Assembly: GCA_036170915.1 (NCBI GenBank)
Contig: JAVHQC010000034.1
Coordinates: forward strand, 32,001-96,000
From: Cyanobacteria bacterium auto_48_18
Lineage (GTDB): Bacteria; Cyanobacteriota; Vampirovibrionia; Obscuribacterales; Obscuribacteraceae
DNA length: 64,000 nt
Direction of reading: 5' to 3'
Position 1 is the first letter of the stretch, and the number at the start of each line of letters is the position of its first letter. Below the pieces are notes generated by a model. The model was not told the DNA's origin, did not search any database, and saw nothing but the letters and a program-made list of their open reading frames with translations. This document shows positions 1 through 64,000 of this stretch, piece by piece. The position numbers and the translations under genes were made by a program.

Positions 1-402
1 TTTGGCATTGGCAGTGCTGAGCTTTTCATGCAAAGCTTCTATTTCTATGTCGCCATTTAAAGCACCCATACGGGCTGCTGCGCTATTGGCTTTTGACTTG
101 CCGATATCTTCTTTTGTGTAAATCACCTGACGTTGCAAATTTGATAAATCTACGTTGTCGTCGTCAATAATGCCAATGGTGCCCACACCTGCTGCGGCTA
201 GATAGAGCGCTATGGGTGAGCCCAATCCACCAGCGCCAACTATGAGTATTTTGCTCTGTTTCAGTTTCAGTTGCCCGGCGCTACCCACTTCAGGCAATAG
301 CAGATGCCGATTGTAGCGAGCCAGCTCCGATGGCGAAAAGTCGCCGGTGCGGTCTTGGCCTAGCTCTGGCACTTGGTCTGAATCTAGCTCAGGCTCTGGC
401 AT
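1..402 (-). CDS. moeB: MoeB/ThiF-family E1-like adenylyltransferase (5' part; continues beyond window edge)
   Basis: Not in the ORF track. Hand translation from ATG at 402: MPEPELD...RYNRHLLLPEVGSAGQLKLKQSKILIVGAGGLGSPIALYLAAAGVGTIGIIDDDNVDLSNLQRQ, with the GAGGLG and DxDxVDxSNLQRQ motifs. Confidence 0.93.
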   Translation of the reverse strand, partial: MPEPELDSDQVPELGQDRTGDFSPSELARYNRHLLLPEVGSAGQLKLKQSKILIVGAGGLGSPIALYLAAAGVGTIGIIDDDNVDLSNLQRQVIYTKEDIGKSKANSAAARMGALNGDIEIEALHEKLSTANAK

Positions 403-663
403 TTAGCCCCCGCTCAGGGCGCAGGTAATATGCACAATGTCATTGATGGCTAACGTGGTATCCAGTGTTTTCACTTCTTCTTTGTTGACGAATATTTTGA
501 TATGTTGGCGTATGTGATCTTGTTCGTCTATTATGCGAAACTTCATTCCCGGAAATTCTTGGTCGAGCTTTTGCGTTAGTGCCAGAAGTGATGGTGCCTC
601 CGTATCTAAGCTGCGTTGGCCCCTGGTATACGAGAGTAGTGGCCCGGGAATATGAACCATCAT
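403..663 (-). CDS. moaD: MoaD/ThiS-family ubiquitin-like sulfur carrier
   Basis: 86 aa, beta-grasp-like pattern (IKIFVN...LDTTL..NDIVHI), C-terminal ALSGG, abuts moeB. Confidence 0.85.
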   Translation of the reverse strand: MMVHIPGPLLSYTRGQRSLDTEAPSLLALTQKLDQEFPGMKFRIIDEQDHIRQHIKIFVNKEEVKTLDTTLAINDIVHITCALSGG

Positions 664-665
664 AT

Positions 666-1805
666 TTACTCGCTCTCCTGCGTGGTGAGAGAATAAATTT
701 CAGGCAAATATCGTACGATACAGCTCCAATTTTGACCCTCATCCAGGCTGGCCCAGACTTCACCAGATGTGGTGCCAAAGTAGAGACCGACTTTTTCGCA
801 TGAGTCAGCGGTCATGCACTGGCGCTTCACCGTAAAATAACCGTGCTCTTTGGGCAGGCCGCTATCTAAGCGCTTCCAGCTGTTGCCACTGTCTTCGGTG
901 CCATAAACTGCCGGTTTGCCGTCAGGGCTGGTGCGTGGCCACACCGTTGTGCCATCCATCGGAAATACCCAGACGCGGCTGGCATCTCGGGGGTGGGGCA
1001 CCATCGGAAAACCAATGTCTCCCACTTCTTTGGGCATGTTGTTGCCAATGCGAATCCAGTCGCTCGATGGTCTGTCCATGCGATAAATGCCGCAGTGGTT
1101 TTGTTGATACAGTTTGTCTGGGTCGCCAGGATGCTGTATTAAACAATGCGGGTCGTGCCCGTATTCTACAGTCTCGTCCGGAATCCAGTCGGCTTCAATT
1201 TTACGGTTTAATGGTTTCCAGGTGTTGCCTTTGTCATTACTTTCGAAGGTACCACCAACCGAAATCGAGGCGTACATGTGGGCGCTGTCGCGAGGGTCGA
1301 CGATGATTGAGTGCAGTGGCTGTCCGCCTGGTGTCTCGCCTGATGCAGACCATTTGTCGTAGTCGGCAGCATCATTGAAGCCTGAAACGGGCTCCCAGGT
1401 GGCGCCGTCGTCTTCAGAGCGAAAGAGCCCAGGTGGAGAGGTGCCCGCGTACCAGGTTGATTTTTCTGTCTCGTGGCCGGGAGTGACCCAGAAGACCTGG
1501 CCGACGGCACGTCCTTTTTGGCCTTCAGCTACCTTAGGAAAGGCTGGTGGTGAGCTGGCTTCTACCCAGGTAGTGCCGCCGTCTAAGCTGCGAAATACTG
1601 TGGGGCCTAAGTGCCCGGTTTTGGCTGCCATTAGCAGCACGCTGCTGTTGCGCGGGTCGGCTACTACATGGTGAATAATGTGGCCAAGAAAATGCGGGCC
1701 CTCGAGCTGCCAGCTTTTGCCGTTGTCGTTGGTGTGGAGATAAAAGGCGCCTTTGCGTGTGCCAACTAAGAGTCGTGGCCTTGCTGCGGCAATCTTGGCT
1801 ACCAT
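666..1805 (-). CDS. BNR/Asp-box repeat beta-propeller protein (sialidase/YVTN-like)
   Basis: Repeated S-x-D-x-G-x-T/S-W Asp-boxes (SLDGGTTW, SEDDGATW, SNDKGNTW, TEDSGNSW, SLDEGQNW); LLVGTRKGAF N-terminus. Start placed at ATG 1805 (track starts at 1841). Confidence 0.85.
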   Translation of the reverse strand: MVAKIAAARPRLLVGTRKGAFYLHTNDNGKSWQLEGPHFLGHIIHHVVADPRNSSVLLMAAKTGHLGPTVFRSLDGGTTWVEASSPPAFPKVAEGQKGRAVGQVFWVTPGHETEKSTWYAGTSPPGLFRSEDDGATWEPVSGFNDAADYDKWSASGETPGGQPLHSIIVDPRDSAHMYASISVGGTFESNDKGNTWKPLNRKIEADWIPDETVEYGHDPHCLIQHPGDPDKLYQQNHCGIYRMDRPSSDWIRIGNNMPKEVGDIGFPMVPHPRDASRVWVFPMDGTTVWPRTSPDGKPAVYGTEDSGNSWKRLDSGLPKEHGYFTVKRQCMTADSCEKVGLYFGTTSGEVWASLDEGQNWSCIVRYLPEIYSLTTQESE

Positions 1806-1876
1806 TATCAACCCTCTAATTTTCCAGCATAATGATATCAAATGATAAACTAGGCCGTCTTCGCGCAGGTTATGAA

Positions 1877-2833
1877 ATGCGGCTTTTTTCCTGCAAAATC
1901 CACAAAAGCCAGGCTCATTTAATACTTGCCCTGCTGTTTGTCGCAGCTATGTATTCGACTGGCACAGTCAACGCTTTTAAAACTTACACTTTTGCTGGTG
2001 GAGCCATTCATGAGAATATTACCCGCACGGCGCTGGTGAGCGGCGGTGCAAAGATTAGCAAGCCGAGTTTTACCGTTATAAATAAGGGCAATTATAGCCA
2101 GGATGCTCTAGGCTCACCCGAATTTTTGAACGACAGTCACCATTTTGATAACTGCAAAATCAAAGAGAGTTTGGCTTATGTAGAAAGTTGCTACAGCGAG
2201 ATCAGGCATCATTTATGCCTTGCCGGCAAGAACAAGACAGACCAGCTTTTCGTTTTGCGCAAATTTGGGCAATTGTTGCATCCATTGCAAGATTTCTATT
2301 CTCATTCAAATTATGTGGAATTACAGCTGGCGAAGAGAAGTAATTTGCAGCCTGCTCAGCTGCCTTTAGTTGATTGGAAGGCCATACCACCAGTGGTGCA
2401 AACAGGCTTTTTCTATTTCAAAGACAATACCAGTAACGAAGTTTTTATGGGAGCCAATCCATTTACAGCTAGCAATCCTAGCCGCGATCTGGTCACGCCG
2501 CTGCTGGTTAAATGTGGCTTTTGTCGTCCTGGCACCAGATATGCCACCAGCGCTGAGTATGCGCTAATTAAAACTTTTGATCAGCGACTTAAATATGTCT
2601 GCAATGCAAAACTTTCTTTAATGCATCGCGACGTCAACAAAGACAATGATGCTACTGAAGAAGGCAAAATTATCAACCCCAGCACTGGCACTACGTTATT
2701 TGCTTACGCCGAGAATCTTGCTGTTCGTGAAACTGCCAGGCAATGGCAGCGGTTGGAGAACGAAGTAAAAGGCCAGTGCTCACCGGTGGAAGCGCCAAGA
2801 ATTATCAAAGCCTTGCGGGCGGGTTTTAACTAA
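1877..2833 (+). CDS. Secreted HET-C/VWA7 N-terminal-like protein (zinc-dependent phospholipase C/P1 nuclease-like fold)
   Basis: Signal-peptide-like N-terminus; motifs HENIT, HHFDNC, GQLLHPLQDFYSHSNYVEL, H..VNKD. Start placed at ATG 1877 (uncertain). Confidence 0.7.
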   Translation: MRLFSCKIHKSQAHLILALLFVAAMYSTGTVNAFKTYTFAGGAIHENITRTALVSGGAKISKPSFTVINKGNYSQDALGSPEFLNDSHHFDNCKIKESLAYVESCYSEIRHHLCLAGKNKTDQLFVLRKFGQLLHPLQDFYSHSNYVELQLAKRSNLQPAQLPLVDWKAIPPVVQTGFFYFKDNTSNEVFMGANPFTASNPSRDLVTPLLVKCGFCRPGTRYATSAEYALIKTFDQRLKYVCNAKLSLMHRDVNKDNDATEEGKIINPSTGTTLFAYAENLAVRETARQWQRLENEVKGQCSPVEAPRIIKALRAGFN

Positions 2834-2858
2834 CATGGATTAGAGCTTACCGAATTGC

Positions 2859-5186
2859 TCACTCTTTTGTTGTCGGAGACGCTGGATACTCAAAGCGGTC
2901 GAGAAGGCCGGCGTCTTTCTCATGGTCTGGCTTCATAACTGGCGGTCTCAGCGTCTTTAGTTGTTTGAATTTGCGCAATACTTTCATATAGTCGGTGTCT
3001 AATTTGCAATTATCATAGAATTTGAGCACGCGTAATTGTTTGGCCGGCAAAAATTGCTCCAACTCGCTGTTGTGGATAGTCAAACTGGCCAGCTCAAGCA
3101 TTCTTAGATGTTCTAATTTGGCGATGGTGGCCCATTGTTTTTTAGAGAGCGTAAATTCATACATAAAAAGGTCTCGTACCTGGTTGCCTTTTTGCCAGGC
3201 TTGCAGAATTGGTTCGATACTGGCTGGGCCAGCTATGCTGACAGAAGTCCACTGAGGCAAATATTTACATTTTGCCACTAGTGTGTAATCGGTGTCAGAG
3301 CCAAACTTAATTGACTTTAGATTTGGTAGATCATCTAGATAGTGAACGTCACCCGGTAACATCGGAGTATCGCGGAGGCTTAAATCGACAAGTGATGTTA
3401 ATTTAGATACGTAAGGCAGTAGGTCTTCGCTCAGGCCATCAACTGTCCAGAAGTCCAGGCCTTGCAGATCGTCTTTTCGAAAATGAGCGAGCAAATGTGG
3501 TCGGCTGGCAAACTCGCTACTGGCCTTAAGGTTAATTGCGCTATCCGCCGGTACATCGCAAAGGCCCTGGGCTTTCAATTTTATCTCTTTGCCGCGTTCG
3601 AAGTACGAAATTGTTCCCAGGCTAAAATCCTCAGGAAATTCAAATCGTTTGACCCGGCGCCCATCTATGCTAATCAGCCTTGAATAATATTGTGGTTTCT
3701 TTTGAACCTCTGCTGGAGGCTGTGCTGGCGCTTTGGGTGCTGAGAAATAACTCCAGGCAAATGCTGCCACACCTGCTAACAACAAAGTAACAATACCGGC
3801 CACCAGAAGTGGTGCGCCGGTATTATCAGAATTGGAACGTGAGTGAGAATTAGACTTTTTAGAAGATGGTTTAGACCCATTCGCAAGAGCCGCTTTTCTG
3901 GCTGCTACCGGTGCATAGTCGGCAACACTCTTGCCCTCTTTGATACGTTGTAAATCAAGGGCCATTTCTTTGGCCGATTGATAACGCTCACGGGGCAGTT
4001 TGGCCAGGCACTTACCAATAACAATATCGAAGCCGTCAGGAAATTTTGTGCTGGTAACTTCAGACAGAAGTGGTGGCTCTTGCTCTTCGTGCATCATGGC
4101 AATTTCTAAAGACGAATCGGCCTCAAAGGGCACAAAACCAGTAAGCGTCTCAAATAGCGAGCAACCTACCGAATAAATATCTGAGCGCAAATCTATTTCA
4201 CCACCAGTGCATTGCTCTGGGCTCATGTAATAAGGGCTGCCAAAAATCTCTCCCACCTGGGTTAGTTTCTGCCCTTCATCAATTTTGAGCAACTTAGAAA
4301 TACCGAAATCGAGAATTTTAACTGAGGCAGCACTGATGGTGGCACCATGGCAAATGAAAATGTTGGCCGGCTTGATGTCGCGGTGCACAATACCATTGCG
4401 GTGGGCATATGCCAGGCCGTCTAATACTGCCAGAAATACTTCGATTGACTCTTTAACTGTCAGAGGTCCATCGTCAAACAAAATTTGCTCTAAATTGCGA
4501 CCTTGCAAATAATCCATGGAGTAGTAAAAAACAGACTTTTCATGAATGCCGAGATCGTACACGTTGACAAGATTGGGGTGATTTAAAGCGGCCAATATTT
4601 TCGCTTCTGTTTGAAAGCGTTGCCAGTACGTGGCGCTTATCAGACTCGGTTCAAGAATTTTCAAGGCGAACTGGCGCCGCAAAGAAAGGTGTTCGGCTAG
4701 GTAAATTACACCCATGGCGCCAGCACCGATTTCTTTTTCTATCTTAAATGTGCCACCAATAATAGTGCCTGGGCCGATGACAATATTGCCATTGGCAGTG
4801 GGCAGCATTGGTTTAAATGTTTGGGTTAATGGTCGCTTCTGTCGAGTACGCTCACCTGAGCGCGTGCGGCTCTTGCCCGTACCACTTGTACCCGTACTAT
4901 TTTTGCCGCCGCGGGAACGAGCAAATTTTGGCTCCAGGCACTGGCAACGCAGTTCTTTAAATAAATAAGCGGTAAACGAGCCAACTTTTTGATCCACCGG
5001 GCACGATTTTCCGCAATTAAGGCAAATGCGATTGTCGCTTTGTTTTGTATCGCTGGTATTGCCGACAGCATTACCAGCGCCGTTCTTGTGGCATTGACAA
5101 TATTTTTCTTGAAAGAAATAAGACGTGAGCGAACCAGCTCTGGTAGAGGCTTGTGATTTTCCGCAGGTTCGGCAAATTACACTCAT
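2859..5186 (-). CDS. Receptor-like Ser/Thr kinase (2x Cys4 repeat - kinase - TM - LRR), array copy 7 of 7 in transcription order
   Basis: GAGAMG, ALK, HRDIKPAN, DFG, GSPYYMSPE; TM LLVAGIVTLLLAGVAAFAWSYF; C-terminal LRRs. ATG at 5186 matches paralog N-termini better than the track's TTG at 5210. Confidence 0.93.
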   Translation of the reverse strand: MSVICRTCGKSQASTRAGSLTSYFFQEKYCQCHKNGAGNAVGNTSDTKQSDNRICLNCGKSCPVDQKVGSFTAYLFKELRCQCLEPKFARSRGGKNSTGTSGTGKSRTRSGERTRQKRPLTQTFKPMLPTANGNIVIGPGTIIGGTFKIEKEIGAGAMGVIYLAEHLSLRRQFALKILEPSLISATYWQRFQTEAKILAALNHPNLVNVYDLGIHEKSVFYYSMDYLQGRNLEQILFDDGPLTVKESIEVFLAVLDGLAYAHRNGIVHRDIKPANIFICHGATISAASVKILDFGISKLLKIDEGQKLTQVGEIFGSPYYMSPEQCTGGEIDLRSDIYSVGCSLFETLTGFVPFEADSSLEIAMMHEEQEPPLLSEVTSTKFPDGFDIVIGKCLAKLPRERYQSAKEMALDLQRIKEGKSVADYAPVAARKAALANGSKPSSKKSNSHSRSNSDNTGAPLLVAGIVTLLLAGVAAFAWSYFSAPKAPAQPPAEVQKKPQYYSRLISIDGRRVKRFEFPEDFSLGTISYFERGKEIKLKAQGLCDVPADSAINLKASSEFASRPHLLAHFRKDDLQGLDFWTVDGLSEDLLPYVSKLTSLVDLSLRDTPMLPGDVHYLDDLPNLKSIKFGSDTDYTLVAKCKYLPQWTSVSIAGPASIEPILQAWQKGNQVRDLFMYEFTLSKKQWATIAKLEHLRMLELASLTIHNSELEQFLPAKQLRVLKFYDNCKLDTDYMKVLRKFKQLKTLRPPVMKPDHEKDAGLLDRFEYPASPTTKE

Positions 5187-5199
5187 GTCTATGAACTCT

Positions 5200-7536
5200 T
5201 CATGAATCAATACTCTTTAGTTTTGGCAGCGCTTTTTTTAGTTCTTCTACATCGCTTTCATTCAAAAGATCTGGAGGCAATATTAGATCAGTCAGATTCT
5301 TGAATAGCTTCAGCTCTTTCAGGCAGGTTCTATCTAGGTTTAACGCGGTGCGGATGGTTAAATGGGTGAGATTTTTTAGGGCTGATAATTGGTGCAAATC
5401 ATCGCTGTCGAGAGGAACACTACGGAAACTCAAACTTCTCAAATTTTCCCATTTTGATATGGTTGCAATGTCGGCTTTTGGCAGTTTCATATAACCAAGC
5501 CCCAATACGATTAAATCATGATTATTGCTCAGCTTGTCTAAAATTGGAGTGATGTTGCCCACGTGCCTCAAACTTATGGCCTCTATGCGTCTTATGGTTT
5601 GGCTTTCTGCTAAAGGAACAATTGCACTCTGGAGCGGATCTATTTTAAGACTGCGCAAATGCACAAGCTCGTCTAAATATTTGACACTATCAGCTGTAAA
5701 TTCTGTGTCGGTCATTTCCAGGGTTATAAGCGATTTCAGTCTGGCGACGTAGGGCATTATGGTATCGCTATTGGGCTCTACAGTTGGCAGCTCCAGGTGT
5801 GTGAGATCGTTTGGTGCAAAATAAGAAAGCAGTTGAGGATGCCCTGAGACATTGGCGTTGGCATATAGATTGAGCTCTTGATTGGCTGATAGATTTACTT
5901 GCCCTGTGGCCTGTATTCCGTTAATTGTGCCAAGAGAAAAGGCTATGGGGAAATAGAATATTTTGTTCAGTTTTTCGTCTGTACGCAATTTGGCTGCATA
6001 ATTTTGAGGATGGCTGGCGAGAAATTTCTTTATCTCAGTAGCTTCTGGCCCGTCTATTTCTGAGAAAATCGATAGAGATTTGTTCCCGATGTCCTTCAAA
6101 ACCCCAGATCGCTCTTGTGTATAGGGCGTGTGTATTTTAGGAGCTGAAGGTGCAGGCCCTCGGTTCAAGCTGAACCAGAAAATGCCTGCGGACGCCGAGC
6201 TCATTAGCACCACAAATAGACCGACTAAAACTACAGGAAAATTCGTAGCTTCATTTTTGGCGTCATGGAGATCTTCTTTTGTCACTATGGGTGGTGCCAT
6301 TACTGCCTTGTCGTCTCTTGCCCGCTCAAGGTCAAGAGCCAGTTCTTTAGCCGACTGGTAGCGGTCGCGCGGTAATTTTGCCAGACATTTAGCAATAATC
6401 TGCTCAAAGGAAGGTAAATCAAGATCGCTAACATCTAAAAGTAGGGGCGGCTCCTTTTCTTGATGCATCAGTCCAGTATCAACAGACGACTTACCGTCAA
6501 AAGGCACACAGCCGGTGAGCGTCTCAAACATAGAGCAACCCACCGAATAGATGTCCGACCGCAAGTCAACAGTGCTGCCCATGCACTGTTCGGGGCTCAT
6601 ATAGTATGGGCTGCCAAAAATCTCTCCGGCGGCAGTCAGCTGTTGATTGTCGTGGGTAAGCTTCGAGATGCCGAAATCAAGAATTTTTACTTGCTCATTA
6701 TCGCTGCCGGCTTTCGCGCAAAGGAAAATATTGGCGGGTTTAATGTCACGGTGTACGATACCGTTGCGATGCGCGTAGGCCAGTCCATCAAGCACTTGCA
6801 GGAATATATCAATGGTGTGCTCTGGTGATAGTGGGCCTTCTCTCACTAGCCGATCTTCTAAATTTTCACCCTGCAAATAGTCCATTGAGTAATAAAAAAT
6901 AGAATTCTGGTGAATGCCCAGATCATATACATTGACTAAATTTGGATGTTTAAGGGCCGCCAGGGTTTTTGCTTCAGATTGAAAACGTAGCCAATAGGTG
7001 TCGCTCACTAAATTAGGAGCGAGAATTTTCAAAGCGAATTTGCGATGCAAAGCCAGGTGCTCTGCCAGGTAGACAACCCCCATACCGCCTTCACCAATTA
7101 GAGACTCAATTTTAAACGTGCCACCAATAACAGTGCCAATGCCTATAGCTTCGGCGCTGCCTGAATTTTCTAGTTGCTCTCTGACATTGTGGGCTAATTT
7201 TCGCCTGATTGTGTTTCTGGCGCTTGTGGTGCTGTGAGAGTTTTTGCCTCTGTGCGACTGAGCAAACTTTGGCGAAGTGCATTGGCAGCGCAATTCTTTA
7301 AAAAGAAAAGCTGTGAAAGATCCGGCTTTGCGATCTCGCGGCCGCGACTTGCCACATTTGAGGCAAATTTGGTTATTTTCTGCCAGGCCCGATTGACGGT
7401 TTCTATTGGGCGCATCTTTGACGTTATTATTGCACTGACAAAAGTTGTGTTGAAAAAAATAGCCTGTTATAGACCCGGCCCTACCGGTCGCCGGAGGCTT
7501 ACCGCAGCTTTGACAAAGTGTAGGCTGGTCGTTCAT
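5200..7536 (-). CDS. Receptor-like Ser/Thr kinase (2x Cys4 repeat - kinase - TM - LRR), copy 6
   Basis: GEGGMG, HRDIKPAN, DFG, SPE; TM VVLVGLFVVLMSSASAGIFWF; LRRs such as LKNLTHLTI, FKNLTDLIL. Confidence 0.93.
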   Translation of the reverse strand: MNDQPTLCQSCGKPPATGRAGSITGYFFQHNFCQCNNNVKDAPNRNRQSGLAENNQICLKCGKSRPRDRKAGSFTAFLFKELRCQCTSPKFAQSHRGKNSHSTTSARNTIRRKLAHNVREQLENSGSAEAIGIGTVIGGTFKIESLIGEGGMGVVYLAEHLALHRKFALKILAPNLVSDTYWLRFQSEAKTLAALKHPNLVNVYDLGIHQNSIFYYSMDYLQGENLEDRLVREGPLSPEHTIDIFLQVLDGLAYAHRNGIVHRDIKPANIFLCAKAGSDNEQVKILDFGISKLTHDNQQLTAAGEIFGSPYYMSPEQCMGSTVDLRSDIYSVGCSMFETLTGCVPFDGKSSVDTGLMHQEKEPPLLLDVSDLDLPSFEQIIAKCLAKLPRDRYQSAKELALDLERARDDKAVMAPPIVTKEDLHDAKNEATNFPVVLVGLFVVLMSSASAGIFWFSLNRGPAPSAPKIHTPYTQERSGVLKDIGNKSLSIFSEIDGPEATEIKKFLASHPQNYAAKLRTDEKLNKIFYFPIAFSLGTINGIQATGQVNLSANQELNLYANANVSGHPQLLSYFAPNDLTHLELPTVEPNSDTIMPYVARLKSLITLEMTDTEFTADSVKYLDELVHLRSLKIDPLQSAIVPLAESQTIRRIEAISLRHVGNITPILDKLSNNHDLIVLGLGYMKLPKADIATISKWENLRSLSFRSVPLDSDDLHQLSALKNLTHLTIRTALNLDRTCLKELKLFKNLTDLILPPDLLNESDVEELKKALPKLKSIDS

Positions 7537-7566
7537 GGGCGGAAGGCTATTTTCCTTTTGTCATGC

Positions 7567-9933
7567 CTAGTCTATCCTTTTTAAACGCGGGAGTGCGCCA
7601 TAAAGTTCTTTTTCATACGCATCTTCTACAAGCTGATCTGGCAACACCAGCCTTTGCAATTTGGAGAATTTTTTGATGCTTACAAGGCAGCCGGCATCAA
7701 GGTTTGTATTGCGAGCTATGTTTAACAGGTCCAGGTCTTTTAGGGTCGTCAATTTTTCCAGATCGTCATTGGTGATCAGCGTGCTTGTTATGCTCAGCTT
7801 TTTCAAGTTGTGCATCCCGGCTAGCTTGACAATGTCTGCTCGGTTGAACTGACAACCTTGAAGCGAAAGCTCGATTAAATCGGGGCATTTAGCCAATTTG
7901 TCCAATATAGGTGAAATGCTCTGGTTGCTGTTAATTTCCAGCCTCTGCAGCTGTTGCCAAATTTTTGATTTGGCGATGGCCTCAGGGTCCATGGTCCAGG
8001 CGATGATCATGAGCCTTCTTAAACTCTGCATACGATCCAGGTAGACCACGTCATCAGGTAGAAAAATCATTTCGCTGATGCGCAGATGGGTCAGAGAAGT
8101 AAATTTAGCTAGACGGGGCAAGAAGTCGCTGGATTTCTTACCCGCAGCTCGAAGTTCAATGCTTATCAGATCATCGTTTTGAAAATAATCAAGCAATTGT
8201 GGATGTTCGCCCACGCTAATGCTGGCCATTAACGCCACTGACTTTTCTGGTGGAATTATGCATTTACCTAGAGCAGGTGTTTCAGGAGTACCTGATGGAT
8301 AAAAAGTTAAAGCACCAAGTGAAAAGTCACGAGGAAAGTAGAAGGCGCGCTCTATCTTGCCATTGACGATGCTCTCTTTTTTATAATTTGCTGGTTTACT
8401 TTGCAGGAAAGCTTCTACTTTGGCGCTGTCCGGATCGCTATCGATGTCTTTTTCGGTATTTTCCAGCGCTTTGGCATTGAGAACTGCTGCGTCATCTAAA
8501 TCTTTGCCAAGAGAATTTGACCCTTTTAGGGGTGTAGCTATTTCGCTTGTGGTATTGATAAATATAAAATAGGCAATACCAGCTGCCAGAGCTACCGATA
8601 TGGTTGAAATTGTAATTAATGCAACCGGAATCGAGTTTTTCACTAGCTTTTCAGCGCCGCCGCTGTCGTCTTCAAGCCTTGCAGTTGAGGGCAAAGCGGC
8701 AATGCTTTTACCGGCTTTGATGCGTTGGAGATCCAGAGCCAGTTCTCTTGCTGATTGATAGCGGTCGGCGGGCAATTTAGCCAGGCATTTATCAATGACA
8801 ATTTCAATTGCTTCTGGAATTTGCTTTTTGCTTACTTGCGAAATCAGTGGTGGCAATTCTTCTTCATGAAGCAAGCCAATTTCAAGGGCAGACCCACCAT
8901 CAAAAGGCACATAGCCACTGAGAGTTTCGAACATAGAACAGCCTACAGAATAAATATCAGATCGCGCGTCCACCGCTTTACCCGTGCATTGCTCGGGGCT
9001 CATGTAGTATGGGCTACCAAATACTTCACCGGCGGCGGTGAGAGTTTGAGCTTCACTGCCAACGGTAACTGATTTGGAAATGCCAAAATCTAGAATCTTT
9101 ACCTCGAGTGCGCTGGCGTTGTTTGAGCAAATGAAAATATTTGCTGGTTTAATATCCCGGTGAATAATGCCATGCCTATGGGCATAGGAGAGGCCATCGA
9201 GTACCAGGAGGAATATGTCAATTGTATAACTCAGGCTTTGGGCGCCCTCTTCTGCCAATATTTCCTCGAGATTACTTCCTTGAAGATAATCCATCGAATA
9301 GTAAAAAACAGATTTTTCGTGAATGCCCAGATCGTAAACATTTACCAGGCTCGAATGGTTTAGCGCAGCAAGCGTCTTAGCTTCAGATTGAAAACGTAGC
9401 CAGTATTGCTCACTAAGGCCTGGCGAAAGTATTTTCAAGGCAAATTTTTGCTGCATGGCCAGGTGCTGGGCCAGATATACAACCCCCATGCCACCTTCGC
9501 CTATGATCTTTTCGATTTTGAAAGTGCCACCAATGACAGTGCCGGGCCCAATGGCTGTTTGTGTACCAGCATTTTCTAGCTGGGCCGCAACGCTTCTGGC
9601 CAGGCGTCGGCGTTTAGTGTAACGTTCTGAAGAACTGGTGCTGCTAAATTTTCTATTCTGGGATGTGGTGGCAAATCGTGGTGTCACGCAGTGGCAGCGG
9701 AGCTCTTTAAAGAGAAAGGCTGTAAAAGAGCCGGCTTTTCTCTCATGGGGCCGTGACTTGCTGCAATTGAGGCAGACTTGCTGGCGACCACCTAAATTAG
9801 AAGTTTGCTTTAAGTCAGAGTGCTCATTCTTTTCATGGCATCGGCAATAATTATGCTGAAAAAAGTATGACGTAATTGAACCGGCTCTGCTGCTTGGTTC
9901 TGGTTTACCGCAATTTGGACAATTGTTAGGCAT
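7567..9933 (-). CDS. Receptor-like Ser/Thr kinase (2x Cys4 repeat - kinase - TM - LRR), copy 5
   Basis: GEGGMG, HRDIKPAN, DFG, SPE; TM VALITISTISVALAAGIAYFIFI; LRRs. Confidence 0.93.
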   Translation of the reverse strand: MPNNCPNCGKPEPSSRAGSITSYFFQHNYCRCHEKNEHSDLKQTSNLGGRQQVCLNCSKSRPHERKAGSFTAFLFKELRCHCVTPRFATTSQNRKFSSTSSSERYTKRRRLARSVAAQLENAGTQTAIGPGTVIGGTFKIEKIIGEGGMGVVYLAQHLAMQQKFALKILSPGLSEQYWLRFQSEAKTLAALNHSSLVNVYDLGIHEKSVFYYSMDYLQGSNLEEILAEEGAQSLSYTIDIFLLVLDGLSYAHRHGIIHRDIKPANIFICSNNASALEVKILDFGISKSVTVGSEAQTLTAAGEVFGSPYYMSPEQCTGKAVDARSDIYSVGCSMFETLSGYVPFDGGSALEIGLLHEEELPPLISQVSKKQIPEAIEIVIDKCLAKLPADRYQSARELALDLQRIKAGKSIAALPSTARLEDDSGGAEKLVKNSIPVALITISTISVALAAGIAYFIFINTTSEIATPLKGSNSLGKDLDDAAVLNAKALENTEKDIDSDPDSAKVEAFLQSKPANYKKESIVNGKIERAFYFPRDFSLGALTFYPSGTPETPALGKCIIPPEKSVALMASISVGEHPQLLDYFQNDDLISIELRAAGKKSSDFLPRLAKFTSLTHLRISEMIFLPDDVVYLDRMQSLRRLMIIAWTMDPEAIAKSKIWQQLQRLEINSNQSISPILDKLAKCPDLIELSLQGCQFNRADIVKLAGMHNLKKLSITSTLITNDDLEKLTTLKDLDLLNIARNTNLDAGCLVSIKKFSKLQRLVLPDQLVEDAYEKELYGALPRLKRID
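9838..9913. repeat. 76-bp near-identical segment, copy A (other copy 12194-12269)
   Basis: Manual alignment: 73/76 identical with 12194-12269; encodes the first Cys4 repeat of kinase copy 5. Confidence 0.85.
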
Positions 9934-9940
9934 AATGGTT

Positions 9941-12289
9941 CTACAAAATCACCATCACTAATTTTGGCATAGTTCTTTGCAGTTCTTGATCATCGCTGGG
10001 TTCTAGAATGTCTCCGGCGATCACAAGCGTTTTCAGATGGTCAAACTTTTTTATAGAGTGCACGCATGCCCTGGTCAATTTGGTTGCCTGGCCAAGATTC
10101 AAATATGTTAGTTGTTTCGCACCAGTCAGCTGTTCTAAGTTTGCATCGGTAAGAAGTATATTCGTCAGTGTTAGTTTTGTCAGATTTTTTACGCTGCAAA
10201 TAGAATCAATATCCTCTGAGGCTAGTGTGGTATCGCGCAAACCTAAACTCCAGAGCACTTCGCTATTTTTCAGTGCTCTCAATATGGGTGAGACGTTTTT
10301 CGTATGCGCCAGAGTAAGCATTTGTAATTGAAGCAAGATAGATGAGTTTGCCATTGGCTCAACTGCTTCTGGCAAAAGTTCTACGTCTAATATGCGTAAT
10401 TTTTTTAAGCTACTCAAAATTTCGATGTTTTTTTTATCCAGTGGTACATAGAGTAATTCTAGATCGGTCAGGCTACCAAGCTTTGCAATATATGGCACAA
10501 CGTCAGGCTTTTGGCCGCTCACAGCACCAAATCTGAGTGTGGTTAGGTCGTCAGCCTTAAAGTATTGCAGCAACTCTGGTCTAGTGATGGTGGCCTGACC
10601 GGCAGTGAACATTGCAGGCGCGTCAGCCGGAATGATTATTTCGCCTGATGCTGGTCGAGTATCACCATAGTCAAACTCACCGAGAGAGAATGTTTTTGGG
10701 AACGAAAATTTCTTTTTCTTTTCTCCATTGACAGTAATGACAGAAGAATAGTCTGACGGTTTGCTGAGCAAGTAATCTTTAATTAGACTTGAGTTCGTTT
10801 CTTCGCCGCCCTTACCTAGAAAGTCTAAAGAAGCAGAGTCAAGGTTGTCCCTCATGGGCAAATCGGCTACATCTTTTGAAAACTTGTGCTCGGCTACGGC
10901 TTTAGAATGACTATTGGTAAAAGTATTCCAGACAAAAAGCAAAGCGGTCACCGTGCAAGCGCTCACTGCCACCATTGCTAAAATTGGCACAAGCGCCGGT
11001 CTGGCCCCCACTGGTTCACCGGTGTGGGCAACCGCTTCACTGGCAGAGCGTCTCGCGTGGGCAATGTCTTTGCCTTCCTTGATGCGCTCTAAATCAAGAG
11101 CCAACTCTTTAGCCGATTGATAGCGGTCATGGGGAAGTTTGGCCAGGCATTTATCAATTACATAATCGATTGACTGCGGCAGTGGAGTTTGAGTTTTTGT
11201 CACTGCTGATAGTATTGGTGGCAGATTTTCTTGATGCATGAGAGCGATTTCAAAAGCTGTTTTCGCTTCGAAAGGCACAAAGCCGCTTAGTGTTTCAAAC
11301 ATGGTGCAGCCAACGGCATAAATGTCTGAGCGCGCATCTACCGCCTCTCCGTTACATTGCTCAGGGCTCATATAATAAGGACTGCCGAAAATTTCGCCCA
11401 CAGCGGTGAGCTGCTGAATTTCATCTGCTTTAGTCAATTTAGAGATGCCAAAGTCAAGAATTTTTATTTCGTTGTCATCACAGAGAAAAATATTGGCCGG
11501 CTTGATATCGCGGTGAATGATACCGTTGCGATGTGCGTAGGCCAGACCTTCGAGTACTGCTAGAAAAATTTCAATAGTTCGATTCAGGCTTAATGCGCCT
11601 TCCCGGGTTAGGACGTCTTCGAGATTTTCACCCTCGAGAAAATCCATAGAGTAATAGAACACTGATTCTGCGTGAATGCCAAGATCATAAACTTTAACCA
11701 GATTTGCATGACTGAGTGCAGACAATATTTTGGCCTCGCTTTGAAAGCGTAACCAGAGTTTTTCACTGGTCAACCCTGCTCTCAGCACTTTAAGCGCTAC
11801 CACCCGCTGCAGCGCTATGTGCGTGGCCAGATATACCACTCCCATACCACCTTCACCAATAACAGAATTGACTTTGAAAGTGCCACCAATTATAGTGCCG
11901 GGCGAAATTTCGGCCAGGCTTTGCTCGTGGACGAGTTTAGAGAGTATGTCTTTTGCCTGGCTGCGTTTTTGTTCGATTCTTTCTCGCGTACCTGTACGAC
12001 TGAAGTTGTCAGTTGAAATTGCAAATTTTGGATGGGCGCATTGACAGCGCAGTTCTTTAAAGAGGAAACCTGTAAATGAGCCTGCTTTTTGCTCAAGTGG
12101 CCTCGATTTGCCACAATTGACGCAGATCTGATTGATGGCCGTTGTGCCACCAGCTTTATTCTTTCGGTCACCACTATTTTCTTGCTCAATTTTGCATCGG
12201 CAATAATTATGCTGAAAAAAGTATGACGTGATTGAACCGGCCCTGATGCTTGGTTCTGGTTTACCGCAAGTTTTGCAAATCACGTCCAT
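9941..12289 (-). CDS. Receptor-like Ser/Thr kinase (2x Cys4 repeat - kinase - TM - LRR), copy 4
   Basis: GEGGMG, HRDIKPAN, DFG, SPE; TM ILAMVAVSACTVTALLFVW; LRRs. Confidence 0.93.
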   Translation of the reverse strand: MDVICKTCGKPEPSIRAGSITSYFFQHNYCRCKIEQENSGDRKNKAGGTTAINQICVNCGKSRPLEQKAGSFTGFLFKELRCQCAHPKFAISTDNFSRTGTRERIEQKRSQAKDILSKLVHEQSLAEISPGTIIGGTFKVNSVIGEGGMGVVYLATHIALQRVVALKVLRAGLTSEKLWLRFQSEAKILSALSHANLVKVYDLGIHAESVFYYSMDFLEGENLEDVLTREGALSLNRTIEIFLAVLEGLAYAHRNGIIHRDIKPANIFLCDDNEIKILDFGISKLTKADEIQQLTAVGEIFGSPYYMSPEQCNGEAVDARSDIYAVGCTMFETLSGFVPFEAKTAFEIALMHQENLPPILSAVTKTQTPLPQSIDYVIDKCLAKLPHDRYQSAKELALDLERIKEGKDIAHARRSASEAVAHTGEPVGARPALVPILAMVAVSACTVTALLFVWNTFTNSHSKAVAEHKFSKDVADLPMRDNLDSASLDFLGKGGEETNSSLIKDYLLSKPSDYSSVITVNGEKKKKFSFPKTFSLGEFDYGDTRPASGEIIIPADAPAMFTAGQATITRPELLQYFKADDLTTLRFGAVSGQKPDVVPYIAKLGSLTDLELLYVPLDKKNIEILSSLKKLRILDVELLPEAVEPMANSSILLQLQMLTLAHTKNVSPILRALKNSEVLWSLGLRDTTLASEDIDSICSVKNLTKLTLTNILLTDANLEQLTGAKQLTYLNLGQATKLTRACVHSIKKFDHLKTLVIAGDILEPSDDQELQRTMPKLVMVIL
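12194..12269. repeat. 76-bp near-identical segment, copy B (other copy 9838-9913)
   Basis: Manual alignment: 73/76 identical with 9838-9913; encodes the first Cys4 repeat of kinase copy 4. Confidence 0.85.
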
Positions 12290-12293
12290 ATGG

Positions 12294-14627
12294 TCACTTT
12301 AACATTTCGACTAATGAATTAGAGGCGCCTTCTGTCAGGCGTTTGAGTTTGGGCAGCGCCTTTCTCAGACGCGCGCGCTCCGCTGCTGTTAAATTGTTCG
12401 ATATTTCAAGCGCTTCCAGGTTCTTGAATTTTTCTAACTCTTTAATGCAGTCAGCATCAAGAGGAAAACCAGCATCAAATTTCAAATTGGTGATTGATGC
12501 CTTGGACAACTGCGAAAGCTCGGTAGCGGAAAAGGCCATGTCTTTGCACGTGAGAGTGACAAGACTTTTTAGTGCCACCAGATGTTCTATATCTTCGCTG
12601 GTCAGTTCGGTGCCAACGAGATCTAGCTCGCGCAAATGGCTATGCGCCGCCAGCGCTCGCAAGAGAGGAGTAATTGACGGGGTGCCTTTGAGGCGCAATG
12701 TACGCCATTGCGGCAAGCTCTTGCAAGTTGCCAGTGCCTCATAATCATTACCACCGGTCAAATGCAGCGATTGCAACTTAGGCAGGTTATTTAGCCTGGC
12801 CACGTCGTCTCTATCTAGCCCTTCGCCTTGTAAGCCGATATACTTCAGGCTGGTCAATTTTTCAATATACGGTAAGAGCAATTTATTATTTGCCCTGACG
12901 CTCGAAAATCCGATACCCTCAAGGTCATCTTTTTTAAAAAACTTTAGCAGCTGCGGATGATCCGCCACTGTTTGACCGCAATAGAGATTGACCACAAGAC
13001 CTTGCGGTATTTTGCAGACACCTTTGGCCGGCATTGACACCGACTGGCCGGGTGGAAAATAGGTCAACGTGCCTAGAGAATAATTGAGGGGGAAAGAAAA
13101 GATTTTAAGATGCTTGCCGTTCTCCTCGACCATCTTGCTGTAGGCCTCGGGCGGCATGTGAATATCTTCGGCAGGCAAAATCTTTTCATCAGGAACGACT
13201 GACTGTAAGCGATCTAACTCTCGCTTCGATTGCTCAAATTTAGGATTTTTCGTTGCCTGTTTTACCGGGCTTGGGTTGAAATAAGTAAACCAGATTGTTA
13301 GTGCCACCAGGCTCAGTATCAGTACTGCTGCTAGTGCTCCTAATACTATGGTGCTGCGACTTACATCTGCTTCACTGGCGACTGCAGGCCTCGCTGACGC
13401 CAGTGGGGCGCTCAGTTCTTTACCCTCTTTAATTCGTTCAAGATCAAGGGCCAGTTCTTTAGCTGATTGATAGCGATTGCGTGGCAGCTTGGCCATGCAC
13501 TTTTCTATTAGTTGATCGATTGAATCAGGCAGTGCAATATCAGTCAAATCAGACAGTAGTGGTGGCTGGTTTTCTTGATGCATCAAGCCGATTTCAACCG
13601 CTGATTCTGCTTCAAAGGGAACAAATCCTGAAAGTGTTTCAAAAATGGCGCAACCCACTGCATAAATGTCTGAGCGCGCGTCCACTGACGTACCCATGCA
13701 TTGTTCGGGGCTCATATAAAAGGGGCTGCCAAAAACTTCGCCGGCTGCTGTTAGTTGCTGTGCCTGATCATCACGGCTGACCAGTTTGGCTATGCCGAAA
13801 TCGAGAATTTTCACTTCTGCTGCAAGAGCATTGGTGGCACTACTACATATGAAAATATTTGCGGGTTTGATATCGCGGTGAATAATGCCATTGCGATGAG
13901 CATAAGCGAGGCCTTCAAGCACACTGATGAAAATGTCTATGGTGCGCTCAAGAGTTTGAGGGCCGTCTTTGGCTAACAAATCTTCGAGCGTCTGCCCTTG
14001 AAGGTAGTCCATAGAGTAGTAAATAACCGAATTTTCATGGATGCCCAGGTCATAAACATTGACCAGATTCTGATGCTTCAGATTTGCAAGGGTCTTTGCC
14101 TCGCTTTGAAAACGCTTCCAAAAATGCTCACTAACCAGGCTTGGTGCCAGAACCTTGAGCGCGAACTTTTGTGGAAGAGTGCGATGTTGTGCCAGGTAAA
14201 CCGTACCCATGCCACCCACGCCAATAATCGATTCGATTTTAAAGGTGCCACCAATAATAGTGCCTGGGTTAAGTGGTTTTGCCTCGGCACGACTAAATTC
14301 AAGCTTGTCACCCATTCTGTCTGCGGTTCGTGTGCGGCCCAGAAGGTTTTTTTGATTAACGGCAAATTTGGGTCTGCTGCACTGGCAGCGCAGTTCTTTA
14401 AATAGAAATGAAGTGAATGACCCCACCTTTTTATCTTTTGGGCTCGACTTACCGCAATTAAGGCAAATTTGACTGTCTTGCGGGGTCGCCGAGCCGCGGG
14501 TGAGCCGCAAGCCGCGCTGCTTGTTCTTCTCACACTGGCAGTAGTTATGTTCAAAGAAATAAGCGGTAATGGAGCCGGCCCTGGTGGTCGACCTCGATTT
14601 GCCGCAACTTTGACAGAGGGTAGTCAT
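12294..14627 (-). CDS. Receptor-like Ser/Thr kinase (2x Cys4 repeat - kinase - TM - LRR), copy 3
   Basis: GVGGMG, HRDIKPAN, DFG, SPE; TM IVLGALAAVLILSLVALTIWFTYF; LRRs. Confidence 0.93.
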   Translation of the reverse strand: MTTLCQSCGKSRSTTRAGSITAYFFEHNYCQCEKNKQRGLRLTRGSATPQDSQICLNCGKSSPKDKKVGSFTSFLFKELRCQCSRPKFAVNQKNLLGRTRTADRMGDKLEFSRAEAKPLNPGTIIGGTFKIESIIGVGGMGTVYLAQHRTLPQKFALKVLAPSLVSEHFWKRFQSEAKTLANLKHQNLVNVYDLGIHENSVIYYSMDYLQGQTLEDLLAKDGPQTLERTIDIFISVLEGLAYAHRNGIIHRDIKPANIFICSSATNALAAEVKILDFGIAKLVSRDDQAQQLTAAGEVFGSPFYMSPEQCMGTSVDARSDIYAVGCAIFETLSGFVPFEAESAVEIGLMHQENQPPLLSDLTDIALPDSIDQLIEKCMAKLPRNRYQSAKELALDLERIKEGKELSAPLASARPAVASEADVSRSTIVLGALAAVLILSLVALTIWFTYFNPSPVKQATKNPKFEQSKRELDRLQSVVPDEKILPAEDIHMPPEAYSKMVEENGKHLKIFSFPLNYSLGTLTYFPPGQSVSMPAKGVCKIPQGLVVNLYCGQTVADHPQLLKFFKKDDLEGIGFSSVRANNKLLLPYIEKLTSLKYIGLQGEGLDRDDVARLNNLPKLQSLHLTGGNDYEALATCKSLPQWRTLRLKGTPSITPLLRALAAHSHLRELDLVGTELTSEDIEHLVALKSLVTLTCKDMAFSATELSQLSKASITNLKFDAGFPLDADCIKELEKFKNLEALEISNNLTAAERARLRKALPKLKRLTEGASNSLVEMLK

Positions 14628-14718
14628 TAAGGGCCCTGGAACAACGGCCTCTAAGTATATCTTGTCTAGTGACTAATCTAGAGATAGCTGCGGCCAGCCT
14701 GCCGAGATGTCATTTCGG

Positions 14719-17133
14719 CTACTCCAAGGCTTGTGAATCGGTTGCTGAAGGCTCAATTTTTTTCAGTGAAGGAATGGATTTATACAAAGATTTTTTATAA
14801 CTATCGTTATCGAAATACTCTTGCGGTATCGTCAATAATTGAAGGTGTTTGAACTTTGTCAAAGTCGAAAGACACTGCGGATTTAACTTGCACTGAATAA
14901 TTTCGAGATGGTTTAGTCCAGGTAATTTTGCCAGTTGTTCCATTACGGCATTGCTTATGACCATACGTCTTAGCGTGATAAAACTCAGTGATTTGCAGGT
15001 GCTCAGGCTGTCTATGTCAGCTGCGGTCAATTTGACTTTTTCTAAAGTTAGAGCTTCGAGCTTACTGCTGCCACTAAGAGCTTTCAAAGTTTGAGGCAAA
15101 CTGTGACTAACTTCCAGGTACAAATACGATAGTTGCGGTAAAAGCTTGCACTTTGAAAATGATTTGTCTTCAAGTTGTGATGAGCTCATAGTCAATGATT
15201 CAAGCTTACGTAAACGGTTTAGATAAGCCACGTCTTCAGGGCGAAAATTTATGCCGTCCAGCCGCAGCCTGGTCATAGCAGTAAACTTGGCTATATGTGG
15301 CATCGGTGTACTTTCGGCGAATTTCGATACGCTAATTGAAAGTCCAGCCAGCTCGTCAACTTGAAATAGCTGAAGCAGCTGAGGAAAACCAGCTACGGCG
15401 TCGCTCGCGTCTAGAATATGCGGACCACTGTCTGGCAGAATCACATTACCCCGGGCTTGAACCGCCTGCCCCGAGTGAGCAGAGCTGGTCAGGCTGCCTA
15501 AAGAAAACTGCTGGGGGAAGTAATAAGCTTTTTGCAGTCTATTGTCTATGCGCACCATGCGTGAATAACTAACAGGTTTTGTGCGTAGATAGGCATTTAC
15601 TTTTCGCGTCAGGCCTTCATCGTCTAAGGAAGAATCTATTTTTGGTTCAACACCCGAGGCTTCGCTATCACTTAAGGTGTCTTGAATTTTACTAGCTATT
15701 TCTGGTTCTATTGGTGCAGACATATTGATGAAATAAATACCGGTGAAAGTTGCCCCAATTAGTGCCACCACCAGTACAACCAGGCCTATCATAGCGGCAG
15801 GAATTAAGCTGCCCTGGCGCTCAGAACTCTGCGCGCCTTCATTTTCATAATGGCGATTGCGAACGGTTGTTGTGGCAAAGCTGGCTAACTCTTTACCGGC
15901 TTTAATGCGCTCTAGATCGAGGGCCAGCTCTTTTGCTGTCTGGTAACGATCTTGAGGTAATTTTGCCAGGCATCTAGACACAACCAGATCGATTGACTCT
16001 GGTAAATCTGCTGTTGCTAAGTCAGAAAGCAATGGAGGTTCGTCTTCTTCGTGCTTCATGGCAATTTCAAGAGAAGATTGACCATCGAAAGGCACATAAC
16101 CACTCAGAGTTTCAAAAATCGAACAGCCTACAGAATATAAGTCTGACCGTATGTCGGCTTCGCCGCCGGTGCACTGCTCTGGGCTCATATAAAATGGGCT
16201 GCCAATAATTTGGCCCACTGCCGTTAGTTTTTGCGCCTCATCTCGATTGGTCAATTTTGCAATGCCAAAATCAAGAATTTTTATTGTTAGTAGAGCGCTG
16301 GCTTCAGTCTGAGCGAGAAAAATATTGGCAGGCTTGATATCGCGATGGATGATACCGTGGCGGTGAGCGTATGCAAGGCCGTCTAGCACTGCTATAAAAA
16401 TATCAAGGGTAGCCGTGAGCGTCAGCGGCCCGTCTTGCGCGAGAATATCTTCTAGATTGCGGCCTTGCAGATAATCCATCGAATAGTAATAGACACTTTG
16501 ATCGTGTATGCCTAAGTCATAGACAGTTACCAGGTTTGGATGTTTGAGCGCTCCTAAAGTTTTCGCCTCAGATTGAAAGCGTAACCAGAAATGTTCACTT
16601 ATTAAGGACGGTGACAGAACTTTGAGCGCATAAACTTTATTCATCGCTAAATGTTTTGTCAGGTAAACAGTGCCCATGCCGCCGGTGCCTATAATTTTGA
16701 TGATTTCAAATGTGCCACCGATAACGGTGCCCGCGGCAATTGGTCTTAACTGCTGATCGCCTGAAATCTCAGACTTCTTCTTTAGCTGGCTGCGTTCTGC
16801 AGTTTGTGTACGCCCGAAGCTATTCTTTCTATGCTTAACCAGCTTCGGATTCTTAGCCAGCTTCGGATTTTCGCACTGGCAGCGCAATTCTTTAAATAGG
16901 AAGGCTGTAAATGAGCCAATTTTTTCTTCAGTTGGTCGCGATTTTCCGCAATTCAGGCAAATTTGTGCTGCGTCTTTTTGGTCATTTCTATTACGCTCAG
17001 ATAAATTACTTTCAACACCATCAGCGGCCGAGCGGCATCGGCAATAGTTGTGCTGAAAAAAATAGGAAGTAATTGACCCGGCTCTATCTGCTAAGGGTGA
17101 TTTGCCGCACTGCGGGCAGAGGCTATCAGTCAT
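14719..17133 (-). CDS. Receptor-like Ser/Thr kinase (2x Cys4 repeat - kinase - TM - LRR), copy 2
   Basis: GTGGMG, HRDIKPAN, DFG, SPE; TM AAMIGLVVLVVALIGATFTGIYFI; LRRs. Confidence 0.93.
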   Translation of the reverse strand: MTDSLCPQCGKSPLADRAGSITSYFFQHNYCRCRSAADGVESNLSERNRNDQKDAAQICLNCGKSRPTEEKIGSFTAFLFKELRCQCENPKLAKNPKLVKHRKNSFGRTQTAERSQLKKKSEISGDQQLRPIAAGTVIGGTFEIIKIIGTGGMGTVYLTKHLAMNKVYALKVLSPSLISEHFWLRFQSEAKTLGALKHPNLVTVYDLGIHDQSVYYYSMDYLQGRNLEDILAQDGPLTLTATLDIFIAVLDGLAYAHRHGIIHRDIKPANIFLAQTEASALLTIKILDFGIAKLTNRDEAQKLTAVGQIIGSPFYMSPEQCTGGEADIRSDLYSVGCSIFETLSGYVPFDGQSSLEIAMKHEEDEPPLLSDLATADLPESIDLVVSRCLAKLPQDRYQTAKELALDLERIKAGKELASFATTTVRNRHYENEGAQSSERQGSLIPAAMIGLVVLVVALIGATFTGIYFINMSAPIEPEIASKIQDTLSDSEASGVEPKIDSSLDDEGLTRKVNAYLRTKPVSYSRMVRIDNRLQKAYYFPQQFSLGSLTSSAHSGQAVQARGNVILPDSGPHILDASDAVAGFPQLLQLFQVDELAGLSISVSKFAESTPMPHIAKFTAMTRLRLDGINFRPEDVAYLNRLRKLESLTMSSSQLEDKSFSKCKLLPQLSYLYLEVSHSLPQTLKALSGSSKLEALTLEKVKLTAADIDSLSTCKSLSFITLRRMVISNAVMEQLAKLPGLNHLEIIQCKLNPQCLSTLTKFKHLQLLTIPQEYFDNDSYKKSLYKSIPSLKKIEPSATDSQALE

Positions 17134-17143
17134 TTCATCACCA

Positions 17144-19531
17144 TTAAAACTGGGCCTTGTCTGCCTGGCGTATGCGCTTTAGCTTTGGCAAGGCGCGAAA
17201 TAATTGTTGCTCTTGCATGGCATCGAAAAGTCCGTCAGGCAAAAGTAGAGTTTTTAGATTTTTGAACTTTTTCAAAGCTTCAAGACACGAGCTGTCGAGC
17301 CTTGAACCCTGGTGTAGAGCAAGTGACTTCAGTCTCGGTAATTGTGATAGCTTATCGAGGGTTTCTTTGGTGAGAGTCATATTCTTGAAAGATAGACTTT
17401 TTAAATATTCTATTGATGCAATATTTTTCACATCAGCTTCTGTGAGCACAATATGATCCAGGTCAAGGCAGTCTAGGTTCGTGCTTGATGACAGCCGGGC
17501 CAACACTTCTGAAATATTAGACGGCCCGCGGAGACTGAGGCGAGAAAGCTGAGTTAGCATTTTGGTTTTGGCAAAATAAGACTGCCCTGCAGGAGTCAAT
17601 TCGATATGCAGTGCTGCAAGTTTAGTCAGCGGTTTAAGATATGGCAAGTCGGCATATTCGAAGCTGATGCCAGGCAGACTTAAATAATCAAGCTCGGTCA
17701 TTCTCGACACGAAAGGCATGACTCTGGTGCTGTCGCCTTTGCCTATAATAATTCCTTTTAAATCGTCTTTATAAAACTTCTTCAGCAGTTCAGGGAACTC
17801 GCCTACAAGCGGATTAGTGTTGAGGCTGAGGTAAGCGTCAGCCGGGACGATGCACTCGCCCCGAGCGTCAACGGTGTAGGGCATGCCTTCTTTAAAATAG
17901 GTCAAGGTGCCGATAGAAAAGCTTGGTGAAAAAGAGAACACTTTCAGTTGCTTTTCGTTCGAGCGCACTGTGTTTATGAGATAAGGTGCGGCTGATTTGG
18001 AGAATTCTTTTGCGCCAATACCATCGTCATCAACCACCGCTGGTAGCGTCAGGCTTGGACTTTTGGCAGTATCTTCCGCTTGTTCAATTCTCGGCACAAG
18101 TTCTGGTTGAGGAGCGTGATCGCGAGTAAAAACCCAGATTAATGCGGCACTGAGCGGCAACGAAAGCACGGCGGCAAAAACCAGCAATGTTGCGGGCGAA
18201 AGAATATTGGTGGTGTGCTCACCGCTGTTACCATTCTCATGAACCCGGGCCGATTGCTTACCACTCAATGATGAAAAAGCAGTTACTTCTTTGCCTTGTT
18301 TAATACGCTCAAGATCAAGAGCTAATTCTTTAGCAGACTGGTAACGATCACGGGGCAGCTTGGCCAGACATTTGGCAATGACTAAATCTATGGATGCCGG
18401 AAATTCTTTATCACTGACGGCGGAAAGATTAGGCGGATCTTTTTCTTCATGCATCAATGCAATTTCTACAGATGAATCTGCCTCAAAAGGAACATAACCG
18501 GTAAGGGTTTCAAAAATGGAGCAGCCCACAGAATACAGATCTGAGCGCGCGTCTACCGTCTCGCCCATGCATTGTTCTGGGCTCATATAAAAAGGGCTGC
18601 CGAAAACCTCACCTACGGCTGTAAGCTGCTGTGAGTCATCACCTTCGCTCACCAGTTTCGAAATGCCAAAATCGAGTATTTTAATTGCTGGCAAGACGCC
18701 GGCGGTTTCAGACGCACAAATAAAGATATTGGCAGGTTTGATATCACGGTGCACAATGCGCTGCCGGTGTGCGTATGCCAGTGCGTCAAGCACAGGCAGA
18801 AAGATCTCAATGGTATGCTCCAGGCTCTGGGCACCGTCCTGCGCCAAGATGTCTTCCAGGTTGCGACCTTTCAGATAATCCATAGAGTAGTAAAAAAGTG
18901 TTTTCTCGTGCACACCCAGATCGTAAACGTTAACCAGGTTGGGGTGATTTAAAGCTGCCAGTATTTTTGCTTCTGCCTGAAAGCGTAGCCAGTATTCTTC
19001 GCTGACAAAATCAGGGGCCAATATTTTTAGAGCATACTTTTTTTGCATTGCCTGGTGGTAGGCAAGATAGACAACACCCATACCACCTTCGCCAATCATT
19101 GATTCAATTTTGAACGTGCCACCAATAACGGTGCCCGGACGCAACGGCGTACCAGCTTCAATGCTTGCATTTTCTAGTTGCGCCTTTAAAATTTCAGTTG
19201 AGCGTCTTCTTTGTTTGATACGCTCGGCCGTGAGCGTGCGGCTGTTGTCAGACTTACTTTCGGTGCGGGTGCGAAACTTGGGCCGGGCGCACTGGCATCG
19301 CAGTTCTTTAAAAAGAAATGCCGTGAATGAGCCGGCCTTTTGGCCGGTGGGGCGGGACTTACCGCATTTTAAACAAATGGCTTCTTCGCGAACAATTGTC
19401 GCCTGCGACTTTTTTGACGATACTTCTTTTTGACATTGGCAGAAATTGTGCTGAAAGAAATAAGAAGTCATGGAACCAGCGCGAGCGGTGGCTTCAGGTT
19501 TGCCGCAGTTATGACAAAGATCTTTCGCCAT
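17144..19531 (-). CDS. Receptor-like Ser/Thr kinase (2x Cys4 repeat - kinase - TM - LRR), copy 1
   Basis: GEGGMG, HRDIKPAN, DFG, SPE; TM LLVFAAVLSLPLSAALIWVF; LRRs. Confidence 0.93.
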   Translation of the reverse strand: MAKDLCHNCGKPEATARAGSMTSYFFQHNFCQCQKEVSSKKSQATIVREEAICLKCGKSRPTGQKAGSFTAFLFKELRCQCARPKFRTRTESKSDNSRTLTAERIKQRRRSTEILKAQLENASIEAGTPLRPGTVIGGTFKIESMIGEGGMGVVYLAYHQAMQKKYALKILAPDFVSEEYWLRFQAEAKILAALNHPNLVNVYDLGVHEKTLFYYSMDYLKGRNLEDILAQDGAQSLEHTIEIFLPVLDALAYAHRQRIVHRDIKPANIFICASETAGVLPAIKILDFGISKLVSEGDDSQQLTAVGEVFGSPFYMSPEQCMGETVDARSDLYSVGCSIFETLTGYVPFEADSSVEIALMHEEKDPPNLSAVSDKEFPASIDLVIAKCLAKLPRDRYQSAKELALDLERIKQGKEVTAFSSLSGKQSARVHENGNSGEHTTNILSPATLLVFAAVLSLPLSAALIWVFTRDHAPQPELVPRIEQAEDTAKSPSLTLPAVVDDDGIGAKEFSKSAAPYLINTVRSNEKQLKVFSFSPSFSIGTLTYFKEGMPYTVDARGECIVPADAYLSLNTNPLVGEFPELLKKFYKDDLKGIIIGKGDSTRVMPFVSRMTELDYLSLPGISFEYADLPYLKPLTKLAALHIELTPAGQSYFAKTKMLTQLSRLSLRGPSNISEVLARLSSSTNLDCLDLDHIVLTEADVKNIASIEYLKSLSFKNMTLTKETLDKLSQLPRLKSLALHQGSRLDSSCLEALKKFKNLKTLLLPDGLFDAMQEQQLFRALPKLKRIRQADKAQF

Positions 19532-19534
19532 TCG

Positions 19535-19571
19535 GATGGTTAGTTGCCCCAGTATTCAGCAACTAACCATC
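19535..19571. promoter_or_regulatory. 13-bp perfect inverted repeat immediately upstream of the kinase array (candidate operator or 5'-UTR hairpin)
   Basis: GATGGTTAGTTGC-N11-GCAACTAACCATC, ending 3 nt before the ATG at 19531; overlaps a minus-strand TATGAT. Confidence 0.5.
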
Positions 19572-19598
19572 ATAGCGCCATCAAGGCAAAAAACAACT

Positions 19599-21284
19599 CT
19601 ACTTAGTGTCACTATCTGATTTGCTGCTCACCATTACTTTCTTTGGGGGCAAACGTTTGTCGATGGCCTCAGCGGCATATTTTCGACCAAAGTTAAATAA
19701 GCGCCAGTCAGTTTCCAGGCTCTTGTTTCTTGTGGTTTGCTGCTCTTTTAATCTTTGCAATATATCGTGCGCCTTTTCTGGCGGCAGGTCGTCGAGGCCG
19801 GCAATTAGCGGCCCAATGCCGTCAGCTGAAAGGGTCATGGCGTAGTTGACATCAAAGTTCTTCGGCGCTTCATTTAGCACCAGGCCGATGTCTTGAGGAC
19901 GCAATTTTGCCTGAGCCATATTGCTAGCTTGAACCATAGCATCAGGATTAGCGATGTTTACGCCAAGCATAATCGCTACTCCTGAAAGGTAGCTGGCAAA
20001 AGCGAAGCGCTGGCGATTGCCACTGAGAACGGTGGCGGCAAAGATGGCACAAACAGAGCCAAGCCAGCTCATAAAAACGGTGACGTACAAGCGCAGCTCA
20101 GATTGACCAAAAGCAGCTTGATACAAATTCATACGCACAAAGGCAGATGAAAGAATCACCAGCACCAGGGCAATTTGAGTGCCTGCCAGAAGCCTGAATG
20201 TATATTCGCCCAGCTTTGATTTGCGCGTAAGCATGGCATCTGCAGCTAAGAGCAGTGGCAGCACCAGTGCCACCACGGTATTCAATTCGAAGAATCCTTT
20301 GTGTACATAATCAGCGTAACTCAGTCCAGGTGTAAGTTCTACCAGGCTGGCGCCACCAAACAGGTAACGCAATTGCACAATTACAAATCCGGCGAAAAGC
20401 AAATTGATTGATCCCAGCACTGTTGCCATTTCGGTCAAACCGAGGGTTAACCATTGTTTGTTTTCCACCACAGTGTCTGGAATCACCGCATTAAATCTGG
20501 TGGCACTTATACTTGTACTTGAAGTGGCACTTGAGTTGGCACTGATTAATTCAGAATTGAGCTGATCGTATTCAAATCCGTCATGCAGAGGTGCGATTAA
20601 AGGCGAATTTGGCTGGTCAATTTTAAATATCGAAAGTCCATGAAGAAAACCGGCTGCCAACCAGGCAGTGGCTGAACCGAGCACGAGGTTAGAGGCCAGA
20701 TCGGCAAAGTCAATTTTAAAAGTCTGCTGGGCAATGGCAGCAAATGCCGGGTCGGCCGCGAGGAATAAGCCGAGAAATATTCCCACTAGCGGTGTGGCTA
20801 TGGCTAAGCCTTTGAGAAATGCGGCGAGATATTTGGCTTTAGATTCAGACATCATCTCGTTCCAATTAATATTGCGCACCAGAAGTTCGATGGTGTTGAA
20901 GAGCGGCGTGATGGCGAAAGTAACTAATGCCGCCGCATAATTTGCCAGAGTACCTTTGCCAAGCGGGGTGCCCATTAGTGAGAATGATGTGCAGGCCAGG
21001 CCGGTGAAAATAATGCCCAGGTCAATGGCTAAAAGAGTGGGTGAATCACGCAGAACAAAGAAGAGAGAAAAGAGCACCGCCGGAATGAGAAATGCCAGAC
21101 CTTTGCGCCGTGACGCGATTTTGCTGGCGCAGGCGAGCAGGCTCGTGGCCAGGGCTAGAGCGATGGTCATCACCGGAACGGCGAGTCCGGCCATTGTATT
21201 CGATTGAAGGTTTGCCTTGAGCAGTATGTCGGCCAGCACACCCATAACAGCTGCTGAAGCCAGAATTGCTAGAGGAATATTCAT
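19599..21284 (-). CDS. DUF4153/DUF4173-family polytopic membrane protein
   Basis: Many TM helices; family-typical LFLAADPAF, YADYVHKGFFEL, RMNLYQAAFGQSELRLY, NPDAMV, LSADG. Confidence 0.8.
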   Translation of the reverse strand: MNIPLAILASAAVMGVLADILLKANLQSNTMAGLAVPVMTIALALATSLLACASKIASRRKGLAFLIPAVLFSLFFVLRDSPTLLAIDLGIIFTGLACTSFSLMGTPLGKGTLANYAAALVTFAITPLFNTIELLVRNINWNEMMSESKAKYLAAFLKGLAIATPLVGIFLGLFLAADPAFAAIAQQTFKIDFADLASNLVLGSATAWLAAGFLHGLSIFKIDQPNSPLIAPLHDGFEYDQLNSELISANSSATSSTSISATRFNAVIPDTVVENKQWLTLGLTEMATVLGSINLLFAGFVIVQLRYLFGGASLVELTPGLSYADYVHKGFFELNTVVALVLPLLLAADAMLTRKSKLGEYTFRLLAGTQIALVLVILSSAFVRMNLYQAAFGQSELRLYVTVFMSWLGSVCAIFAATVLSGNRQRFAFASYLSGVAIMLGVNIANPDAMVQASNMAQAKLRPQDIGLVLNEAPKNFDVNYAMTLSADGIGPLIAGLDDLPPEKAHDILQRLKEQQTTRNKSLETDWRLFNFGRKYAAEAIDKRLPPKKVMVSSKSDSDTK

Positions 21285-21565
21285 TGATTGGTTCTCTTTT
21301 AGAGTAGTCTTTTAACCGGAATAAAAATGTTAATTCAGGCACACGACAACGCAAGTGCTGCGCGCTGATTGCGCGCCACTCCAAGTTGGTGGTTGTGTGT
21401 TATTACCGTTATAACTCTGCGAAGTTAAGGCGCCGATCTATTCCTTAACCTCAAAAGCTTGTGTTAACTGACAAATTTCGCTGGGTGCTGCATTAGACTG
21501 GTGCTGTTAGAGCAAGTTAGACCTTGGTAAAGACTGGGGATGAAAAGTTAAGACAAGCTGAGTAA

Positions 21566-22438
21566 ATGAAAGGGAAAGCGATGCGCGACAAAATTGTGGC
21601 AGGGGCCGACCTGACCGGTTCAAAAGATAATCCGAACGAAGCCTGGTTGGTGGTTGGACGCTTCAGTAATCTGGGTTTTGAGCTAGTGGAAGTTAAGAAA
21701 ACAAGCTCTCACGCTTTAAATAAGGATCTGGCCGAGCACAAAACCTTAAGCGCTATTGGTATTGATTGCCCATTTTCTTTGCCTGCCGCATTTCTTGATT
21801 TTCTCGCTACTAAGAAGACCAAAAAGAGCTATCAATCCTGGCAAGAAGTGGTAGAAGAGTTGGTGTTTATTCCTTTTGATGAATTTACAGCTCTGGCTAA
21901 AGAATTTGGCAAAGAAGCGAAGCGCATTACTGATACTGCTGGTGGTGCTTCTGGTTTGAGCCCACTTAAGCGTGCCAACCCTGCCATGTTGCATCTGACT
22001 TATCACGGTATGCGCACCCTGGCGTCGCTTGACCCCAGTCGGTTTTTTGTACTGCCATTTCAGAACGCCATTCCTTTTGGTTGTGCCGTGCTTGAAGTGC
22101 AGCCCCGTGAAACTCTCAAATATCTTGGCATTACCGATGCTGTTTTTGTCACTAAAGAAAAACACGACGAAAATCTGGTTGAGGCCCACCGTGAGAAATT
22201 AGTACAAAATTTGCTCAAGGTCAAAGAACGCAAGGCTCTCACATTGAAAGAAATTCCCGCTTTGATTATTCAAAAATCTTTTTTGCATAATTTCCGCCAT
22301 TCTGACCGTGCCATCGATGCGCTGATTTCTTGCTACACCACTGCCATATTTAGTTTTGCTCCCACTCATTTTGATGATCCGTTTTCGTCAGACGCTCTGG
22401 AAGTCTTGTTAGAAGGATGGGTTTACCGGGCAAAGTAA
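21566..22438 (+). CDS. DUF429-family predicted nuclease (RNase H-like fold)
   Basis: GADLTG, IGIDCPFSLP, KRITD, EVQP, DALI motifs. Confidence 0.7.
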   Translation: MKGKAMRDKIVAGADLTGSKDNPNEAWLVVGRFSNLGFELVEVKKTSSHALNKDLAEHKTLSAIGIDCPFSLPAAFLDFLATKKTKKSYQSWQEVVEELVFIPFDEFTALAKEFGKEAKRITDTAGGASGLSPLKRANPAMLHLTYHGMRTLASLDPSRFFVLPFQNAIPFGCAVLEVQPRETLKYLGITDAVFVTKEKHDENLVEAHREKLVQNLLKVKERKALTLKEIPALIIQKSFLHNFRHSDRAIDALISCYTTAIFSFAPTHFDDPFSSDALEVLLEGWVYRAK

Positions 22439-22462
22439 TTTTGCAGTTGGCGAGACAATTTC

Positions 22463-23035
22463 GTGACATTAAAATACCGCCTGGCCGTTGATAGTGATTT
22501 TGACAAAATGGTGCTTCTGCAAAATCGCTACCTTGGCGCAAATCTTGATAGTGATCAGAAGAAAGATGGTTTTCTGTCAGGCCAGTTTACGTCGCAGCAA
22601 TTTAAGCGCATTAATGAGGATGTGGCGGTAATTGTGGCCGAGAGTCGTGAGGCAGAAGATGGGTCGAAGTTTAAAAATAGTATCGTGGCATTTTTGTGTG
22701 CTTCCACTCCAGAATTAAATCAATCATCGCCCTTACCGCGGGCAATGATCGGCGAGTTTCCCACTGCTATGCTGGAAGGCGAAAAGCTTTCACATCTGCA
22801 TCCTTTAATTTGTGGTCCTGTCTGCGTCGATGCTAGTTATCGCGGAAAGGGTCTGGTTACCGAGCTCTACAGTAAGCTTTTTCTACACATTGCCGACAGA
22901 TTCAAAGCAGCTGTGGTTTTCGTGGCTGTGGACAACCCGCGTTCGATAGCTGCCCACCATAAACTTGGCATGCAGGTAGTGAAAAATTTCCATTACGCTG
23001 AAAAAGAGTATGTGATTATGGCACTAAATCTGTAG
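22463..23035 (+). CDS. GNAT-family N-acetyltransferase
   Basis: GPVCVDASYRGKGL (motif A) and NPRSIAAHHKLG. Confidence 0.85.
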   Translation: MTLKYRLAVDSDFDKMVLLQNRYLGANLDSDQKKDGFLSGQFTSQQFKRINEDVAVIVAESREAEDGSKFKNSIVAFLCASTPELNQSSPLPRAMIGEFPTAMLEGEKLSHLHPLICGPVCVDASYRGKGLVTELYSKLFLHIADRFKAAVVFVAVDNPRSIAAHHKLGMQVVKNFHYAEKEYVIMALNL

Positions 23036-23077
23036 TAAGTCGTCTACGGCTCCGTCAAGTTTCCCTGAGGAGGGCGT

Positions 23078-23479
23078 ATGCGCACACTATTGTCTCTGGC
23101 TGCCGGTTTACTGGTAGCAATCAGTTGTTCGGCATCTATGGCATGGGCAGACGAGCCGCCGAAAGCAGATAATTCTGCTCACAATAAAGGGTCTATGCGC
23201 GAAGACGCTGTTACTGCTGAAAAGCAGGGTAATGCCAAAAGCGATATTGAGGTTTTGGCTAAAGTGCGTAAATCAATCGTAGCTGCAAAAGGGCTTTCCA
23301 TGAATGCCAAGAATGTCAAAATTCTTTCCAATGGTGGCTCTGTGACTTTGAAAGGGCCTGTGGATAGCGAGGCAGAGAAAAGCAGAGTTGAAGAGCTGGC
23401 TAAATCTTGCCGAGGTGTAACCGGAGTGACAAGTATGATCACGGTCGCCGAGCAAGCCACTAACCGTAACCCTAATTAA
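23078..23479 (+). CDS. BON-domain periplasmic protein (OsmY-like)
   Basis: GAGGAGG RBS, signal peptide, NVKILSNGGSVTLKGPVDSEAEK..VEELAK...GVTGV. Confidence 0.85.
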   Translation: MRTLLSLAAGLLVAISCSASMAWADEPPKADNSAHNKGSMREDAVTAEKQGNAKSDIEVLAKVRKSIVAAKGLSMNAKNVKILSNGGSVTLKGPVDSEAEKSRVEELAKSCRGVTGVTSMITVAEQATNRNPN

Positions 23480-23510
23480 TAACAAGCAAAATTTTTTGGA
23501 GATAAAGACG

Positions 23511-24029
23511 ATGTCACAATCAGTAATGGGAATTGTTCATACCCGCGAAGAAGCAGAATACATGGTAGATGCGCTTAAGGCCGGCGGTTTTACCAATGAT
23601 GATATTTCTGTGCTTTTCCCTGATAAGGAAGGCACCAAAGATTTTGCTCACGACAATTCTACTAAAGCGCCTGAAGGCGCCATCACCGGCGTCAGCGCCG
23701 GCGGCGTTATCGGCGGAGCACTTGGTCTTTTGGCCGGCATTGGCGCACTAGCTGTACCAGGTGTTGGTCCATTGATTGCAGCTGGCCCACTAATGGCCGC
23801 ACTAAGTGGCGCGGCGGTTGGAGCCACAATTGGTGGCGTCAGTGGTGCCTTGATTGGTATGGGCATTCCAGAATACGAAGCAAAATTGTATGAAGGCAAA
23901 GTGCGCGACGGCAACATTCTAATTGCAGTGCACGGCGCAAACAACGACCAGTTGAAAGTTGCTGAAGACCTCTTCAAAGCCAATCGTGCCACCGATGTTC
24001 ACCGCGTGGGCGAAATAGCAGTTAAGTAA
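23511..24029 (+). CDS. General stress protein 17M-like Gly-rich membrane protein
   Basis: GGAG RBS before ATG 23511; GGALGLLAGIGALAVPGVGPLIAAGPL...LIGMGIPEYEAK..EGKV..G.ILIAVH. Confidence 0.75.
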   Translation: MSQSVMGIVHTREEAEYMVDALKAGGFTNDDISVLFPDKEGTKDFAHDNSTKAPEGAITGVSAGGVIGGALGLLAGIGALAVPGVGPLIAAGPLMAALSGAAVGATIGGVSGALIGMGIPEYEAKLYEGKVRDGNILIAVHGANNDQLKVAEDLFKANRATDVHRVGEIAVK

Positions 24030-24046
24030 GCGCTGAGCTTAGTTTG

Positions 24047-24080
24047 AAAAGAGCACCTGGTTTCGGCGAGGTGCTCTTTT
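24047..24080. terminator. Bidirectional intrinsic terminator
   Basis: AAAAGAGCACCT-N10-AGGTGCTCTTTT between convergent genes. Confidence 0.8.
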
Positions 24081-24124
24081 GATGTGTTTTCAAAGCTGTA
24101 TGCATGAGAAGTAAATATTCATAG

Positions 24125-24706
24125 TCACACTTTTATGTTGGTGCCAAGCAAATCGAGGAATTTTTTGATCCACTGTGGATGCCCTGGCCAGGCCGCTGCA
24201 CTGACCAAATTGCCGTCGACATTGGCATTGGTAAAATCTTTATTCTGCTCCACAAATGTGCCACCGCAGGCAGTGATCTCAGGAGCCACCGCCGGATAGG
24301 CCATGCAGGATCTGCCATTTAAAACGCCGGCGGCCGTCAGAATCTGCGCGGCGTGACAGACTGCCGCCACCGGTTTATTTTTGTCGAAAAAATGCCTGAC
24401 GCAATCGAGCACATCTTTATTTAGTCGAAGATATTCAGGGGCACGGCCCCCTGAAATCACCAGAGCGTCATAAGTAGTGTAATCGATTTTGTCAAAGTCA
24501 GCGGTAATACCGAAGTTGTGACCGGGCTTTTCGGTGTAGGTCTGGTCACCTTCAAAGTCATGAATAGATGTTTTCACCTTATCGCCGGATTTTTTACCGG
24601 GACAAACACTGTCGACCTGGTGGCCAACCATGAGTAGCATCTGATATGGCACCATGGCCTCGTAGTCTTCCACAAAATCGCCAACAAGTTGAAGTATTTT
24701 GGCCAT
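24125..24706 (-). CDS. DJ-1/PfpI-family protein (glyoxalase III/deglycase-like)
   Basis: [39 protein letters not shown]; start placed at ATG 24706. Confidence 0.9.
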
Positions 24707-24775
24707 AGTTGCCCCAATTAAGATGAATGTCAGTGACAGTAAAATCACAGTAGATAGATTAGAGCAACTATACAC

Positions 24776-24804
24776 AAAAAAGCACCGGCAGCGCCGATGC
24801 TTTT
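24776..24804 (-). terminator. Intrinsic terminator for 24829-25101
   Basis: Minus strand AGCATCGGC-GCT-GCCGGTGCT followed by a T-run. Confidence 0.7.
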
Positions 24805-24828
24805 ATTTGGCTACCTGATTTTCGACTG

Positions 24829-25101
24829 TTAGCCGGCCCGTCTGCGAGAAATATGCATTGCTACCACGTTATCCATCAACTCTCTGGAAAAACGAGTTTC
24901 TACCTGATTCAACTGTGTTTCCTGTTCTGTCATTACTGCTGTGCCTGGGTCGAGCATAAAACTGAAATTATCAAAACCATCGTTGATTGCGGCATTTCTG
25001 CACCTGATTCTTCTTGCCTCAACCATGGCACTGTAATCGCTATGAAAATCCTTAATCACGGCATGTTTGATTAGCCGGTCTTTTAGATTGTTGTCTGACA
25101 T
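24829..25101 (-). CDS. Small hypothetical protein
   Basis: 90-aa ORF with a purine-rich RBS-like stretch (GAGGGTAGGG) and its own terminator. Confidence 0.55.
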   Translation of the reverse strand: MSDNNLKDRLIKHAVIKDFHSDYSAMVEARRIRCRNAAINDGFDNFSFMLDPGTAVMTEQETQLNQVETRFSRELMDNVVAMHISRRRAG

Positions 25102-25297
25102 TTCCCTACCCTCGTACTAAAGAACTTCACATCGATTGAGGACTTGGAAACCGGGTGGAAGTTCCGGATATTTGGGTCCAATTAATAAATTTATTTTGCT
25201 AGAAGCTTATGGGTAGCCGATTTGAGTCATGCATAGCTCAGCGTTAGTAGCCGATCTTACACAACAGAAACGCTGGAAGCATGACCAAGACTGAGCA

Positions 25298-26071
25298 TTA
25301 GTCGGCAGGCTTTTTCAGCGGCTGCGTGGGAACTCTTTCAAGTCTTTCACCAAGAGTAAACTTTGGCTCCGGCCGGCCTGCAAACTCAGGACGGCTGCGA
25401 ATGGCTTTTGCTTCGGAGAGTCGATTTTCGGCTGTGAGGAAGTCGGCATACTCGAGCCATACCAACTTTTCAAAGGCAGGGTCATGCTTAGATTTGGTCA
25501 AACTTGCCGTCGCTGCCTTAAAGAAACGTTCAGCATCTTTGCTGTTTTTCTTCAAAGCGCTAGCCCTGGCTTTTTCCAGATTTTTCAGGGCGCTTGTGTC
25601 CGCCGCACCTTCTTTCGATTTCGATTCAACTGTGCCGGTTTGCCCTTTCACTTTGTCAGGGGCAACGATAAAATTGCCATCTATAATTTGAATAGGCCCA
25701 GGTTTAAGCGGAGTGCTATCTGTTTTATTGCTGCTTTGGGCAAAGACGCTACTGCAAGAAATCACGAGAGCCCAAAAAGAAGCGGCAATTTGCCTGACTC
25801 TGCGAGCGGCATCTCTGATTTTCCTCAAGCCCACTGGACAGTCTTCGGTAAGCATAGTGCCGTCAGCCCGACGATAAATGCGCAAACATGAGGCGCTACC
25901 CCCGGCCAAAAGTTCCACCACCTCTTTTTTGCTCATCTGGCTGGTGTTGTAGACATTGAGCTGGCACGAGCCGCAAAAGCGCACCTTGTCTGTGCCTTCC
26001 ATGTTTTCCCAGCCGATATTGCAAGGCGAGGCAATCATCACGTCATTTAAAGGGTTTGATTCTTCGTTCAT
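25298..26071 (-). CDS. Hypothetical single-pass membrane protein with N-terminal Cys-rich domain and TPR-like C-terminus
   Basis: IASPC..GWENM.G.DKVRFCGSCQLNVYN...CLRIYRRADGT..TEDCPVG, then a hydrophobic segment; GAGG RBS. Confidence 0.7.
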   Translation of the reverse strand: MNEESNPLNDVMIASPCNIGWENMEGTDKVRFCGSCQLNVYNTSQMSKKEVVELLAGGSASCLRIYRRADGTMLTEDCPVGLRKIRDAARRVRQIAASFWALVISCSSVFAQSSNKTDSTPLKPGPIQIIDGNFIVAPDKVKGQTGTVESKSKEGAADTSALKNLEKARASALKKNSKDAERFFKAATASLTKSKHDPAFEKLVWLEYADFLTAENRLSEAKAIRSRPEFAGRPEPKFTLGERLERVPTQPLKKPAD

Positions 26072-26147
26072 GGTGACCTCTATGTGGTCGAGCTTAAAAC
26101 ACTATACCCGGGTACAACATTGATAATTTATTTTTGAAAGGCACAAA

Positions 26148-28142
26148 ATGGCAATAGTCGGCAACGCTAATCCTTACATGGAAAAATTGGCTGCCATCGG
26201 CAATAAGATTGGACTGAACGATGAGCAGTTCACTGCCGCTTCGGTGACCGCCGAGCACGAGCTCAAGCACAATCCATCACTCTACAAGTTTAAGGTGGGT
26301 GCGCTGGCCTTTGTCGGTTATGCCTTCATTGGCGTGATTATTTCTCTCGTGGGCCTTGCTTTGTGGGGCAGCTGGTCGCTGGTGATTTCGAGTCATATGC
26401 GGGTTTACAGCTGGAAGCTCTTGCTGGTGTTGGGCTTACTTCTGTGGGCACTGCTAAAGTCACTGTGGATTAAAATGCCACCACCGGAAGGCATTGAAGT
26501 TAAGCGCAGTGACGCCCCCGAATTGTTCAAAATGATTGATGAACTGTCGCAGGCTCTGCACACCAAGGTCGATAAGGTTCTAATTAATGGTGAGTACAAT
26601 GCCTCGGTGGTGCAAGTGCCCATGTTAGGTTTTCTCGGCTTGTTTAGAAATTACATGAATCTTGGGTTGCCCTTGATGCTGATACATAGTGCTGATGAAT
26701 TTAAGGCCGTGGTCGCGCATGAACTGGGGCACTTGTCAGGAAATCACAGCAAATCGAGCGCCTGGATCTACAATCTGCGCAAACGCTGGAGTAATCTTCT
26801 AATCAATTCGCAAGACAACCCGTTCTTTACGGTGTTTTATCTTTTTCTCAGTTGGTTTTCTCCGCGCTTTGATGCTTACTCTCTTGCTATGGCACGCGCG
26901 CACGAATTAGAAGCTGACGCTGACGCCGTTAAAATTACAGGGCCCCACGCTTTTAGTATGGGCATGATGCGGCTTGAAAGTGCCGGCGGTCTAATCGAAA
27001 GAAAATTTTGGAAGAAAATGAATGATTTGATCAATCATGAATCTAATCCACCAGAAAATAGTTATGAACGATATCGCAACGAAGTAAACTCATCGTTGCC
27101 TGAGAAAGAAGTATTGCAAAAAGCGCTTATGCAGGCGTTTAAGCAAGAGGCGCGGGCCGAGTCTACCCATCCTTCTTTAAAGCAGCGGTTGTTGCACGGC
27201 CATTTTGATGCTGTGGTATCACTGGACGAAAAGAGCTGCCCTGATGATAAGCTAATTGAAAAGTTGCTCAAACCTGTTGACACTACAGAGAGTGCCGGCG
27301 CAGTTTATCTTGGTCAGTGGTTTGATCAGGCACTCAAGCTTCAGAGTGCCGTTTGGGCACACCAGGCTGCCGACATCTGGCACCTCGAGCACAACTATCG
27401 CAAGAGTGCCAATGACCGCTTGACTGAACTTGATCAACTGATGGAAAAGCAAAGTTTGACGGCCGGTGAACTCAAGGAGAAAGCTCATCTTTTGCTTGTT
27501 TTAGATCAGGAAAGTTCTACTCTGCCGATTTATGAGCAATTATTTGAGATGGATCCGGACGATATTATCTCTCAATACAACATGGGCATAGTGCTGCTCA
27601 ATAGCGACAACGACCGAGGCATTGATGTAATTAAATCTGCAATGTCTAAGCGTTTACACCTGGCAGGTGACGGCTGCCCCTTTGCTATTTCTTATTTGAA
27701 GAAACAAAATCGCGACGCTGAAGCAAAGCATTTCGAAGACCTCTATAAAGACTACGAAGAAGAAGCTCACAAGGCACGCAAAGAAAGAATCGATGTAGAT
27801 GGCAAATCTCAACTGGAAGTGAACCAATTAACAGAAGAAGAGCGAGAACATTTGCAAGAAGTATTCAGGCAGTTCGACAAGATTTCTTACGTCTATATTG
27901 TTCGCAAGAAGGTTGAGTATTTTCAGTATTTGCCGTTTATGGCCGTTGGTATTGAAATGAATACTTCTGTTTTTAGTGGCCACGAGGCGGAAGACAAGTT
28001 AGAGCTGGCCACGTGGATGAAGCACAACCTGGGTCTGCCACACGAATTTTGTGTGATCACTTTTGAACTGGGTTCTAAGGCTTTGAAAGATAATATGAAA
28101 GCAGTGCCTGGCTCGCTGGTTTATAGCACTTATAAAAAGTGA
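26148..28142 (+). CDS. M48-family zinc metallopeptidase (HtpX/Ste24-like) with TPR-like C-terminal region
   Basis: Two N-terminal TMs, YNASV, HELGH, ELEAD, STHPSLKQRL. Confidence 0.88.
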   Translation: MAIVGNANPYMEKLAAIGNKIGLNDEQFTAASVTAEHELKHNPSLYKFKVGALAFVGYAFIGVIISLVGLALWGSWSLVISSHMRVYSWKLLLVLGLLLWALLKSLWIKMPPPEGIEVKRSDAPELFKMIDELSQALHTKVDKVLINGEYNASVVQVPMLGFLGLFRNYMNLGLPLMLIHSADEFKAVVAHELGHLSGNHSKSSAWIYNLRKRWSNLLINSQDNPFFTVFYLFLSWFSPRFDAYSLAMARAHELEADADAVKITGPHAFSMGMMRLESAGGLIERKFWKKMNDLINHESNPPENSYERYRNEVNSSLPEKEVLQKALMQAFKQEARAESTHPSLKQRLLHGHFDAVVSLDEKSCPDDKLIEKLLKPVDTTESAGAVYLGQWFDQALKLQSAVWAHQAADIWHLEHNYRKSANDRLTELDQLMEKQSLTAGELKEKAHLLLVLDQESSTLPIYEQLFEMDPDDIISQYNMGIVLLNSDNDRGIDVIKSAMSKRLHLAGDGCPFAISYLKKQNRDAEAKHFEDLYKDYEEEAHKARKERIDVDGKSQLEVNQLTEEEREHLQEVFRQFDKISYVYIVRKKVEYFQYLPFMAVGIEMNTSVFSGHEAEDKLELATWMKHNLGLPHEFCVITFELGSKALKDNMKAVPGSLVYSTYKK

Positions 28143-28188
28143 CTATTGCTTTAGGACTTGTGAGGGTCTGTTTTCAAAGCCTAAGAAA

Positions 28189-28236
28189 TTTTACAACTCA
28201 TAAGTTGTATCATTTTACAACCTGGAGGTTGTAAAA
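28189..28236. repeat. Tandem pair of 24-bp palindromic units (TTTTACAAC-N6-GTTGTA)
   Basis: TTTTACAACTCATAAGTTGTATCA immediately followed by TTTTACAACCTGGAGGTTGTAAAA. Confidence 0.7.
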
Positions 28237-28304
28237 AAACGTAAGGCAGCATTTTTGTGTTCCACCCACAGGGCTAAAATCGAACCAATCCCAGCCACTG
28301 AAAA

Positions 28305-29387
28305 TCAAAAACCAATTTTATTCAAAAGCTTCTGAGCTGATGGATGTGACTTGATACGGTCAGTAATTCCCTTCATGTCTCTGGCCATATTTTCATTGTT
28401 CATGCCATATAAAGAATAGGCGATTAACTCGTGCACTTCGTTCAAATAGTCTTGGCCCACCGTGCCTAAGACCTGCCGCACATTTGAGATGCGCTTTACA
28501 CGCCAGGTGTCGGCGTAGGGTTCGTCGCTTGAAGAATTTTCTTTCGCTTTGAAAAATTCAATTTTGAGTATGACTTCGTCACTAATAATAGGGCTATAAA
28601 AACGCAGACCAACATGTGCAAATTGGTCAGGCGAGTATGGGCTTTTACTGACGTTTAAATCAGGGCCGCCGTCCAGTGGCAGAGCTGATTCAACTGCAGG
28701 TGTCTCCGGCGGCGGTTCGTCTAATTCACCTCCGATAGTGACTGCAGTCATTCCCTTAAAATTACTCTGACTGAAACCATGATCAGCTAAAATACGCCGC
28801 AGTGTTGCACCACGATCGTTGGGGTGGCAGTTTGCCAGGCGGCCTGGAATTGTGGCCGGATGATTGTGCATGTAATTTTCCATACGCTCAAAAGCTGTAT
28901 TCTTGAGCTTGCCCACTTCGCCGCCAAGTTCTTTTCCCACTGTGCGCAAAAAATCAGTAGATTCGCCGGCAGCGTAAGCAGGTGTCTCCCAGAAGTTTAC
29001 TCGCAACTTTGCAGGTAAAATTGATGTTGACTGATCATAGTGAGAGTCACCATATGTGACGGGTGCGTTCAGCGCTTTACTGATGGCTTCAAGCATTTGT
29101 GTGCGCAGTTTCGCTTTGGCCATGGCCAGGGCACCACTTGCCACTTGAAGCTGAAAAGCAGTTAGCTTTGGTGTGGTTAAAGCCGGATAGACGAGCACAT
29201 CGTCAAGCAAGTTATCCACAAGTTCAGCGGTCATCACGCGCCTTTCAAAACCTAACGAATCGTGATTTTGAGCCGCCATCATTGCTTCTTGCAGTGCGTA
29301 AAGAGGCGTAGTTGTCCAGTACCAGTAGCCGGCGCCGGCTGCTGAGAGTAAGACGATAAGCGAGAGCACTATTGCCTTGATCTTCAG
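28305..29387 (-). CDS. Membrane-anchored hypothetical protein (DUF2939-like N-terminus)
   Basis: TM then YWYWTTTPLYAL..AAQNHD...F.RRV. Track starts at GTG 29369; an in-frame CTG at 29387 follows GAGGA and is preferred here. Confidence 0.6.
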   Translation of the reverse strand: MKIKAIVLSLIVLLSAAGAGYWYWTTTPLYALQEAMMAAQNHDSLGFERRVMTAELVDNLLDDVLVYPALTTPKLTAFQLQVASGALAMAKAKLRTQMLEAISKALNAPVTYGDSHYDQSTSILPAKLRVNFWETPAYAAGESTDFLRTVGKELGGEVGKLKNTAFERMENYMHNHPATIPGRLANCHPNDRGATLRRILADHGFSQSNFKGMTAVTIGGELDEPPPETPAVESALPLDGGPDLNVSKSPYSPDQFAHVGLRFYSPIISDEVILKIEFFKAKENSSSDEPYADTWRVKRISNVRQVLGTVGQDYLNEVHELIAYSLYGMNNENMARDMKGITDRIKSHPSAQKLLNKIGF

Positions 29388-29414
29388 AAAACATCCTCAG
29401 ACTGGCGAAAAATA

Positions 29415-29487
29415 TACGCCCGGTTGGATTCGAACCAACGACCTCCCGCTTAGAAGGCGGGAGCTCTATCCACTGAGCTACGGGCGC
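29415..29487 (-). tRNA. tRNA-Arg (anticodon TCT), CCA not encoded
   Basis: Reverse complement GCGCCCGTAGCTCAGTGGATAGAGCTCCCGCCTTCTAAGCGGGAGGTCGTTGGTTCGAATCCAACCGGGCGTA; anticodon arm CCCGC-CTTCTAA-GCGGG, T-arm GTTGG-TTCGAAT-CCAAC. Confidence 0.97.
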
Positions 29488-29500
29488 TTAGCAGTCCGTT

Positions 29501-29506
29501 ATTATA
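29501..29506 (-). promoter_or_regulatory. Putative -10 box of tRNA-Arg promoter
   Basis: Perfect TATAAT 13 nt upstream of the tRNA 5' end; no clear -35. Confidence 0.45.
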
Positions 29507-29791
29507 ACCTACAGGGTTTTACTCGAGGTCGATATTGATGTAAAGCAGTGGCTGGATGCTGCTCAAGATGGTCGACTAGCCCAACAGTCTTTGTTTACGA
29601 AGCGTAACTTGTCACATTCCGGCTACAGCTGTGCTCTTCTTTGACAACTGGCTTCACTGTTAGGTTTCTGTCTACTGATGCCCGGGTAGGTAGTGTTAAG
29701 GTCAATCTTCTCGAATTTGTTTTTGGAACATAATTATGGTGACGGCATCATATAAGTGCCTGCTTACTGTAGCCATTGAGGTTCGAAACAG

Positions 29792-32700
29792 ATGAGTAGG
29801 CTTATGGAACGTGCAGAAATTGCACTGGAACCCAACGCACTATTGCTAATGCAGCGCTGTTCCACCGTGGCAGCCGTCGTGGCCACTCTTATCGGATTCG
29901 TTGTACTGGTGGCATGGGTCGGCTCCATTTCGAGCCTTTTGTTTCAAACTGCTGGGTATGCCACTATGAAGGCCAATACAGCTTTTTGTATTGTGCTCTG
30001 CGGTTGCGCCTCGTTGGCTGCACCGAAAGTGAAACCGCTAAGTCAATTTCTGTTTTTGCTTGCTGGCATTCTTGGGCTTCTGTCACTTGTTGAACATTGC
30101 ACACAATGGAATCTGGGAATCGACCACCTGTTGGCTTATGACAATAAGTATCAGCTTGCCGGTTCTCGTCCCGGCTTAATGTCACCAAGTACGGCATCGT
30201 GCTTGATTGCAATCTCTCTGGCTCAAGGTTTGTTCAGTAGCCGAGAAAAAGGTGGGGCAGTAAGTACAGGCTTAGTGCTGGCGACATTTATAGCTGGTCT
30301 TTTCAGTTTGATTATGCACCTTTACAATGTTCCGAATGTTTTTTCCGTTCAACCATTTACTCAGGTGGCAGTTCCCACAGCAATTGCATTAATGCTCTTA
30401 AGCGTAAGCGCTTTGTGTGCGCATCCGCGTAGAGCACCAGTTGCTATTTTGATCAGCAATACTGCCGGCGGCCTTGCCAGTCGTCGACTGATACCAGTTT
30501 GCATTGTTCTACCAGTACTGTTGGGCTGGTTGCGAGCGAAGGGTGAAGAGCAGGGCTACTACCCTTTCGAATTTGGTACGTCGCTTTTGATTCTTTCAAT
30601 GATTGTGCTTTTAAGCGGACTGATCTGGTGGGTCGCTGATACTCTAACAAGAGAAGATGCGGCTGAAAAACTTTCGACTGCGCTGAAAGCCAGTGAAGCC
30701 AAGTATCTAAGTGTTATGGAAACAGCTACTGATGCCATTTTTTCCACAGACAGAAGCGGCGCGATTGTTTTTGCCAACAGCGCTACTGCCAGTATGTTTG
30801 GCTATTCTGTTGATGAACTAGCCGGGTGCTCATTGCCGATGTTAATCACCGACGAGCCAAAACATCCACTCAACTCATCGCTTCCCGCACAGTCAGTAAA
30901 AGCTTTTGGTAAGCGAAAGAACGGTACTCTTTTCCCCGTTGAGCTCTCCATCGGCCCCTCTCGAGATGGTGGTGCTGAGGCTAATCATGGCACGATTACT
31001 TACATTGCCCGTGATACCACTCAGCGAAAACAAGCGGAGATTGCACTGCAGGAACATCAAGAACTTACGCAGGCTATTTTAGAAAGTGCCAATGATGCAT
31101 TTATTGCCATAGATGAGACAGGCTTGATTGTTGATTGGAATGATAAGGCCACTGAGACATTCGGCTGGACAAGAGAAGAAGCACTCGGCCGTAAACTTGA
31201 AGAAACGGTGCTGCCGGTGCAACACCATGAAGCCCATTCGCTCAGAATGCAGGAACTAATTAGCAATGGCGTCAATGCCACCGGCAATCAGCGTATTGAA
31301 TCGAGTTCGATGCACAAAAATGGTCATGAATTTCCTGTGGAAGTATCAATCTTCCCAGTTAGAACTAGTATTGGTACCACAGTCTGCGCTTTTATTCATG
31401 ATATTACAGAGCGCAGAAAATCAGAATTGTCGGTGCAAGCTGCTCGAGATGAAGCCCTCAGAGCCTCACGTTTCAAGACAAATTTTGTTGCGACTATGAG
31501 TCACGAAATTCGCACTCCCATGAATGGCATTCTTGGGCTTACCGAAATACTTCTGCTCACTAATCTCAACGACAAGCAACGTGATTATGCCACCACTATT
31601 CAGATTGCGGGAAACTCACTGTTAACCGTGATCAACGACGTTCTTGATTTTTCCAAAATGGAAGCTGGTAAGTTGTTTCTAGAGGTGTCCGACTTTGAGC
31701 CAATCAAGTTAGTAGAAAGTGTCGCAGAACTCCTCACTGCTTCAGCGAGCGAAAAGCAGCTTTCGCTGCTGACCTTTATAGATCCTAATCTACCACTGTC
31801 GATGAAAGGAGATCGAGGCAGGCTGAGGCAAATACTGATGAATTTGGTTGGAAACGCGATCAAGTTTTCGGAGCATGGAGAAATTTTAATTCGGGCGTCG
31901 CTTGAGAAGACTGCTAACAGCAATCAGTTGATGTTTGCGGTCACCGACACTGGAGTCGGACTATCAGAAGAAGAAATGAGCTCATTGTTTACTCCGTTTG
32001 TACAACTTGAAGGTAGTAAGGCTCAGGCCGGTACGGGATTGGGCCTTAGCATTTCAAAGCGTCTGACTGAGTTGATGAAAGGTGAGATTGGCGTCTTTAG
32101 TGAAAAGGGTAGTGGAGCGACTTTCTGGTTCTCTGTCCCATTTGAACAAGCGTCAGCAGCTAACATTCGAGAGCGTGTGCGCAGTGATGTTGCCGACGCG
32201 CGAATTTTAGTTGTTGATGACGAACAACTTGCGCGTGATGTTTTATACGACTACCTTGTCTCTTGGGAGATGCGCCCTACGGTTGCTAATGGTGGTAAGA
32301 GCGCCTTGAGAATGTTGCGTTCTGCTAACGACGCCGACCCTTACAGTGTGGTTATCGTAGACCAGATGATGCCCGACCTGGACGGTATTGAGCTTGGTCA
32401 GATAATTCGACAAGATGTGCTTTTAAAGAAAGTAAAACTAGTGCTTCTGACCTCTTTCGATCAGCCTGGTATGAGTGAAGAAGCGCTCAAAATTGGATTT
32501 GACGCCTATCTTACTAAGCCGATAAAACAAGCGCAGTTGCTAGATGCCATAGCGACCGTATTGAGTAATGAGCACGAAGCGAATCTCACCGCCATGGTCG
32601 CCGAGCAGCTCAAGCAAAATTTGACAACCATTCCACCCATAATGCGTGATGAGTTGATACTGGTGGTTGACGATCACAAAATCAATCAGCAGGTGGCCTT

Positions 32701-33376
32701 GTTGCTCTTAGGAGCTCTCGGATATGAGGTGCACATTGCCAGTAGCGGACGGCAGGCATTAGAATTTATCCAGCGAGTGCCGTACACCATGGTCTTAATG
32801 GATTGTCAGATGCCGGATCTTGACGGTTTTGACACTACGCGGGCGCTGCGAAAGATAGAAGCAGCTACTGGTGCACATATGCCAGTCATTGCTATGACTG
32901 CCCATGCCATCGAGGGCAGCCGTGAGCAGTGTCTGGCAGCGGGAATGGATGATTTCTTGAGCAAACCAATTGATTCTGCTCGTCTGCAAACAATAATAGA
33001 AAAGTGGCTGCCCTTGAATTCGGTTCAAGACAAGCTAAAAGGCAATCATTCTGGGCTGCCAGATGTTCGAGAGACATTGCAATCTAAATTTGGTGCTCAC
33101 GCTCTCGAACTTTTTGATATGTGTTTACGAGACATACCTGTCTTATTGGAAAATTTGAGAATAGCGGTGAGCGCAAAAGGTATCACTGAAGTGAAAAGCT
33201 TCGCTCACGATTTGAAAGGCATTTCTGGCACAGTTTGCGCTTATGAAATGCACAAGTCTTGTAGCGATATTGAGTTAGCGTCGGGAGATGCCGACTGGCA
33301 AAAAGTAAACTTGCTGGTAGATCGACTTGAAAATCAGTTTGCTACCCTAAAACAATCGCCACCAGTATTAAAGTAA
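29792..33376 (+). CDS. Membrane hybrid sensor histidine kinase (multi-TM - PAS - PAS - HisKA - HATPase - REC - REC - Hpt)
   Basis: MSHEIRTPMNG, NLVGNAIKF, DTGVG, GTGLGL; two receivers (DQMMPDLDG, DCQMPDLDG); Hpt AHDLKG. Confidence 0.95.
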   Translation: MSRLMERAEIALEPNALLLMQRCSTVAAVVATLIGFVVLVAWVGSISSLLFQTAGYATMKANTAFCIVLCGCASLAAPKVKPLSQFLFLLAGILGLLSLVEHCTQWNLGIDHLLAYDNKYQLAGSRPGLMSPSTASCLIAISLAQGLFSSREKGGAVSTGLVLATFIAGLFSLIMHLYNVPNVFSVQPFTQVAVPTAIALMLLSVSALCAHPRRAPVAILISNTAGGLASRRLIPVCIVLPVLLGWLRAKGEEQGYYPFEFGTSLLILSMIVLLSGLIWWVADTLTREDAAEKLSTALKASEAKYLSVMETATDAIFSTDRSGAIVFANSATASMFGYSVDELAGCSLPMLITDEPKHPLNSSLPAQSVKAFGKRKNGTLFPVELSIGPSRDGGAEANHGTITYIARDTTQRKQAEIALQEHQELTQAILESANDAFIAIDETGLIVDWNDKATETFGWTREEALGRKLEETVLPVQHHEAHSLRMQELISNGVNATGNQRIESSSMHKNGHEFPVEVSIFPVRTSIGTTVCAFIHDITERRKSELSVQAARDEALRASRFKTNFVATMSHEIRTPMNGILGLTEILLLTNLNDKQRDYATTIQIAGNSLLTVINDVLDFSKMEAGKLFLEVSDFEPIKLVESVAELLTASASEKQLSLLTFIDPNLPLSMKGDRGRLRQILMNLVGNAIKFSEHGEILIRASLEKTANSNQLMFAVTDTGVGLSEEEMSSLFTPFVQLEGSKAQAGTGLGLSISKRLTELMKGEIGVFSEKGSGATFWFSVPFEQASAANIRERVRSDVADARILVVDDEQLARDVLYDYLVSWEMRPTVANGGKSALRMLRSANDADPYSVVIVDQMMPDLDGIELGQIIRQDVLLKKVKLVLLTSFDQPGMSEEALKIGFDAYLTKPIKQAQLLDAIATVLSNEHEANLTAMVAEQLKQNLTTIPPIMRDELILVVDDHKINQQVALLLLGALGYEVHIASSGRQALEFIQRVPYTMVLMDCQMPDLDGFDTTRALRKIEAATGAHMPVIAMTAHAIEGSREQCLAAGMDDFLSKPIDSARLQTIIEKWLPLNSVQDKLKGNHSGLPDVRETLQSKFGAHALELFDMCLRDIPVLLENLRIAVSAKGITEVKSFAHDLKGISGTVCAYEMHKSCSDIELASGDADWQKVNLLVDRLENQFATLKQSPPVLK

Positions 33377-33428
33377 TTGCGAGCCGATGAAATCGCGGCT
33401 TAAATTACACAGCAAAGTACGTATCAAA

Positions 33429-36400
33429 TTACACCTTGGGTGCCGGCTCATGTTTCTCGTTTATTAGTTTATAAACTGAGGGTAGCACTAACAGAGTTAA
33501 GAGAGTGCTTGAGATTAGTCCGCCCAGAATGACAGTGGCTAGCGGCCTCTGTACTTCCGCGCCTGTGCCTGAAGAAAATACCTTCGGAAGCAGTCCTACC
33601 GTGGCAACTAAAGCCGTCATTAGCACCGGCCGCAAGCGAATCAGCGCGCCTTTGACCACGGCTTCGGCAATCGGCCACCCGGCTTTTTCCATCTGCATAA
33701 TATAGCTAACAAGAATTACGCCGTTTTGCACGGCCACGCCAAACAGAGCGATAAAGCCGATTAGAGCTGGTACAGACAAAGTTTGGTGCGAAATTAAGAG
33801 TCCGAGAATGCCGCCGATCATAGCAAAGGGCACATTCATCATAATAAGGCCAGCGTTGCGGAGCGAACCAAACGAGGCAAACAAAAGTATAAATATCAAT
33901 AAGAGCACGATCGGTACAACGATGGCCAGGCGAGCCATTGCTCTTTGCTGGTTTTCAAACTGTCCGGCCCAAACCACTTTGTAGCCTTTGGGAATAACCA
34001 CATTTTGCTCTACTTTCTTTTGTGCTTCAGCCACAAAACTGCCCAGGTCGCGACCGCGCACATTTGACAAAACCGCTGTGCGACGAATGCCATCTTCGCG
34101 ATTCAATGTCACACAGCCGCGCTCAAGAGTAATATCGGCAAGCGTTTTAAGCGGCACTTTGCCACCATCAGGAGTATCAATGATCATCGACTCAATTTGT
34201 TGTCTGCTGTCTCTATAATCGAGTGGAAAACGGACAAGCACGCCAAATCTCTGAGTGCCTTCTATCACTTCAGTCACCTGCCGACCGGCAAGAGCGGTTT
34301 GCACTGTATCTAATACGTCGTCTGTATTAAGGCCGTAGCGAGCCAATGTGCGGCGCTTCAATCGAATCTTGAGCTGGGGCAAACCGAGCAATTGCTCTCG
34401 CTGCAAATCCGCTACTCCAGGAACTTGAGATATCTGGCCCTTTATATCGTTGGCTAGGTTGTTTAAGGTAATTGGGTCATCACCGAAAATTTTGACGCCC
34501 AGATCAGCTCGTATACCTGCCACCAGATCGTCAATCATGTCGGCAATTGGTTGAGAAAAACTGAACGTCAAACCTGGTATGCCCTTTAATTTCGCGGCCA
34601 TCAGATCTACTAATCGGTCTTTGCTCTGGGTGGTTTTCCACTGCGATCGCGGCTTCAAAGAAATAAACACGTCGCTCGACTCGACTCCGTCTAATCCTGG
34701 TCCTGTGCCGGATCTGCCTGTGCGAGAAACTACATTTACAACCTCGGGAAATTGCATAATTGTCTCTTCAATAGCGGTGGCAATTCCCCTCGAGTTACTG
34801 TGTGCAATACTTGCTGCCAGTTTTGTGCGCAAAAGAATGGGCCCTTCATCTAGAGAAGGAATAAATTCAGAGCCCAAAAAAGGCACCACAGCCAGTGTGC
34901 ACAATAGAGCAGCAACTGCGGTAACAATAATCGTGCGTGGGCGTGCTACTGCTGTCTTTAAGGCGGGTAGGTACACTCTGCTAACAAAGCTCAGAACTTT
35001 GTTCTCGCGTTCTACCAGAGGCTTGCGCATGGTCCAATAGCAAAGCACCGGAATGACAGTCAGCGCGCAAAGAAGCGAGCCTGCCAGCGCATAAATAAAG
35101 GTCAGCGCCAGCGGATGGAACATCTTCCCTTCCACACCTTCTAAAGTGAACAGCGGAAGGTAAACAGCAATAATAATGGCAATAGCAAAGACAATTGGCC
35201 GACCAACTTCGATAGCGGCATGGGCAATAACCTTTAAAGTACTGCGATCATCAAGTTCATTTTCTTTGCGCTCGGCCAGATGCCTGAAAATGTTCTCAAC
35301 CATGACCACGCCGGCGTCAACAATGATGCCAAAGTCAACTGCACCTAAAGTCATGAGATTGGCTGTCAGACCAGTATATTTCATCAAAATGAAACTAAAT
35401 AATAGTGACAGCGGAATAATTACTGAGACTATTAATGCGCTGGGAATGTGCAGCAGCATAGCTGTCAAAATAATGATAACCAGTGCACCACTGAAGCCCA
35501 ATATTTCTTTGACAGTTTCGATGGTTTTTTCTACTAAGTCGGTTTGGTCATAGAATGGAACTATCTTTACGCCGCGCGGTAAGTCCGCCTGAATTTCGTG
35601 AACTTTTTCTCTGACTCGCTCTACTACTTGTTTGGTATTTACGCCCTTGCGGGTCAATACGATGCCGGTGACACACTCGCCGCGTCCAATACGTGAAGCC
35701 GATCCACGGCGAAATGCCGGACCAATTTCTACCGTTGCTACGCGTTCAATGGTGACTGGAACACCCTTTACAGATTTGAGTACGATATTGCGAATATCGT
35801 CTATCTGCTCAATGCGACCCATGCCGCGAATAATTACTTCTTCGCCGGCATTTTCGATAAAATTGCCGCCGGCATTAGCATTGTTTGTCTCTAGTGCACT
35901 GGTGACATCGTTTAAGCTCAAGTTGTAACCACGAAGCTTATACGGGTCCACTTGTACCTGATATTGCTTAACGTATCCGCCATAAGTTGAAACGTTGGCG
36001 ACCCCAGGCACTGACTTTAGTCGCCTGGATATGGTCCAGTCTTGCAAGGTGCGCAAGGCGGTGTGGTCTAAAGTATTTGACTCAAGGTAATACATATAGA
36101 CGTTGCTGAAGCTCGAAACCACTGGCCCTAAAATGGGCCGCGGACAGCCAGCTGGTAGCAATTGCTCTGATTGCAAAAGACGTTGCTGGATTAAATTGCG
36201 GGCAAAATAAACATCGGTATCATCATCAAAGATGGCTGTTACAACCGAAAGGCCAAAGCTTGAACTTGAGCGAATTTTCTTAACTTTGGGCAAGCCATTG
36301 AGTGTGTTTTCAATGGGAAACGTAACCAGAGATTCAACCTCTTCAGTAGCCATACTTTCAGGCTCAGTAATAATCTGAACTTGAACATTACTGACATCTG

Positions 36401-36518
36401 GAAAGGAGTCAACGGGCAAGCTGAGCATTGACCATATGCCAAACATGGCCAGACCGATTGCTGTAGCTATTGTTAAAAGCCTTTGATTTAAGGCAAAAGT
36501 TATTAGTTTTTCGATCAA
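33429..36518 (-). CDS. czcA: CzcA/CusA-family heavy-metal efflux RND permease
   Basis: DSFPDVSNVQVQI, AVDFGIIVDAGVVMVEN, GVEGKMFHPLA, GVAVQNG, RLRPVLMTA; TTG start. Confidence 0.92.
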   Translation of the reverse strand: MIEKLITFALNQRLLTIATAIGLAMFGIWSMLSLPVDSFPDVSNVQVQIITEPESMATEEVESLVTFPIENTLNGLPKVKKIRSSSSFGLSVVTAIFDDDTDVYFARNLIQQRLLQSEQLLPAGCPRPILGPVVSSFSNVYMYYLESNTLDHTALRTLQDWTISRRLKSVPGVANVSTYGGYVKQYQVQVDPYKLRGYNLSLNDVTSALETNNANAGGNFIENAGEEVIIRGMGRIEQIDDIRNIVLKSVKGVPVTIERVATVEIGPAFRRGSASRIGRGECVTGIVLTRKGVNTKQVVERVREKVHEIQADLPRGVKIVPFYDQTDLVEKTIETVKEILGFSGALVIIILTAMLLHIPSALIVSVIIPLSLLFSFILMKYTGLTANLMTLGAVDFGIIVDAGVVMVENIFRHLAERKENELDDRSTLKVIAHAAIEVGRPIVFAIAIIIAVYLPLFTLEGVEGKMFHPLALTFIYALAGSLLCALTVIPVLCYWTMRKPLVERENKVLSFVSRVYLPALKTAVARPRTIIVTAVAALLCTLAVVPFLGSEFIPSLDEGPILLRTKLAASIAHSNSRGIATAIEETIMQFPEVVNVVSRTGRSGTGPGLDGVESSDVFISLKPRSQWKTTQSKDRLVDLMAAKLKGIPGLTFSFSQPIADMIDDLVAGIRADLGVKIFGDDPITLNNLANDIKGQISQVPGVADLQREQLLGLPQLKIRLKRRTLARYGLNTDDVLDTVQTALAGRQVTEVIEGTQRFGVLVRFPLDYRDSRQQIESMIIDTPDGGKVPLKTLADITLERGCVTLNREDGIRRTAVLSNVRGRDLGSFVAEAQKKVEQNVVIPKGYKVVWAGQFENQQRAMARLAIVVPIVLLLIFILLFASFGSLRNAGLIMMNVPFAMIGGILGLLISHQTLSVPALIGFIALFGVAVQNGVILVSYIMQMEKAGWPIAEAVVKGALIRLRPVLMTALVATVGLLPKVFSSGTGAEVQRPLATVILGGLISSTLLTLLVLPSVYKLINEKHEPAPKV

Positions 36519-36617
36519 ACGAAAGATTCCTGAAAGAGAGACGTGGTGCGGTTTTCAGCACTATTGAAAACTGCTGAAGTTATCTCTATCAATAGCATAC
36601 TTGGAGCAGAAGTTGGG

Positions 36618-37841
36618 TTACTGAGTAGCTCGCTGCAAAGATTCGCCCAGTAGTTGAAGGCTGCCATTCACCACCACTTTGTCATGAGGATGCAGGCCGC
36701 TCAAAATTTCAACGTAACCACCAGTGGTGCGGCCGGGACTGACTTTCTTTTCCAAATAAGTATCACCTGGACCGTCAACATAAACTAAATAAGTCTCACC
36801 GGCTTTTTGCAGTGACGGTTCAGGCACCATTAAGGCCGTGGTGGCACCCACTTGCACCGACATGCGCGCAAACATTTCTGGCTTTAGTCTTTGGGCTTGA
36901 TTATCAATTGTTACTCGCACTGCCATGGTTCTTGTCTGGGCGTCTACTTTTGAATCGACAAAATCAAGCACACCAGGGAATTTTTCATCAGGCAAACTGT
37001 CTACGAGAACCGTCACCGGCATGCCTTTCCTGACAAAACGCAAATTATTTTCCAGCACATTTGCTTTCAGCCAAACTTTAGATAGATCCGAGACCGAAAA
37101 AAGTGCTTTGCCGCCTTCAACTAATTCGCCCGGGTCGCAGTCTCTTTCAGTAATTATTCCTGAGCGCGGTGCAGTAATATCGAACACCAGTTGAATGTGC
37201 CGGCTTTTCACCACGCTATCGACCAGTGTCGGCGACGTACCGTAAAGGCGCAAGCGTTCTTTACTCGAAATAATCAGAGTCTGTTGCTTTTCGTCGGTGG
37301 CCAGAACTTCTTCTTTTGCTTGCTCGAGATCGCTTTCGGCCTGATCGACATCTGCCTTGGCTGCGATTTGCTCTTCCAGCAATTTATTTTTGCGCTCAAA
37401 TACTTTCTGCGCCAGGGCAACCTTTAGTGTAGCGTGTCGCCTTTCTGACTTTAACTCGAGCAATTTGGTCAATAAATCACTTTGTATTTGAGCAATTTCA
37501 TCACTGCGAATTTTTGCTAGCACCTGCCCCATTTTTACGTGGTCGCCAGGTTGCACCAGCACTTCTTCGATGCGCCCTGGTGTGAGTGATATCACGGGCG
37601 TGCTCAGGTTTGTGTTGGCGAGCACCGTGCCGGCTGCTTCGCAAACAATTGGCAATGTTTTTACCGCCACCACTTCGGTAGTGATACCAATCTTTCTTTG
37701 CTGGGTTTTCGATAACGCAATGGGGTCACTGGGGCTAGCAGCGTGGGTTGCGGGAGCGTCGCCATGCTTCAGCACCGCGGCTGTGTCAGTGGCACTGCAA
37801 CCGGTCAAAAAGAGAAAACTAAATAGCAAAAGTTTTTTCAT
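36618..37841 (-). CDS. czcB: RND periplasmic adaptor (membrane fusion protein), lipoprotein
   Basis: Lipobox LTGC, PGRIEEVLVQPGDHVK.GQVL, ITAPRSGII, DAQTRT..VR, LKPEMF. Confidence 0.88.
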   Translation of the reverse strand: MKKLLLFSFLFLTGCSATDTAAVLKHGDAPATHAASPSDPIALSKTQQRKIGITTEVVAVKTLPIVCEAAGTVLANTNLSTPVISLTPGRIEEVLVQPGDHVKMGQVLAKIRSDEIAQIQSDLLTKLLELKSERRHATLKVALAQKVFERKNKLLEEQIAAKADVDQAESDLEQAKEEVLATDEKQQTLIISSKERLRLYGTSPTLVDSVVKSRHIQLVFDITAPRSGIITERDCDPGELVEGGKALFSVSDLSKVWLKANVLENNLRFVRKGMPVTVLVDSLPDEKFPGVLDFVDSKVDAQTRTMAVRVTIDNQAQRLKPEMFARMSVQVGATTALMVPEPSLQKAGETYLVYVDGPGDTYLEKKVSPGRTTGGYVEILSGLHPHDKVVVNGSLQLLGESLQRATQ

Positions 37842-40800
37842 AGTTTTTTTGATTCTTCTTGTTCTACTACGACTAACTCTTCTACTGCTTTAATTTCTTT
37901 CGCCGCTTGTTCTTGCTCTTGGTGTTCCAAAAACTCTCTCACTTTCTGTGGCCTGCCGGGGCTAGGGCGGAATTTTAAATAAAGAGCGGGCAGTACATAT
38001 AATGTCAAAAGTGTGCAAGACATTAGCCCTCCGATTATCACGATAGCAAAGGGTTTTTGTGTTTGCGAGCCAATTTCGTTTGACAGGGCAGCCGGCAGCA
38101 GTCCGACTGCTGCAATAGTAGCAGTCATCAACACCGGTCGCATACGGGTGATTGAGCCATGATAGACAGCGTCTTTTATAGACATGCCCTGATGGCGCAG
38201 TTCGTTGACAAAAGATACGAGCAAAATGCCATTTTTTACAGCCAGACCAAACAGTGCAATCAAGCCGACTCCGGCAGAAATTGAGAAATATGTGCCGGTT
38301 AAATTGAGGGCGAATACCGCGCCAATAGCGGCCAGTGGCACTACTGAGAACATAATTACAGCGCCCCCAAGGGTGCCGCAAGCTATATATAAGATGGTAA
38401 TGATGATTGCAAGCGTAATTGGCAATACCATTGTCAGCTGGTGGGCAGCTTCGCGTTGTCTTTGAAATTCTCCTGTCCACTGCACGTGATAGCCATGGGG
38501 CAATTTGACTTCCTTTTCCACCCGCTTCTGTGCTTCTTCAACGGCGGTAGCCAGGTCGCGACCTCGCACATTGGCGCGAATGGTGCCCATGCGCGAGCCG
38601 GCATCGCGCCAAATTTGACTGGCACCGTTGACTTCAGTCAAAGTGGCCAGTTGCGCCAGTGAAACGGTGGCGCCCGACGGTGTATCTACCAGCACATTAT
38701 GCAGAGCGTCTTCAGTGTTGCGATATTTTGGTGCCAGTCTGACAATAACTTCAAAGCGTTTCTCACCTTCAATCACAGAAGTCGCCGGCGAGCCACCAAT
38801 GGCAATTTCGGTGAGCGATTTTAAATCGGCTTCGTTGAGGCCAAATCGCGCCGCTTCAGCTCTATCAATTTCAATGACAAATTGCGGCTGACCTAAGAGC
38901 GGGTCAACGATAACGTCCACAATTCCAGGAGTCTCAGACATAATGGTGCCCGTGTGCTGGGCCAGTTTTTCAAGCTCTGCCAGGTTCGGCCCTGTTACTT
39001 TTGCCACTAGAGAGCCCTGTACTCCTGAAAGGGCCTCGTCTAGCGTGGTCTGAATATATTGAGTGAAATAATATCCAACCCCCGGAATTTGCTCCAGATC
39101 TTTGCGCATTGCGGCAATCAATAATTCTTTGTTTTCTTTGAATATGGGGCGCCATTCTTTTGCCGCTTTCAAATCAACATAATATTCCTGGTCGGCAAAA
39201 CGCGCCGGATCAGTACCGTCATCTGGCCCGCCCACTTGCGAGAGCACCTGTTTGACTTCGGGGTAGCGCAATAGTGTTTCGCGAATTTCAGCTGCGTTTT
39301 TGACTGATTGGTCTAAAGTGACGCTACCTGGTTTGATGGTGGCCCTGAGCCAGATATTGCCTTCTTCTAAATGCGGAAGAAACTCGCTGCCTGTATGTAA
39401 AAACATATTGGCAGCGATGCCCACTGCCACTAACGATGAAAGGATAACCGGCAGCGGGTGCTTCAGGCACCAGGTCAAAGTTGGCTTGTAGAGCGCTTTA
39501 GCACCAGTCACAATTGGGCTTTGCCGCTCAATTAAAGGCTTTTTGATCAAGGAAAACGAAGCCAGCACGGGCACCAGAGCCAGTGCCAGAAGGCCGGCAC
39601 CAATCAGAGCCGATACCATGGTGGCGGCCAGTGGGCGGAATAACTTTCCTTCCACGCCACTGAAAGTAAAAATGGGTAAGAACGTAGCGACAATGACCAC
39701 GATGCCAAATACGATTGGGCCCGCTACTTCTCTGGCTGAATCAGTCAATATCAGTAGCCTTTGTGCGGGTGTTTTATCTTGACCTTCTTCTGATAGTCGC
39801 CTGATGATATTTTCTGTCATCACCACGGCACTATCTACAAGAATGCCAAAATCGATTGCTCCTAAACTGAGCAGATTGGCCGGTACGCCGAGCAAACATA
39901 ATGCGATAAAGGCGGCCAGCATCGACAGGGGAATGACGCAGGCAGTAATAATTGCCGAGCGCAAATCAACCAGAAATATAGCCAGTAAGACAACAACGAG
40001 AGTGATACCAATAGTGACATTGGTACCAACAGTGGTGAGCGTTTGATTAATTAGCCACTCGCGGTCGTACAACGTTGTCAGCTTCACCCCTGGTGGCAGA
40101 GTGGCTCTGATATCAGGCAGGCGCTCTTTAATTGCCTGCAGCACACGGGTAGGATTTTCGCCCCGGCGCAGAAGCACAATGCCTTCCACGCAGTCGTCTT
40201 CAGTGCCGTGACCGGCCTGCCCGCGCCTGACCATGGGGCCAATTTCAACATCGGCCACATCGCGCAGCTTAATTGGAATGCCGCCTGCAGTTGACTCAAT
40301 GGTGACGTTGCGCAAATCTTCTTCGTCTTTAATCAAACCTATTTGGCGCACAATTAAAGCGCTGCCGTTGTGTTCGATAAAACCACCGCCTGTGGTGGCA
40401 TTGCAATGTTCTACGGTGTCAAAAACTTGTTTTAGGGTAATGCCGCGAGCCCGCAGTTTGAGCGGGTCTACGTTGACCTGGTAGGTTTTAGTCGGCCCGC
40501 CTTCGCTGACGATGCCGATTACCCCAGGAATCTGGCGGAAGAGTTTTTCCAGATCCCACTGTTGAATGGCCCTCAGGCCCATGGGTGAAACATATGGGCT
40601 GGAGAGCGAATAGCGAAATATTTCCCTCAATGAGCCTACATCTGGTTCTAAAGTGGGTTCCACGTCAGGTGGAATATTGGCCTGTTGAATGCGCTCAAGT
40701 ACTTGCTGTCTGGCAAATGCAGTGGTGGTGCCATCTGTATAGGTCGAAATAATTACCGACAAGCCATAAAGCGAGAGCGACCGCAGAGCCGTTTGACCAG

Positions 40801-41038
40801 GGATGCCGTACATTTCCTTTTCAAGCGGAATTGTCACCAGGCGCTCCACTTCTTCTGAGCCTTTGCCCGGAACAAGAGAAATTACCCGCACTTGAGGGTT
40901 GGAGAGTTCTGGATAAGCTTCAATGGGCAAGGCCTTCCAGGCAAAAATGCCACCTAAAATCAATATTAGGGCGCCAATCAACGTGAAATAGCGTCCTTTC
41001 AGGGCCGCTGTGATAAATGTGTCGATAGGTGACTGCAA
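37838..41038 (-). CDS. czcA: CzcA/CusA-family heavy-metal efflux RND permease (second paralog)
   Basis: EAYPELSNPQV, AIDFGILVDSAVVMTEN, GVEGKLFRPLA, RMRPVLMTA; TTG start; ATAG/ATGA-type 4-nt overlap with the adaptor gene. Confidence 0.92.
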   Translation of the reverse strand: MQSPIDTFITAALKGRYFTLIGALILILGGIFAWKALPIEAYPELSNPQVRVISLVPGKGSEEVERLVTIPLEKEMYGIPGQTALRSLSLYGLSVIISTYTDGTTTAFARQQVLERIQQANIPPDVEPTLEPDVGSLREIFRYSLSSPYVSPMGLRAIQQWDLEKLFRQIPGVIGIVSEGGPTKTYQVNVDPLKLRARGITLKQVFDTVEHCNATTGGGFIEHNGSALIVRQIGLIKDEEDLRNVTIESTAGGIPIKLRDVADVEIGPMVRRGQAGHGTEDDCVEGIVLLRRGENPTRVLQAIKERLPDIRATLPPGVKLTTLYDREWLINQTLTTVGTNVTIGITLVVVLLAIFLVDLRSAIITACVIPLSMLAAFIALCLLGVPANLLSLGAIDFGILVDSAVVMTENIIRRLSEEGQDKTPAQRLLILTDSAREVAGPIVFGIVVIVATFLPIFTFSGVEGKLFRPLAATMVSALIGAGLLALALVPVLASFSLIKKPLIERQSPIVTGAKALYKPTLTWCLKHPLPVILSSLVAVGIAANMFLHTGSEFLPHLEEGNIWLRATIKPGSVTLDQSVKNAAEIRETLLRYPEVKQVLSQVGGPDDGTDPARFADQEYYVDLKAAKEWRPIFKENKELLIAAMRKDLEQIPGVGYYFTQYIQTTLDEALSGVQGSLVAKVTGPNLAELEKLAQHTGTIMSETPGIVDVIVDPLLGQPQFVIEIDRAEAARFGLNEADLKSLTEIAIGGSPATSVIEGEKRFEVIVRLAPKYRNTEDALHNVLVDTPSGATVSLAQLATLTEVNGASQIWRDAGSRMGTIRANVRGRDLATAVEEAQKRVEKEVKLPHGYHVQWTGEFQRQREAAHQLTMVLPITLAIIITILYIACGTLGGAVIMFSVVPLAAIGAVFALNLTGTYFSISAGVGLIALFGLAVKNGILLVSFVNELRHQGMSIKDAVYHGSITRMRPVLMTATIAAVGLLPAALSNEIGSQTQKPFAIVIIGGLMSCTLLTLYVLPALYLKFRPSPGRPQKVREFLEHQEQEQAAKEIKAVEELVVVEQEESKKL

Positions 41039-41229
41039 AGAAAGTTACTCAGTTCGAGCAGTTAACTCGGTAGTAGAACATAGAAAATTGTACAGCTGAA
41101 GTCGCCGAACCTTTCGCCAAACTTTCGAAATGTAAGGTCTGATGGTTTCAAAGTGCGCTGTACACTCCTGCTTACCCCACCTGGCGCTATAATGTAGGCG
41201 TCTTCAGCTCTGAAGCGCCGGGCCTATAA

Positions 41230-43824
41230 ATGTCAGACCTCGATTTAACTAAATATGCCAATTCGGTGGGCCTGGTCTATGACTTGAGTCTGCCGGTGCG
41301 TTATCCGCTGGCCGCCGTCTGGCAGGTAGACGCCGAAACCGTGGTCACTTGCGCCCACTCGGTGATTCTCTACTCTAATATTCTTAAAGCCCTGCGGGTG
41401 CGCTTTCCTACCAGCGGCCGTGAATATTCGGTCAAATCGGTGGTTTACCACGCCAAAGTAGACAAAGCCATTCTCAAAACCATGGCCAAGCAAGGTCTCA
41501 CCGACCCGGTGAATGGTTTGCCTCTGCAAAAGCATAATGTCGCTTTGCTTAAACTGTCGCCCAATGTTGAAGAGCTCAGGCCTGAAGAAGTCGAAGAAAT
41601 AAATGATTCGTTTGAGCGCTTTTTGCCTGAGCACGAACCAGGTCTTGGTGGCAGTCTGGCCGAAATAGAATTGCCTCTTGTCGTGCAGACAATTACCAAC
41701 GCGCGCAAAACAGGCACCGTCTCAATTTTAGACGAGCGCAATCGAGTGGTGGGCAAGCTTTTCTGCCGCAACGGCCGCGCTACTCACGCCTACTATTTCA
41801 ACCTGATTAACGAAAATGCCATCTATCAAATAATCATGCATCGCCTCACCGGCAGCTTCTATTTCACATCAGAAGAGGCTCCCGATTGGACTACCGTTGC
41901 TGAGATTTCCCGCCCCATAGATATGCTCTTAATTGAGTCGCTGCGCCGCTCTGACGAACTAGAAAAAATGTCGTCCATTGTGGGCGGCCCTTCGAGTTTG
42001 TTTGTCAGAGTCACTCCGCAACCAAACTATGACATTTTGCCACCTGACGCTCGCGAAGCCACCAAATTGCTGTGGCCACTTTTAGATGGTGGCACTCCCC
42101 TTGGTTTGATGTGGCAAATTGCTGGTGTTGATGATTATGCAATTTATTCTGCCATGCAGGAGTTGGTGAAGACCCGCCAGGTAAGCTACTTTGAAGCACC
42201 CTTTGTTAAGGGTGGTGGCGAGATGGTGCCTCTCATGCTCGGGGTGCAAACACCGCTTTCGCCAAACGATCTGGTCACTGCTTTATGGGTAGAAGATTCT
42301 TCTTTGGCACCACTAATTCGCCCCGGCACTTTGCTCGGCAGTGTTAAAGATTTAGACCCGTCACATGTATTGCACAATATCGGTTTGCCCTTTGAAGCGG
42401 CCGGCTGTCCTATTTTCAAAGATGGTGGCGTGATCGGCATTCATTGCGGCACCGTTCCTCCTGACCCTGCTGTTGTCACTCCTGATGGTGGCTTCCATCA
42501 GATGATCTGGGTGGAGCAAGTAGTGGAATGTCTGAGAGATGCAGGCAATGGCGAACTGGTAAAGAAACTTACGCTGAGCGGCGAAGATACACCAGAAGCC
42601 GCAGCCAAGGCAGGTTGCCGTCAGGTTGCCCGCATTCAGTGTCCTAAATGCGGACGCTCGTCTATGGACGAACCTAATTTTTGCAAGGGCTGTGGGCAGC
42701 GGTTGATTCAAGATTCTGACTATAAAGGGCCGATTGGAAAACGATTGACCAGTCTGACAAAAGCTAAAACCAAGATGATTGGTAAAACGAAAGTGAACGC
42801 TGGTCCGCGTATCATCAAAACCGAAGCCAGCGGCCAGCGGGTCAACCCTGTGCTCCTGGCGATTGTGCTCACACTGATTTTTGTTGGTGGTGGGGCGGCT
42901 TGTATGGCCATGATTCCACGCCCCAATTTTATTAGCGCCACCCCGGTGAAGTGCGCTGACGCGGGTAAAGCCTGGCTGGCCACGGCTTTGATTGAGTTTC
43001 AGGGGCCTAAAGACTTCAGACGCGACGACAATTATGTGCTCAATGGGCCGGCCCAGTTCAGTATCGGCATTCTGCCCAAGCGCCCCTGCTACCTTTATGC
43101 CTTTACTTTGCAAAATTCAGGTCGGGTAAATCTGCATAGCCCCACTACTGCGGCTCAAGACGTTATTCTTGATCAGGGTGTGACTTACCTGCTTAAAAGC
43201 GATGGCCTGGAGCGCACGCCCCTTTCGCAGCAGCACATTACTTTCTTCGGCTGTGAAAATACTGACGGCGTAGAAAAGTTTGTTCTTGTGGCTAGCGGCA
43301 TGAAGAGTGCCATTCTGGGCATGAAAGACCCTGCCGCCCAAGAAAAAGCAATCAAGCAATTTGTCACTCAGGCCGACCAGTTGGCCAGCTGCAACGAGCA
43401 TGAAGGCGGCGTTATTGTGCACGCCAGAGGCCTGGGCGAGCAGTTCTTCGAACAAGCGCCCGCCGGGTCGCACCTTGGTGTTAACGGTCTGATGGGCAAA
43501 GATGTTTACATATGTGTGGTGGAGGTAAGGCATAAAAAGGATGCCAGTCTCGACAATCAAGAACCCAGCGAACAGGCTTCTAAGCAAACCTTGCCAAAGC
43601 CTGAGACACTGAAGCCAGCGGCTAGTGTCGAGGCACCAACACCTGTGGCTCAACCGCCTGGACAACCCCAAGCACAAACTCAAGGACAACCGCAAGCCAA
43701 GCCTGAGACACCCAAAACCGATGGTACGGCGCCGGTTCAGGCTCCTTCGAGCTCACCGGAAACTCCTCCTAATAAGGAGCCGACTATAGATAGTACGAAA
43801 GCTGGGCCAACAGCAGAGACCTAA
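41230..43824 (+). CDS. Multidomain membrane protein: degenerate trypsin-like halves flanking DUF4388, double-CxxC zinc ribbon, TM, DUF4384-like domain, Pro/Gln tail
   Basis: VVTCAHSV; GSLAEIELPLVVQTITNARKTGTV; AAGCPIF.DGGVIGIH; CPKCG..FCKGCG; TM; PCYLYAF...G.EKFVLVAS. Confidence 0.7.
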   Translation: MSDLDLTKYANSVGLVYDLSLPVRYPLAAVWQVDAETVVTCAHSVILYSNILKALRVRFPTSGREYSVKSVVYHAKVDKAILKTMAKQGLTDPVNGLPLQKHNVALLKLSPNVEELRPEEVEEINDSFERFLPEHEPGLGGSLAEIELPLVVQTITNARKTGTVSILDERNRVVGKLFCRNGRATHAYYFNLINENAIYQIIMHRLTGSFYFTSEEAPDWTTVAEISRPIDMLLIESLRRSDELEKMSSIVGGPSSLFVRVTPQPNYDILPPDAREATKLLWPLLDGGTPLGLMWQIAGVDDYAIYSAMQELVKTRQVSYFEAPFVKGGGEMVPLMLGVQTPLSPNDLVTALWVEDSSLAPLIRPGTLLGSVKDLDPSHVLHNIGLPFEAAGCPIFKDGGVIGIHCGTVPPDPAVVTPDGGFHQMIWVEQVVECLRDAGNGELVKKLTLSGEDTPEAAAKAGCRQVARIQCPKCGRSSMDEPNFCKGCGQRLIQDSDYKGPIGKRLTSLTKAKTKMIGKTKVNAGPRIIKTEASGQRVNPVLLAIVLTLIFVGGGAACMAMIPRPNFISATPVKCADAGKAWLATALIEFQGPKDFRRDDNYVLNGPAQFSIGILPKRPCYLYAFTLQNSGRVNLHSPTTAAQDVILDQGVTYLLKSDGLERTPLSQQHITFFGCENTDGVEKFVLVASGMKSAILGMKDPAAQEKAIKQFVTQADQLASCNEHEGGVIVHARGLGEQFFEQAPAGSHLGVNGLMGKDVYICVVEVRHKKDASLDNQEPSEQASKQTLPKPETLKPAASVEAPTPVAQPPGQPQAQTQGQPQAKPETPKTDGTAPVQAPSSSPETPPNKEPTIDSTKAGPTAET

Positions 43825-43898
43825 AATCACTAAACCACCCTAATTTCTTTTTGGCCAGGGTAGGGCAAGAGTAATCGGTAAGGACGAAGGAGAAGAAA

Positions 43899-44810
43899 AT
43901 GAACGCGCTTGAACTAATCAGAAAATCTTGCGCACTTTCGCTGGCTGCGGCACTTGGTTTGGCAATAACCTCTGGTGCTTTTGCTGAGGAAGTGGGCGGA
44001 GCGAAGGGTCTATTCTTCGAACAACTGGAAAAACCGACCCAGTCTCTTAACACCGGTATCAGTTACTCAATTGAACTCAAGCGCGACGGACATCTGTCTA
44101 AAGTCAGCAACAAGCAGCAATTTAGAAAAGGCGATAGCATTCGCTTTCATGTGCGCTCGAACATTGATGGCTATTCATATATTTTGCTTTCCAGCGGAAG
44201 CCGCGGTGAATCATCGGTGCTTTTCCCCAACGAAAGTAGTCGCGAAGACAATCACGTAGAACGGGGTAGAACCTACGTTTTACCTACAGACGGCTACCTT
44301 ACTTTTGACGAAAATCCAGGCTTAGAGAAGCTGACATTGTTGCTTTCTCGCACTACCATGGACGCCCAGGCCTATCTTGCTAAGCCACAAAAAGAAGTAA
44401 CGATGATTGCCTCCGCTCAGACAGGCAGCAAAGATCTGGTGCCAGCGAGAATCTATGTTTCTTACAATGCACCGAAAGTAGAAGCGCCAGTATTTTTGCC
44501 GGCAACAACTAGCACGACTACAAATAATCCGGCGAAGAAAACTGTAGTTAGAGAAACCACTAAAAAGATTGAGCGTGTAGAAAAAGTTGAGAAGATTGCC
44601 GTACGCAACAACAACAACAACGATGACGACGACAAACCAAAAGCTGTGAAAAAGCCTGTTGTTAAAAAGCACGTGACAACAGCTTCTTCCAGTACATCGA
44701 GTTCGAGTCGTCACTCTGCTCCTGCTTCAGATGACGAAGGAACAGTAACAGTGGTGTCACAACAATCAAGTGGTGTGCTTCACGTAGATGTAGCTCTGCA
44801 GCACATTTAG
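43899..44810 (+). CDS. Exported DUF4384-domain protein
   Basis: AGGAG RBS, signal peptide, FRKGDSIRF.VRSNIDGYSYI...G..SVLFP...GLEKLTLLLS. Confidence 0.75.
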   Translation: MNALELIRKSCALSLAAALGLAITSGAFAEEVGGAKGLFFEQLEKPTQSLNTGISYSIELKRDGHLSKVSNKQQFRKGDSIRFHVRSNIDGYSYILLSSGSRGESSVLFPNESSREDNHVERGRTYVLPTDGYLTFDENPGLEKLTLLLSRTTMDAQAYLAKPQKEVTMIASAQTGSKDLVPARIYVSYNAPKVEAPVFLPATTSTTTNNPAKKTVVRETTKKIERVEKVEKIAVRNNNNNDDDDKPKAVKKPVVKKHVTTASSSTSSSSRHSAPASDDEGTVTVVSQQSSGVLHVDVALQHI

Positions 44811-44876
44811 CGAGCTGAACGATGGCCTTTTGATTAAAGGCTCTTAAGGGCGACGGGAAAATCTCATATAAACTCT

Positions 44877-44908
44877 GCGGAAAGGGGCTATTACAAGCTC
44901 CTTTCCGT
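44877..44908 (+). terminator. Probable intrinsic terminator
   Basis: GCGGAAAGGGGCT-ATTACA-AGCTCCTTTCCGT followed by T-rich TGTATTATTTGTTT. Confidence 0.6.
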
Positions 44909-45041
44909 TGTATTATTTGTTTCCAACCTGCCGCTTGGTGAAGAGCTGCTTAACCTGGCCTTAAACCAAAGTGCGACATGATCATCCTGCAAATCTACTT
45001 TTCGTCTTCCCCAAACCCCCGCCCCCCAATGGTTTAGTCCA

Positions 45042-45179
45042 ATGCCAATGATCTTTATATTATCGATTGGTTTGACACTGTTTCTTTTAATTGGTGTGTT
45101 TTTGGTTTTGAATCCTGACTTGATCTCGCCCAGCCTGGCGAGACGGTGGAGTCGAAATCATAAATATGGACGCCACTAG
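45042..45179 (+). CDS. Putative 45-aa single-TM small protein
   Basis: Below the track cutoff; MPMIFILSIGLTLFLLIGVFLVLNPDLISPSLARRWSRNHKYGRH; no clear RBS. Confidence 0.4.
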   Translation: MPMIFILSIGLTLFLLIGVFLVLNPDLISPSLARRWSRNHKYGRH

Positions 45180-45268
45180 TATTAGCTAGATCTAAATAGA
45201 ACTACTGTAATGTATGCCCTTTGCCGCCGCTGTTCTCATATAATATGTTGACAACGGGAGGTTCGCAG

Positions 45269-45433
45269 ATGCAAGTTACGGCCGGTCTATTTCTAATCGA
45301 TTTTCTCGTGCGACCTTTCGCCAAGATCTATCAAAAAATGCCTTTCATGGTTTTTATAATCATGCTTGTGCTTTACGGCATAGTCGCCTATATCGTCTGG
45401 AAATCAGCATTCAAGCCAGAAGAGCAGTACTAG
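45269..45433 (+). CDS. 54-aa small membrane protein
   Basis: GGGAGG RBS before ATG 45269; TM FMVFIIMLVLYGIVAYIVW. Confidence 0.6.
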   Translation: MQVTAGLFLIDFLVRPFAKIYQKMPFMVFIIMLVLYGIVAYIVWKSAFKPEEQY

Positions 45434-45455
45434 AAATTTTTTCTTAGTGATGATC

Positions 45456-45929
45456 TCAGTGATGATCGCTGGGGTGCACAGTAGACAGGTGCACTGATAT
45501 CTTGTCGCTTTCCACGCCGACGATACCAACATATTGTTCAATAAAGTTTTTCACCTGGCCAGGCCCAACCTCTCCATCGAGAGTGTAGGTGCCGTGATCG
45601 AGCGGCTTGCTGTCAAAATCATAAGTGTCATAGGTAACAGTAACGTCTTTAATCGGCACATTGTTGTAGTTGGCTACGCGTATCCAACAGACCGGGCAAT
45701 TGATTACCCAGAGGCCCGAAATGTGCCAATCGACTAGCTCAACGCGAGTGTTGGCCGTGAGCTCACGGTCACCTGGTTCGGGGGTGCAACCAGTGACGGT
45801 GACTGATAGAGTGAGCAGAAAAGTAATGAGAAGTAGAGCGGCACAAAACATCGAACAGTTGAAAACAGCTCTGGCAGTGACTGCGCCTTGGAGCTTAATG
45901 CCAAATGGGGGACGCCTTGCTAGTGACAT
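45456..45929 (-). CDS. FxLYD-like domain lipoprotein/membrane protein
   Basis: Hydrophobic helix then VTGC; IRVANYNNVPIKDVTVTYDTYDFDSKPLDHG...VGPGQVKNF; start uncertain. Confidence 0.55.
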   Translation of the reverse strand: MSLARRPPFGIKLQGAVTARAVFNCSMFCAALLLITFLLTLSVTVTGCTPEPGDRELTANTRVELVDWHISGLWVINCPVCWIRVANYNNVPIKDVTVTYDTYDFDSKPLDHGTYTLDGEVGPGQVKNFIEQYVGIVGVESDKISVHLSTVHPSDHH

Positions 45930-46134
45930 AAGCCGCTCAGCTTTGAACCTCGTCTCAGTTAATAAGACTGGGAAGTAAATCCACGCCGGGCATATTCTGT
46001 GCAATACCCAATAGAATGAGTACAGCAAAGACTAAGAACAGGCCAAAAAATGCTGGTTCGCCTTCGGATAACATTTCGCTGACTCGACAAGGTAATGGGA
46101 TAGTCTGATTATATCAGTTGTAAGTGGGTACGCT

Positions 46135-47316
46135 GTGAAGGAATCGTTAGGAAAATTCAGACCAGCAGTGGGGTTAGCAAATGCTCACCTTATGACATTG
46201 GCACCACTGGCGATTCGGCGCCATTTTCCGCTCACAGACTGCTCTAGCGAGCAGCACATAGTCGAAGTAGATGAACAAAACAAAGTTATTGTTTGTTTGC
46301 ATCTCGCCGAAAGTCTGAGCAAAAAAGTTCCCAATTTTACTGCTGCGCTTCCCAATCTTGACCTGTCGAAAGTGTTGGTGCTGCTGGTTCATGGGCTCGA
46401 GGGTTCTGCTGAGTCGACCTATGTTAAAGGTGTTTGTGAGAAGTCGCTCAGCCTCGGCATGAGTGTTTGCCGGCTCAATTTGCGCAACTGTGGTGACAGC
46501 TTGCATCTGGCTCAGGGCCTTTATAACGCTGGCATGAGTGCTGATGCCATTGCTGTAGCAAAACATTTAAAAGCACAATTTGGCTTTTCACAAATTTTTC
46601 TTTGTGGCTTTTCACTAGGCGGAAATATCGTTCTCAAAGCGGCTGGTGAGCTCGGTCGAGAACTCGGCAGGGCCTTGGGTAAAGACGAGGTTAAGAACGA
46701 GAGCAAGAACGAGAGCAAAGAGTTGAGTTCAGAGACAATGGCAAAAGTGATTGATGGAGTTTGCGCAGTTTGTCCTCCGATAGATTTGCACCAGTGCGTA
46801 GGCGCCATTGAGCGGCGAGGCAATCGCCTTTACGAACATGGTTTTCTTGGGAGTCTAAAAGAAAAAATTCGCGCTAAAAATCGATTGTTTCCCGGGCGGT
46901 TTGATGTAGACCGGCTGGCGGCCATATCTTCACTGCGTGCATTTGATAATACTTACACCGCTTTCGACGCCGGTTATGAGAGTGCTGATGCTTATTATCA
47001 CGGTGCCAGCGCACTGCGGGTGATGCCCTATATCAATGTTCCAACGCTGGTGGTTGCTGCAGCGGATGATCCACTTGTACCAATAGAGAGTTTTCGCTGT
47101 GATGAACTGGCAGGTAACGTCAATGTCAAACTGGTCACGCCTGAGAAGGGTGGGCATGTGGCTTTTATCAGTGATAAGAATATTGCCCTTCAAGATCTTG
47201 TGCATGAATGGGATAGAGAGCACGAGCCTGGTCCTAACCAACAGCTAAAAGATCGTTTCTGGGGCGAATGGCAGGTAGTGCAATTTATACTGGCCGTGGC
47301 CACCGGTCGCCACTAG
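46135..47316 (+). CDS. YheT/UPF0017-like alpha/beta hydrolase
   Basis: NAHLMTL, HGLEGS, GFSLGG nucleophile elbow, DDP, GGHVAF. Confidence 0.88.
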   Translation: MKESLGKFRPAVGLANAHLMTLAPLAIRRHFPLTDCSSEQHIVEVDEQNKVIVCLHLAESLSKKVPNFTAALPNLDLSKVLVLLVHGLEGSAESTYVKGVCEKSLSLGMSVCRLNLRNCGDSLHLAQGLYNAGMSADAIAVAKHLKAQFGFSQIFLCGFSLGGNIVLKAAGELGRELGRALGKDEVKNESKNESKELSSETMAKVIDGVCAVCPPIDLHQCVGAIERRGNRLYEHGFLGSLKEKIRAKNRLFPGRFDVDRLAAISSLRAFDNTYTAFDAGYESADAYYHGASALRVMPYINVPTLVVAAADDPLVPIESFRCDELAGNVNVKLVTPEKGGHVAFISDKNIALQDLVHEWDREHEPGPNQQLKDRFWGEWQVVQFILAVATGRH

Positions 47317-47698
47317 TAGCCTGGCAATTTCTGGCAACAGTTATGAAACTGTGTGCTCAGCAAAAAACTGCCATATCTCTGTGCCAAGATCAGGTTATGG
47401 ATTTACAGACTGATCATAAAGGTAAATGCTAAGAGCAAAAACTAGTTGGGATTTTTAGCAGGCATCAAATATGGTGGCAAGACAAAGGCCTGACCCATGG
47501 TCGAATTATCATCATGTTTGCTCAGTGTTGGAAACTGATTAGAGTTGTTCACGTTACTGTTGAGTTTTGCATGTCAACATGAAAGAATTATCTTTGCATG
47601 TGTGGTCTTGGCGACCTTTTTTGACCAAAATTTTTAGTCGATGCATATCAGTCGTCAAGTGTATGGGTTTTACTATTTGGGTTTCAAGGAGGTTCGTT

Positions 47699-48097
47699 GT
47701 GAGAAAAGTTATGAGTCTGGCACTGGCTGCCCTGGCTGTGGTAGCAGTTGCTGCACCAGTTTTTGCTGCTGATGATGCTATGGACAAAGTTGTTGAAGGC
47801 GCTATGGTGCCTACCAGATTAGGTGGAGTAGCTGCTGGTGTGGTTGTCGGAACACCGATCGCCATCGTTCGTGAATCAGTTAAGTCTTACAAAGACATGA
47901 CCGAAAAATGTGCAGACAAAGTCGGTGGACATGACTTCGGACCATCATGCTTGTTGGTTTCATTCGCTACATTGCCAGCCGGCCTGGTTGTAGGCGGCGT
48001 TAAAGGCACCTACTACGGTGTGAAAAATGGCGTTGTTGATGGTTTCCAAACACCATTCGCTTCTGATTCTTTCAGCCTGGGTAAAATGGACGAATAA
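47699..48097 (+). CDS. Exported hypothetical protein
   Basis: AAGGAGG RBS before GTG 47699; signal peptide ending VFA; terminator downstream. Confidence 0.75.
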   Translation: MRKVMSLALAALAVVAVAAPVFAADDAMDKVVEGAMVPTRLGGVAAGVVVGTPIAIVRESVKSYKDMTEKCADKVGGHDFGPSCLLVSFATLPAGLVVGGVKGTYYGVKNGVVDGFQTPFASDSFSLGKMDE

Positions 48098-48143
48098 ATT
48101 CGCCCTGAGCAATCTAGTATTGCCTCAGCAGAATTGATAAATT

Positions 48144-48182
48144 GAACTCGCGGCTGCAACTTGCTCCGCGAGTTCTTTTTTT
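48144..48182 (+). terminator. Intrinsic terminator
   Basis: GAACTCGCGG-N12-CCGCGAGTTC followed by T7. Confidence 0.8.
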
Positions 48183-48191
48183 AAGGAAGTC

Positions 48192-48407
48192 ATGGCCGAA
48201 CAAGACATTACACCGTGGCTGGCAAAAATTGCCGCAGCTAAAACCCGCAAAGAAATTCTTGTGATTATGGAAGAATTTAGAGTTTTGTCGTGGAGCGATG
48301 AGCAGTGCTCAACCGTAGCAAAATTGTATATGCGCTTATTGCTGGCACTGCCAGATGACGGTTCTGGCGCGGTTATTCCTGCGTCTACTGGAAGTACTAA
48401 AAGCTGA
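48192..48407 (+). CDS. Small hypothetical protein
   Basis: 71 aa with AAGGA RBS. Confidence 0.55.
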   Translation: MAEQDITPWLAKIAAAKTRKEILVIMEEFRVLSWSDEQCSTVAKLYMRLLLALPDDGSGAVIPASTGSTKS

Positions 48408-48443
48408 AAGTGCTTTAGTCTGAAAGCGCCTAAAGCTAGCCGC

Positions 48444-50414
48444 TTAATGCACTGCGTTAAAAATGTAGTCTGCTTTCAATTCTTGCTTTCGCGCTTCTTC
48501 AGGACGGCCCACAGATCTTAATACTGAAGAATAATCAGCCAGAGTTTTGCCTAAAATCGGGTCATCTTGACCTTTGCTTTTTTCTCTAATTTCCACTAAT
48601 TCTTTCAAGGTGCGTTCAGCTTTTTGCAAGCGCGAATGTCTGACGTATAGTTCGCTCAATGTATCCAGCGCATTTTCCAACATCATCTCGGTCTCGGCAA
48701 TGCGCACACCTTTAGCTTTCTTTTTGCGCAAAATTTCAGCCAGGCGCAAGAGCAATGCTTCGGCGTCAAGTTCACGGTCTTCGCTTGCTAGTTGCCTTGC
48801 TACCTGCAAAATTGTCTCAGGCGAATCTTCAATAGTAGTTTTAAAAATTGGCAACGTAGACGGTTGCGCTGAGGGCGATTCGTAATTAGCTGCTACTTGT
48901 GAAACTGATATTGGTGATACTGCTATTGGTGTAGTCTGAGTAGAAGTTGTTTGAGTTACAGTAGTTACTGTTTGAATAGTCTGAGAAACCGGCTGAGATA
49001 CTTGCTGAGATTGCTTGTTCTGTGTGGCCGAATTGGCATCAACGTCAAATATTACTTCGGCAGCATTTCTAGGCACTAGTAGTGCTGGAGTAGCGGTGGC
49101 CTGTAATATTTCGACCTTATCGTTAATGGCCGGATTGAGCGCGCCCAGTATTGTCGCTGGTGGCATGTCTTTTTCAGCAGATTGATTGGGCTCAAGGTTT
49201 GCCACCTCTAGTGCTGATTCCGATTCAGAAATGGCGGCCAGCACTGCCAGCAATTGACTGCGCAACCTCTGCGAATTTTTCAAACGCAGTGCTTCGGTTA
49301 GTTCGATATAGGCACCCTTTTTATCACCGGCTGCCAGGCATTCTTCTGCCATCTTCTGTCGATGATCGCTGTTGGCCGAATCTTTGCCTGTCTGGGCAAT
49401 AAGTGCGGCCAAGTTTTTTCTTGCGGCCGGTTGAGTAGGGTCAAGATATAGGGCAGCCCTGAACTCTTTCATAGCATCCTGCGGATGGCGTGCTGCTAAC
49501 TCTAGGCCATAGTTGTTGTGGGCAATCACCAGGTTATCGCGAGCATGGGCGTATTCTGGCGAGATTTTTAGCAACCGTTCAAAAGACTTGATGGCCAGAT
49601 CAAAATGTTTGCCGTTGATTTCTTGCACTGCCACATTATTTAGATGGGCTAGCTCAGCGGAGCTTTGATGCCAGTTTGCATTCTTATCGCCAATATTTTT
49701 TGGTGCAGCTACAGTTGTTGTAGTTATATTTGGTGCGACACTAGTTGGTACCAGCGCTAGTGAGGCACTAGATCCGGTGCCTTTAATTGGATCATATGGT
49801 CTTGCTGTTACCGGCGGGCCACTTTTGCCAGCACCATGATGCAAGCTTCGCACATAGCTGTAATCAGCCATGGCACCGGTCATGTCGCTGAGTGCAAACC
49901 GCAGTGAACTTCTTTCTGAAAATACTTGCTGATTGTTTGGTGCGAGGTTGGCGGCCCGATCGATGTCTTGTCCGGCACCGCGAAGATCGTTCAGTCGGCG
50001 CCGCACACTCGAGCGGGCAATCAGAGCCGCTACGCTGGTTGGATGCGCTTCGAGGACGTGATCGAGATCTTCTTGAGCTCCCTGCAAGTCACCGATTTGT
50101 CGCTTTAACGCCGCGCGAGCGATCCAGCCTTCCACCTGATCTGGCCTGGCTGCCAGGTCTTTGCTCCAGAGATCGATGGCACCGATTAAATCGCCGGCTT
50201 TGATTTTGCTCTGCACTTCTCTCGCCGTTGCACTAAGCGGAGCGGCACTGCGAGTGATTGTCAGGCTGGGAGGCTGTTTGCGCTTAGGTGATACTCGGGC
50301 GGCCGGTTTGACTGGATCCCGTTTCAAAAGCAGCACTTCCTGGGCCAAAGTCGGGCCGGCAGCCGTCAGCGCGCCTAGAAGTACGGTTGAGCTAGCGAAA
50401 AAGTTGATTTTCAA
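48444..50414 (-). CDS. Exported TPR-repeat protein
   Basis: Signal peptide, several TPR blocks separated by Thr/Gln/Pro-rich linkers; GAGG RBS before TTG. Confidence 0.8.
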   Translation of the reverse strand: MKINFFASSTVLLGALTAAGPTLAQEVLLLKRDPVKPAARVSPKRKQPPSLTITRSAAPLSATAREVQSKIKAGDLIGAIDLWSKDLAARPDQVEGWIARAALKRQIGDLQGAQEDLDHVLEAHPTSVAALIARSSVRRRLNDLRGAGQDIDRAANLAPNNQQVFSERSSLRFALSDMTGAMADYSYVRSLHHGAGKSGPPVTARPYDPIKGTGSSASLALVPTSVAPNITTTTVAAPKNIGDKNANWHQSSAELAHLNNVAVQEINGKHFDLAIKSFERLLKISPEYAHARDNLVIAHNNYGLELAARHPQDAMKEFRAALYLDPTQPAARKNLAALIAQTGKDSANSDHRQKMAEECLAAGDKKGAYIELTEALRLKNSQRLRSQLLAVLAAISESESALEVANLEPNQSAEKDMPPATILGALNPAINDKVEILQATATPALLVPRNAAEVIFDVDANSATQNKQSQQVSQPVSQTIQTVTTVTQTTSTQTTPIAVSPISVSQVAANYESPSAQPSTLPIFKTTIEDSPETILQVARQLASEDRELDAEALLLRLAEILRKKKAKGVRIAETEMMLENALDTLSELYVRHSRLQKAERTLKELVEIREKSKGQDDPILGKTLADYSSVLRSVGRPEEARKQELKADYIFNAVH

Positions 50415-50423
50415 ATCGCCTCG

Positions 50424-50885
50424 CTAAACGTCTAAAAACCGTTCTCGGTCAGAGGCCTTGGGTAGCGGGCAAGTATCGCTTTTACCAAAAATCTTGTAAC
50501 GCACAGCTGCAACCAGGTCATAACCGACGTTGCGGAGGGGCGCAGGCACAATTAAAAAGGCTTTTAAAATCTTTGAAGGTCCTTCCAATTCGCCGAAAAT
50601 GCGCAGAGCGGCTGCAGATTTGCTATAGATTTCTTCGTCGGCGGTGCCGGGGTTGCGAATCAAATAGACAGTTTTCAATAGCGTCGGATCAAGGCCATGG
50701 CGCCCCAGCACTTCTTTAGCCAGGTCACTTTGTAAAGAGGCGAAATGGAATTTGGCCTGGGAATCATGGTTGAGCACAAACTGTACGAATTTATTGCAGA
50801 GCCCGCAAACACCGTCAAACAAAATCAGAGCCTTGACTGAGGCCAGTCTGGCGGCGTTTTCAGTTAATTGCTTAGTTTCAGTCAT
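50424..50885 (-). CDS. DCC1-like thiol-disulfide oxidoreductase family (DUF393/YuxK)
   Basis: FDGVCGLC, FASLQS, KSAAALRI, YDLVAAVRYKIFG..DTC. Confidence 0.9.
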   Translation of the reverse strand: MTETKQLTENAARLASVKALILFDGVCGLCNKFVQFVLNHDSQAKFHFASLQSDLAKEVLGRHGLDPTLLKTVYLIRNPGTADEEIYSKSAAALRIFGELEGPSKILKAFLIVPAPLRNVGYDLVAAVRYKIFGKSDTCPLPKASDRERFLDV

Positions 50886-50935
50886 GAGATTACCTTCCTA
50901 GCCATATTATACGTTAGTTAGGTAGTGCCAAAATA

Positions 50936-50961
50936 CAGAGAAATTTTCGAAAATTTCTCTG
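50936..50961. terminator. Perfect 26-bp palindrome; possible terminator of 51016-52611 or an operator
   Basis: CAGAGAAATTTTCGAAAATTTCTCTG equals its own reverse complement; followed by TATTTT on the minus strand. Confidence 0.45.
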
Positions 50962-51015
50962 CAAATTTTCAATCAATTTTCATTATGGTTCCAAGGTCAA
51001 GCCGAAACCGAGTAA

Positions 51016-52611
51016 TTATTGTGTCTGCGAGGCCTTAAATGCCACAACAGGTGCACCCGTTGCTTTCGACGACATCATCGCTTCTTTAGCGGTAGAGAGC
51101 ATCATGCCAAGGTCGGTACAGTCTTCAGGAATGCCGGTGACACCAAAGGCGATGGCTAGATTGCGGCTGTCAATTTCGCCGCCAATTTTTTCATCCCACA
51201 AAACTTCAGTGATGCGTTTTGCCACCATTGTTGCTGCTTGCACATTGGTGTATGGCAGCATTAAGAGAAAACCAAAAGTTTCGAAGTGAGCAAGCACGTC
51301 AATATTGCGCTTGATTGTACCGATGCGCCTGGCCGCTTCTTTAATCATAGGCAACGGTAGCGGTTCAAGACCAACAGGAGTACGCACACGCATTTCAAAA
51401 ATTAATAAGCAAAATGGTGCGCCGGTATGCTCCCAGCGGAAGAATTCTTGTTCAAGGAAATACAAAATTACCGGATAGTTTATTAGGCCGGTTTCTTGCC
51501 TCATCATGTTCTTCATGCCGGCGTCAATGGCAGAGCGGTCTACACCCATGGCTTCGATGGGCTGCTGAGTGCGCACTTGCGTCGGTTTTTCAGTGACCGC
51601 AATTAAATCGGAGACAATTAAATTGTAGACCAGTGGTATCCATTCCACTTTATTGAACGGCATTTTGCGCAGAAGCTCAAATAGAGTGCTCTGATTGTCT
51701 ATTAATTGATAAAACTCTTTCTGCTCACTCATATCGAGTCTGGCACCAGCCGCCATTCTTTGTTCGAAGTCAGCCTCGGTTAATTTCGGATGTTTGCGCA
51801 CAAAATAAGACGACATAGTGACGCCGCTTTGATGAATCACTCGATATTGATCAACTAATGGGGCGGCCTCGGCAATCAGGGCGTCGATACGCTTGGTGAC
51901 AGTGCGCTCGCTTGAGCGGTCATTGGGAAAGAATGAAAATTTTCCTTTGTCCCAGGTCAAAACCTCCATGATCGCTGCTTCGCCTTTACACTCGCTAGAA
52001 GCGGCGTGCAGCGGCTGACCATTTTCAAAAAATACATCAATGCCTTCGTCAACCTGGGTGACGCTGAGCATACCGGTCATTTTGCTGATCACGATTGATT
52101 GCAAGACATTGGCCACAGTCATGTTAAGCAGATCGCCTTCCAGGGTGGCGTGGCGTTCGATTTCTTGGCTTTCAGTAAAAGCCGGGCGGCTGCGACGCGC
52201 CTCGCTTGCCGGTTCTGTGGCGACCGCTTTAATATTGCTGGCAGAGGCTTTCATGCCCCCGAAAGCCTCTAGCTGTTTGGCGGTCATATCGGTATCGTCA
52301 CCAAGACATTCTCTGGTGAGCAGGTTTGTAATCAGGCCGATGTCACCTGACTGATAATTCCATCTGACTTCGCGAAATGCCCCGTCGCCGATGATAAAGG
52401 TCCATTGTGGGTCACCACCATCTTTGTCGCAATTGACCGCCAGGGCACAATCTCGGCTCGGATTTTCAGCAATCCAGGGCAGCTCAACCGCTCGACCGAG
52501 ATTTTTCTGAGCCTCTTGCAGGCAATGAAAAACGTCTTCATAGACGGGCACACCGTGCATTTTTGACAGACGGATGGGTGAGGCCGGTTGCGACTTTTGG
52601 GGTCTAAACAT
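51016..52611 (-). CDS. DUF4388 (PATAN-like) protein with degenerate GGDEF-like C-terminal domain
   Basis: LEGDLLNMTVANVLQSI..SKMTGML...FFENGQPLHA...W..GKFSF; ETGLIN...RNIDVLAHFETFGFLLMLP. Confidence 0.7.
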   Translation of the reverse strand: MFRPQKSQPASPIRLSKMHGVPVYEDVFHCLQEAQKNLGRAVELPWIAENPSRDCALAVNCDKDGGDPQWTFIIGDGAFREVRWNYQSGDIGLITNLLTRECLGDDTDMTAKQLEAFGGMKASASNIKAVATEPASEARRSRPAFTESQEIERHATLEGDLLNMTVANVLQSIVISKMTGMLSVTQVDEGIDVFFENGQPLHAASSECKGEAAIMEVLTWDKGKFSFFPNDRSSERTVTKRIDALIAEAAPLVDQYRVIHQSGVTMSSYFVRKHPKLTEADFEQRMAAGARLDMSEQKEFYQLIDNQSTLFELLRKMPFNKVEWIPLVYNLIVSDLIAVTEKPTQVRTQQPIEAMGVDRSAIDAGMKNMMRQETGLINYPVILYFLEQEFFRWEHTGAPFCLLIFEMRVRTPVGLEPLPLPMIKEAARRIGTIKRNIDVLAHFETFGFLLMLPYTNVQAATMVAKRITEVLWDEKIGGEIDSRNLAIAFGVTGIPEDCTDLGMMLSTAKEAMMSSKATGAPVVAFKASQTQ

Positions 52612-52829
52612 GTTTTTTGCTGCAGGGGCGAGGGGTGAGCTTAGTAACGCCTGATTCTTACTTCTCTATGCCCGGCTTTGAGTGAGCTGAAAACCTGGCG
52701 CACAATGATCGTCTAAAATGCCTGAAGTCTGATAATAGCGCTAAGCAGCGGCTCTTTTTGGGAAAGAGACCAATAGCGGCGCTATTAGAAATATAGTAGG
52801 GCATTTAAGCAAAGCAATATAGGTTATTC

Positions 52830-53156
52830 GTGGAAGTCAAAGCCGTAGATTCAGCACTCCAAACCGATGCTCAAGAGGCTGTAAACCCTGATCTGGCGGG
52901 CCGTAGCACCGTGGCCATGCATTTAGCCGGCAGTGGCGTGGAGTTTAAAATTGACACCGCAGTAGACCACTCTATTGCCATTGTTAGTTTGACCGCGAAG
53001 CTTGAGCTAGTTTTACTGATGCTGGCAGAAAAATCTGAACGTCTGGAAGCGTCAATGATTCGCATCGGACAGCTTGAGGCGGAGCTGGCAGCTAAGCGCG
53101 AAGAAGTTTGTGTAACTGTCAAAGACAGCCAAGACATTCAAGACGGCAAGGAGTAA
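52830..53156 (+). CDS. Hypothetical coiled-coil protein
   Basis: 108-aa ORF, C-terminal heptad pattern. Confidence 0.5.
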   Translation: MEVKAVDSALQTDAQEAVNPDLAGRSTVAMHLAGSGVEFKIDTAVDHSIAIVSLTAKLELVLLMLAEKSERLEASMIRIGQLEAELAAKREEVCVTVKDSQDIQDGKE

Positions 53157-53160
53157 GTAT

Positions 53161-53724
53161 TTGTTCGGGCAAGCATTCATTTTCATCAATTATGAGCAAG
53201 CCTTGAAGTTCGGTCATGTGGCCTGGGGCTTTGCCCTGGACGAAGATACTTATTGCTATGGCTCGTCTGATCATTTGCTCAAGCGCCCCATGAGCGATTT
53301 GCCTGCCATGATCAGATATTCGCACGTAGAACCAGGTGGCGATATTGATTTCTGGAGCGAAAAAGGCAACTTTAGTGAGATGCTGCACACCATGACTGAC
53401 GGGCACCACATTCGCTACCACGCTTACAAGAATATTGGTCTGGCGGAATTTTTTCCTGATGCCGCTCTGGCAGAAATGGAGAAGGTCGCAGCCGGCGGCT
53501 GGTCGGTGCTGACGAACAATTGTATTCATCACACTTATAAAATTTTGCATGCATATGGTGTGAACGGTGAGAAGCAAAAACTGCTGCTGCCGCAGTTGAG
53601 CAAACCAAAGACACTAATGCCCAAGCAATGGTTTAGTCACGCTGATGCCAATGATCTATCGCATTTGACCAGTCATATTCATCGAAAAAAAGTTTATCAG
53701 AATTATGTGAGTGGTAGTGAGTAA
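53161..53724 (+). CDS. Hypothetical protein, possible permuted papain-like (His-before-Cys) amidase/peptidase
   Basis: N-terminal GHVAWGF and later WSVLTNNCIHHT. Confidence 0.5.
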   Translation: MFGQAFIFINYEQALKFGHVAWGFALDEDTYCYGSSDHLLKRPMSDLPAMIRYSHVEPGGDIDFWSEKGNFSEMLHTMTDGHHIRYHAYKNIGLAEFFPDAALAEMEKVAAGGWSVLTNNCIHHTYKILHAYGVNGEKQKLLLPQLSKPKTLMPKQWFSHADANDLSHLTSHIHRKKVYQNYVSGSE

Positions 53725-53732
53725 CAGGTAGT

Positions 53733-54407
53733 ATGGCAAAAATACTTTTAGTCGAAGATGACACTAATCTGGCCTTTCTGGTGAAGATGCAGCTTGAGCA
53801 AGGTCGCCATCTGGTCGACCATGTAGACACAGGGCTGAACGCCATCAGCCAGTTAAAGATGGCCAGCTACGAGCTGGTGATTCTTGATTGGATGCTGCCA
53901 GACATCTCAGGAATCGACATGTGTCGCCAGTACCGCGGCACCGGTGGGCGCACGCCTATATTGATGCTCACAGCTAGAGGCTCTATTGAAGATAAAGCCA
54001 CCGGTTTAAATGCCGGCGCTGACGACTATCTGGTGAAACCGTTTCACCCAGTTGAACTTAACGCCAGAGTACAGGCATTGCTGCGGCGACCCCAGAGCTA
54101 TGCCGGCAAAGTTTTGACTGTGCGCGATATCGAGCTCGATACTGAAGCAGGGCGCGTGTTTCGGGCGACCCAAGAAATCGACCTGACATCGAAAGAATTC
54201 AGTTTGCTCGAGCTTTTAATGCGCTACCCCAATCAGAGTTTTACTCTAGAGACAATTTTAAGTCGGGTGTGGCAAAGTGATTCCACCGCCTCTGTGGACA
54301 CTGTGCGCACGCATATGAAGACACTGAGACGCAAGCTTGGCGACACTGAAGAAAATGGCATTATTCGCACCAAGCGTGGTGCCGGTTACAGAATTGTCGA
54401 TCAGTAA
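53733..54407 (+). CDS. OmpR/PhoB-family response regulator
   Basis: LLVEDD, LDWMLP, GADDYLVKPF, wHTH (LTSKEF.LL...LRRKL...RTKRGAGY). Confidence 0.95.
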   Translation: MAKILLVEDDTNLAFLVKMQLEQGRHLVDHVDTGLNAISQLKMASYELVILDWMLPDISGIDMCRQYRGTGGRTPILMLTARGSIEDKATGLNAGADDYLVKPFHPVELNARVQALLRRPQSYAGKVLTVRDIELDTEAGRVFRATQEIDLTSKEFSLLELLMRYPNQSFTLETILSRVWQSDSTASVDTVRTHMKTLRRKLGDTEENGIIRTKRGAGYRIVDQ

Positions 54408-54425
54408 AAGCAAAGATCACAGACC

Positions 54426-56216
54426 ATGAAAATTTCGCTTACAGCCAAGACCACGGGAATTATCGCAATCGTCGCGGCAGTGCTGGTCTATATCGGCACG
54501 CTGACATTAAATCTGGCTGCCGAACGACTGGCAAACAGCTATCTGGCCTCGAAGCAATTTCAGTTAGTAGAATTGCTTGACCAGGTGGTGCTGAATATGT
54601 CGCGCGCCGACGCTCAAGAGCGCGAGTATGTTTTGACCGGAAATACTAAATCTATTGAGCAGTACAAAGCTTATTTTCAGCGTATTGATGATTGTATGAC
54701 CCGGCTCAGGGTCTTATTGTCGGACAATTCTCGTTATTCAATGTTGATGGACGAGCTGACAGACTCTATTAGTTTTAGAAAAAGTTGCGCCGAAGAAGTA
54801 ATCGCTGTGCGCTCTACTGGTAGCATGGAAAATGCCTTGCAGCGCTCGGAAAAATTTGATGAGGCACAACTGACCAGGCACGTAGAATGGCTGGCCAAAG
54901 AGGTTTCAGGCACCATTAATCGTGAGATGACCGCGCGCTTCAGTGAGCTTGATAAAGACAGTCTGACCACATTGATTGGTATTTCTATTATTTTATGCTC
55001 GGCCTTGATGGCTCTGGTATTTGTCATTCTAGGCGTCAATCGTTATGTCTCTGAAAGGCAAAGGGCTGAAGCAGCATTGCGTGAAGCGCAACAAGCATTG
55101 TCTGAAAGAGAAGCGCGCATGCGGGCTCTAGTGGAGACTGCACCTGATGGTATTGTCACAGTTAGAGCCGACGGTAAAATCGAATCGGTCAATGCAGTGT
55201 TGGAAAATTTGTGCGGTATTCCATCATCAGATTTGATTGGTGTAGACATCGAGACGATCATTCCTAGTTTTCTTTTAGATGGTCGCTTGAGCGATCTGGC
55301 CAGCGGCAAACGCTCACCCTTTAGCGCCGGGCGTGAGCTTTACGCGGTCAAGCAAGACGGCAGCCAGGTGCCTGTTGAAGTTTCTACTTCCACTGTCAGC
55401 CTTGGTCACGTCGATGTCTACACTGGTATCGTGCGTGATATCACTGAGCGTAAAGAGGTAGAAGAGCGGGTCAAAGACTTCTATTCTATGGTTTCTCACG
55501 AGCTACGTACACCACTTGCTTCTATTCGCACAGCACTGGGATTAATGGAAAGTTTTTCAGAAGAGCTGAGTGATAAGACCAGGCCTGTGGTGAAAATTGC
55601 TGCCACTGAAGCAGATCGTTTGATGCGACTGATCAACGATATTCTCGATATGCGTAAAATTGAATCAGGCAAACTAGAGTTGGCTCTAGACGCTTATGAC
55701 GCTGGCCATCTGGTGAACAAATCGATTGAAGGCATTGAAACTCTGGCTCAAGAGTCAAAAGTAAGCATAAAGAATCTGGCACATGAAAAAGTTGGACTCG
55801 ATGTCTACTGTGACGGCGACAGAATTTTGCAGGTGCTCTCAAATATTCTTGCTAACGCCGTTAAATATTCTCCCAGCCCTGGTGTGATAACAGTCTCTTG
55901 CGAGAAGAGCGGCTCGAGTTGCAAAATCGCTGTGCGCGACTCTGGACCAGGCGTAGCTAAAAATCAAGCACACAAACTTTTTGGCAGGTTTGAGCAATTG
56001 CGCTCAAAAGATGGTAAAAACAGGGCAGGTTCGGGCCTTGGTCTGGCAATCGCCAAAGCCATTGTCGAGCAGCACGGTGGTGAAATAGGCGTGGAATTGC
56101 CCGATGGCGGCGGATCTATCTTCTGGTTCTCACTGCCGCTGGCCGAAGACGAAATAGAATCTCTTGACGACGACGTTGAAATTGTTCAAACAAGCGAGGC
56201 CGAGCAAAGTGTCTGA
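54426..56216 (+). CDS. Sensor histidine kinase (TM - CHASE3-like - TM - PAS - HisKA - HATPase)
   Basis: ADAQEREYVLTGN (CHASE3-like), SHELRTPL, NAVKYS, DSGPG, GSGLGL. Confidence 0.92.
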   Translation: MKISLTAKTTGIIAIVAAVLVYIGTLTLNLAAERLANSYLASKQFQLVELLDQVVLNMSRADAQEREYVLTGNTKSIEQYKAYFQRIDDCMTRLRVLLSDNSRYSMLMDELTDSISFRKSCAEEVIAVRSTGSMENALQRSEKFDEAQLTRHVEWLAKEVSGTINREMTARFSELDKDSLTTLIGISIILCSALMALVFVILGVNRYVSERQRAEAALREAQQALSEREARMRALVETAPDGIVTVRADGKIESVNAVLENLCGIPSSDLIGVDIETIIPSFLLDGRLSDLASGKRSPFSAGRELYAVKQDGSQVPVEVSTSTVSLGHVDVYTGIVRDITERKEVEERVKDFYSMVSHELRTPLASIRTALGLMESFSEELSDKTRPVVKIAATEADRLMRLINDILDMRKIESGKLELALDAYDAGHLVNKSIEGIETLAQESKVSIKNLAHEKVGLDVYCDGDRILQVLSNILANAVKYSPSPGVITVSCEKSGSSCKIAVRDSGPGVAKNQAHKLFGRFEQLRSKDGKNRAGSGLGLAIAKAIVEQHGGEIGVELPDGGGSIFWFSLPLAEDEIESLDDDVEIVQTSEAEQSV

Positions 56217-56640
56217 CATTGACGGCGATAATTTAGATAAAGTTGAAAACTCAGAAAATTCGCATGCCCCGGCCTCAACCGCCGAAGTAAATCGTTGCCC
56301 TCATTGCGGCATTGAAGTGGCAGAAACCGTTGAGACTTGCCCGGTTTGTCACTCTGAACTACTTGGCACATTTAAAATTGATCGCGACTTAATTGAAGAA
56401 GCCGTTGAGAATCACATTACTTTGCTGGGTCAAGAATTTGATTTGAAAAGTCTGCGGCTGGCCGATGATACTGCTCAGCTAATTGCACGCAGTAGAATTC
56501 GCGAAATTGTTCGCCTCGACGCTTCGGTTCTGACAATTTTTGAACGGGGCATTGTTCTGCAGCATTTGCTCAATATCGTATTCAACTCTCGAGACGAGCG
56601 TGAAGAAGATTGTTTGTCTCAACCTGAAGTTAATGATTAA
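56209..56640 (+). CDS. Hypothetical protein with zinc ribbon
   Basis: CPHCG...CPVC; GTG start at 56209 overlapping the HK 3' end. Confidence 0.6.
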   Translation: MSDIDGDNLDKVENSENSHAPASTAEVNRCPHCGIEVAETVETCPVCHSELLGTFKIDRDLIEEAVENHITLLGQEFDLKSLRLADDTAQLIARSRIREIVRLDASVLTIFERGIVLQHLLNIVFNSRDEREEDCLSQPEVND

Positions 56641-56648
56641 CTAAAACG

Positions 56649-57476
56649 CTATTTTGCTTCCTTAAGATAATCTCGCAGGCCTTCAGGGTCATCGGTAATG
56701 ATTGCATCAACACCAAGAGCACAGGCTTTTTTCCAGCCTTCTTTAGAGTTGACTGTCCAGGTGTTTACTTGCAGACCGGCATCGTGAGCAGCTTTGACAG
56801 TGTCTGGCCGCACGCAATCAAAGTCAGGATTCCAGGCCGTAGCGCCCACTGTTTTTGCGTAGGCGGGCAAATCATAAAAAGCAGAATCGCCAAGCAAAGC
56901 TAATTTATATTTGCTTGTCTGGTCGTGAATTTTTTTCAAAATTATGTGATCGAAAGAACTGATGATAATTTTGTCTGGGTACGGATATTTGTCCAGTAAA
57001 GCCAGAAGTTTAGTGTCAATGTCAGCGTAATTGCTGGGGCAATTTTTTATTTCTACATTGATGGTGAGCTTGCCTTTCACAAGGTCAAACACGTCTTCCA
57101 GCAATGGCAGCTTTTCATCTTTAAATTCTGGCTTGTACCAGGTGCCGGCATCTAGTTTTGAGAGGGTCTTCCAGTCGGCGTCGCCAACAAGACCGGTACC
57201 GTTTGTGGTGCGCTCAAGGCTGTCATCATGAATTACTACCAGCTCACCGCTTTTGCATACGTGAATATCTAATTCAATACCGTCAACTTTGGCCTCTAAA
57301 CTTTTTTTGAAAGCGGCCATACTGTTTTCTGGTGCCCAGCGCTTGCCGCCGCGGTGTGCCACTATCAGTGGAGTGTGCGCTAATTTATTTGCAGCCATGG
57401 CAGGTAATCCTTTGTTGATTGGCATTGAAAAAGACACAGTGCCAGCAATCAGTGCTGAGAGTGCCAGCGTCTTCAT
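56649..57476 (-). CDS. Glycerophosphodiester phosphodiesterase (GDPD), exported
   Basis: AHRGG..APENSMAAF, IELDIH..KSG.LVVIHD, NVEIK, SSFD, WTVN, IITDDP; start placed at ATG 57476. Confidence 0.92.
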   Translation of the reverse strand: MKTLALSALIAGTVSFSMPINKGLPAMAANKLAHTPLIVAHRGGKRWAPENSMAAFKKSLEAKVDGIELDIHVCKSGELVVIHDDSLERTTNGTGLVGDADWKTLSKLDAGTWYKPEFKDEKLPLLEDVFDLVKGKLTINVEIKNCPSNYADIDTKLLALLDKYPYPDKIIISSFDHIILKKIHDQTSKYKLALLGDSAFYDLPAYAKTVGATAWNPDFDCVRPDTVKAAHDAGLQVNTWTVNSKEGWKKACALGVDAIITDDPEGLRDYLKEAK

Positions 57477-57480
57477 CCTG

Positions 57481-58998
57481 TTAAAAACGGATGCCCATGC
57501 CATTGTTGTAACCACCATATCCACCACCGTATCCGCCGTAGCCGCCGCCGTTATACAAAGAGCCGCCATAATTGTTATAGCCGCCAGTGTTGAAATTCAT
57601 CATGCCTGAACTCATAGAGCCGGCAGCCATCGTGGCCGCCGCGCCTAGAGCTTTAGCCAGGCCACGCAAAAGAGGATGCCCGTTCTTTTGTTGATTTTGT
57701 GCCGCACCAGCGGTGGTGCTATTTTCGGTTGCCTGACCAGTCTGATTGTATTGCTCGGCAGCGGCTGGTTGATAGCCTTGCGCCGCTTGCGCTGGTTGGT
57801 AGGCTGGAGGCTGATATGCGGATGGCTGTTGATATCCTGATGGCTGTTGATATGCTGCTTGTTGCTGATAACCGGCTTGTTGACCGTAAGCTGGCTGCGT
57901 AGCGTATGCATCAGGTGAAGCTAAATTTTGCAGATTCTGCTGGCTGGGCATATGAAACCCCGGGCCAGGGTTGTAGGAAGTTTGATAATTTGACGGGTAA
58001 GCAGGTGGTGCTTGCGGTGCATGACTAATACCGTACTGCTGTTGTGAATTGTACTGGCTTTGAGCTGATTGACCAGGATAAGTATGAACAGATTGACCGG
58101 GCTGACCAGGCTGACCAGGCTGACCAGGCTGACCAGGGTAATTAGCTGACCGGCCACTATCGCTGTCACCGCCCATGGCTGTGACACCAGGCCCGGTGCC
58201 TTTGGTCAAGTGCACGGCATTAGTAAGAGTATCCAGCTGCTCCTTAATTCCGGCATTGGTATCAGGCGGTTGATTGGCAAAAACAATGCCTTCTAAAGTT
58301 TGCACTCTTTCAATTAATGGCTTGGAATTGTAGGTTTGACCAATTACTTTATTTTCTAGCCATTCTACTGCGCTCAAATACTGGCGTTCGACACTGGGTG
58401 ATAAAGTCTTTTCCCAATACTGCTCAAGCTTGTCGGTGCGCGCGCTTAAATCGTCATCTTTACTTGGTTTACCAAAAGCCTTGGTCTCGAGTTGTGAAAG
58501 CCTTGAAGCCAGTGGCATCTGCTTATATTTTTGTCCAAAAATCAGCTGTTCCAGTTCGTCCACACGCGGATAATCAGTGCTTGCCAGAGCGGCACTGTCT
58601 GCAGCGGAAATATTGCGAGAATTTCCGCTATTGCCGCTATTTCCTGGGGCACCACCAACGGTGTTATTACCACCATCACTTGAGCCGCTTGTTCCGCCTG
58701 GTGTGGCATCAGCATCGGCCACTACTTTTTGCAGGTCGGCTAAACGAGTACTATCGTCTCCAGTTTTAGCTTCGCCGAAAACCAGTTTTTCAATACGTGT
58801 CAGCCGCTCTTCTTCTGTATCGGTGGGGTAAGTGTGCTGGAAGAAATGACCTTCTAGTTTGGTCAAGGCATTAGAGTCTGCCCAGGCCGGTTGGCCGCAC
58901 CACTGGGTCAGCGCAAAAAAGGCAAGTGTTGCCGAGAGGCCCGCTGTTAAGGCCAATTGCTTATTTCTGGAGCTTGTCTTGATTTGCTTTTTGAACAT
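57481..58998 (-). CDS. Exported protein with three ~50-aa helical repeats and a Q/P/Y/G-rich low-complexity C-terminus
   Basis: Signal peptide (AWA); repeats LE..xFGxxY......RL..LE...FG; (PGQ)n; YQQP repeats; GGYGG tail. Confidence 0.75.
   Translation of the reverse strand: MFKKQIKTSSRNKQLALTAGLSATLAFFALTQWCGQPAWADSNALTKLEGHFFQHTYPTDTEEERLTRIEKLVFGEAKTGDDSTRLADLQKVVADADATPGGTSGSSDGGNNTVGGAPGNSGNSGNSRNISAADSAALASTDYPRVDELEQLIFGQKYKQMPLASRLSQLETKAFGKPSKDDDLSARTDKLEQYWEKTLSPSVERQYLSAVEWLENKVIGQTYNSKPLIERVQTLEGIVFANQPPDTNAGIKEQLDTLTNAVHLTKGTGPGVTAMGGDSDSGRSANYPGQPGQPGQPGQPGQSVHTYPGQSAQSQYNSQQQYGISHAPQAPPAYPSNYQTSYNPGPGFHMPSQQNLQNLASPDAYATQPAYGQQAGYQQQAAYQQPSGYQQPSAYQPPAYQPAQAAQGYQPAAAEQYNQTGQATENSTTAGAAQNQQKNGHPLLRGLAKALGAAATMAAGSMSSGMMNFNTGGYNNYGGSLYNGGGYGGYGGGYGGYNNGMGIRF
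58101..58136. repeat. 9-bp tandem repeat (GCTGACCAG) x4 encoding PGQ units on the minus strand
   Basis: gctgaccaggctgaccaggctgaccaggctgaccag. Confidence 0.85.
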
Positions 58999-59178
58999 GA
59001 GAAAGCCGATTATAGCGTATGCATCTGGCCCTGCTTGCCAATGATGGCGGGAAATCAGGTGGTAAGCCGCGGCGGATAAAAACTGGTTAACATTGTCTGG
59101 TATACTACGGCGAATATTATTGCCCGCCTTGCCAAACTGTTATAAAGGGTTACCTTCAGATAGATTGTGGAGTAGTTC

Positions 59179-59844
59179 ATGTCCGAAAGCTGGGAAGAAC
59201 TGGTGGCTCACGCAGACCAGGCCTCTGATCAAAACCAGTTTGAGAATGCCAAAAGCAGCCTGGAAAAGGCGCTTGAATTGGCTAACGATTTTCCTGCTCG
59301 AGACGCACGCCTACTGACTAATTTGCAGAAACTGGCGGAAGCCAGCCACCGGTCTGGCCACGACGATCTGGCCGAAGAACATTTGAAGCGGGCTATTGCG
59401 GTCACCACGGCACAATTTGGCCCTCATTCTAAGAATGTGGCTGATGTTTCCAATCAACTGGCTAGCCTGTATTACGAGAAAAAACGTTTCGCCGAGGCTG
59501 AGACTATTTGCCGCAAAATAGTCAGCACTTACGAGAAAAGTTTGGGCTCAAAGCATATTGAAGTAGGCAAGGTGGCGCAAAATTTGGCCATGATTTTGCA
59601 AGAGCAAAGCAAACTTGACGAAGCAGAAAAGTTCTATGAAAAATCGCTGAGCATCATGCGTGAGCATGCAGGGCCTTTTGATTCAGACATCATTTCACTG
59701 ATGGAAAATTACGCCAATTTGTTGCGAAGTTCCGGACGCAGTGATGAAGCTGATCACCTGCAGGCTTGTGCGCTAGGCCGCGTTTCAGGCTCGTTGCGAT
59801 CAGTCACCAGCACTCGTTTGCCGCGGCTCGAGACACCAAATTAA
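59179..59844 (+). CDS. TPR protein (kinesin-light-chain-like repeats)
   Basis: GGAG RBS; repeats such as FGPHSKNVADVSNQLASLY, LGSKHIEVGKVAQNLAMIL. Confidence 0.85.
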   Translation: MSESWEELVAHADQASDQNQFENAKSSLEKALELANDFPARDARLLTNLQKLAEASHRSGHDDLAEEHLKRAIAVTTAQFGPHSKNVADVSNQLASLYYEKKRFAEAETICRKIVSTYEKSLGSKHIEVGKVAQNLAMILQEQSKLDEAEKFYEKSLSIMREHAGPFDSDIISLMENYANLLRSSGRSDEADHLQACALGRVSGSLRSVTSTRLPRLETPN

Positions 59845-59855
59845 TTTTGACCTGA

Positions 59856-60071
59856 CTAGTCTGGCCAGGGAGCCACAGCTTTCTGCTCTGCGCCCTGAAA
59901 TGGTCCTACGTGAGCCAAGATTTCGCCATACTGGGCATGGTCAGGGGCGTAGCGCAGTACAGCACTGCCCATAGTTCCATCATCGGCTTGAGCTTTTAAA
60001 TGCAGAACCACTGTGCCATCAGCTTCTTGCCAGCAAACACCAATTGATTGAGATAAATCTTGTTCGTCCAT
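59856..60071 (-). CDS. Small hypothetical protein
   Basis: 71 aa, SIG.....DGT.VLHL.A....G.A.LRYAP.H.QY.EIL.HVG......V.PWP; resembles a small uncharacterised family from memory. Confidence 0.65.
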   Translation of the reverse strand: MDEQDLSQSIGVCWQEADGTVVLHLKAQADDGTMGSAVLRYAPDHAQYGEILAHVGPFQGAEQKAVAPWPD

Positions 60072-60165
60072 ATTTTTCTCTTGATTGACCCACTTATTTT
60101 AAGCCAGTCGACTGCTCTGTTGCCGCTTAAGCTAAAATAGAGCTGGTTTTTGCAATACAGCCAGG

Positions 60166-61278
60166 ATGTGGCAAACTATGGCGCCAGACATGCTTCCCGA
60201 AATTCAGACTGGTTTTCTACACGCTTATTTCATTTATTCTGTGGCTGACTCGCTCAAGCTTAGCGCGGTGCAGCTCGCCCAGGGCAAGATGGAACAAGCT
60301 CAAATTAAACTGACCGATGTGCCAGCTCCAGAATATATAAAGTTTGCCGTTGTACCGCTTGTGGCTGAGCTTCCAGACATTGTCATTGATGGTCAAGCTG
60401 CCTCCGTGCGGGTAAAGCTCTATGATTATGGCTCTGTCGCCCTGCGCATCACTGTGGCAACTTCAGGCTCGTGGCAGAATTTCGCCGCACTGGCCAGACG
60501 GTTCAAAAATTCTCAAGAACTGCCAGTGCAGGCGCAGATGATTCTTGACGGCATACTCAAAGAGATTCAACCCGCCATTTCGAAACCGCACAAAATTTTG
60601 CTGGAAGATTATTTTGTCAGCGAAGTGCAAGAGTTTAAAGGTGCTGTCACCTCCTCACAGTTGTTGAACGATTACCGTGTGCCTTTGTCGAGTCTCGTAG
60701 CTGGTGAAGAGCGCGCGCTTTCGCCTGCTGAGCAAGATGAAGTATTGAAAGTCAATTTCAGTTATATGGAATGCGAACTGGCGGTGCTCACATGGGATAT
60801 AGCCTTTGTCTTCGATAATCGCGAAGGGGCTAATACCGTAGATAGTATTATCGAATTTGCCAATACCCAGTTGGTTGAATTGCGCACGTACGACAGTTTG
60901 CTTGATAGTTATCTCGATGAAATTTACAAATCGAAGGCTGAGCACATGCGCTCAAACTGGCTTCATGGCGGTAAAGTAGCCACCAGGCAAGCCGAGCGTT
61001 TACGCCATCTACTTGTAGATGTGCGCGAATTATCAGATAGGGCCAGCAATGCTCTAAAAATGATCGGTGACGCTTACTATGCCAGGCTTTATCGTGGCAT
61101 GGCTACCAGACTGAGCCTGGCGGAGTGGCAGCACCAGGTGGAAAGCAAGCTGGCAAGCGTCGGTGAGGTCTATCGCTTCACCCATGACCAGGCAGAAAAT
61201 GGCCGCAGTGAGTTTCTTGAGTATATGGTAATCGCGCTCATTACCATTGAGGTTCTGATGAATTTCTGGCACCACTGA
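60166..61278 (+). CDS. Hypothetical protein with C-terminal TM (RMD1/DUF155-like)
   Basis: ELRTYD..LD..L...IGDAYYARLY...W...VESKL...LEYMVIALITIE. Confidence 0.6.
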   Translation: MWQTMAPDMLPEIQTGFLHAYFIYSVADSLKLSAVQLAQGKMEQAQIKLTDVPAPEYIKFAVVPLVAELPDIVIDGQAASVRVKLYDYGSVALRITVATSGSWQNFAALARRFKNSQELPVQAQMILDGILKEIQPAISKPHKILLEDYFVSEVQEFKGAVTSSQLLNDYRVPLSSLVAGEERALSPAEQDEVLKVNFSYMECELAVLTWDIAFVFDNREGANTVDSIIEFANTQLVELRTYDSLLDSYLDEIYKSKAEHMRSNWLHGGKVATRQAERLRHLLVDVRELSDRASNALKMIGDAYYARLYRGMATRLSLAEWQHQVESKLASVGEVYRFTHDQAENGRSEFLEYMVIALITIEVLMNFWHH

Positions 61279-61286
61279 GGTGACAA

Positions 61287-61958
61287 GTGTTTTCTGGCCG
61301 CACCATTTTTCTAGTTTTGCTGCCACTGTTATGGTGCCCTTGTGCTTTGGCCGACTTTGACCCGACAGAAATTGAACGGGTTTATAAAGCTAGAAAGTAC
61401 GCCGAAGTAGAGCATATAGCTCGAGTGCGCATGGCTATAGATCCATACGATGTGCGGGCAAGATACTTTTTGGCCGGCGCACTCTTGCACCAGAAGAGGC
61501 CTCAAGAAGCGCTAATTCAGTACGAAGCCTGCATCAAGCTAGGTGGTGAAACTCCTCTGGCAAAAATGTCTCGCCAGGCAATAGCCAGCATTAAGCAAAA
61601 TCCAAAAGCTTTTACCGCACCAGCGAAAGTGGTGCCAAAAGTAGCCGTTCCTGCTGCACCGGTAGAAGACCCAGACATTGTAGAGCGCAAAGCCAGAGTG
61701 CAGAAAGAGTTAGAAGAAGCTCTCAATGTGCACCGCCGGGCAAAAGTGGAACAGTTGAATAAAATTGCCAATGACGAGCAAGACGCCATCGAAGCCGCTA
61801 ACACAGCCAGGCCTGAGCGCGACACGCTGATTCGCGCAGCGCTGGATGATGCCCAAGAAAAGCGGGCAAGACTGGAGCGCATTTATGCTGACATTGAGAA
61901 GCGAACCACTCAAGCGTATCAAGAACGCATCAGTGCTCTCACCAAAAGAAAAAAATAA
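61287..61958 (+). CDS. Exported TPR plus coiled-coil protein
   Basis: GAGG RBS, signal peptide (ALA), TPR DPYDVRARYFLAGAL, coiled-coil C-terminus. Confidence 0.7.
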   Translation: MFSGRTIFLVLLPLLWCPCALADFDPTEIERVYKARKYAEVEHIARVRMAIDPYDVRARYFLAGALLHQKRPQEALIQYEACIKLGGETPLAKMSRQAIASIKQNPKAFTAPAKVVPKVAVPAAPVEDPDIVERKARVQKELEEALNVHRRAKVEQLNKIANDEQDAIEAANTARPERDTLIRAALDDAQEKRARLERIYADIEKRTTQAYQERISALTKRKK

Positions 61959-61968
61959 ACCAGAGTAT

Positions 61969-63732
61969 CTATTCTTCTGTGGCTCGGGCAATAGCAAGAC
62001 CCGCTTTTACAAGCCCTGCTGGGCCGCCTTCGTACACTAAGAAGCGTTCTTGCCAGGCGGGGTCAAACTTAGCTTTATAGCTGCGCAAGCCTTTGTATGA
62101 GAAAAAACGATTAAGATGTTCGTAGACTTGATGCAAAGCTTTCTCTTCAAGGGGATCATCTGCACTTTCGCCAACGCCAGATAGAGCAGCTAAACCGAGG
62201 CTGAAATACTTGAAGTTTTCAGACTGCAATTGCGTTAAAAGCTTGGCGAAAAGATAATCCATCGCGCCGCTTGGTGCATCTTCGCCATGCCGCATCATGT
62301 CTATGGTGACTTCGCCTTCGGCGTAAGATCTGATTTGATTGACAAAAGCCACTGCCACACCTTGCGGGTTGCGCATGACAAACAAATCGTTTTCTTGTAA
62401 TTGTTCGCGGTCAAATTGACCAAGGCTGAACCCGCGTTCTCTTCGGCCAGGCAGGGCAAGCCATGCTTTTGAAACTGCTTCCACTTCGCTCAAAACTGAA
62501 TCGGCAATTGGTGGTGAGTATCTTTGCAGGACATAACCTTCTTTATCAAATTTTTTAACAACCGCTTTAAATGTCTTTTTGCTAGCTGTTTTTGCTACAA
62601 ATTGAGCTAAATCTATTACTCCATCTTCGCCCACTTTTACCGTCTTGAAGCCGTTCTCGTGATAGATTTCGAGATAATCTGGAGTAGTTTGTAGAAATGC
62701 TACTTGCCAGCCGTTTTCGTGGCAATGCTGCTTGAAGTCTCTGACTAAATCGTGCAATTTTTCTTTTGGCCCAGAGGCGTCGCCCAGCGCGATCGCCACA
62801 TTGAGTTCTGTCTTGTAAGCAATGAAGGCGTCTTTATCGCTGTTAAAATAGAACGATTTGTCGGGCAATAATTTAAATATATCAAGAGACGTACGGCCGC
62901 TCTGCTCAAGAATTGTGGCAGCCAGATCGTGTTCGAGTGGTTGAGTAAGAAGCTTATAGCGAATTGGTCTGAAGGCACTATATATGATGGCGGCACCAGC
63001 CATCATGCCAGATAGTTGCAATGACTCGATAAACCATTTGCCAAACCGCGTGTGCGGCGTAAGATCGCTATTGCCGGTGAGAGACAACTCTTTTATTGTC
63101 TGCAAGAAAGCTTCATTGAGCTGATAATTGACGCCAAGATCATTTTTGTCGAGCATGAAAAAGCCGACGCATCCGTAAAGAATCAACGCCACAAGAGAAA
63201 TGGAAATAATTTTGGCGGTTTCTAAAAACGACTCTTTTTCGCTTCGAACTGTAAAATGTGATTTGGTCGAGAGCAAGCATACGAGCGCGATCACAGTGGG
63301 CAGAGCTGAATATAAGGGCAATTGCAGCGCCAGTTGAGGATCTTGAAAGAAGTGAATGCGCTCGCTGCCTATTCTAGCCAGGAGCAAAATAAGTGAGAAG
63401 GTGGAAATAGAAAATGCCAGCCACCAGGCGGTGCGCTTGCGCTGATAAAGATTGATACTGAGAAAGATGAGCATGTAGCCAAAGGCAATGGTAAGCGAAT
63501 TGCTGAGGTGATAGTACTCGTACGGCACAAGCATATTGAACAAACGTGGGTGGTGCGAGAGTCGCACTACAAGCGGCTCCCAGGTGCCGGCCAGGCCGCT
63601 AAGTAGTGTGATGCTGGCGACGAACATCACCGGCCAGTTGATACGCTTAAAGTTTGCCTGAGCGGGCGCAGCTGGTTTTGCCTGAGGCAAAGACTGGGGA
63701 AAACTAGAATCATCTGGTTCTAGATCAGTCAT
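61969..63732 (-). CDS. mprF: Phosphatidylglycerol lysyltransferase-domain protein (MprF C-terminal/LysX-like, DUF2156)
   Basis: TM block then DKSFYF, ALGD..G, ERGFSLG, IDMMRH...APSGAMDYLF, SLGLAAL, GLRSYKAKFDP.W. Confidence 0.85.
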   Translation of the reverse strand: MTDLEPDDSSFPQSLPQAKPAAPAQANFKRINWPVMFVASITLLSGLAGTWEPLVVRLSHHPRLFNMLVPYEYYHLSNSLTIAFGYMLIFLSINLYQRKRTAWWLAFSISTFSLILLLARIGSERIHFFQDPQLALQLPLYSALPTVIALVCLLSTKSHFTVRSEKESFLETAKIISISLVALILYGCVGFFMLDKNDLGVNYQLNEAFLQTIKELSLTGNSDLTPHTRFGKWFIESLQLSGMMAGAAIIYSAFRPIRYKLLTQPLEHDLAATILEQSGRTSLDIFKLLPDKSFYFNSDKDAFIAYKTELNVAIALGDASGPKEKLHDLVRDFKQHCHENGWQVAFLQTTPDYLEIYHENGFKTVKVGEDGVIDLAQFVAKTASKKTFKAVVKKFDKEGYVLQRYSPPIADSVLSEVEAVSKAWLALPGRRERGFSLGQFDREQLQENDLFVMRNPQGVAVAFVNQIRSYAEGEVTIDMMRHGEDAPSGAMDYLFAKLLTQLQSENFKYFSLGLAALSGVGESADDPLEEKALHQVYEHLNRFFSYKGLRSYKAKFDPAWQERFLVYEGGPAGLVKAGLAIARATEE

Positions 63733-63735
63733 AGA

Positions 63736-63999
63736 TCAAGCCAGATCCTCCAGAATTTCTTCTGCCTTTTTATAGCGATTAGCAGTATCAAGTTTGGTTG
63801 CTTTTTCAATAATTTTTGCCAGCTTAGGGCTAGCTTCGTCAGGCCGCAGTTTTAAATTGGTTATTGGTTCAGGCTGTTTGCCCGTAGACATGAAAAAGAG
63901 CGTGGCGCCAAGTGAATAAATATCGCTTTGCCAGGTGGCTTTGCCACGAAACTGCTCAGGAGCAATGTAGTGAGGCTTGCCTACTACTGAGCCTGTAAC
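63736..63999 (-). CDS. Ser/Thr protein kinase, C-terminal end (gene begins beyond window edge)
   Basis: Not in the track. Hand translation [43 protein letters not shown]...[13 protein letters not shown]. Confidence 0.88.
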
Positions 64000-64000
64000 A

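What the first reader, a model, noticed from the sequence alone, without database searches (positions are those of the whole stretch)
2859..19531. Tandem array of seven LRR receptor-like kinases: candidate bacterial diversified pattern-recognition locus
Seen: seven consecutive same-strand paralogs with gaps of 4-91 bp and the same architecture (2x Cys4 repeat, Hanks kinase with GxGxxG/ALK/HRDIKPAN/DFG/SPE all intact, one TM, a conserved cap, roughly 7-8 LRRs). The kinase halves align almost residue for residue, while the post-TM stalk and the LRRs are strongly diverged. None is pseudogenised. Known: bacterial Hanks kinases with ectodomains (PknB-PASTA) are usually dispersed, whereas clustered LRR receptor kinases with variable LRRs are typical of plant immune loci, there with the LRR N-terminal. 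Inference: this is a birth-and-divergence receptor repertoire in which different periplasmic LRRs detect different ligands (prey, competitor, phage or self/non-self cues) and feed a shared phospho-output. Ligands and substrates are not visible in the sequence.
Basis: partly seen in the sequence, partly recalled or inferred. Interest (0 to 1): 0.9.

Follow-up and report, generated by a model that had tools for sequence, protein, structure and literature searches.

The report
Bacterial LRR receptor kinase gene array
A groundwater relative of cyanobacteria carries a row of a dozen membrane protein kinases that share nearly the same inner signalling half but have very different outward-facing leucine-rich-repeat sensors, a layout that resembles plant receptor kinase clusters but arose separately.

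Summary
Seven intact same-strand genes (777-804 aa) lie at window 2859-19531. Each has two Cys4 modules, a PknB-type Hanks kinase with all catalytic motifs, one membrane helix, a beta cap and eight 24-residue LRRs. The window cuts the array: the contig carries 12 tandem copies (5+7) plus a 13th nearby.

The organism is an Obscuribacteraceae MAG. Its genome holds 36 kinase-TM-cap-LRR genes and 18 kinase-less cap-LRR ORFs, 13 of them with signal peptides. The sensor is therefore extracytoplasmic.

The 13 copies, plus two orthologues from the nearest relative, form one clade, so this is a lineage-specific expansion. Mean identity is 71% in the kinase and 29% in the LRRs. The predicted concave face is the most variable part.

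Synonymous sites are saturated, so positive selection could not be tested. Where dN/dS can be estimated it is below 1.

I read the array as a tandemly expanded set of receptor Ser/Thr kinases with diverged periplasmic ligand specificities and a shared cytoplasmic module. The immune or pattern-recognition reading is untested.

This scan found the same family earlier in another Obscuribacter-like genome (e1-3885030). My literature searches found no paper on it.

The parts
2859..5210 (-). K06: receptor Ser/Thr kinase, 783 aa from the TTG at 5210. The likely true start is the ATG at 5186.
   Evidence: ORF and translation. Pkinase E 5e-48. Own HMMs for N-term, kinase and ectodomain all match.
5200..7536 (-). 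K07: receptor Ser/Thr kinase, 778 aa
7567..9933 (-). K08: receptor Ser/Thr kinase, 788 aa. Used as the reference copy for residue numbering.
9670..9927 (-). K08 residues 3-88: two ~32-residue Cys4 modules (consensus KLCKNCGKSRPSKRAGSFTSFLFQELRCQC). Predicted to bind zinc. No Pfam or PDB relative found.
   Evidence: Invariant Cys, G-S-x-T and F positions in 52 sequences. Module HMM. No Pfam hit above cut-off. No PDB hit by sequence or by fold. The model is only moderate, pLDDT 67.
8689..9561 (-). K08 residues 125-415: Hanks-type RD kinase domain, PknB-like
   Evidence: Pkinase E 7e-47. Catalytic residues invariant. Nearest solved structures are M. tuberculosis PknB at E 1e-79, then StkP and PknA.
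8557..8631 (-). K08 residues ~435-459: single transmembrane helix
   Evidence: Hydrophobicity scan, H = 2.14 over 19 residues
8173..8382 (-). K08 residues 518-587: conserved beta-rich N-terminal cap of the ectodomain (motif F-x-F-P-x-x-F-S-L-G)
   Evidence: AlphaFold model strands. F, F, P, G, A and G are nearly invariant in 95 sequences.
7570..8172 (-). K08 residues 588-788: eight 24-residue leucine-rich repeats (register x-L-x-x-L-x-L-x-x...)
   Evidence: Model pLDDT 96.4. Repeat register. Foldseek hits to InlA, Skp2, SDS22 and Roco LRR. LRR_4 28.5 bits against a cut-off of 27.
9941..12289 (-). K09: receptor Ser/Thr kinase, 782 aa
12294..14627 (-). K10: receptor Ser/Thr kinase, 777 aa
14719..17133 (-). 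K11: receptor Ser/Thr kinase, 804 aa
17144..19531 (-). K12: receptor Ser/Thr kinase, 795 aa. It has a 75%-identical orthologue in the nearest relative, G009.
19599..21284 (-). DUF4153 membrane protein directly upstream on the same strand. It marks the boundary of the array and has the same adjacency in G009.
   Evidence: PF13687 E 1e-59. 85% identical in G009:C203, next to the K12 orthologue.
666..2833 (.). Island that separates the two blocks of the array. It holds a BNR/sortilin-like ORF (666-1841, minus strand) and a VWA7_N/Het-C-like ORF (1832-2833, plus strand). A ThiF-rhodanese gene lies just left of the window.
   Evidence: Pfam. The same genes flank family members in G009.

Best explanation
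The seven genes are the right-hand block of a 12-gene tandem array, with a 13th copy nearby. All encode single-pass receptor Ser/Thr kinases in an Obscuribacteraceae bacterium.

**Architecture.** Each protein has a cytoplasmic signalling half: two small Cys4 (probably zinc) modules and a PknB-type RD kinase. Then come one membrane helix, a poorly conserved stalk, and a periplasmic sensor made of a conserved beta cap and eight LRRs.

**Origin.** The array arose by lineage-specific tandem duplication within a family of about 36 such receptors per genome. After duplication the sensor diverged, most of all on the LRR concave face. The cytoplasmic half stayed under strong purifying selection, and at least once it was homogenised or swapped between neighbouring copies.

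**Inferred mechanism.** Each paralogue binds a different ligand that can reach the periplasm. Occupancy changes the oligomeric state. The kinase autophosphorylates as PknB does, and it passes the signal to substrates common to the subfamily through the conserved Cys-module-plus-kinase half.

**Shown:** gene structure, domain folds, phylogeny, the divergence pattern and the extracytoplasmic location of the domain family.

**Inferred:** ligand diversity, dimerisation, zinc binding and a shared output.
For: - **Gene structure and motifs:**
- **Array extent and genome-wide family:** 88 ORFs match the kinase HMM, 18 of them weakly. Of these, 36 have kinase plus ectodomain, 15 also carry the N-terminal modules, and 13 of those 15 lie on contig C34.
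- **LRR fold:** model pLDDT 96.4 and Foldseek.
- **Kinase type:** nearest solved structures are PknB, StkP and PknA.
- **Topology:** there is one hydrophobic helix after a ~430-residue N-terminal half that lacks a signal peptide. The same cap-LRR domain also occurs as 18 kinase-less ORFs, and 13 of these start with a signal-peptide-like segment directly before the cap motif.
- **Lineage-specific expansion:** the 13 copies plus two G009 orthologues form one clade. SH-aLRT support is 100 on full length and 92 on the kinase alone. The ectodomain data do not reject the clade, p-AU 0.29.
- **Turnover:** the N-terminal-module subfamily has 4-15 copies in 15 genus genomes and is dispersed in the one complete genome. 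Only K05 (63%) and K12 (75%) have reciprocal best hits in G009. The assembled positional equivalents of K06, K07 and K11 there are not their orthologues.
- **Divergence pattern:** mean identity is 71% in the kinase and 29% in the LRR. Entropy is 2.67 bits at concave x positions, 2.08 at convex-exposed positions and 0.99 in the core (Mann-Whitney p 9e-8).
- **Constraint:** dN/dS is 0.04-0.06 in the kinase and 0.08-0.25 in the LRR where it can be estimated. Between K12 and its orthologue the concave positions are 77% identical against 59% for the rest of the LRR. This points to a maintained binding face.
- **Modularity:** K02 has a cytoplasmic half 80-93% identical to K01/K03/K04, but its ectodomain is only 28-29% identical to theirs.
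- **N-terminal module:** it is found almost only in front of Hanks kinases, in 26 of 30 sampled representatives. The C-terminal sensor varies between LRR, TPR and Sel1.
- **Assembly:** independent contigs from the same sample tile the array with no differences and at flat depth.
Against: - No ligand, substrate or expression data exist. No RNA run was listed.
- Positive selection could not be tested. pS is about 0.55-0.84 even for the closest pairs.
- The higher variability of the concave face is also what relaxed constraint on exposed strand residues would give.
- In 56 of 61 pairs the concave face diverges faster than the rest, in cross-genome pairs as well as within-genome ones. It is therefore not specific to duplication.
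- The flanks of the membrane helix show no clear positive-inside bias. The topology rests on the need of the kinase and Cys modules for the cytoplasm and on the signal-peptide-bearing homologues.
- Both genomes compared are incomplete MAGs. G000 is 86% complete. G009 has 330 contigs that break inside its array, so orthologues that seem missing may simply be unassembled.
- A periplasmic sensor in a presumably diderm cell can only meet ligands that cross or belong to the envelope.
Confidence: 0.7

Rival explanations
1. The array is an innate-immunity-like pattern-recognition repertoire. Its LRRs are under ongoing diversifying selection to detect prey, competitor, phage or non-self molecules.
For: - There is a tandem, lineage-specific expansion with copy-number variation.
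- The concave face is the most variable part.
- Recent paralogues K01/K03/K04 are 25-30% identical at concave positions against 50-66% elsewhere in the LRR.
- Pseudogenised family members exist in the relative: 7 of 54 matches in G009 contain stops.
- A class II pAgo with its nuclease lies 1.5 kb from the 13th copy.
- Kinase-less secreted cap-LRR proteins parallel plant receptor-like proteins.
Against: - No dN/dS above 1 was found anywhere it could be estimated.
- K12's concave face is better conserved with its orthologue than the rest of its LRR.
- All copies are RD kinases. The abstract of PMC8463890 (seen in the listing) associates innate immune signalling with non-RD kinases.
- The PADLOC hits (PD-T4-6, mad6, MkoA) cover only the generic kinase domain.
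- The array's immediate neighbours are not defence genes.
- A periplasmic sensor cannot directly meet most phage or prey surface molecules.
Confidence: 0.13
2. The receptors monitor the cell's own envelope or mediate cell-cell or kin contact. The ectodomains would bind the kinase-less secreted cap-LRR proteins or envelope components rather than foreign ligands.
For: - The genome has 18 kinase-less cap-LRR ORFs, 13 with signal peptides and one with five cap-LRR units.
- The cap is conserved across the family, with nearly invariant F, F, P, G, A and G. It could be a shared docking site.
- The closest characterised bacterial receptor kinases (PknB and StkP) sense cell-wall fragments. That last point is recalled knowledge, not tested here.
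Against: No interaction was tested. The strong divergence of the concave face among paralogues is not needed for a single envelope ligand.
Confidence: 0.1
3. The copies are largely redundant. The conserved kinase halves reflect gene conversion between neighbours, and the sensor halves drift under relaxed constraint without distinct specificities.
For: - K02 is a mosaic. Its cytoplasmic half is near-identical to those of its neighbours K01, K03 and K04, while its ectodomain is unrelated to theirs.
- Kinase identity reaches 88-91% within K01/K03/K04, and pS is somewhat lower in the kinase (0.55-0.60) than in the LRR (0.60-0.83).
Against: - In the window's seven copies, kinase identities are a uniform 64-70%, with saturated synonymous sites. 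They are therefore held by purifying selection, not by recent conversion.
- All 13 ORFs are intact.
- The LRR core leucines are conserved, entropy 0.99 bits.
- LRR dN/dS is 0.08-0.25, not about 1.
- Orthologue pairs keep 59-77% identity in the LRR.
Confidence: 0.06
4. The array is an assembly or binning artefact of a metagenome-assembled genome.
For: The source is a MAG, 86% complete with 2.4% contamination. The only run that holds the sequence is probably its own source sample.
Against: - The copies are only 42-71% identical as proteins, far too diverged to be collapsed or duplicated by an assembler.
- A second assembler's contigs tile window 1-20000 in four overlapping pieces with no differences, at even depth of 12-16.
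- Flanking genes and family members are syntenic in G009.
- Arrays of 3-5 occur in other genomes, including complete or near-complete ones.
Confidence: 0.01

Closest known systems
Bacterial PknB-type receptor Ser/Thr kinases (M. tuberculosis PknB/PknA, S. pneumoniae StkP; also PknD with a beta-propeller sensor)
   Same: The order is the same: an N-terminal cytoplasmic Hanks RD kinase, one membrane helix and a C-terminal extracytoplasmic sensor. The kinase profile's best solved matches are PknB (E 1e-79), StkP and PknA.
   Different: - The sensor is a cap plus eight LRRs, not PASTA repeats or a propeller.
- Two Cys4 modules precede the kinase.
- There are 36 such receptors per genome and a 12-gene tandem array, rather than one or a few dispersed genes.
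Plant LRR receptor-like kinases and receptor-like proteins (e.g. FLS2, EFR, BAK1 clusters)
   Same: - An LRR ectodomain, a single membrane helix and a Ser/Thr kinase.
- Large lineage-specific tandem expansions.
- A conserved kinase with variable LRR solvent-exposed strand positions.
- Kinase-less secreted or anchored LRR relatives in the same genome.
   Different: - The domain order is inverted, with the kinase N-terminal and the LRR C-terminal.
- The kinase is PknB-like by its nearest solved structures, not Pelle/RLK.
- The LRR motif lacks the plant N-x-L-x-G-x-I-P part.
- All copies are RD kinases.
- This is best read as convergence.
The same family seen earlier in this scan (finding e1-3885030: four-gene LRR receptor kinase array in another Obscuribacter-like genome)
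   Same: The architecture is the same, the count of about 35-40 receptors per genome is similar, and the binding face was reported there as the fastest-changing part. All three points were re-derived independently here.
   Different: - This locus has 12+1 copies.
- It belongs to the subfamily with the N-terminal double Cys4 module.
- It forms a clade private to G000 and G009.
- It shows a domain-level mosaic copy.
Roco / LRRK proteins (LRR-Roc-COR-kinase), e.g. Chlorobium tepidum Roco
   Same: An LRR and, in some members, a kinase in one bacterial protein. The Roco LRR is among the structural matches (ranks 21 and 23).
   Different: There is no Roc GTPase or COR domain. Here the LRR lies across the membrane from the kinase, whereas Roco proteins are cytoplasmic (that last point is recalled).
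PD-T4-6 and other defence-associated Ser/Thr kinases in PADLOC
   Same: Strong HMM matches, E 1e-84.
   Different: The matches cover only the kinase domain (profile positions ~3-290). No defence-specific domain or gene partner is present. Any PknB-like kinase would be expected to match in this way, though I did not run such a control.

Membership tests
Hanks-type (eukaryotic-like) bacterial Ser/Thr kinases, PknB-like | Protein kinase domain with glycine loop, VAIK lysine, HRD, DFG and APE/SPE motifs | tested here: met
   Pkinase E 1e-47 to 1e-52 in all seven. The motifs are invariant in 7 and in 52 sequences. The best solved matches are PknB, StkP and PknA.
Hanks-type (eukaryotic-like) bacterial Ser/Thr kinases, PknB-like | Receptor topology: cytoplasmic kinase, one TM helix, extracytoplasmic C-terminal sensor | tested here: met
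   There is one hydrophobic helix in 12 of 13 copies. K05 has a second, weak segment inside its LRR. The sensor domain also occurs with signal peptides in 13 of 18 kinase-less ORFs. This is a prediction only; no experiment was done.
Hanks-type (eukaryotic-like) bacterial Ser/Thr kinases, PknB-like | PASTA repeats as sensor (PknB/StkP/PrkC subgroup proper) | tested here: not met
   No PASTA hit in Pfam at E <= 0.1. The sensor is a cap plus LRR.
Leucine-rich repeat proteins | Tandem 20-30-residue repeats with an LxxLxLxx strand, forming a curved solenoid | tested here: met
   Eight 24-residue repeats. Model pLDDT 96.4. Foldseek hits to InlA, Skp2 and SDS22 at E ~1e-7. LRR_4 and LRR_At5g56370 pass the cut-off for the isolated domain.
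Plant LRR-RLK (Pelle/RLK family) | Signal peptide and LRR at the N-terminus, kinase at the C-terminus | tested here: not met
   The order here is Cys modules, kinase, TM, LRR.
Plant LRR-RLK (Pelle/RLK family) | Kinase domain of the Pelle/IRAK/RLK clade | tested here: not met
   The 20 best solved matches are bacterial PknB/StkP/PknA/PknE-type kinases. No phylogeny with plant kinases was built.
Plant LRR-RLK (Pelle/RLK family) | Lineage-specific tandem expansion with variable solvent-exposed LRR positions | tested here: met
   Clade of 15 with support 100. Concave entropy is 2.67 against 2.08 bits. The feature is shared by analogy, not by descent.
Roco/LRRK | Roc GTPase and COR domains between the LRR and the kinase | tested here: not met
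   No Roc or COR hit in Pfam.
Anti-phage defence kinases (PADLOC PD-T4-6) | Membership of a system shown to protect against phage | tested here: inconclusive
   HMM hits are restricted to the kinase domain.
Birth-and-death immune receptor cluster (functional class) | dN/dS > 1 at ligand-contact sites | tested here: inconclusive
   Synonymous sites are saturated (pS 0.55-0.84). Where it can be estimated, omega is 0.08-0.25 in the LRR.

The most novel reading that the evidence does not exclude
Obscuribacteraceae have independently evolved a plant-like surface-receptor system. It comprises dozens of LRR receptor kinases plus secreted kinase-less LRR proteins that act as co-receptors or decoys. 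The 12-gene array is its fast-turnover arm. New sensor specificities for variable biotic ligands (peptides or proteins from competitors, prey or phage that enter the periplasm) would be generated by tandem duplication and ectodomain swapping onto a fixed Cys-module-plus-kinase output.
Probability: 0.2. Interest if true: 0.85.

Novelty: new variant of a known kind. Interest (0 to 1): 0.62.

Why it matters
Bacterial receptor Ser/Thr kinases are known mainly from a few PASTA or propeller sensors per genome. Here a whole bacterial family uses an LRR ectodomain as its main sensor. It has about 36 receptors per 5-Mb genome, kinase-less secreted relatives, and a 12-gene array private to one lineage.

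That is a second, independent invention of the LRR-membrane-kinase receptor logic that plants use. It offers a simple prokaryotic system for asking three questions:
- how LRR specificity diversifies;
- how a single-pass bacterial kinase transmits ligand binding;
- what the uncharacterised double Cys4 module in front of the kinase does.

It also bears on the biology of the uncultured non-photosynthetic relatives of cyanobacteria, whose ecology is poorly understood.

Tried and rejected
- **dN/dS among the paralogues:** synonymous sites are saturated (pS about 0.75). Even the closest pairs (K01/K03/K04, K12 with its orthologue) have pS 0.55-0.84, so no test for omega > 1 was possible.
- **Docking of the N-terminal module on the kinase domain (complex prediction):** no verdict, score 0.00. 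This is neither for nor against binding.
- **Fold of the N-terminal module:** the model reached only pLDDT 67. Foldseek against the PDB gave nothing below E 3.3. The PDB sequence profile gave only E 0.8-0.9 to the zinc-ribbon ribosomal protein L37a/eL43. Pfam gave only Zn_ribbon_3 at 13 bits. The fold stays unassigned.
- **Promoter and terminator scans over 2500-21800:** counts are at the shuffle expectation (25 vs 24.8; 24 vs 23.6), so they say nothing about operon structure.
- **Expression:** no RNA holder was listed. The only run holding the DNA is probably the source sample.
- **Positive-inside rule:** the flanks of the membrane helix carry similar numbers of K/R on both sides, so this is uninformative.
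- **Ectodomain-only tree:** it did not recover the array clade. Four rows were missing, inside a 21-row polytomy. The AU test does not reject the clade, p 0.29.
- **Literature:** two searches failed on a term format and were re-sent. 'Obscuribacter' + 'leucine-rich' found 0 papers. 'Obscuribacter' + 'threonine kinase' found 1 irrelevant paper. 'Melainabacteria' + 'protein kinase' + 'signal transduction' found 9 irrelevant papers. Broader LRR-kinase searches returned only plant, animal and protist papers. In PMC10463195 I read 12 of 24 matched passages, and none describes bacterial LRR Ser/Thr kinases.
- **PADLOC as evidence for defence:** rejected, because the hits cover the kinase domain only.
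Full report
**Names.** I call the 13 copies on contig C34 K00 to K12, in contig order. K06 to K12 are the window's seven:

| Copy | Window coordinates |
|---|---|
| K06 | 2859-5210 |
| K07 | 5200-7536 |
| K08 | 7567-9933 |
| K09 | 9941-12289 |
| K10 | 12294-14627 |
| K11 | 14719-17133 |
| K12 | 17144-19531 |

K01 to K05 lie at G000:C34:19280-31221 and K00 at 5019-7574. The window is C34:32001-96000. Residue numbers are those of K08.

**1. The observation.**
- Seven minus-strand ORFs of 777-804 aa lie at the stated coordinates, without internal stops.
- They align over their full length at 45-51% identity.
- All have a strong Pfam protein kinase domain, E 1e-47 to 1e-52. The glycine loop, ALK lysine, HRDIKPAN, DFG and SPE are invariant, and they remain invariant in 52 family members.
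- Each N-terminus has two copies of a ~32-residue module, CxxCGK...(R/K)AGSxTxxxF...CxC. Its Cys, G-S-x-T and F positions are invariant in 52 sequences.
- One hydrophobic helix follows the kinase.
- The gaps between genes are 4-91 bp. The apparent 11-bp overlap of K06 and K07 disappears if K06 starts at the ATG at 5186, as the alignment suggests.

**2. The C-terminal half is an LRR domain with a cap.**
- At full length the Pfam LRR hits are below threshold. The isolated ectodomain of K08 passes LRR_4 and LRR_At5g56370.
- An AlphaFold model built on 95 ectodomains has mean pLDDT 96.4. It shows a beta-rich cap (K08 518-587) followed by eight 24-residue repeats in the register x-L-x-x-L-x-L-x-x.
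- Foldseek against the PDB returns internalin A, Skp2, SDS22 and the Chlorobium Roco LRR at E about 1e-7.

**3. The window truncates the locus, and the family is genome-wide.**
- A search of the whole assembly with K08 gave 107 matches.
- I built HMMs from the seven copies and ran them on all ORFs of 100 aa or more. They found 88 ORFs with a kinase match, 18 of them weak at 66-110 bits. Of the 88, 36 have kinase plus cap-LRR ectodomain, and 15 of those also carry the N-terminal modules.
- Thirteen of the 15 lie on C34: K00, a block of five, a 3.6-kb island, then the window's block of seven. The island holds ThiF-rhodanese, a BNR/sortilin-like ORF and a VWA7_N/Het-C-like ORF.
- Other smaller clusters exist: four genes on C13, three on C32 and pairs on C8 and C11.

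**4. Organism and distribution.**
- Relatives fetched from named public contigs are labelled Candidatus Obscuribacter, Obscuribacteraceae, Obscuribacterales or Melainabacteria. The only run that holds the DNA is labelled groundwater metagenome.
- The ectodomain profile was found in 22 of 23 further genomes of the same family and in 2 of 2 of a second family of the order. It was found in 0 of 95 genomes from nine other families of the class.
- In a phylum-wide sample it was found in 1 of 150 other genomes, and that hit is a 157-residue fragment at a contig end.
- Tandem arrays of three to five are common in relatives. The 12-gene array is the largest I saw.

**5. Topology.**
- The ~430-residue N-terminal half has no signal peptide. 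It contains Cys4 modules and an ATP-dependent kinase, so it must be cytoplasmic. With a single helix, the cap-LRR lies outside the cytoplasm.
- The charge bias around the helix is uninformative.
- Independent support comes from 18 kinase-less ORFs with the same cap-LRR domain. Thirteen begin with a signal-peptide-like segment that runs straight into the cap motif. I judged the signal peptides by eye from their hydrophobic N-termini, not with a dedicated predictor.

**6. History of the array.**
- I built a maximum-likelihood tree of 58 full-length proteins: the 13 copies, two other G000 members with the module, four G000 members without it, and 39 from other genomes. I dropped ORFs under 700 aa and exact duplicates.
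- The tree puts the 13 copies and two G009 proteins in one clade with SH-aLRT 100, excluding all others.
- The kinase domain alone gives the same clade with support 92. The ectodomain alone leaves it unresolved inside a 21-row clade but does not reject it, p-AU 0.29.
- The array is therefore a lineage-specific expansion.
- Synonymous sites between most copies are saturated (pS about 0.75), so most duplications are old. K01, K03 and K04 (67-71% identical) are the youngest.

**7. Turnover.**
- The module-bearing subfamily has 4 to 15 copies in the 15 genomes of the genus. G000 has the most. In the one complete chromosome (G003) the 13 copies are scattered or in pairs.
- G009 is the nearest relative. 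Its neighbouring proteins are 85% (DUF4153), 88% (AcrB-like) and 80% (ThiF) identical.
- The locus is syntenic in G009 but broken over short contigs:
  - DUF4153, the K12 orthologue and the next copy are on C203;
  - a VWA7-like gene, ThiF and the K05 orthologue are on C235;
  - two family genes, each split into two ORFs, lie next to the other end of the VWA7-like gene on C261.
- Only K12 (75%) and K05 (63%) have reciprocal best hits. The other 11 copies find nothing better than 44-48%.
- Three positional equivalents can be assessed in G009, and none is the orthologue of its G000 counterpart:
  - the copy next to the K12 orthologue is closest to K09 (63%), not K11 (56%);
  - the copy at the K06 position is closest to K01 (62%) in its kinase half, and its ectodomain is no more than 35% identical to any G000 copy;
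  - the copy at the K07 position is closest to K09.
- Outside the array, 11 kinase-plus-ectodomain genes have clean reciprocal orthologues at 62-78%.
- Caveat: both genomes are incomplete, and G009's contigs end inside the array. Some missing orthologues may be unassembled.

**8. Where the divergence sits.**
- Among the 13 copies, mean identity by domain is as follows:

| Region | Mean identity |
|---|---|
| Cys module 1 | 60% |
| Cys module 2 | 71% |
| Kinase | 71% |
| Juxtamembrane/TM/stalk (residues 413-517) | 17-20% |
| Cap | 34% |
| LRRs | 29% |

  My sub-boundaries within residues 413-517 were approximate.
- Within the LRRs, the five strand positions predicted to face the concave surface have mean entropy 2.67 bits. 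Convex-side non-core positions have 2.08 bits and the core leucines 0.99. The Mann-Whitney p is 9e-8, but the positions are not independent.
- In 56 of 61 pairs with at least 40% identity in the rest of the LRR, the concave positions diverge faster than the rest.
- The exceptions include K12 and its orthologue, which are 77% identical at concave positions against 59% elsewhere.
- The young paralogues K01/K03/K04 show the opposite: 25-30% against 50-66%.
- This fits sensor faces that change after duplication and are then kept. It rests on few pairs.
- dN/dS is 0.04-0.06 in the kinase and 0.08-0.25 in the LRR where it can be estimated. In most comparisons dS is saturated. Positive selection is therefore neither shown nor excluded.

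**9. Modularity.**
- K02 lies between K01 and K03. Its Cys modules and kinase are 80-93% identical to K01/K03/K04.
- Its ectodomain is 28-29% identical to theirs and closest to K00, at 38%.
- Either the cytoplasmic half was homogenised by gene conversion or an ectodomain was swapped in.
- In the window's seven copies the kinase identities are an even 64-70%, so there the conservation reflects purifying selection.

**10. The N-terminal module.**
- In G000 it occurs only in this kinase subfamily. Fourteen proteins have two modules and two proteins have one. No free-standing copy was found in six-frame segments of 25 aa or more.
- A profile search of 1.84 billion representative proteins found 428 at E <= 0.001.
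- Of 30 sampled representatives, 26 have a protein kinase domain directly after the module. Their C-terminal parts are LRR, TPR, Sel1 or unassigned. Three others have only LRR or Sel1, and one has no Pfam match.
- The module is thus a kinase-associated cytoplasmic accessory, independent of the sensor type.
- Its fold and role remain open. A complex prediction with the kinase domain gave no verdict.

**11. Comparison with known systems.**
- The kinase profile's best solved matches are M. tuberculosis PknB (E 1e-79), then StkP, PknA and PknE. The proteins are members of the bacterial Hanks receptor-kinase class, but with a sensor not described for it.
- They work like plant LRR receptor kinases in outline, and they share those kinases' genomic behaviour. 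They are not members of that family, for three reasons:
  - the domain order is inverted;
  - the kinase is PknB-like;
  - the LRR motif differs.
- All copies are RD kinases. The abstract of PMC8463890 (seen in the listing) associates non-RD kinases with innate immune signalling.
- The PADLOC matches to PD-T4-6 and others cover only the kinase domain.

**12. Context for the output.**
- The genome has 7 FHA-domain matches and one PP2C_2 phosphatase match, against 88 kinase matches. Many kinases may therefore converge on few downstream parts. This is a hint only.

**13. Assembly.**
- Contigs from a different assembler for the (probably source) sample tile window 1-20000 in four overlapping pieces with no differences, at even depth of 12-16.
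- With protein identities of 42-71% between copies, an assembly artefact is very unlikely.

**14. Prior knowledge.**
- This scan had already reported the family in another Obscuribacter-like genome (e1-3885030). I re-derived its main points here.
- My paper searches found nothing on LRR kinases in Obscuribacter or Melainabacteria. These cover only the open-access library searched. In PMC10463195 I read 12 of 24 matched passages, and none reports bacterial LRR Ser/Thr receptor kinases.

**Verdict.** The duplication-and-divergence receptor reading is well supported. The pattern-recognition or immune reading is possible but has no direct support.

Noticed in passing
L086:15-3472 (G000:C34:15-3472, left of the window): A class II prokaryotic Argonaute (Piwi domain; PADLOC pAgo_II E 1e-254) sits next to its helical-REase partner (DpnII-MboI-like; Aga_Helical-REase E 3e-83). 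This known defence pair lies about 1.5 kb from the 13th kinase copy, K00.
   Followed up: partly
G000 contigs C4, C10, C11, C20, C22, C33, C35, C36 (list); none in the window: There are 18 ORFs with the same cap-LRR domain but no kinase. Thirteen have signal-peptide-like N-termini. One (C36:228699-231509, 936 aa) has five cap-LRR units in a row. They may be soluble partners or decoys of the receptors.
   Followed up: partly
L087:2672-5032 (K02, G000:C34:21672-24032): This is a mosaic copy. Its cytoplasmic half is 80-93% identical to its neighbours K01/K03/K04, but its ectodomain is only 28-29% identical to theirs. That points to gene conversion or an ectodomain swap within the array.
   Followed up: yes
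window 63736-64000 and beyond (G000:C34:95736-98736); also C8, C11, C25, C26, C29, C36; L007:5566-11081, L009:14865-20296, L011, L023, L062: Pairs of adjacent ORFs (about 470-1300 aa) carry a weak, C-terminal kinase-like match of 66-110 bits. In several relatives such a pair lies convergent to, and directly after, an array of module-bearing receptor kinases. Their family was not determined.
   Followed up: no
L098 (G009:C261:1-3667); G009 matches: In the nearest relative, two family genes at the array position next to the VWA7-like gene are each split into two overlapping ORFs. Seven of 54 family matches there contain stop codons. These are either pseudogenes or assembly errors. In G000, 3 of 107 matches contain stops, none of them in the array.
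   Followed up: partly
G000:C16:56390-58506: A kinase ORF (348 aa) and a cap-LRR ORF (386 aa) overlap head to tail. This looks like one receptor kinase split by a frameshift.
   Followed up: no
window 5186-5210: The longest ORF of K06 starts at a TTG that overlaps the end of K07 by 11 bp. The alignment with the other copies favours the ATG at 5186.
   Followed up: partly
whole genome G000: There are 88 kinase-HMM matches but only one PP2C_2 phosphatase match (C25:56740-57312, next to an FHA protein and a kinase) and seven FHA-domain matches.
   Followed up: partly
window 29792-63732: The rest of the window holds ordinary genes:
- a hybrid histidine kinase with PAS and receiver domains (29792-33376);
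- two AcrB-type pumps with an HlyD adaptor (33429-41038);
- two DUF4388 proteins, one with GGDEF (41230-43824, 51016-52611);
- an OmpR-type regulator with a CHASE3 histidine kinase (53733-56216);
- a lysyl-phosphatidylglycerol synthase-like gene (61969-63732).
   Followed up: no
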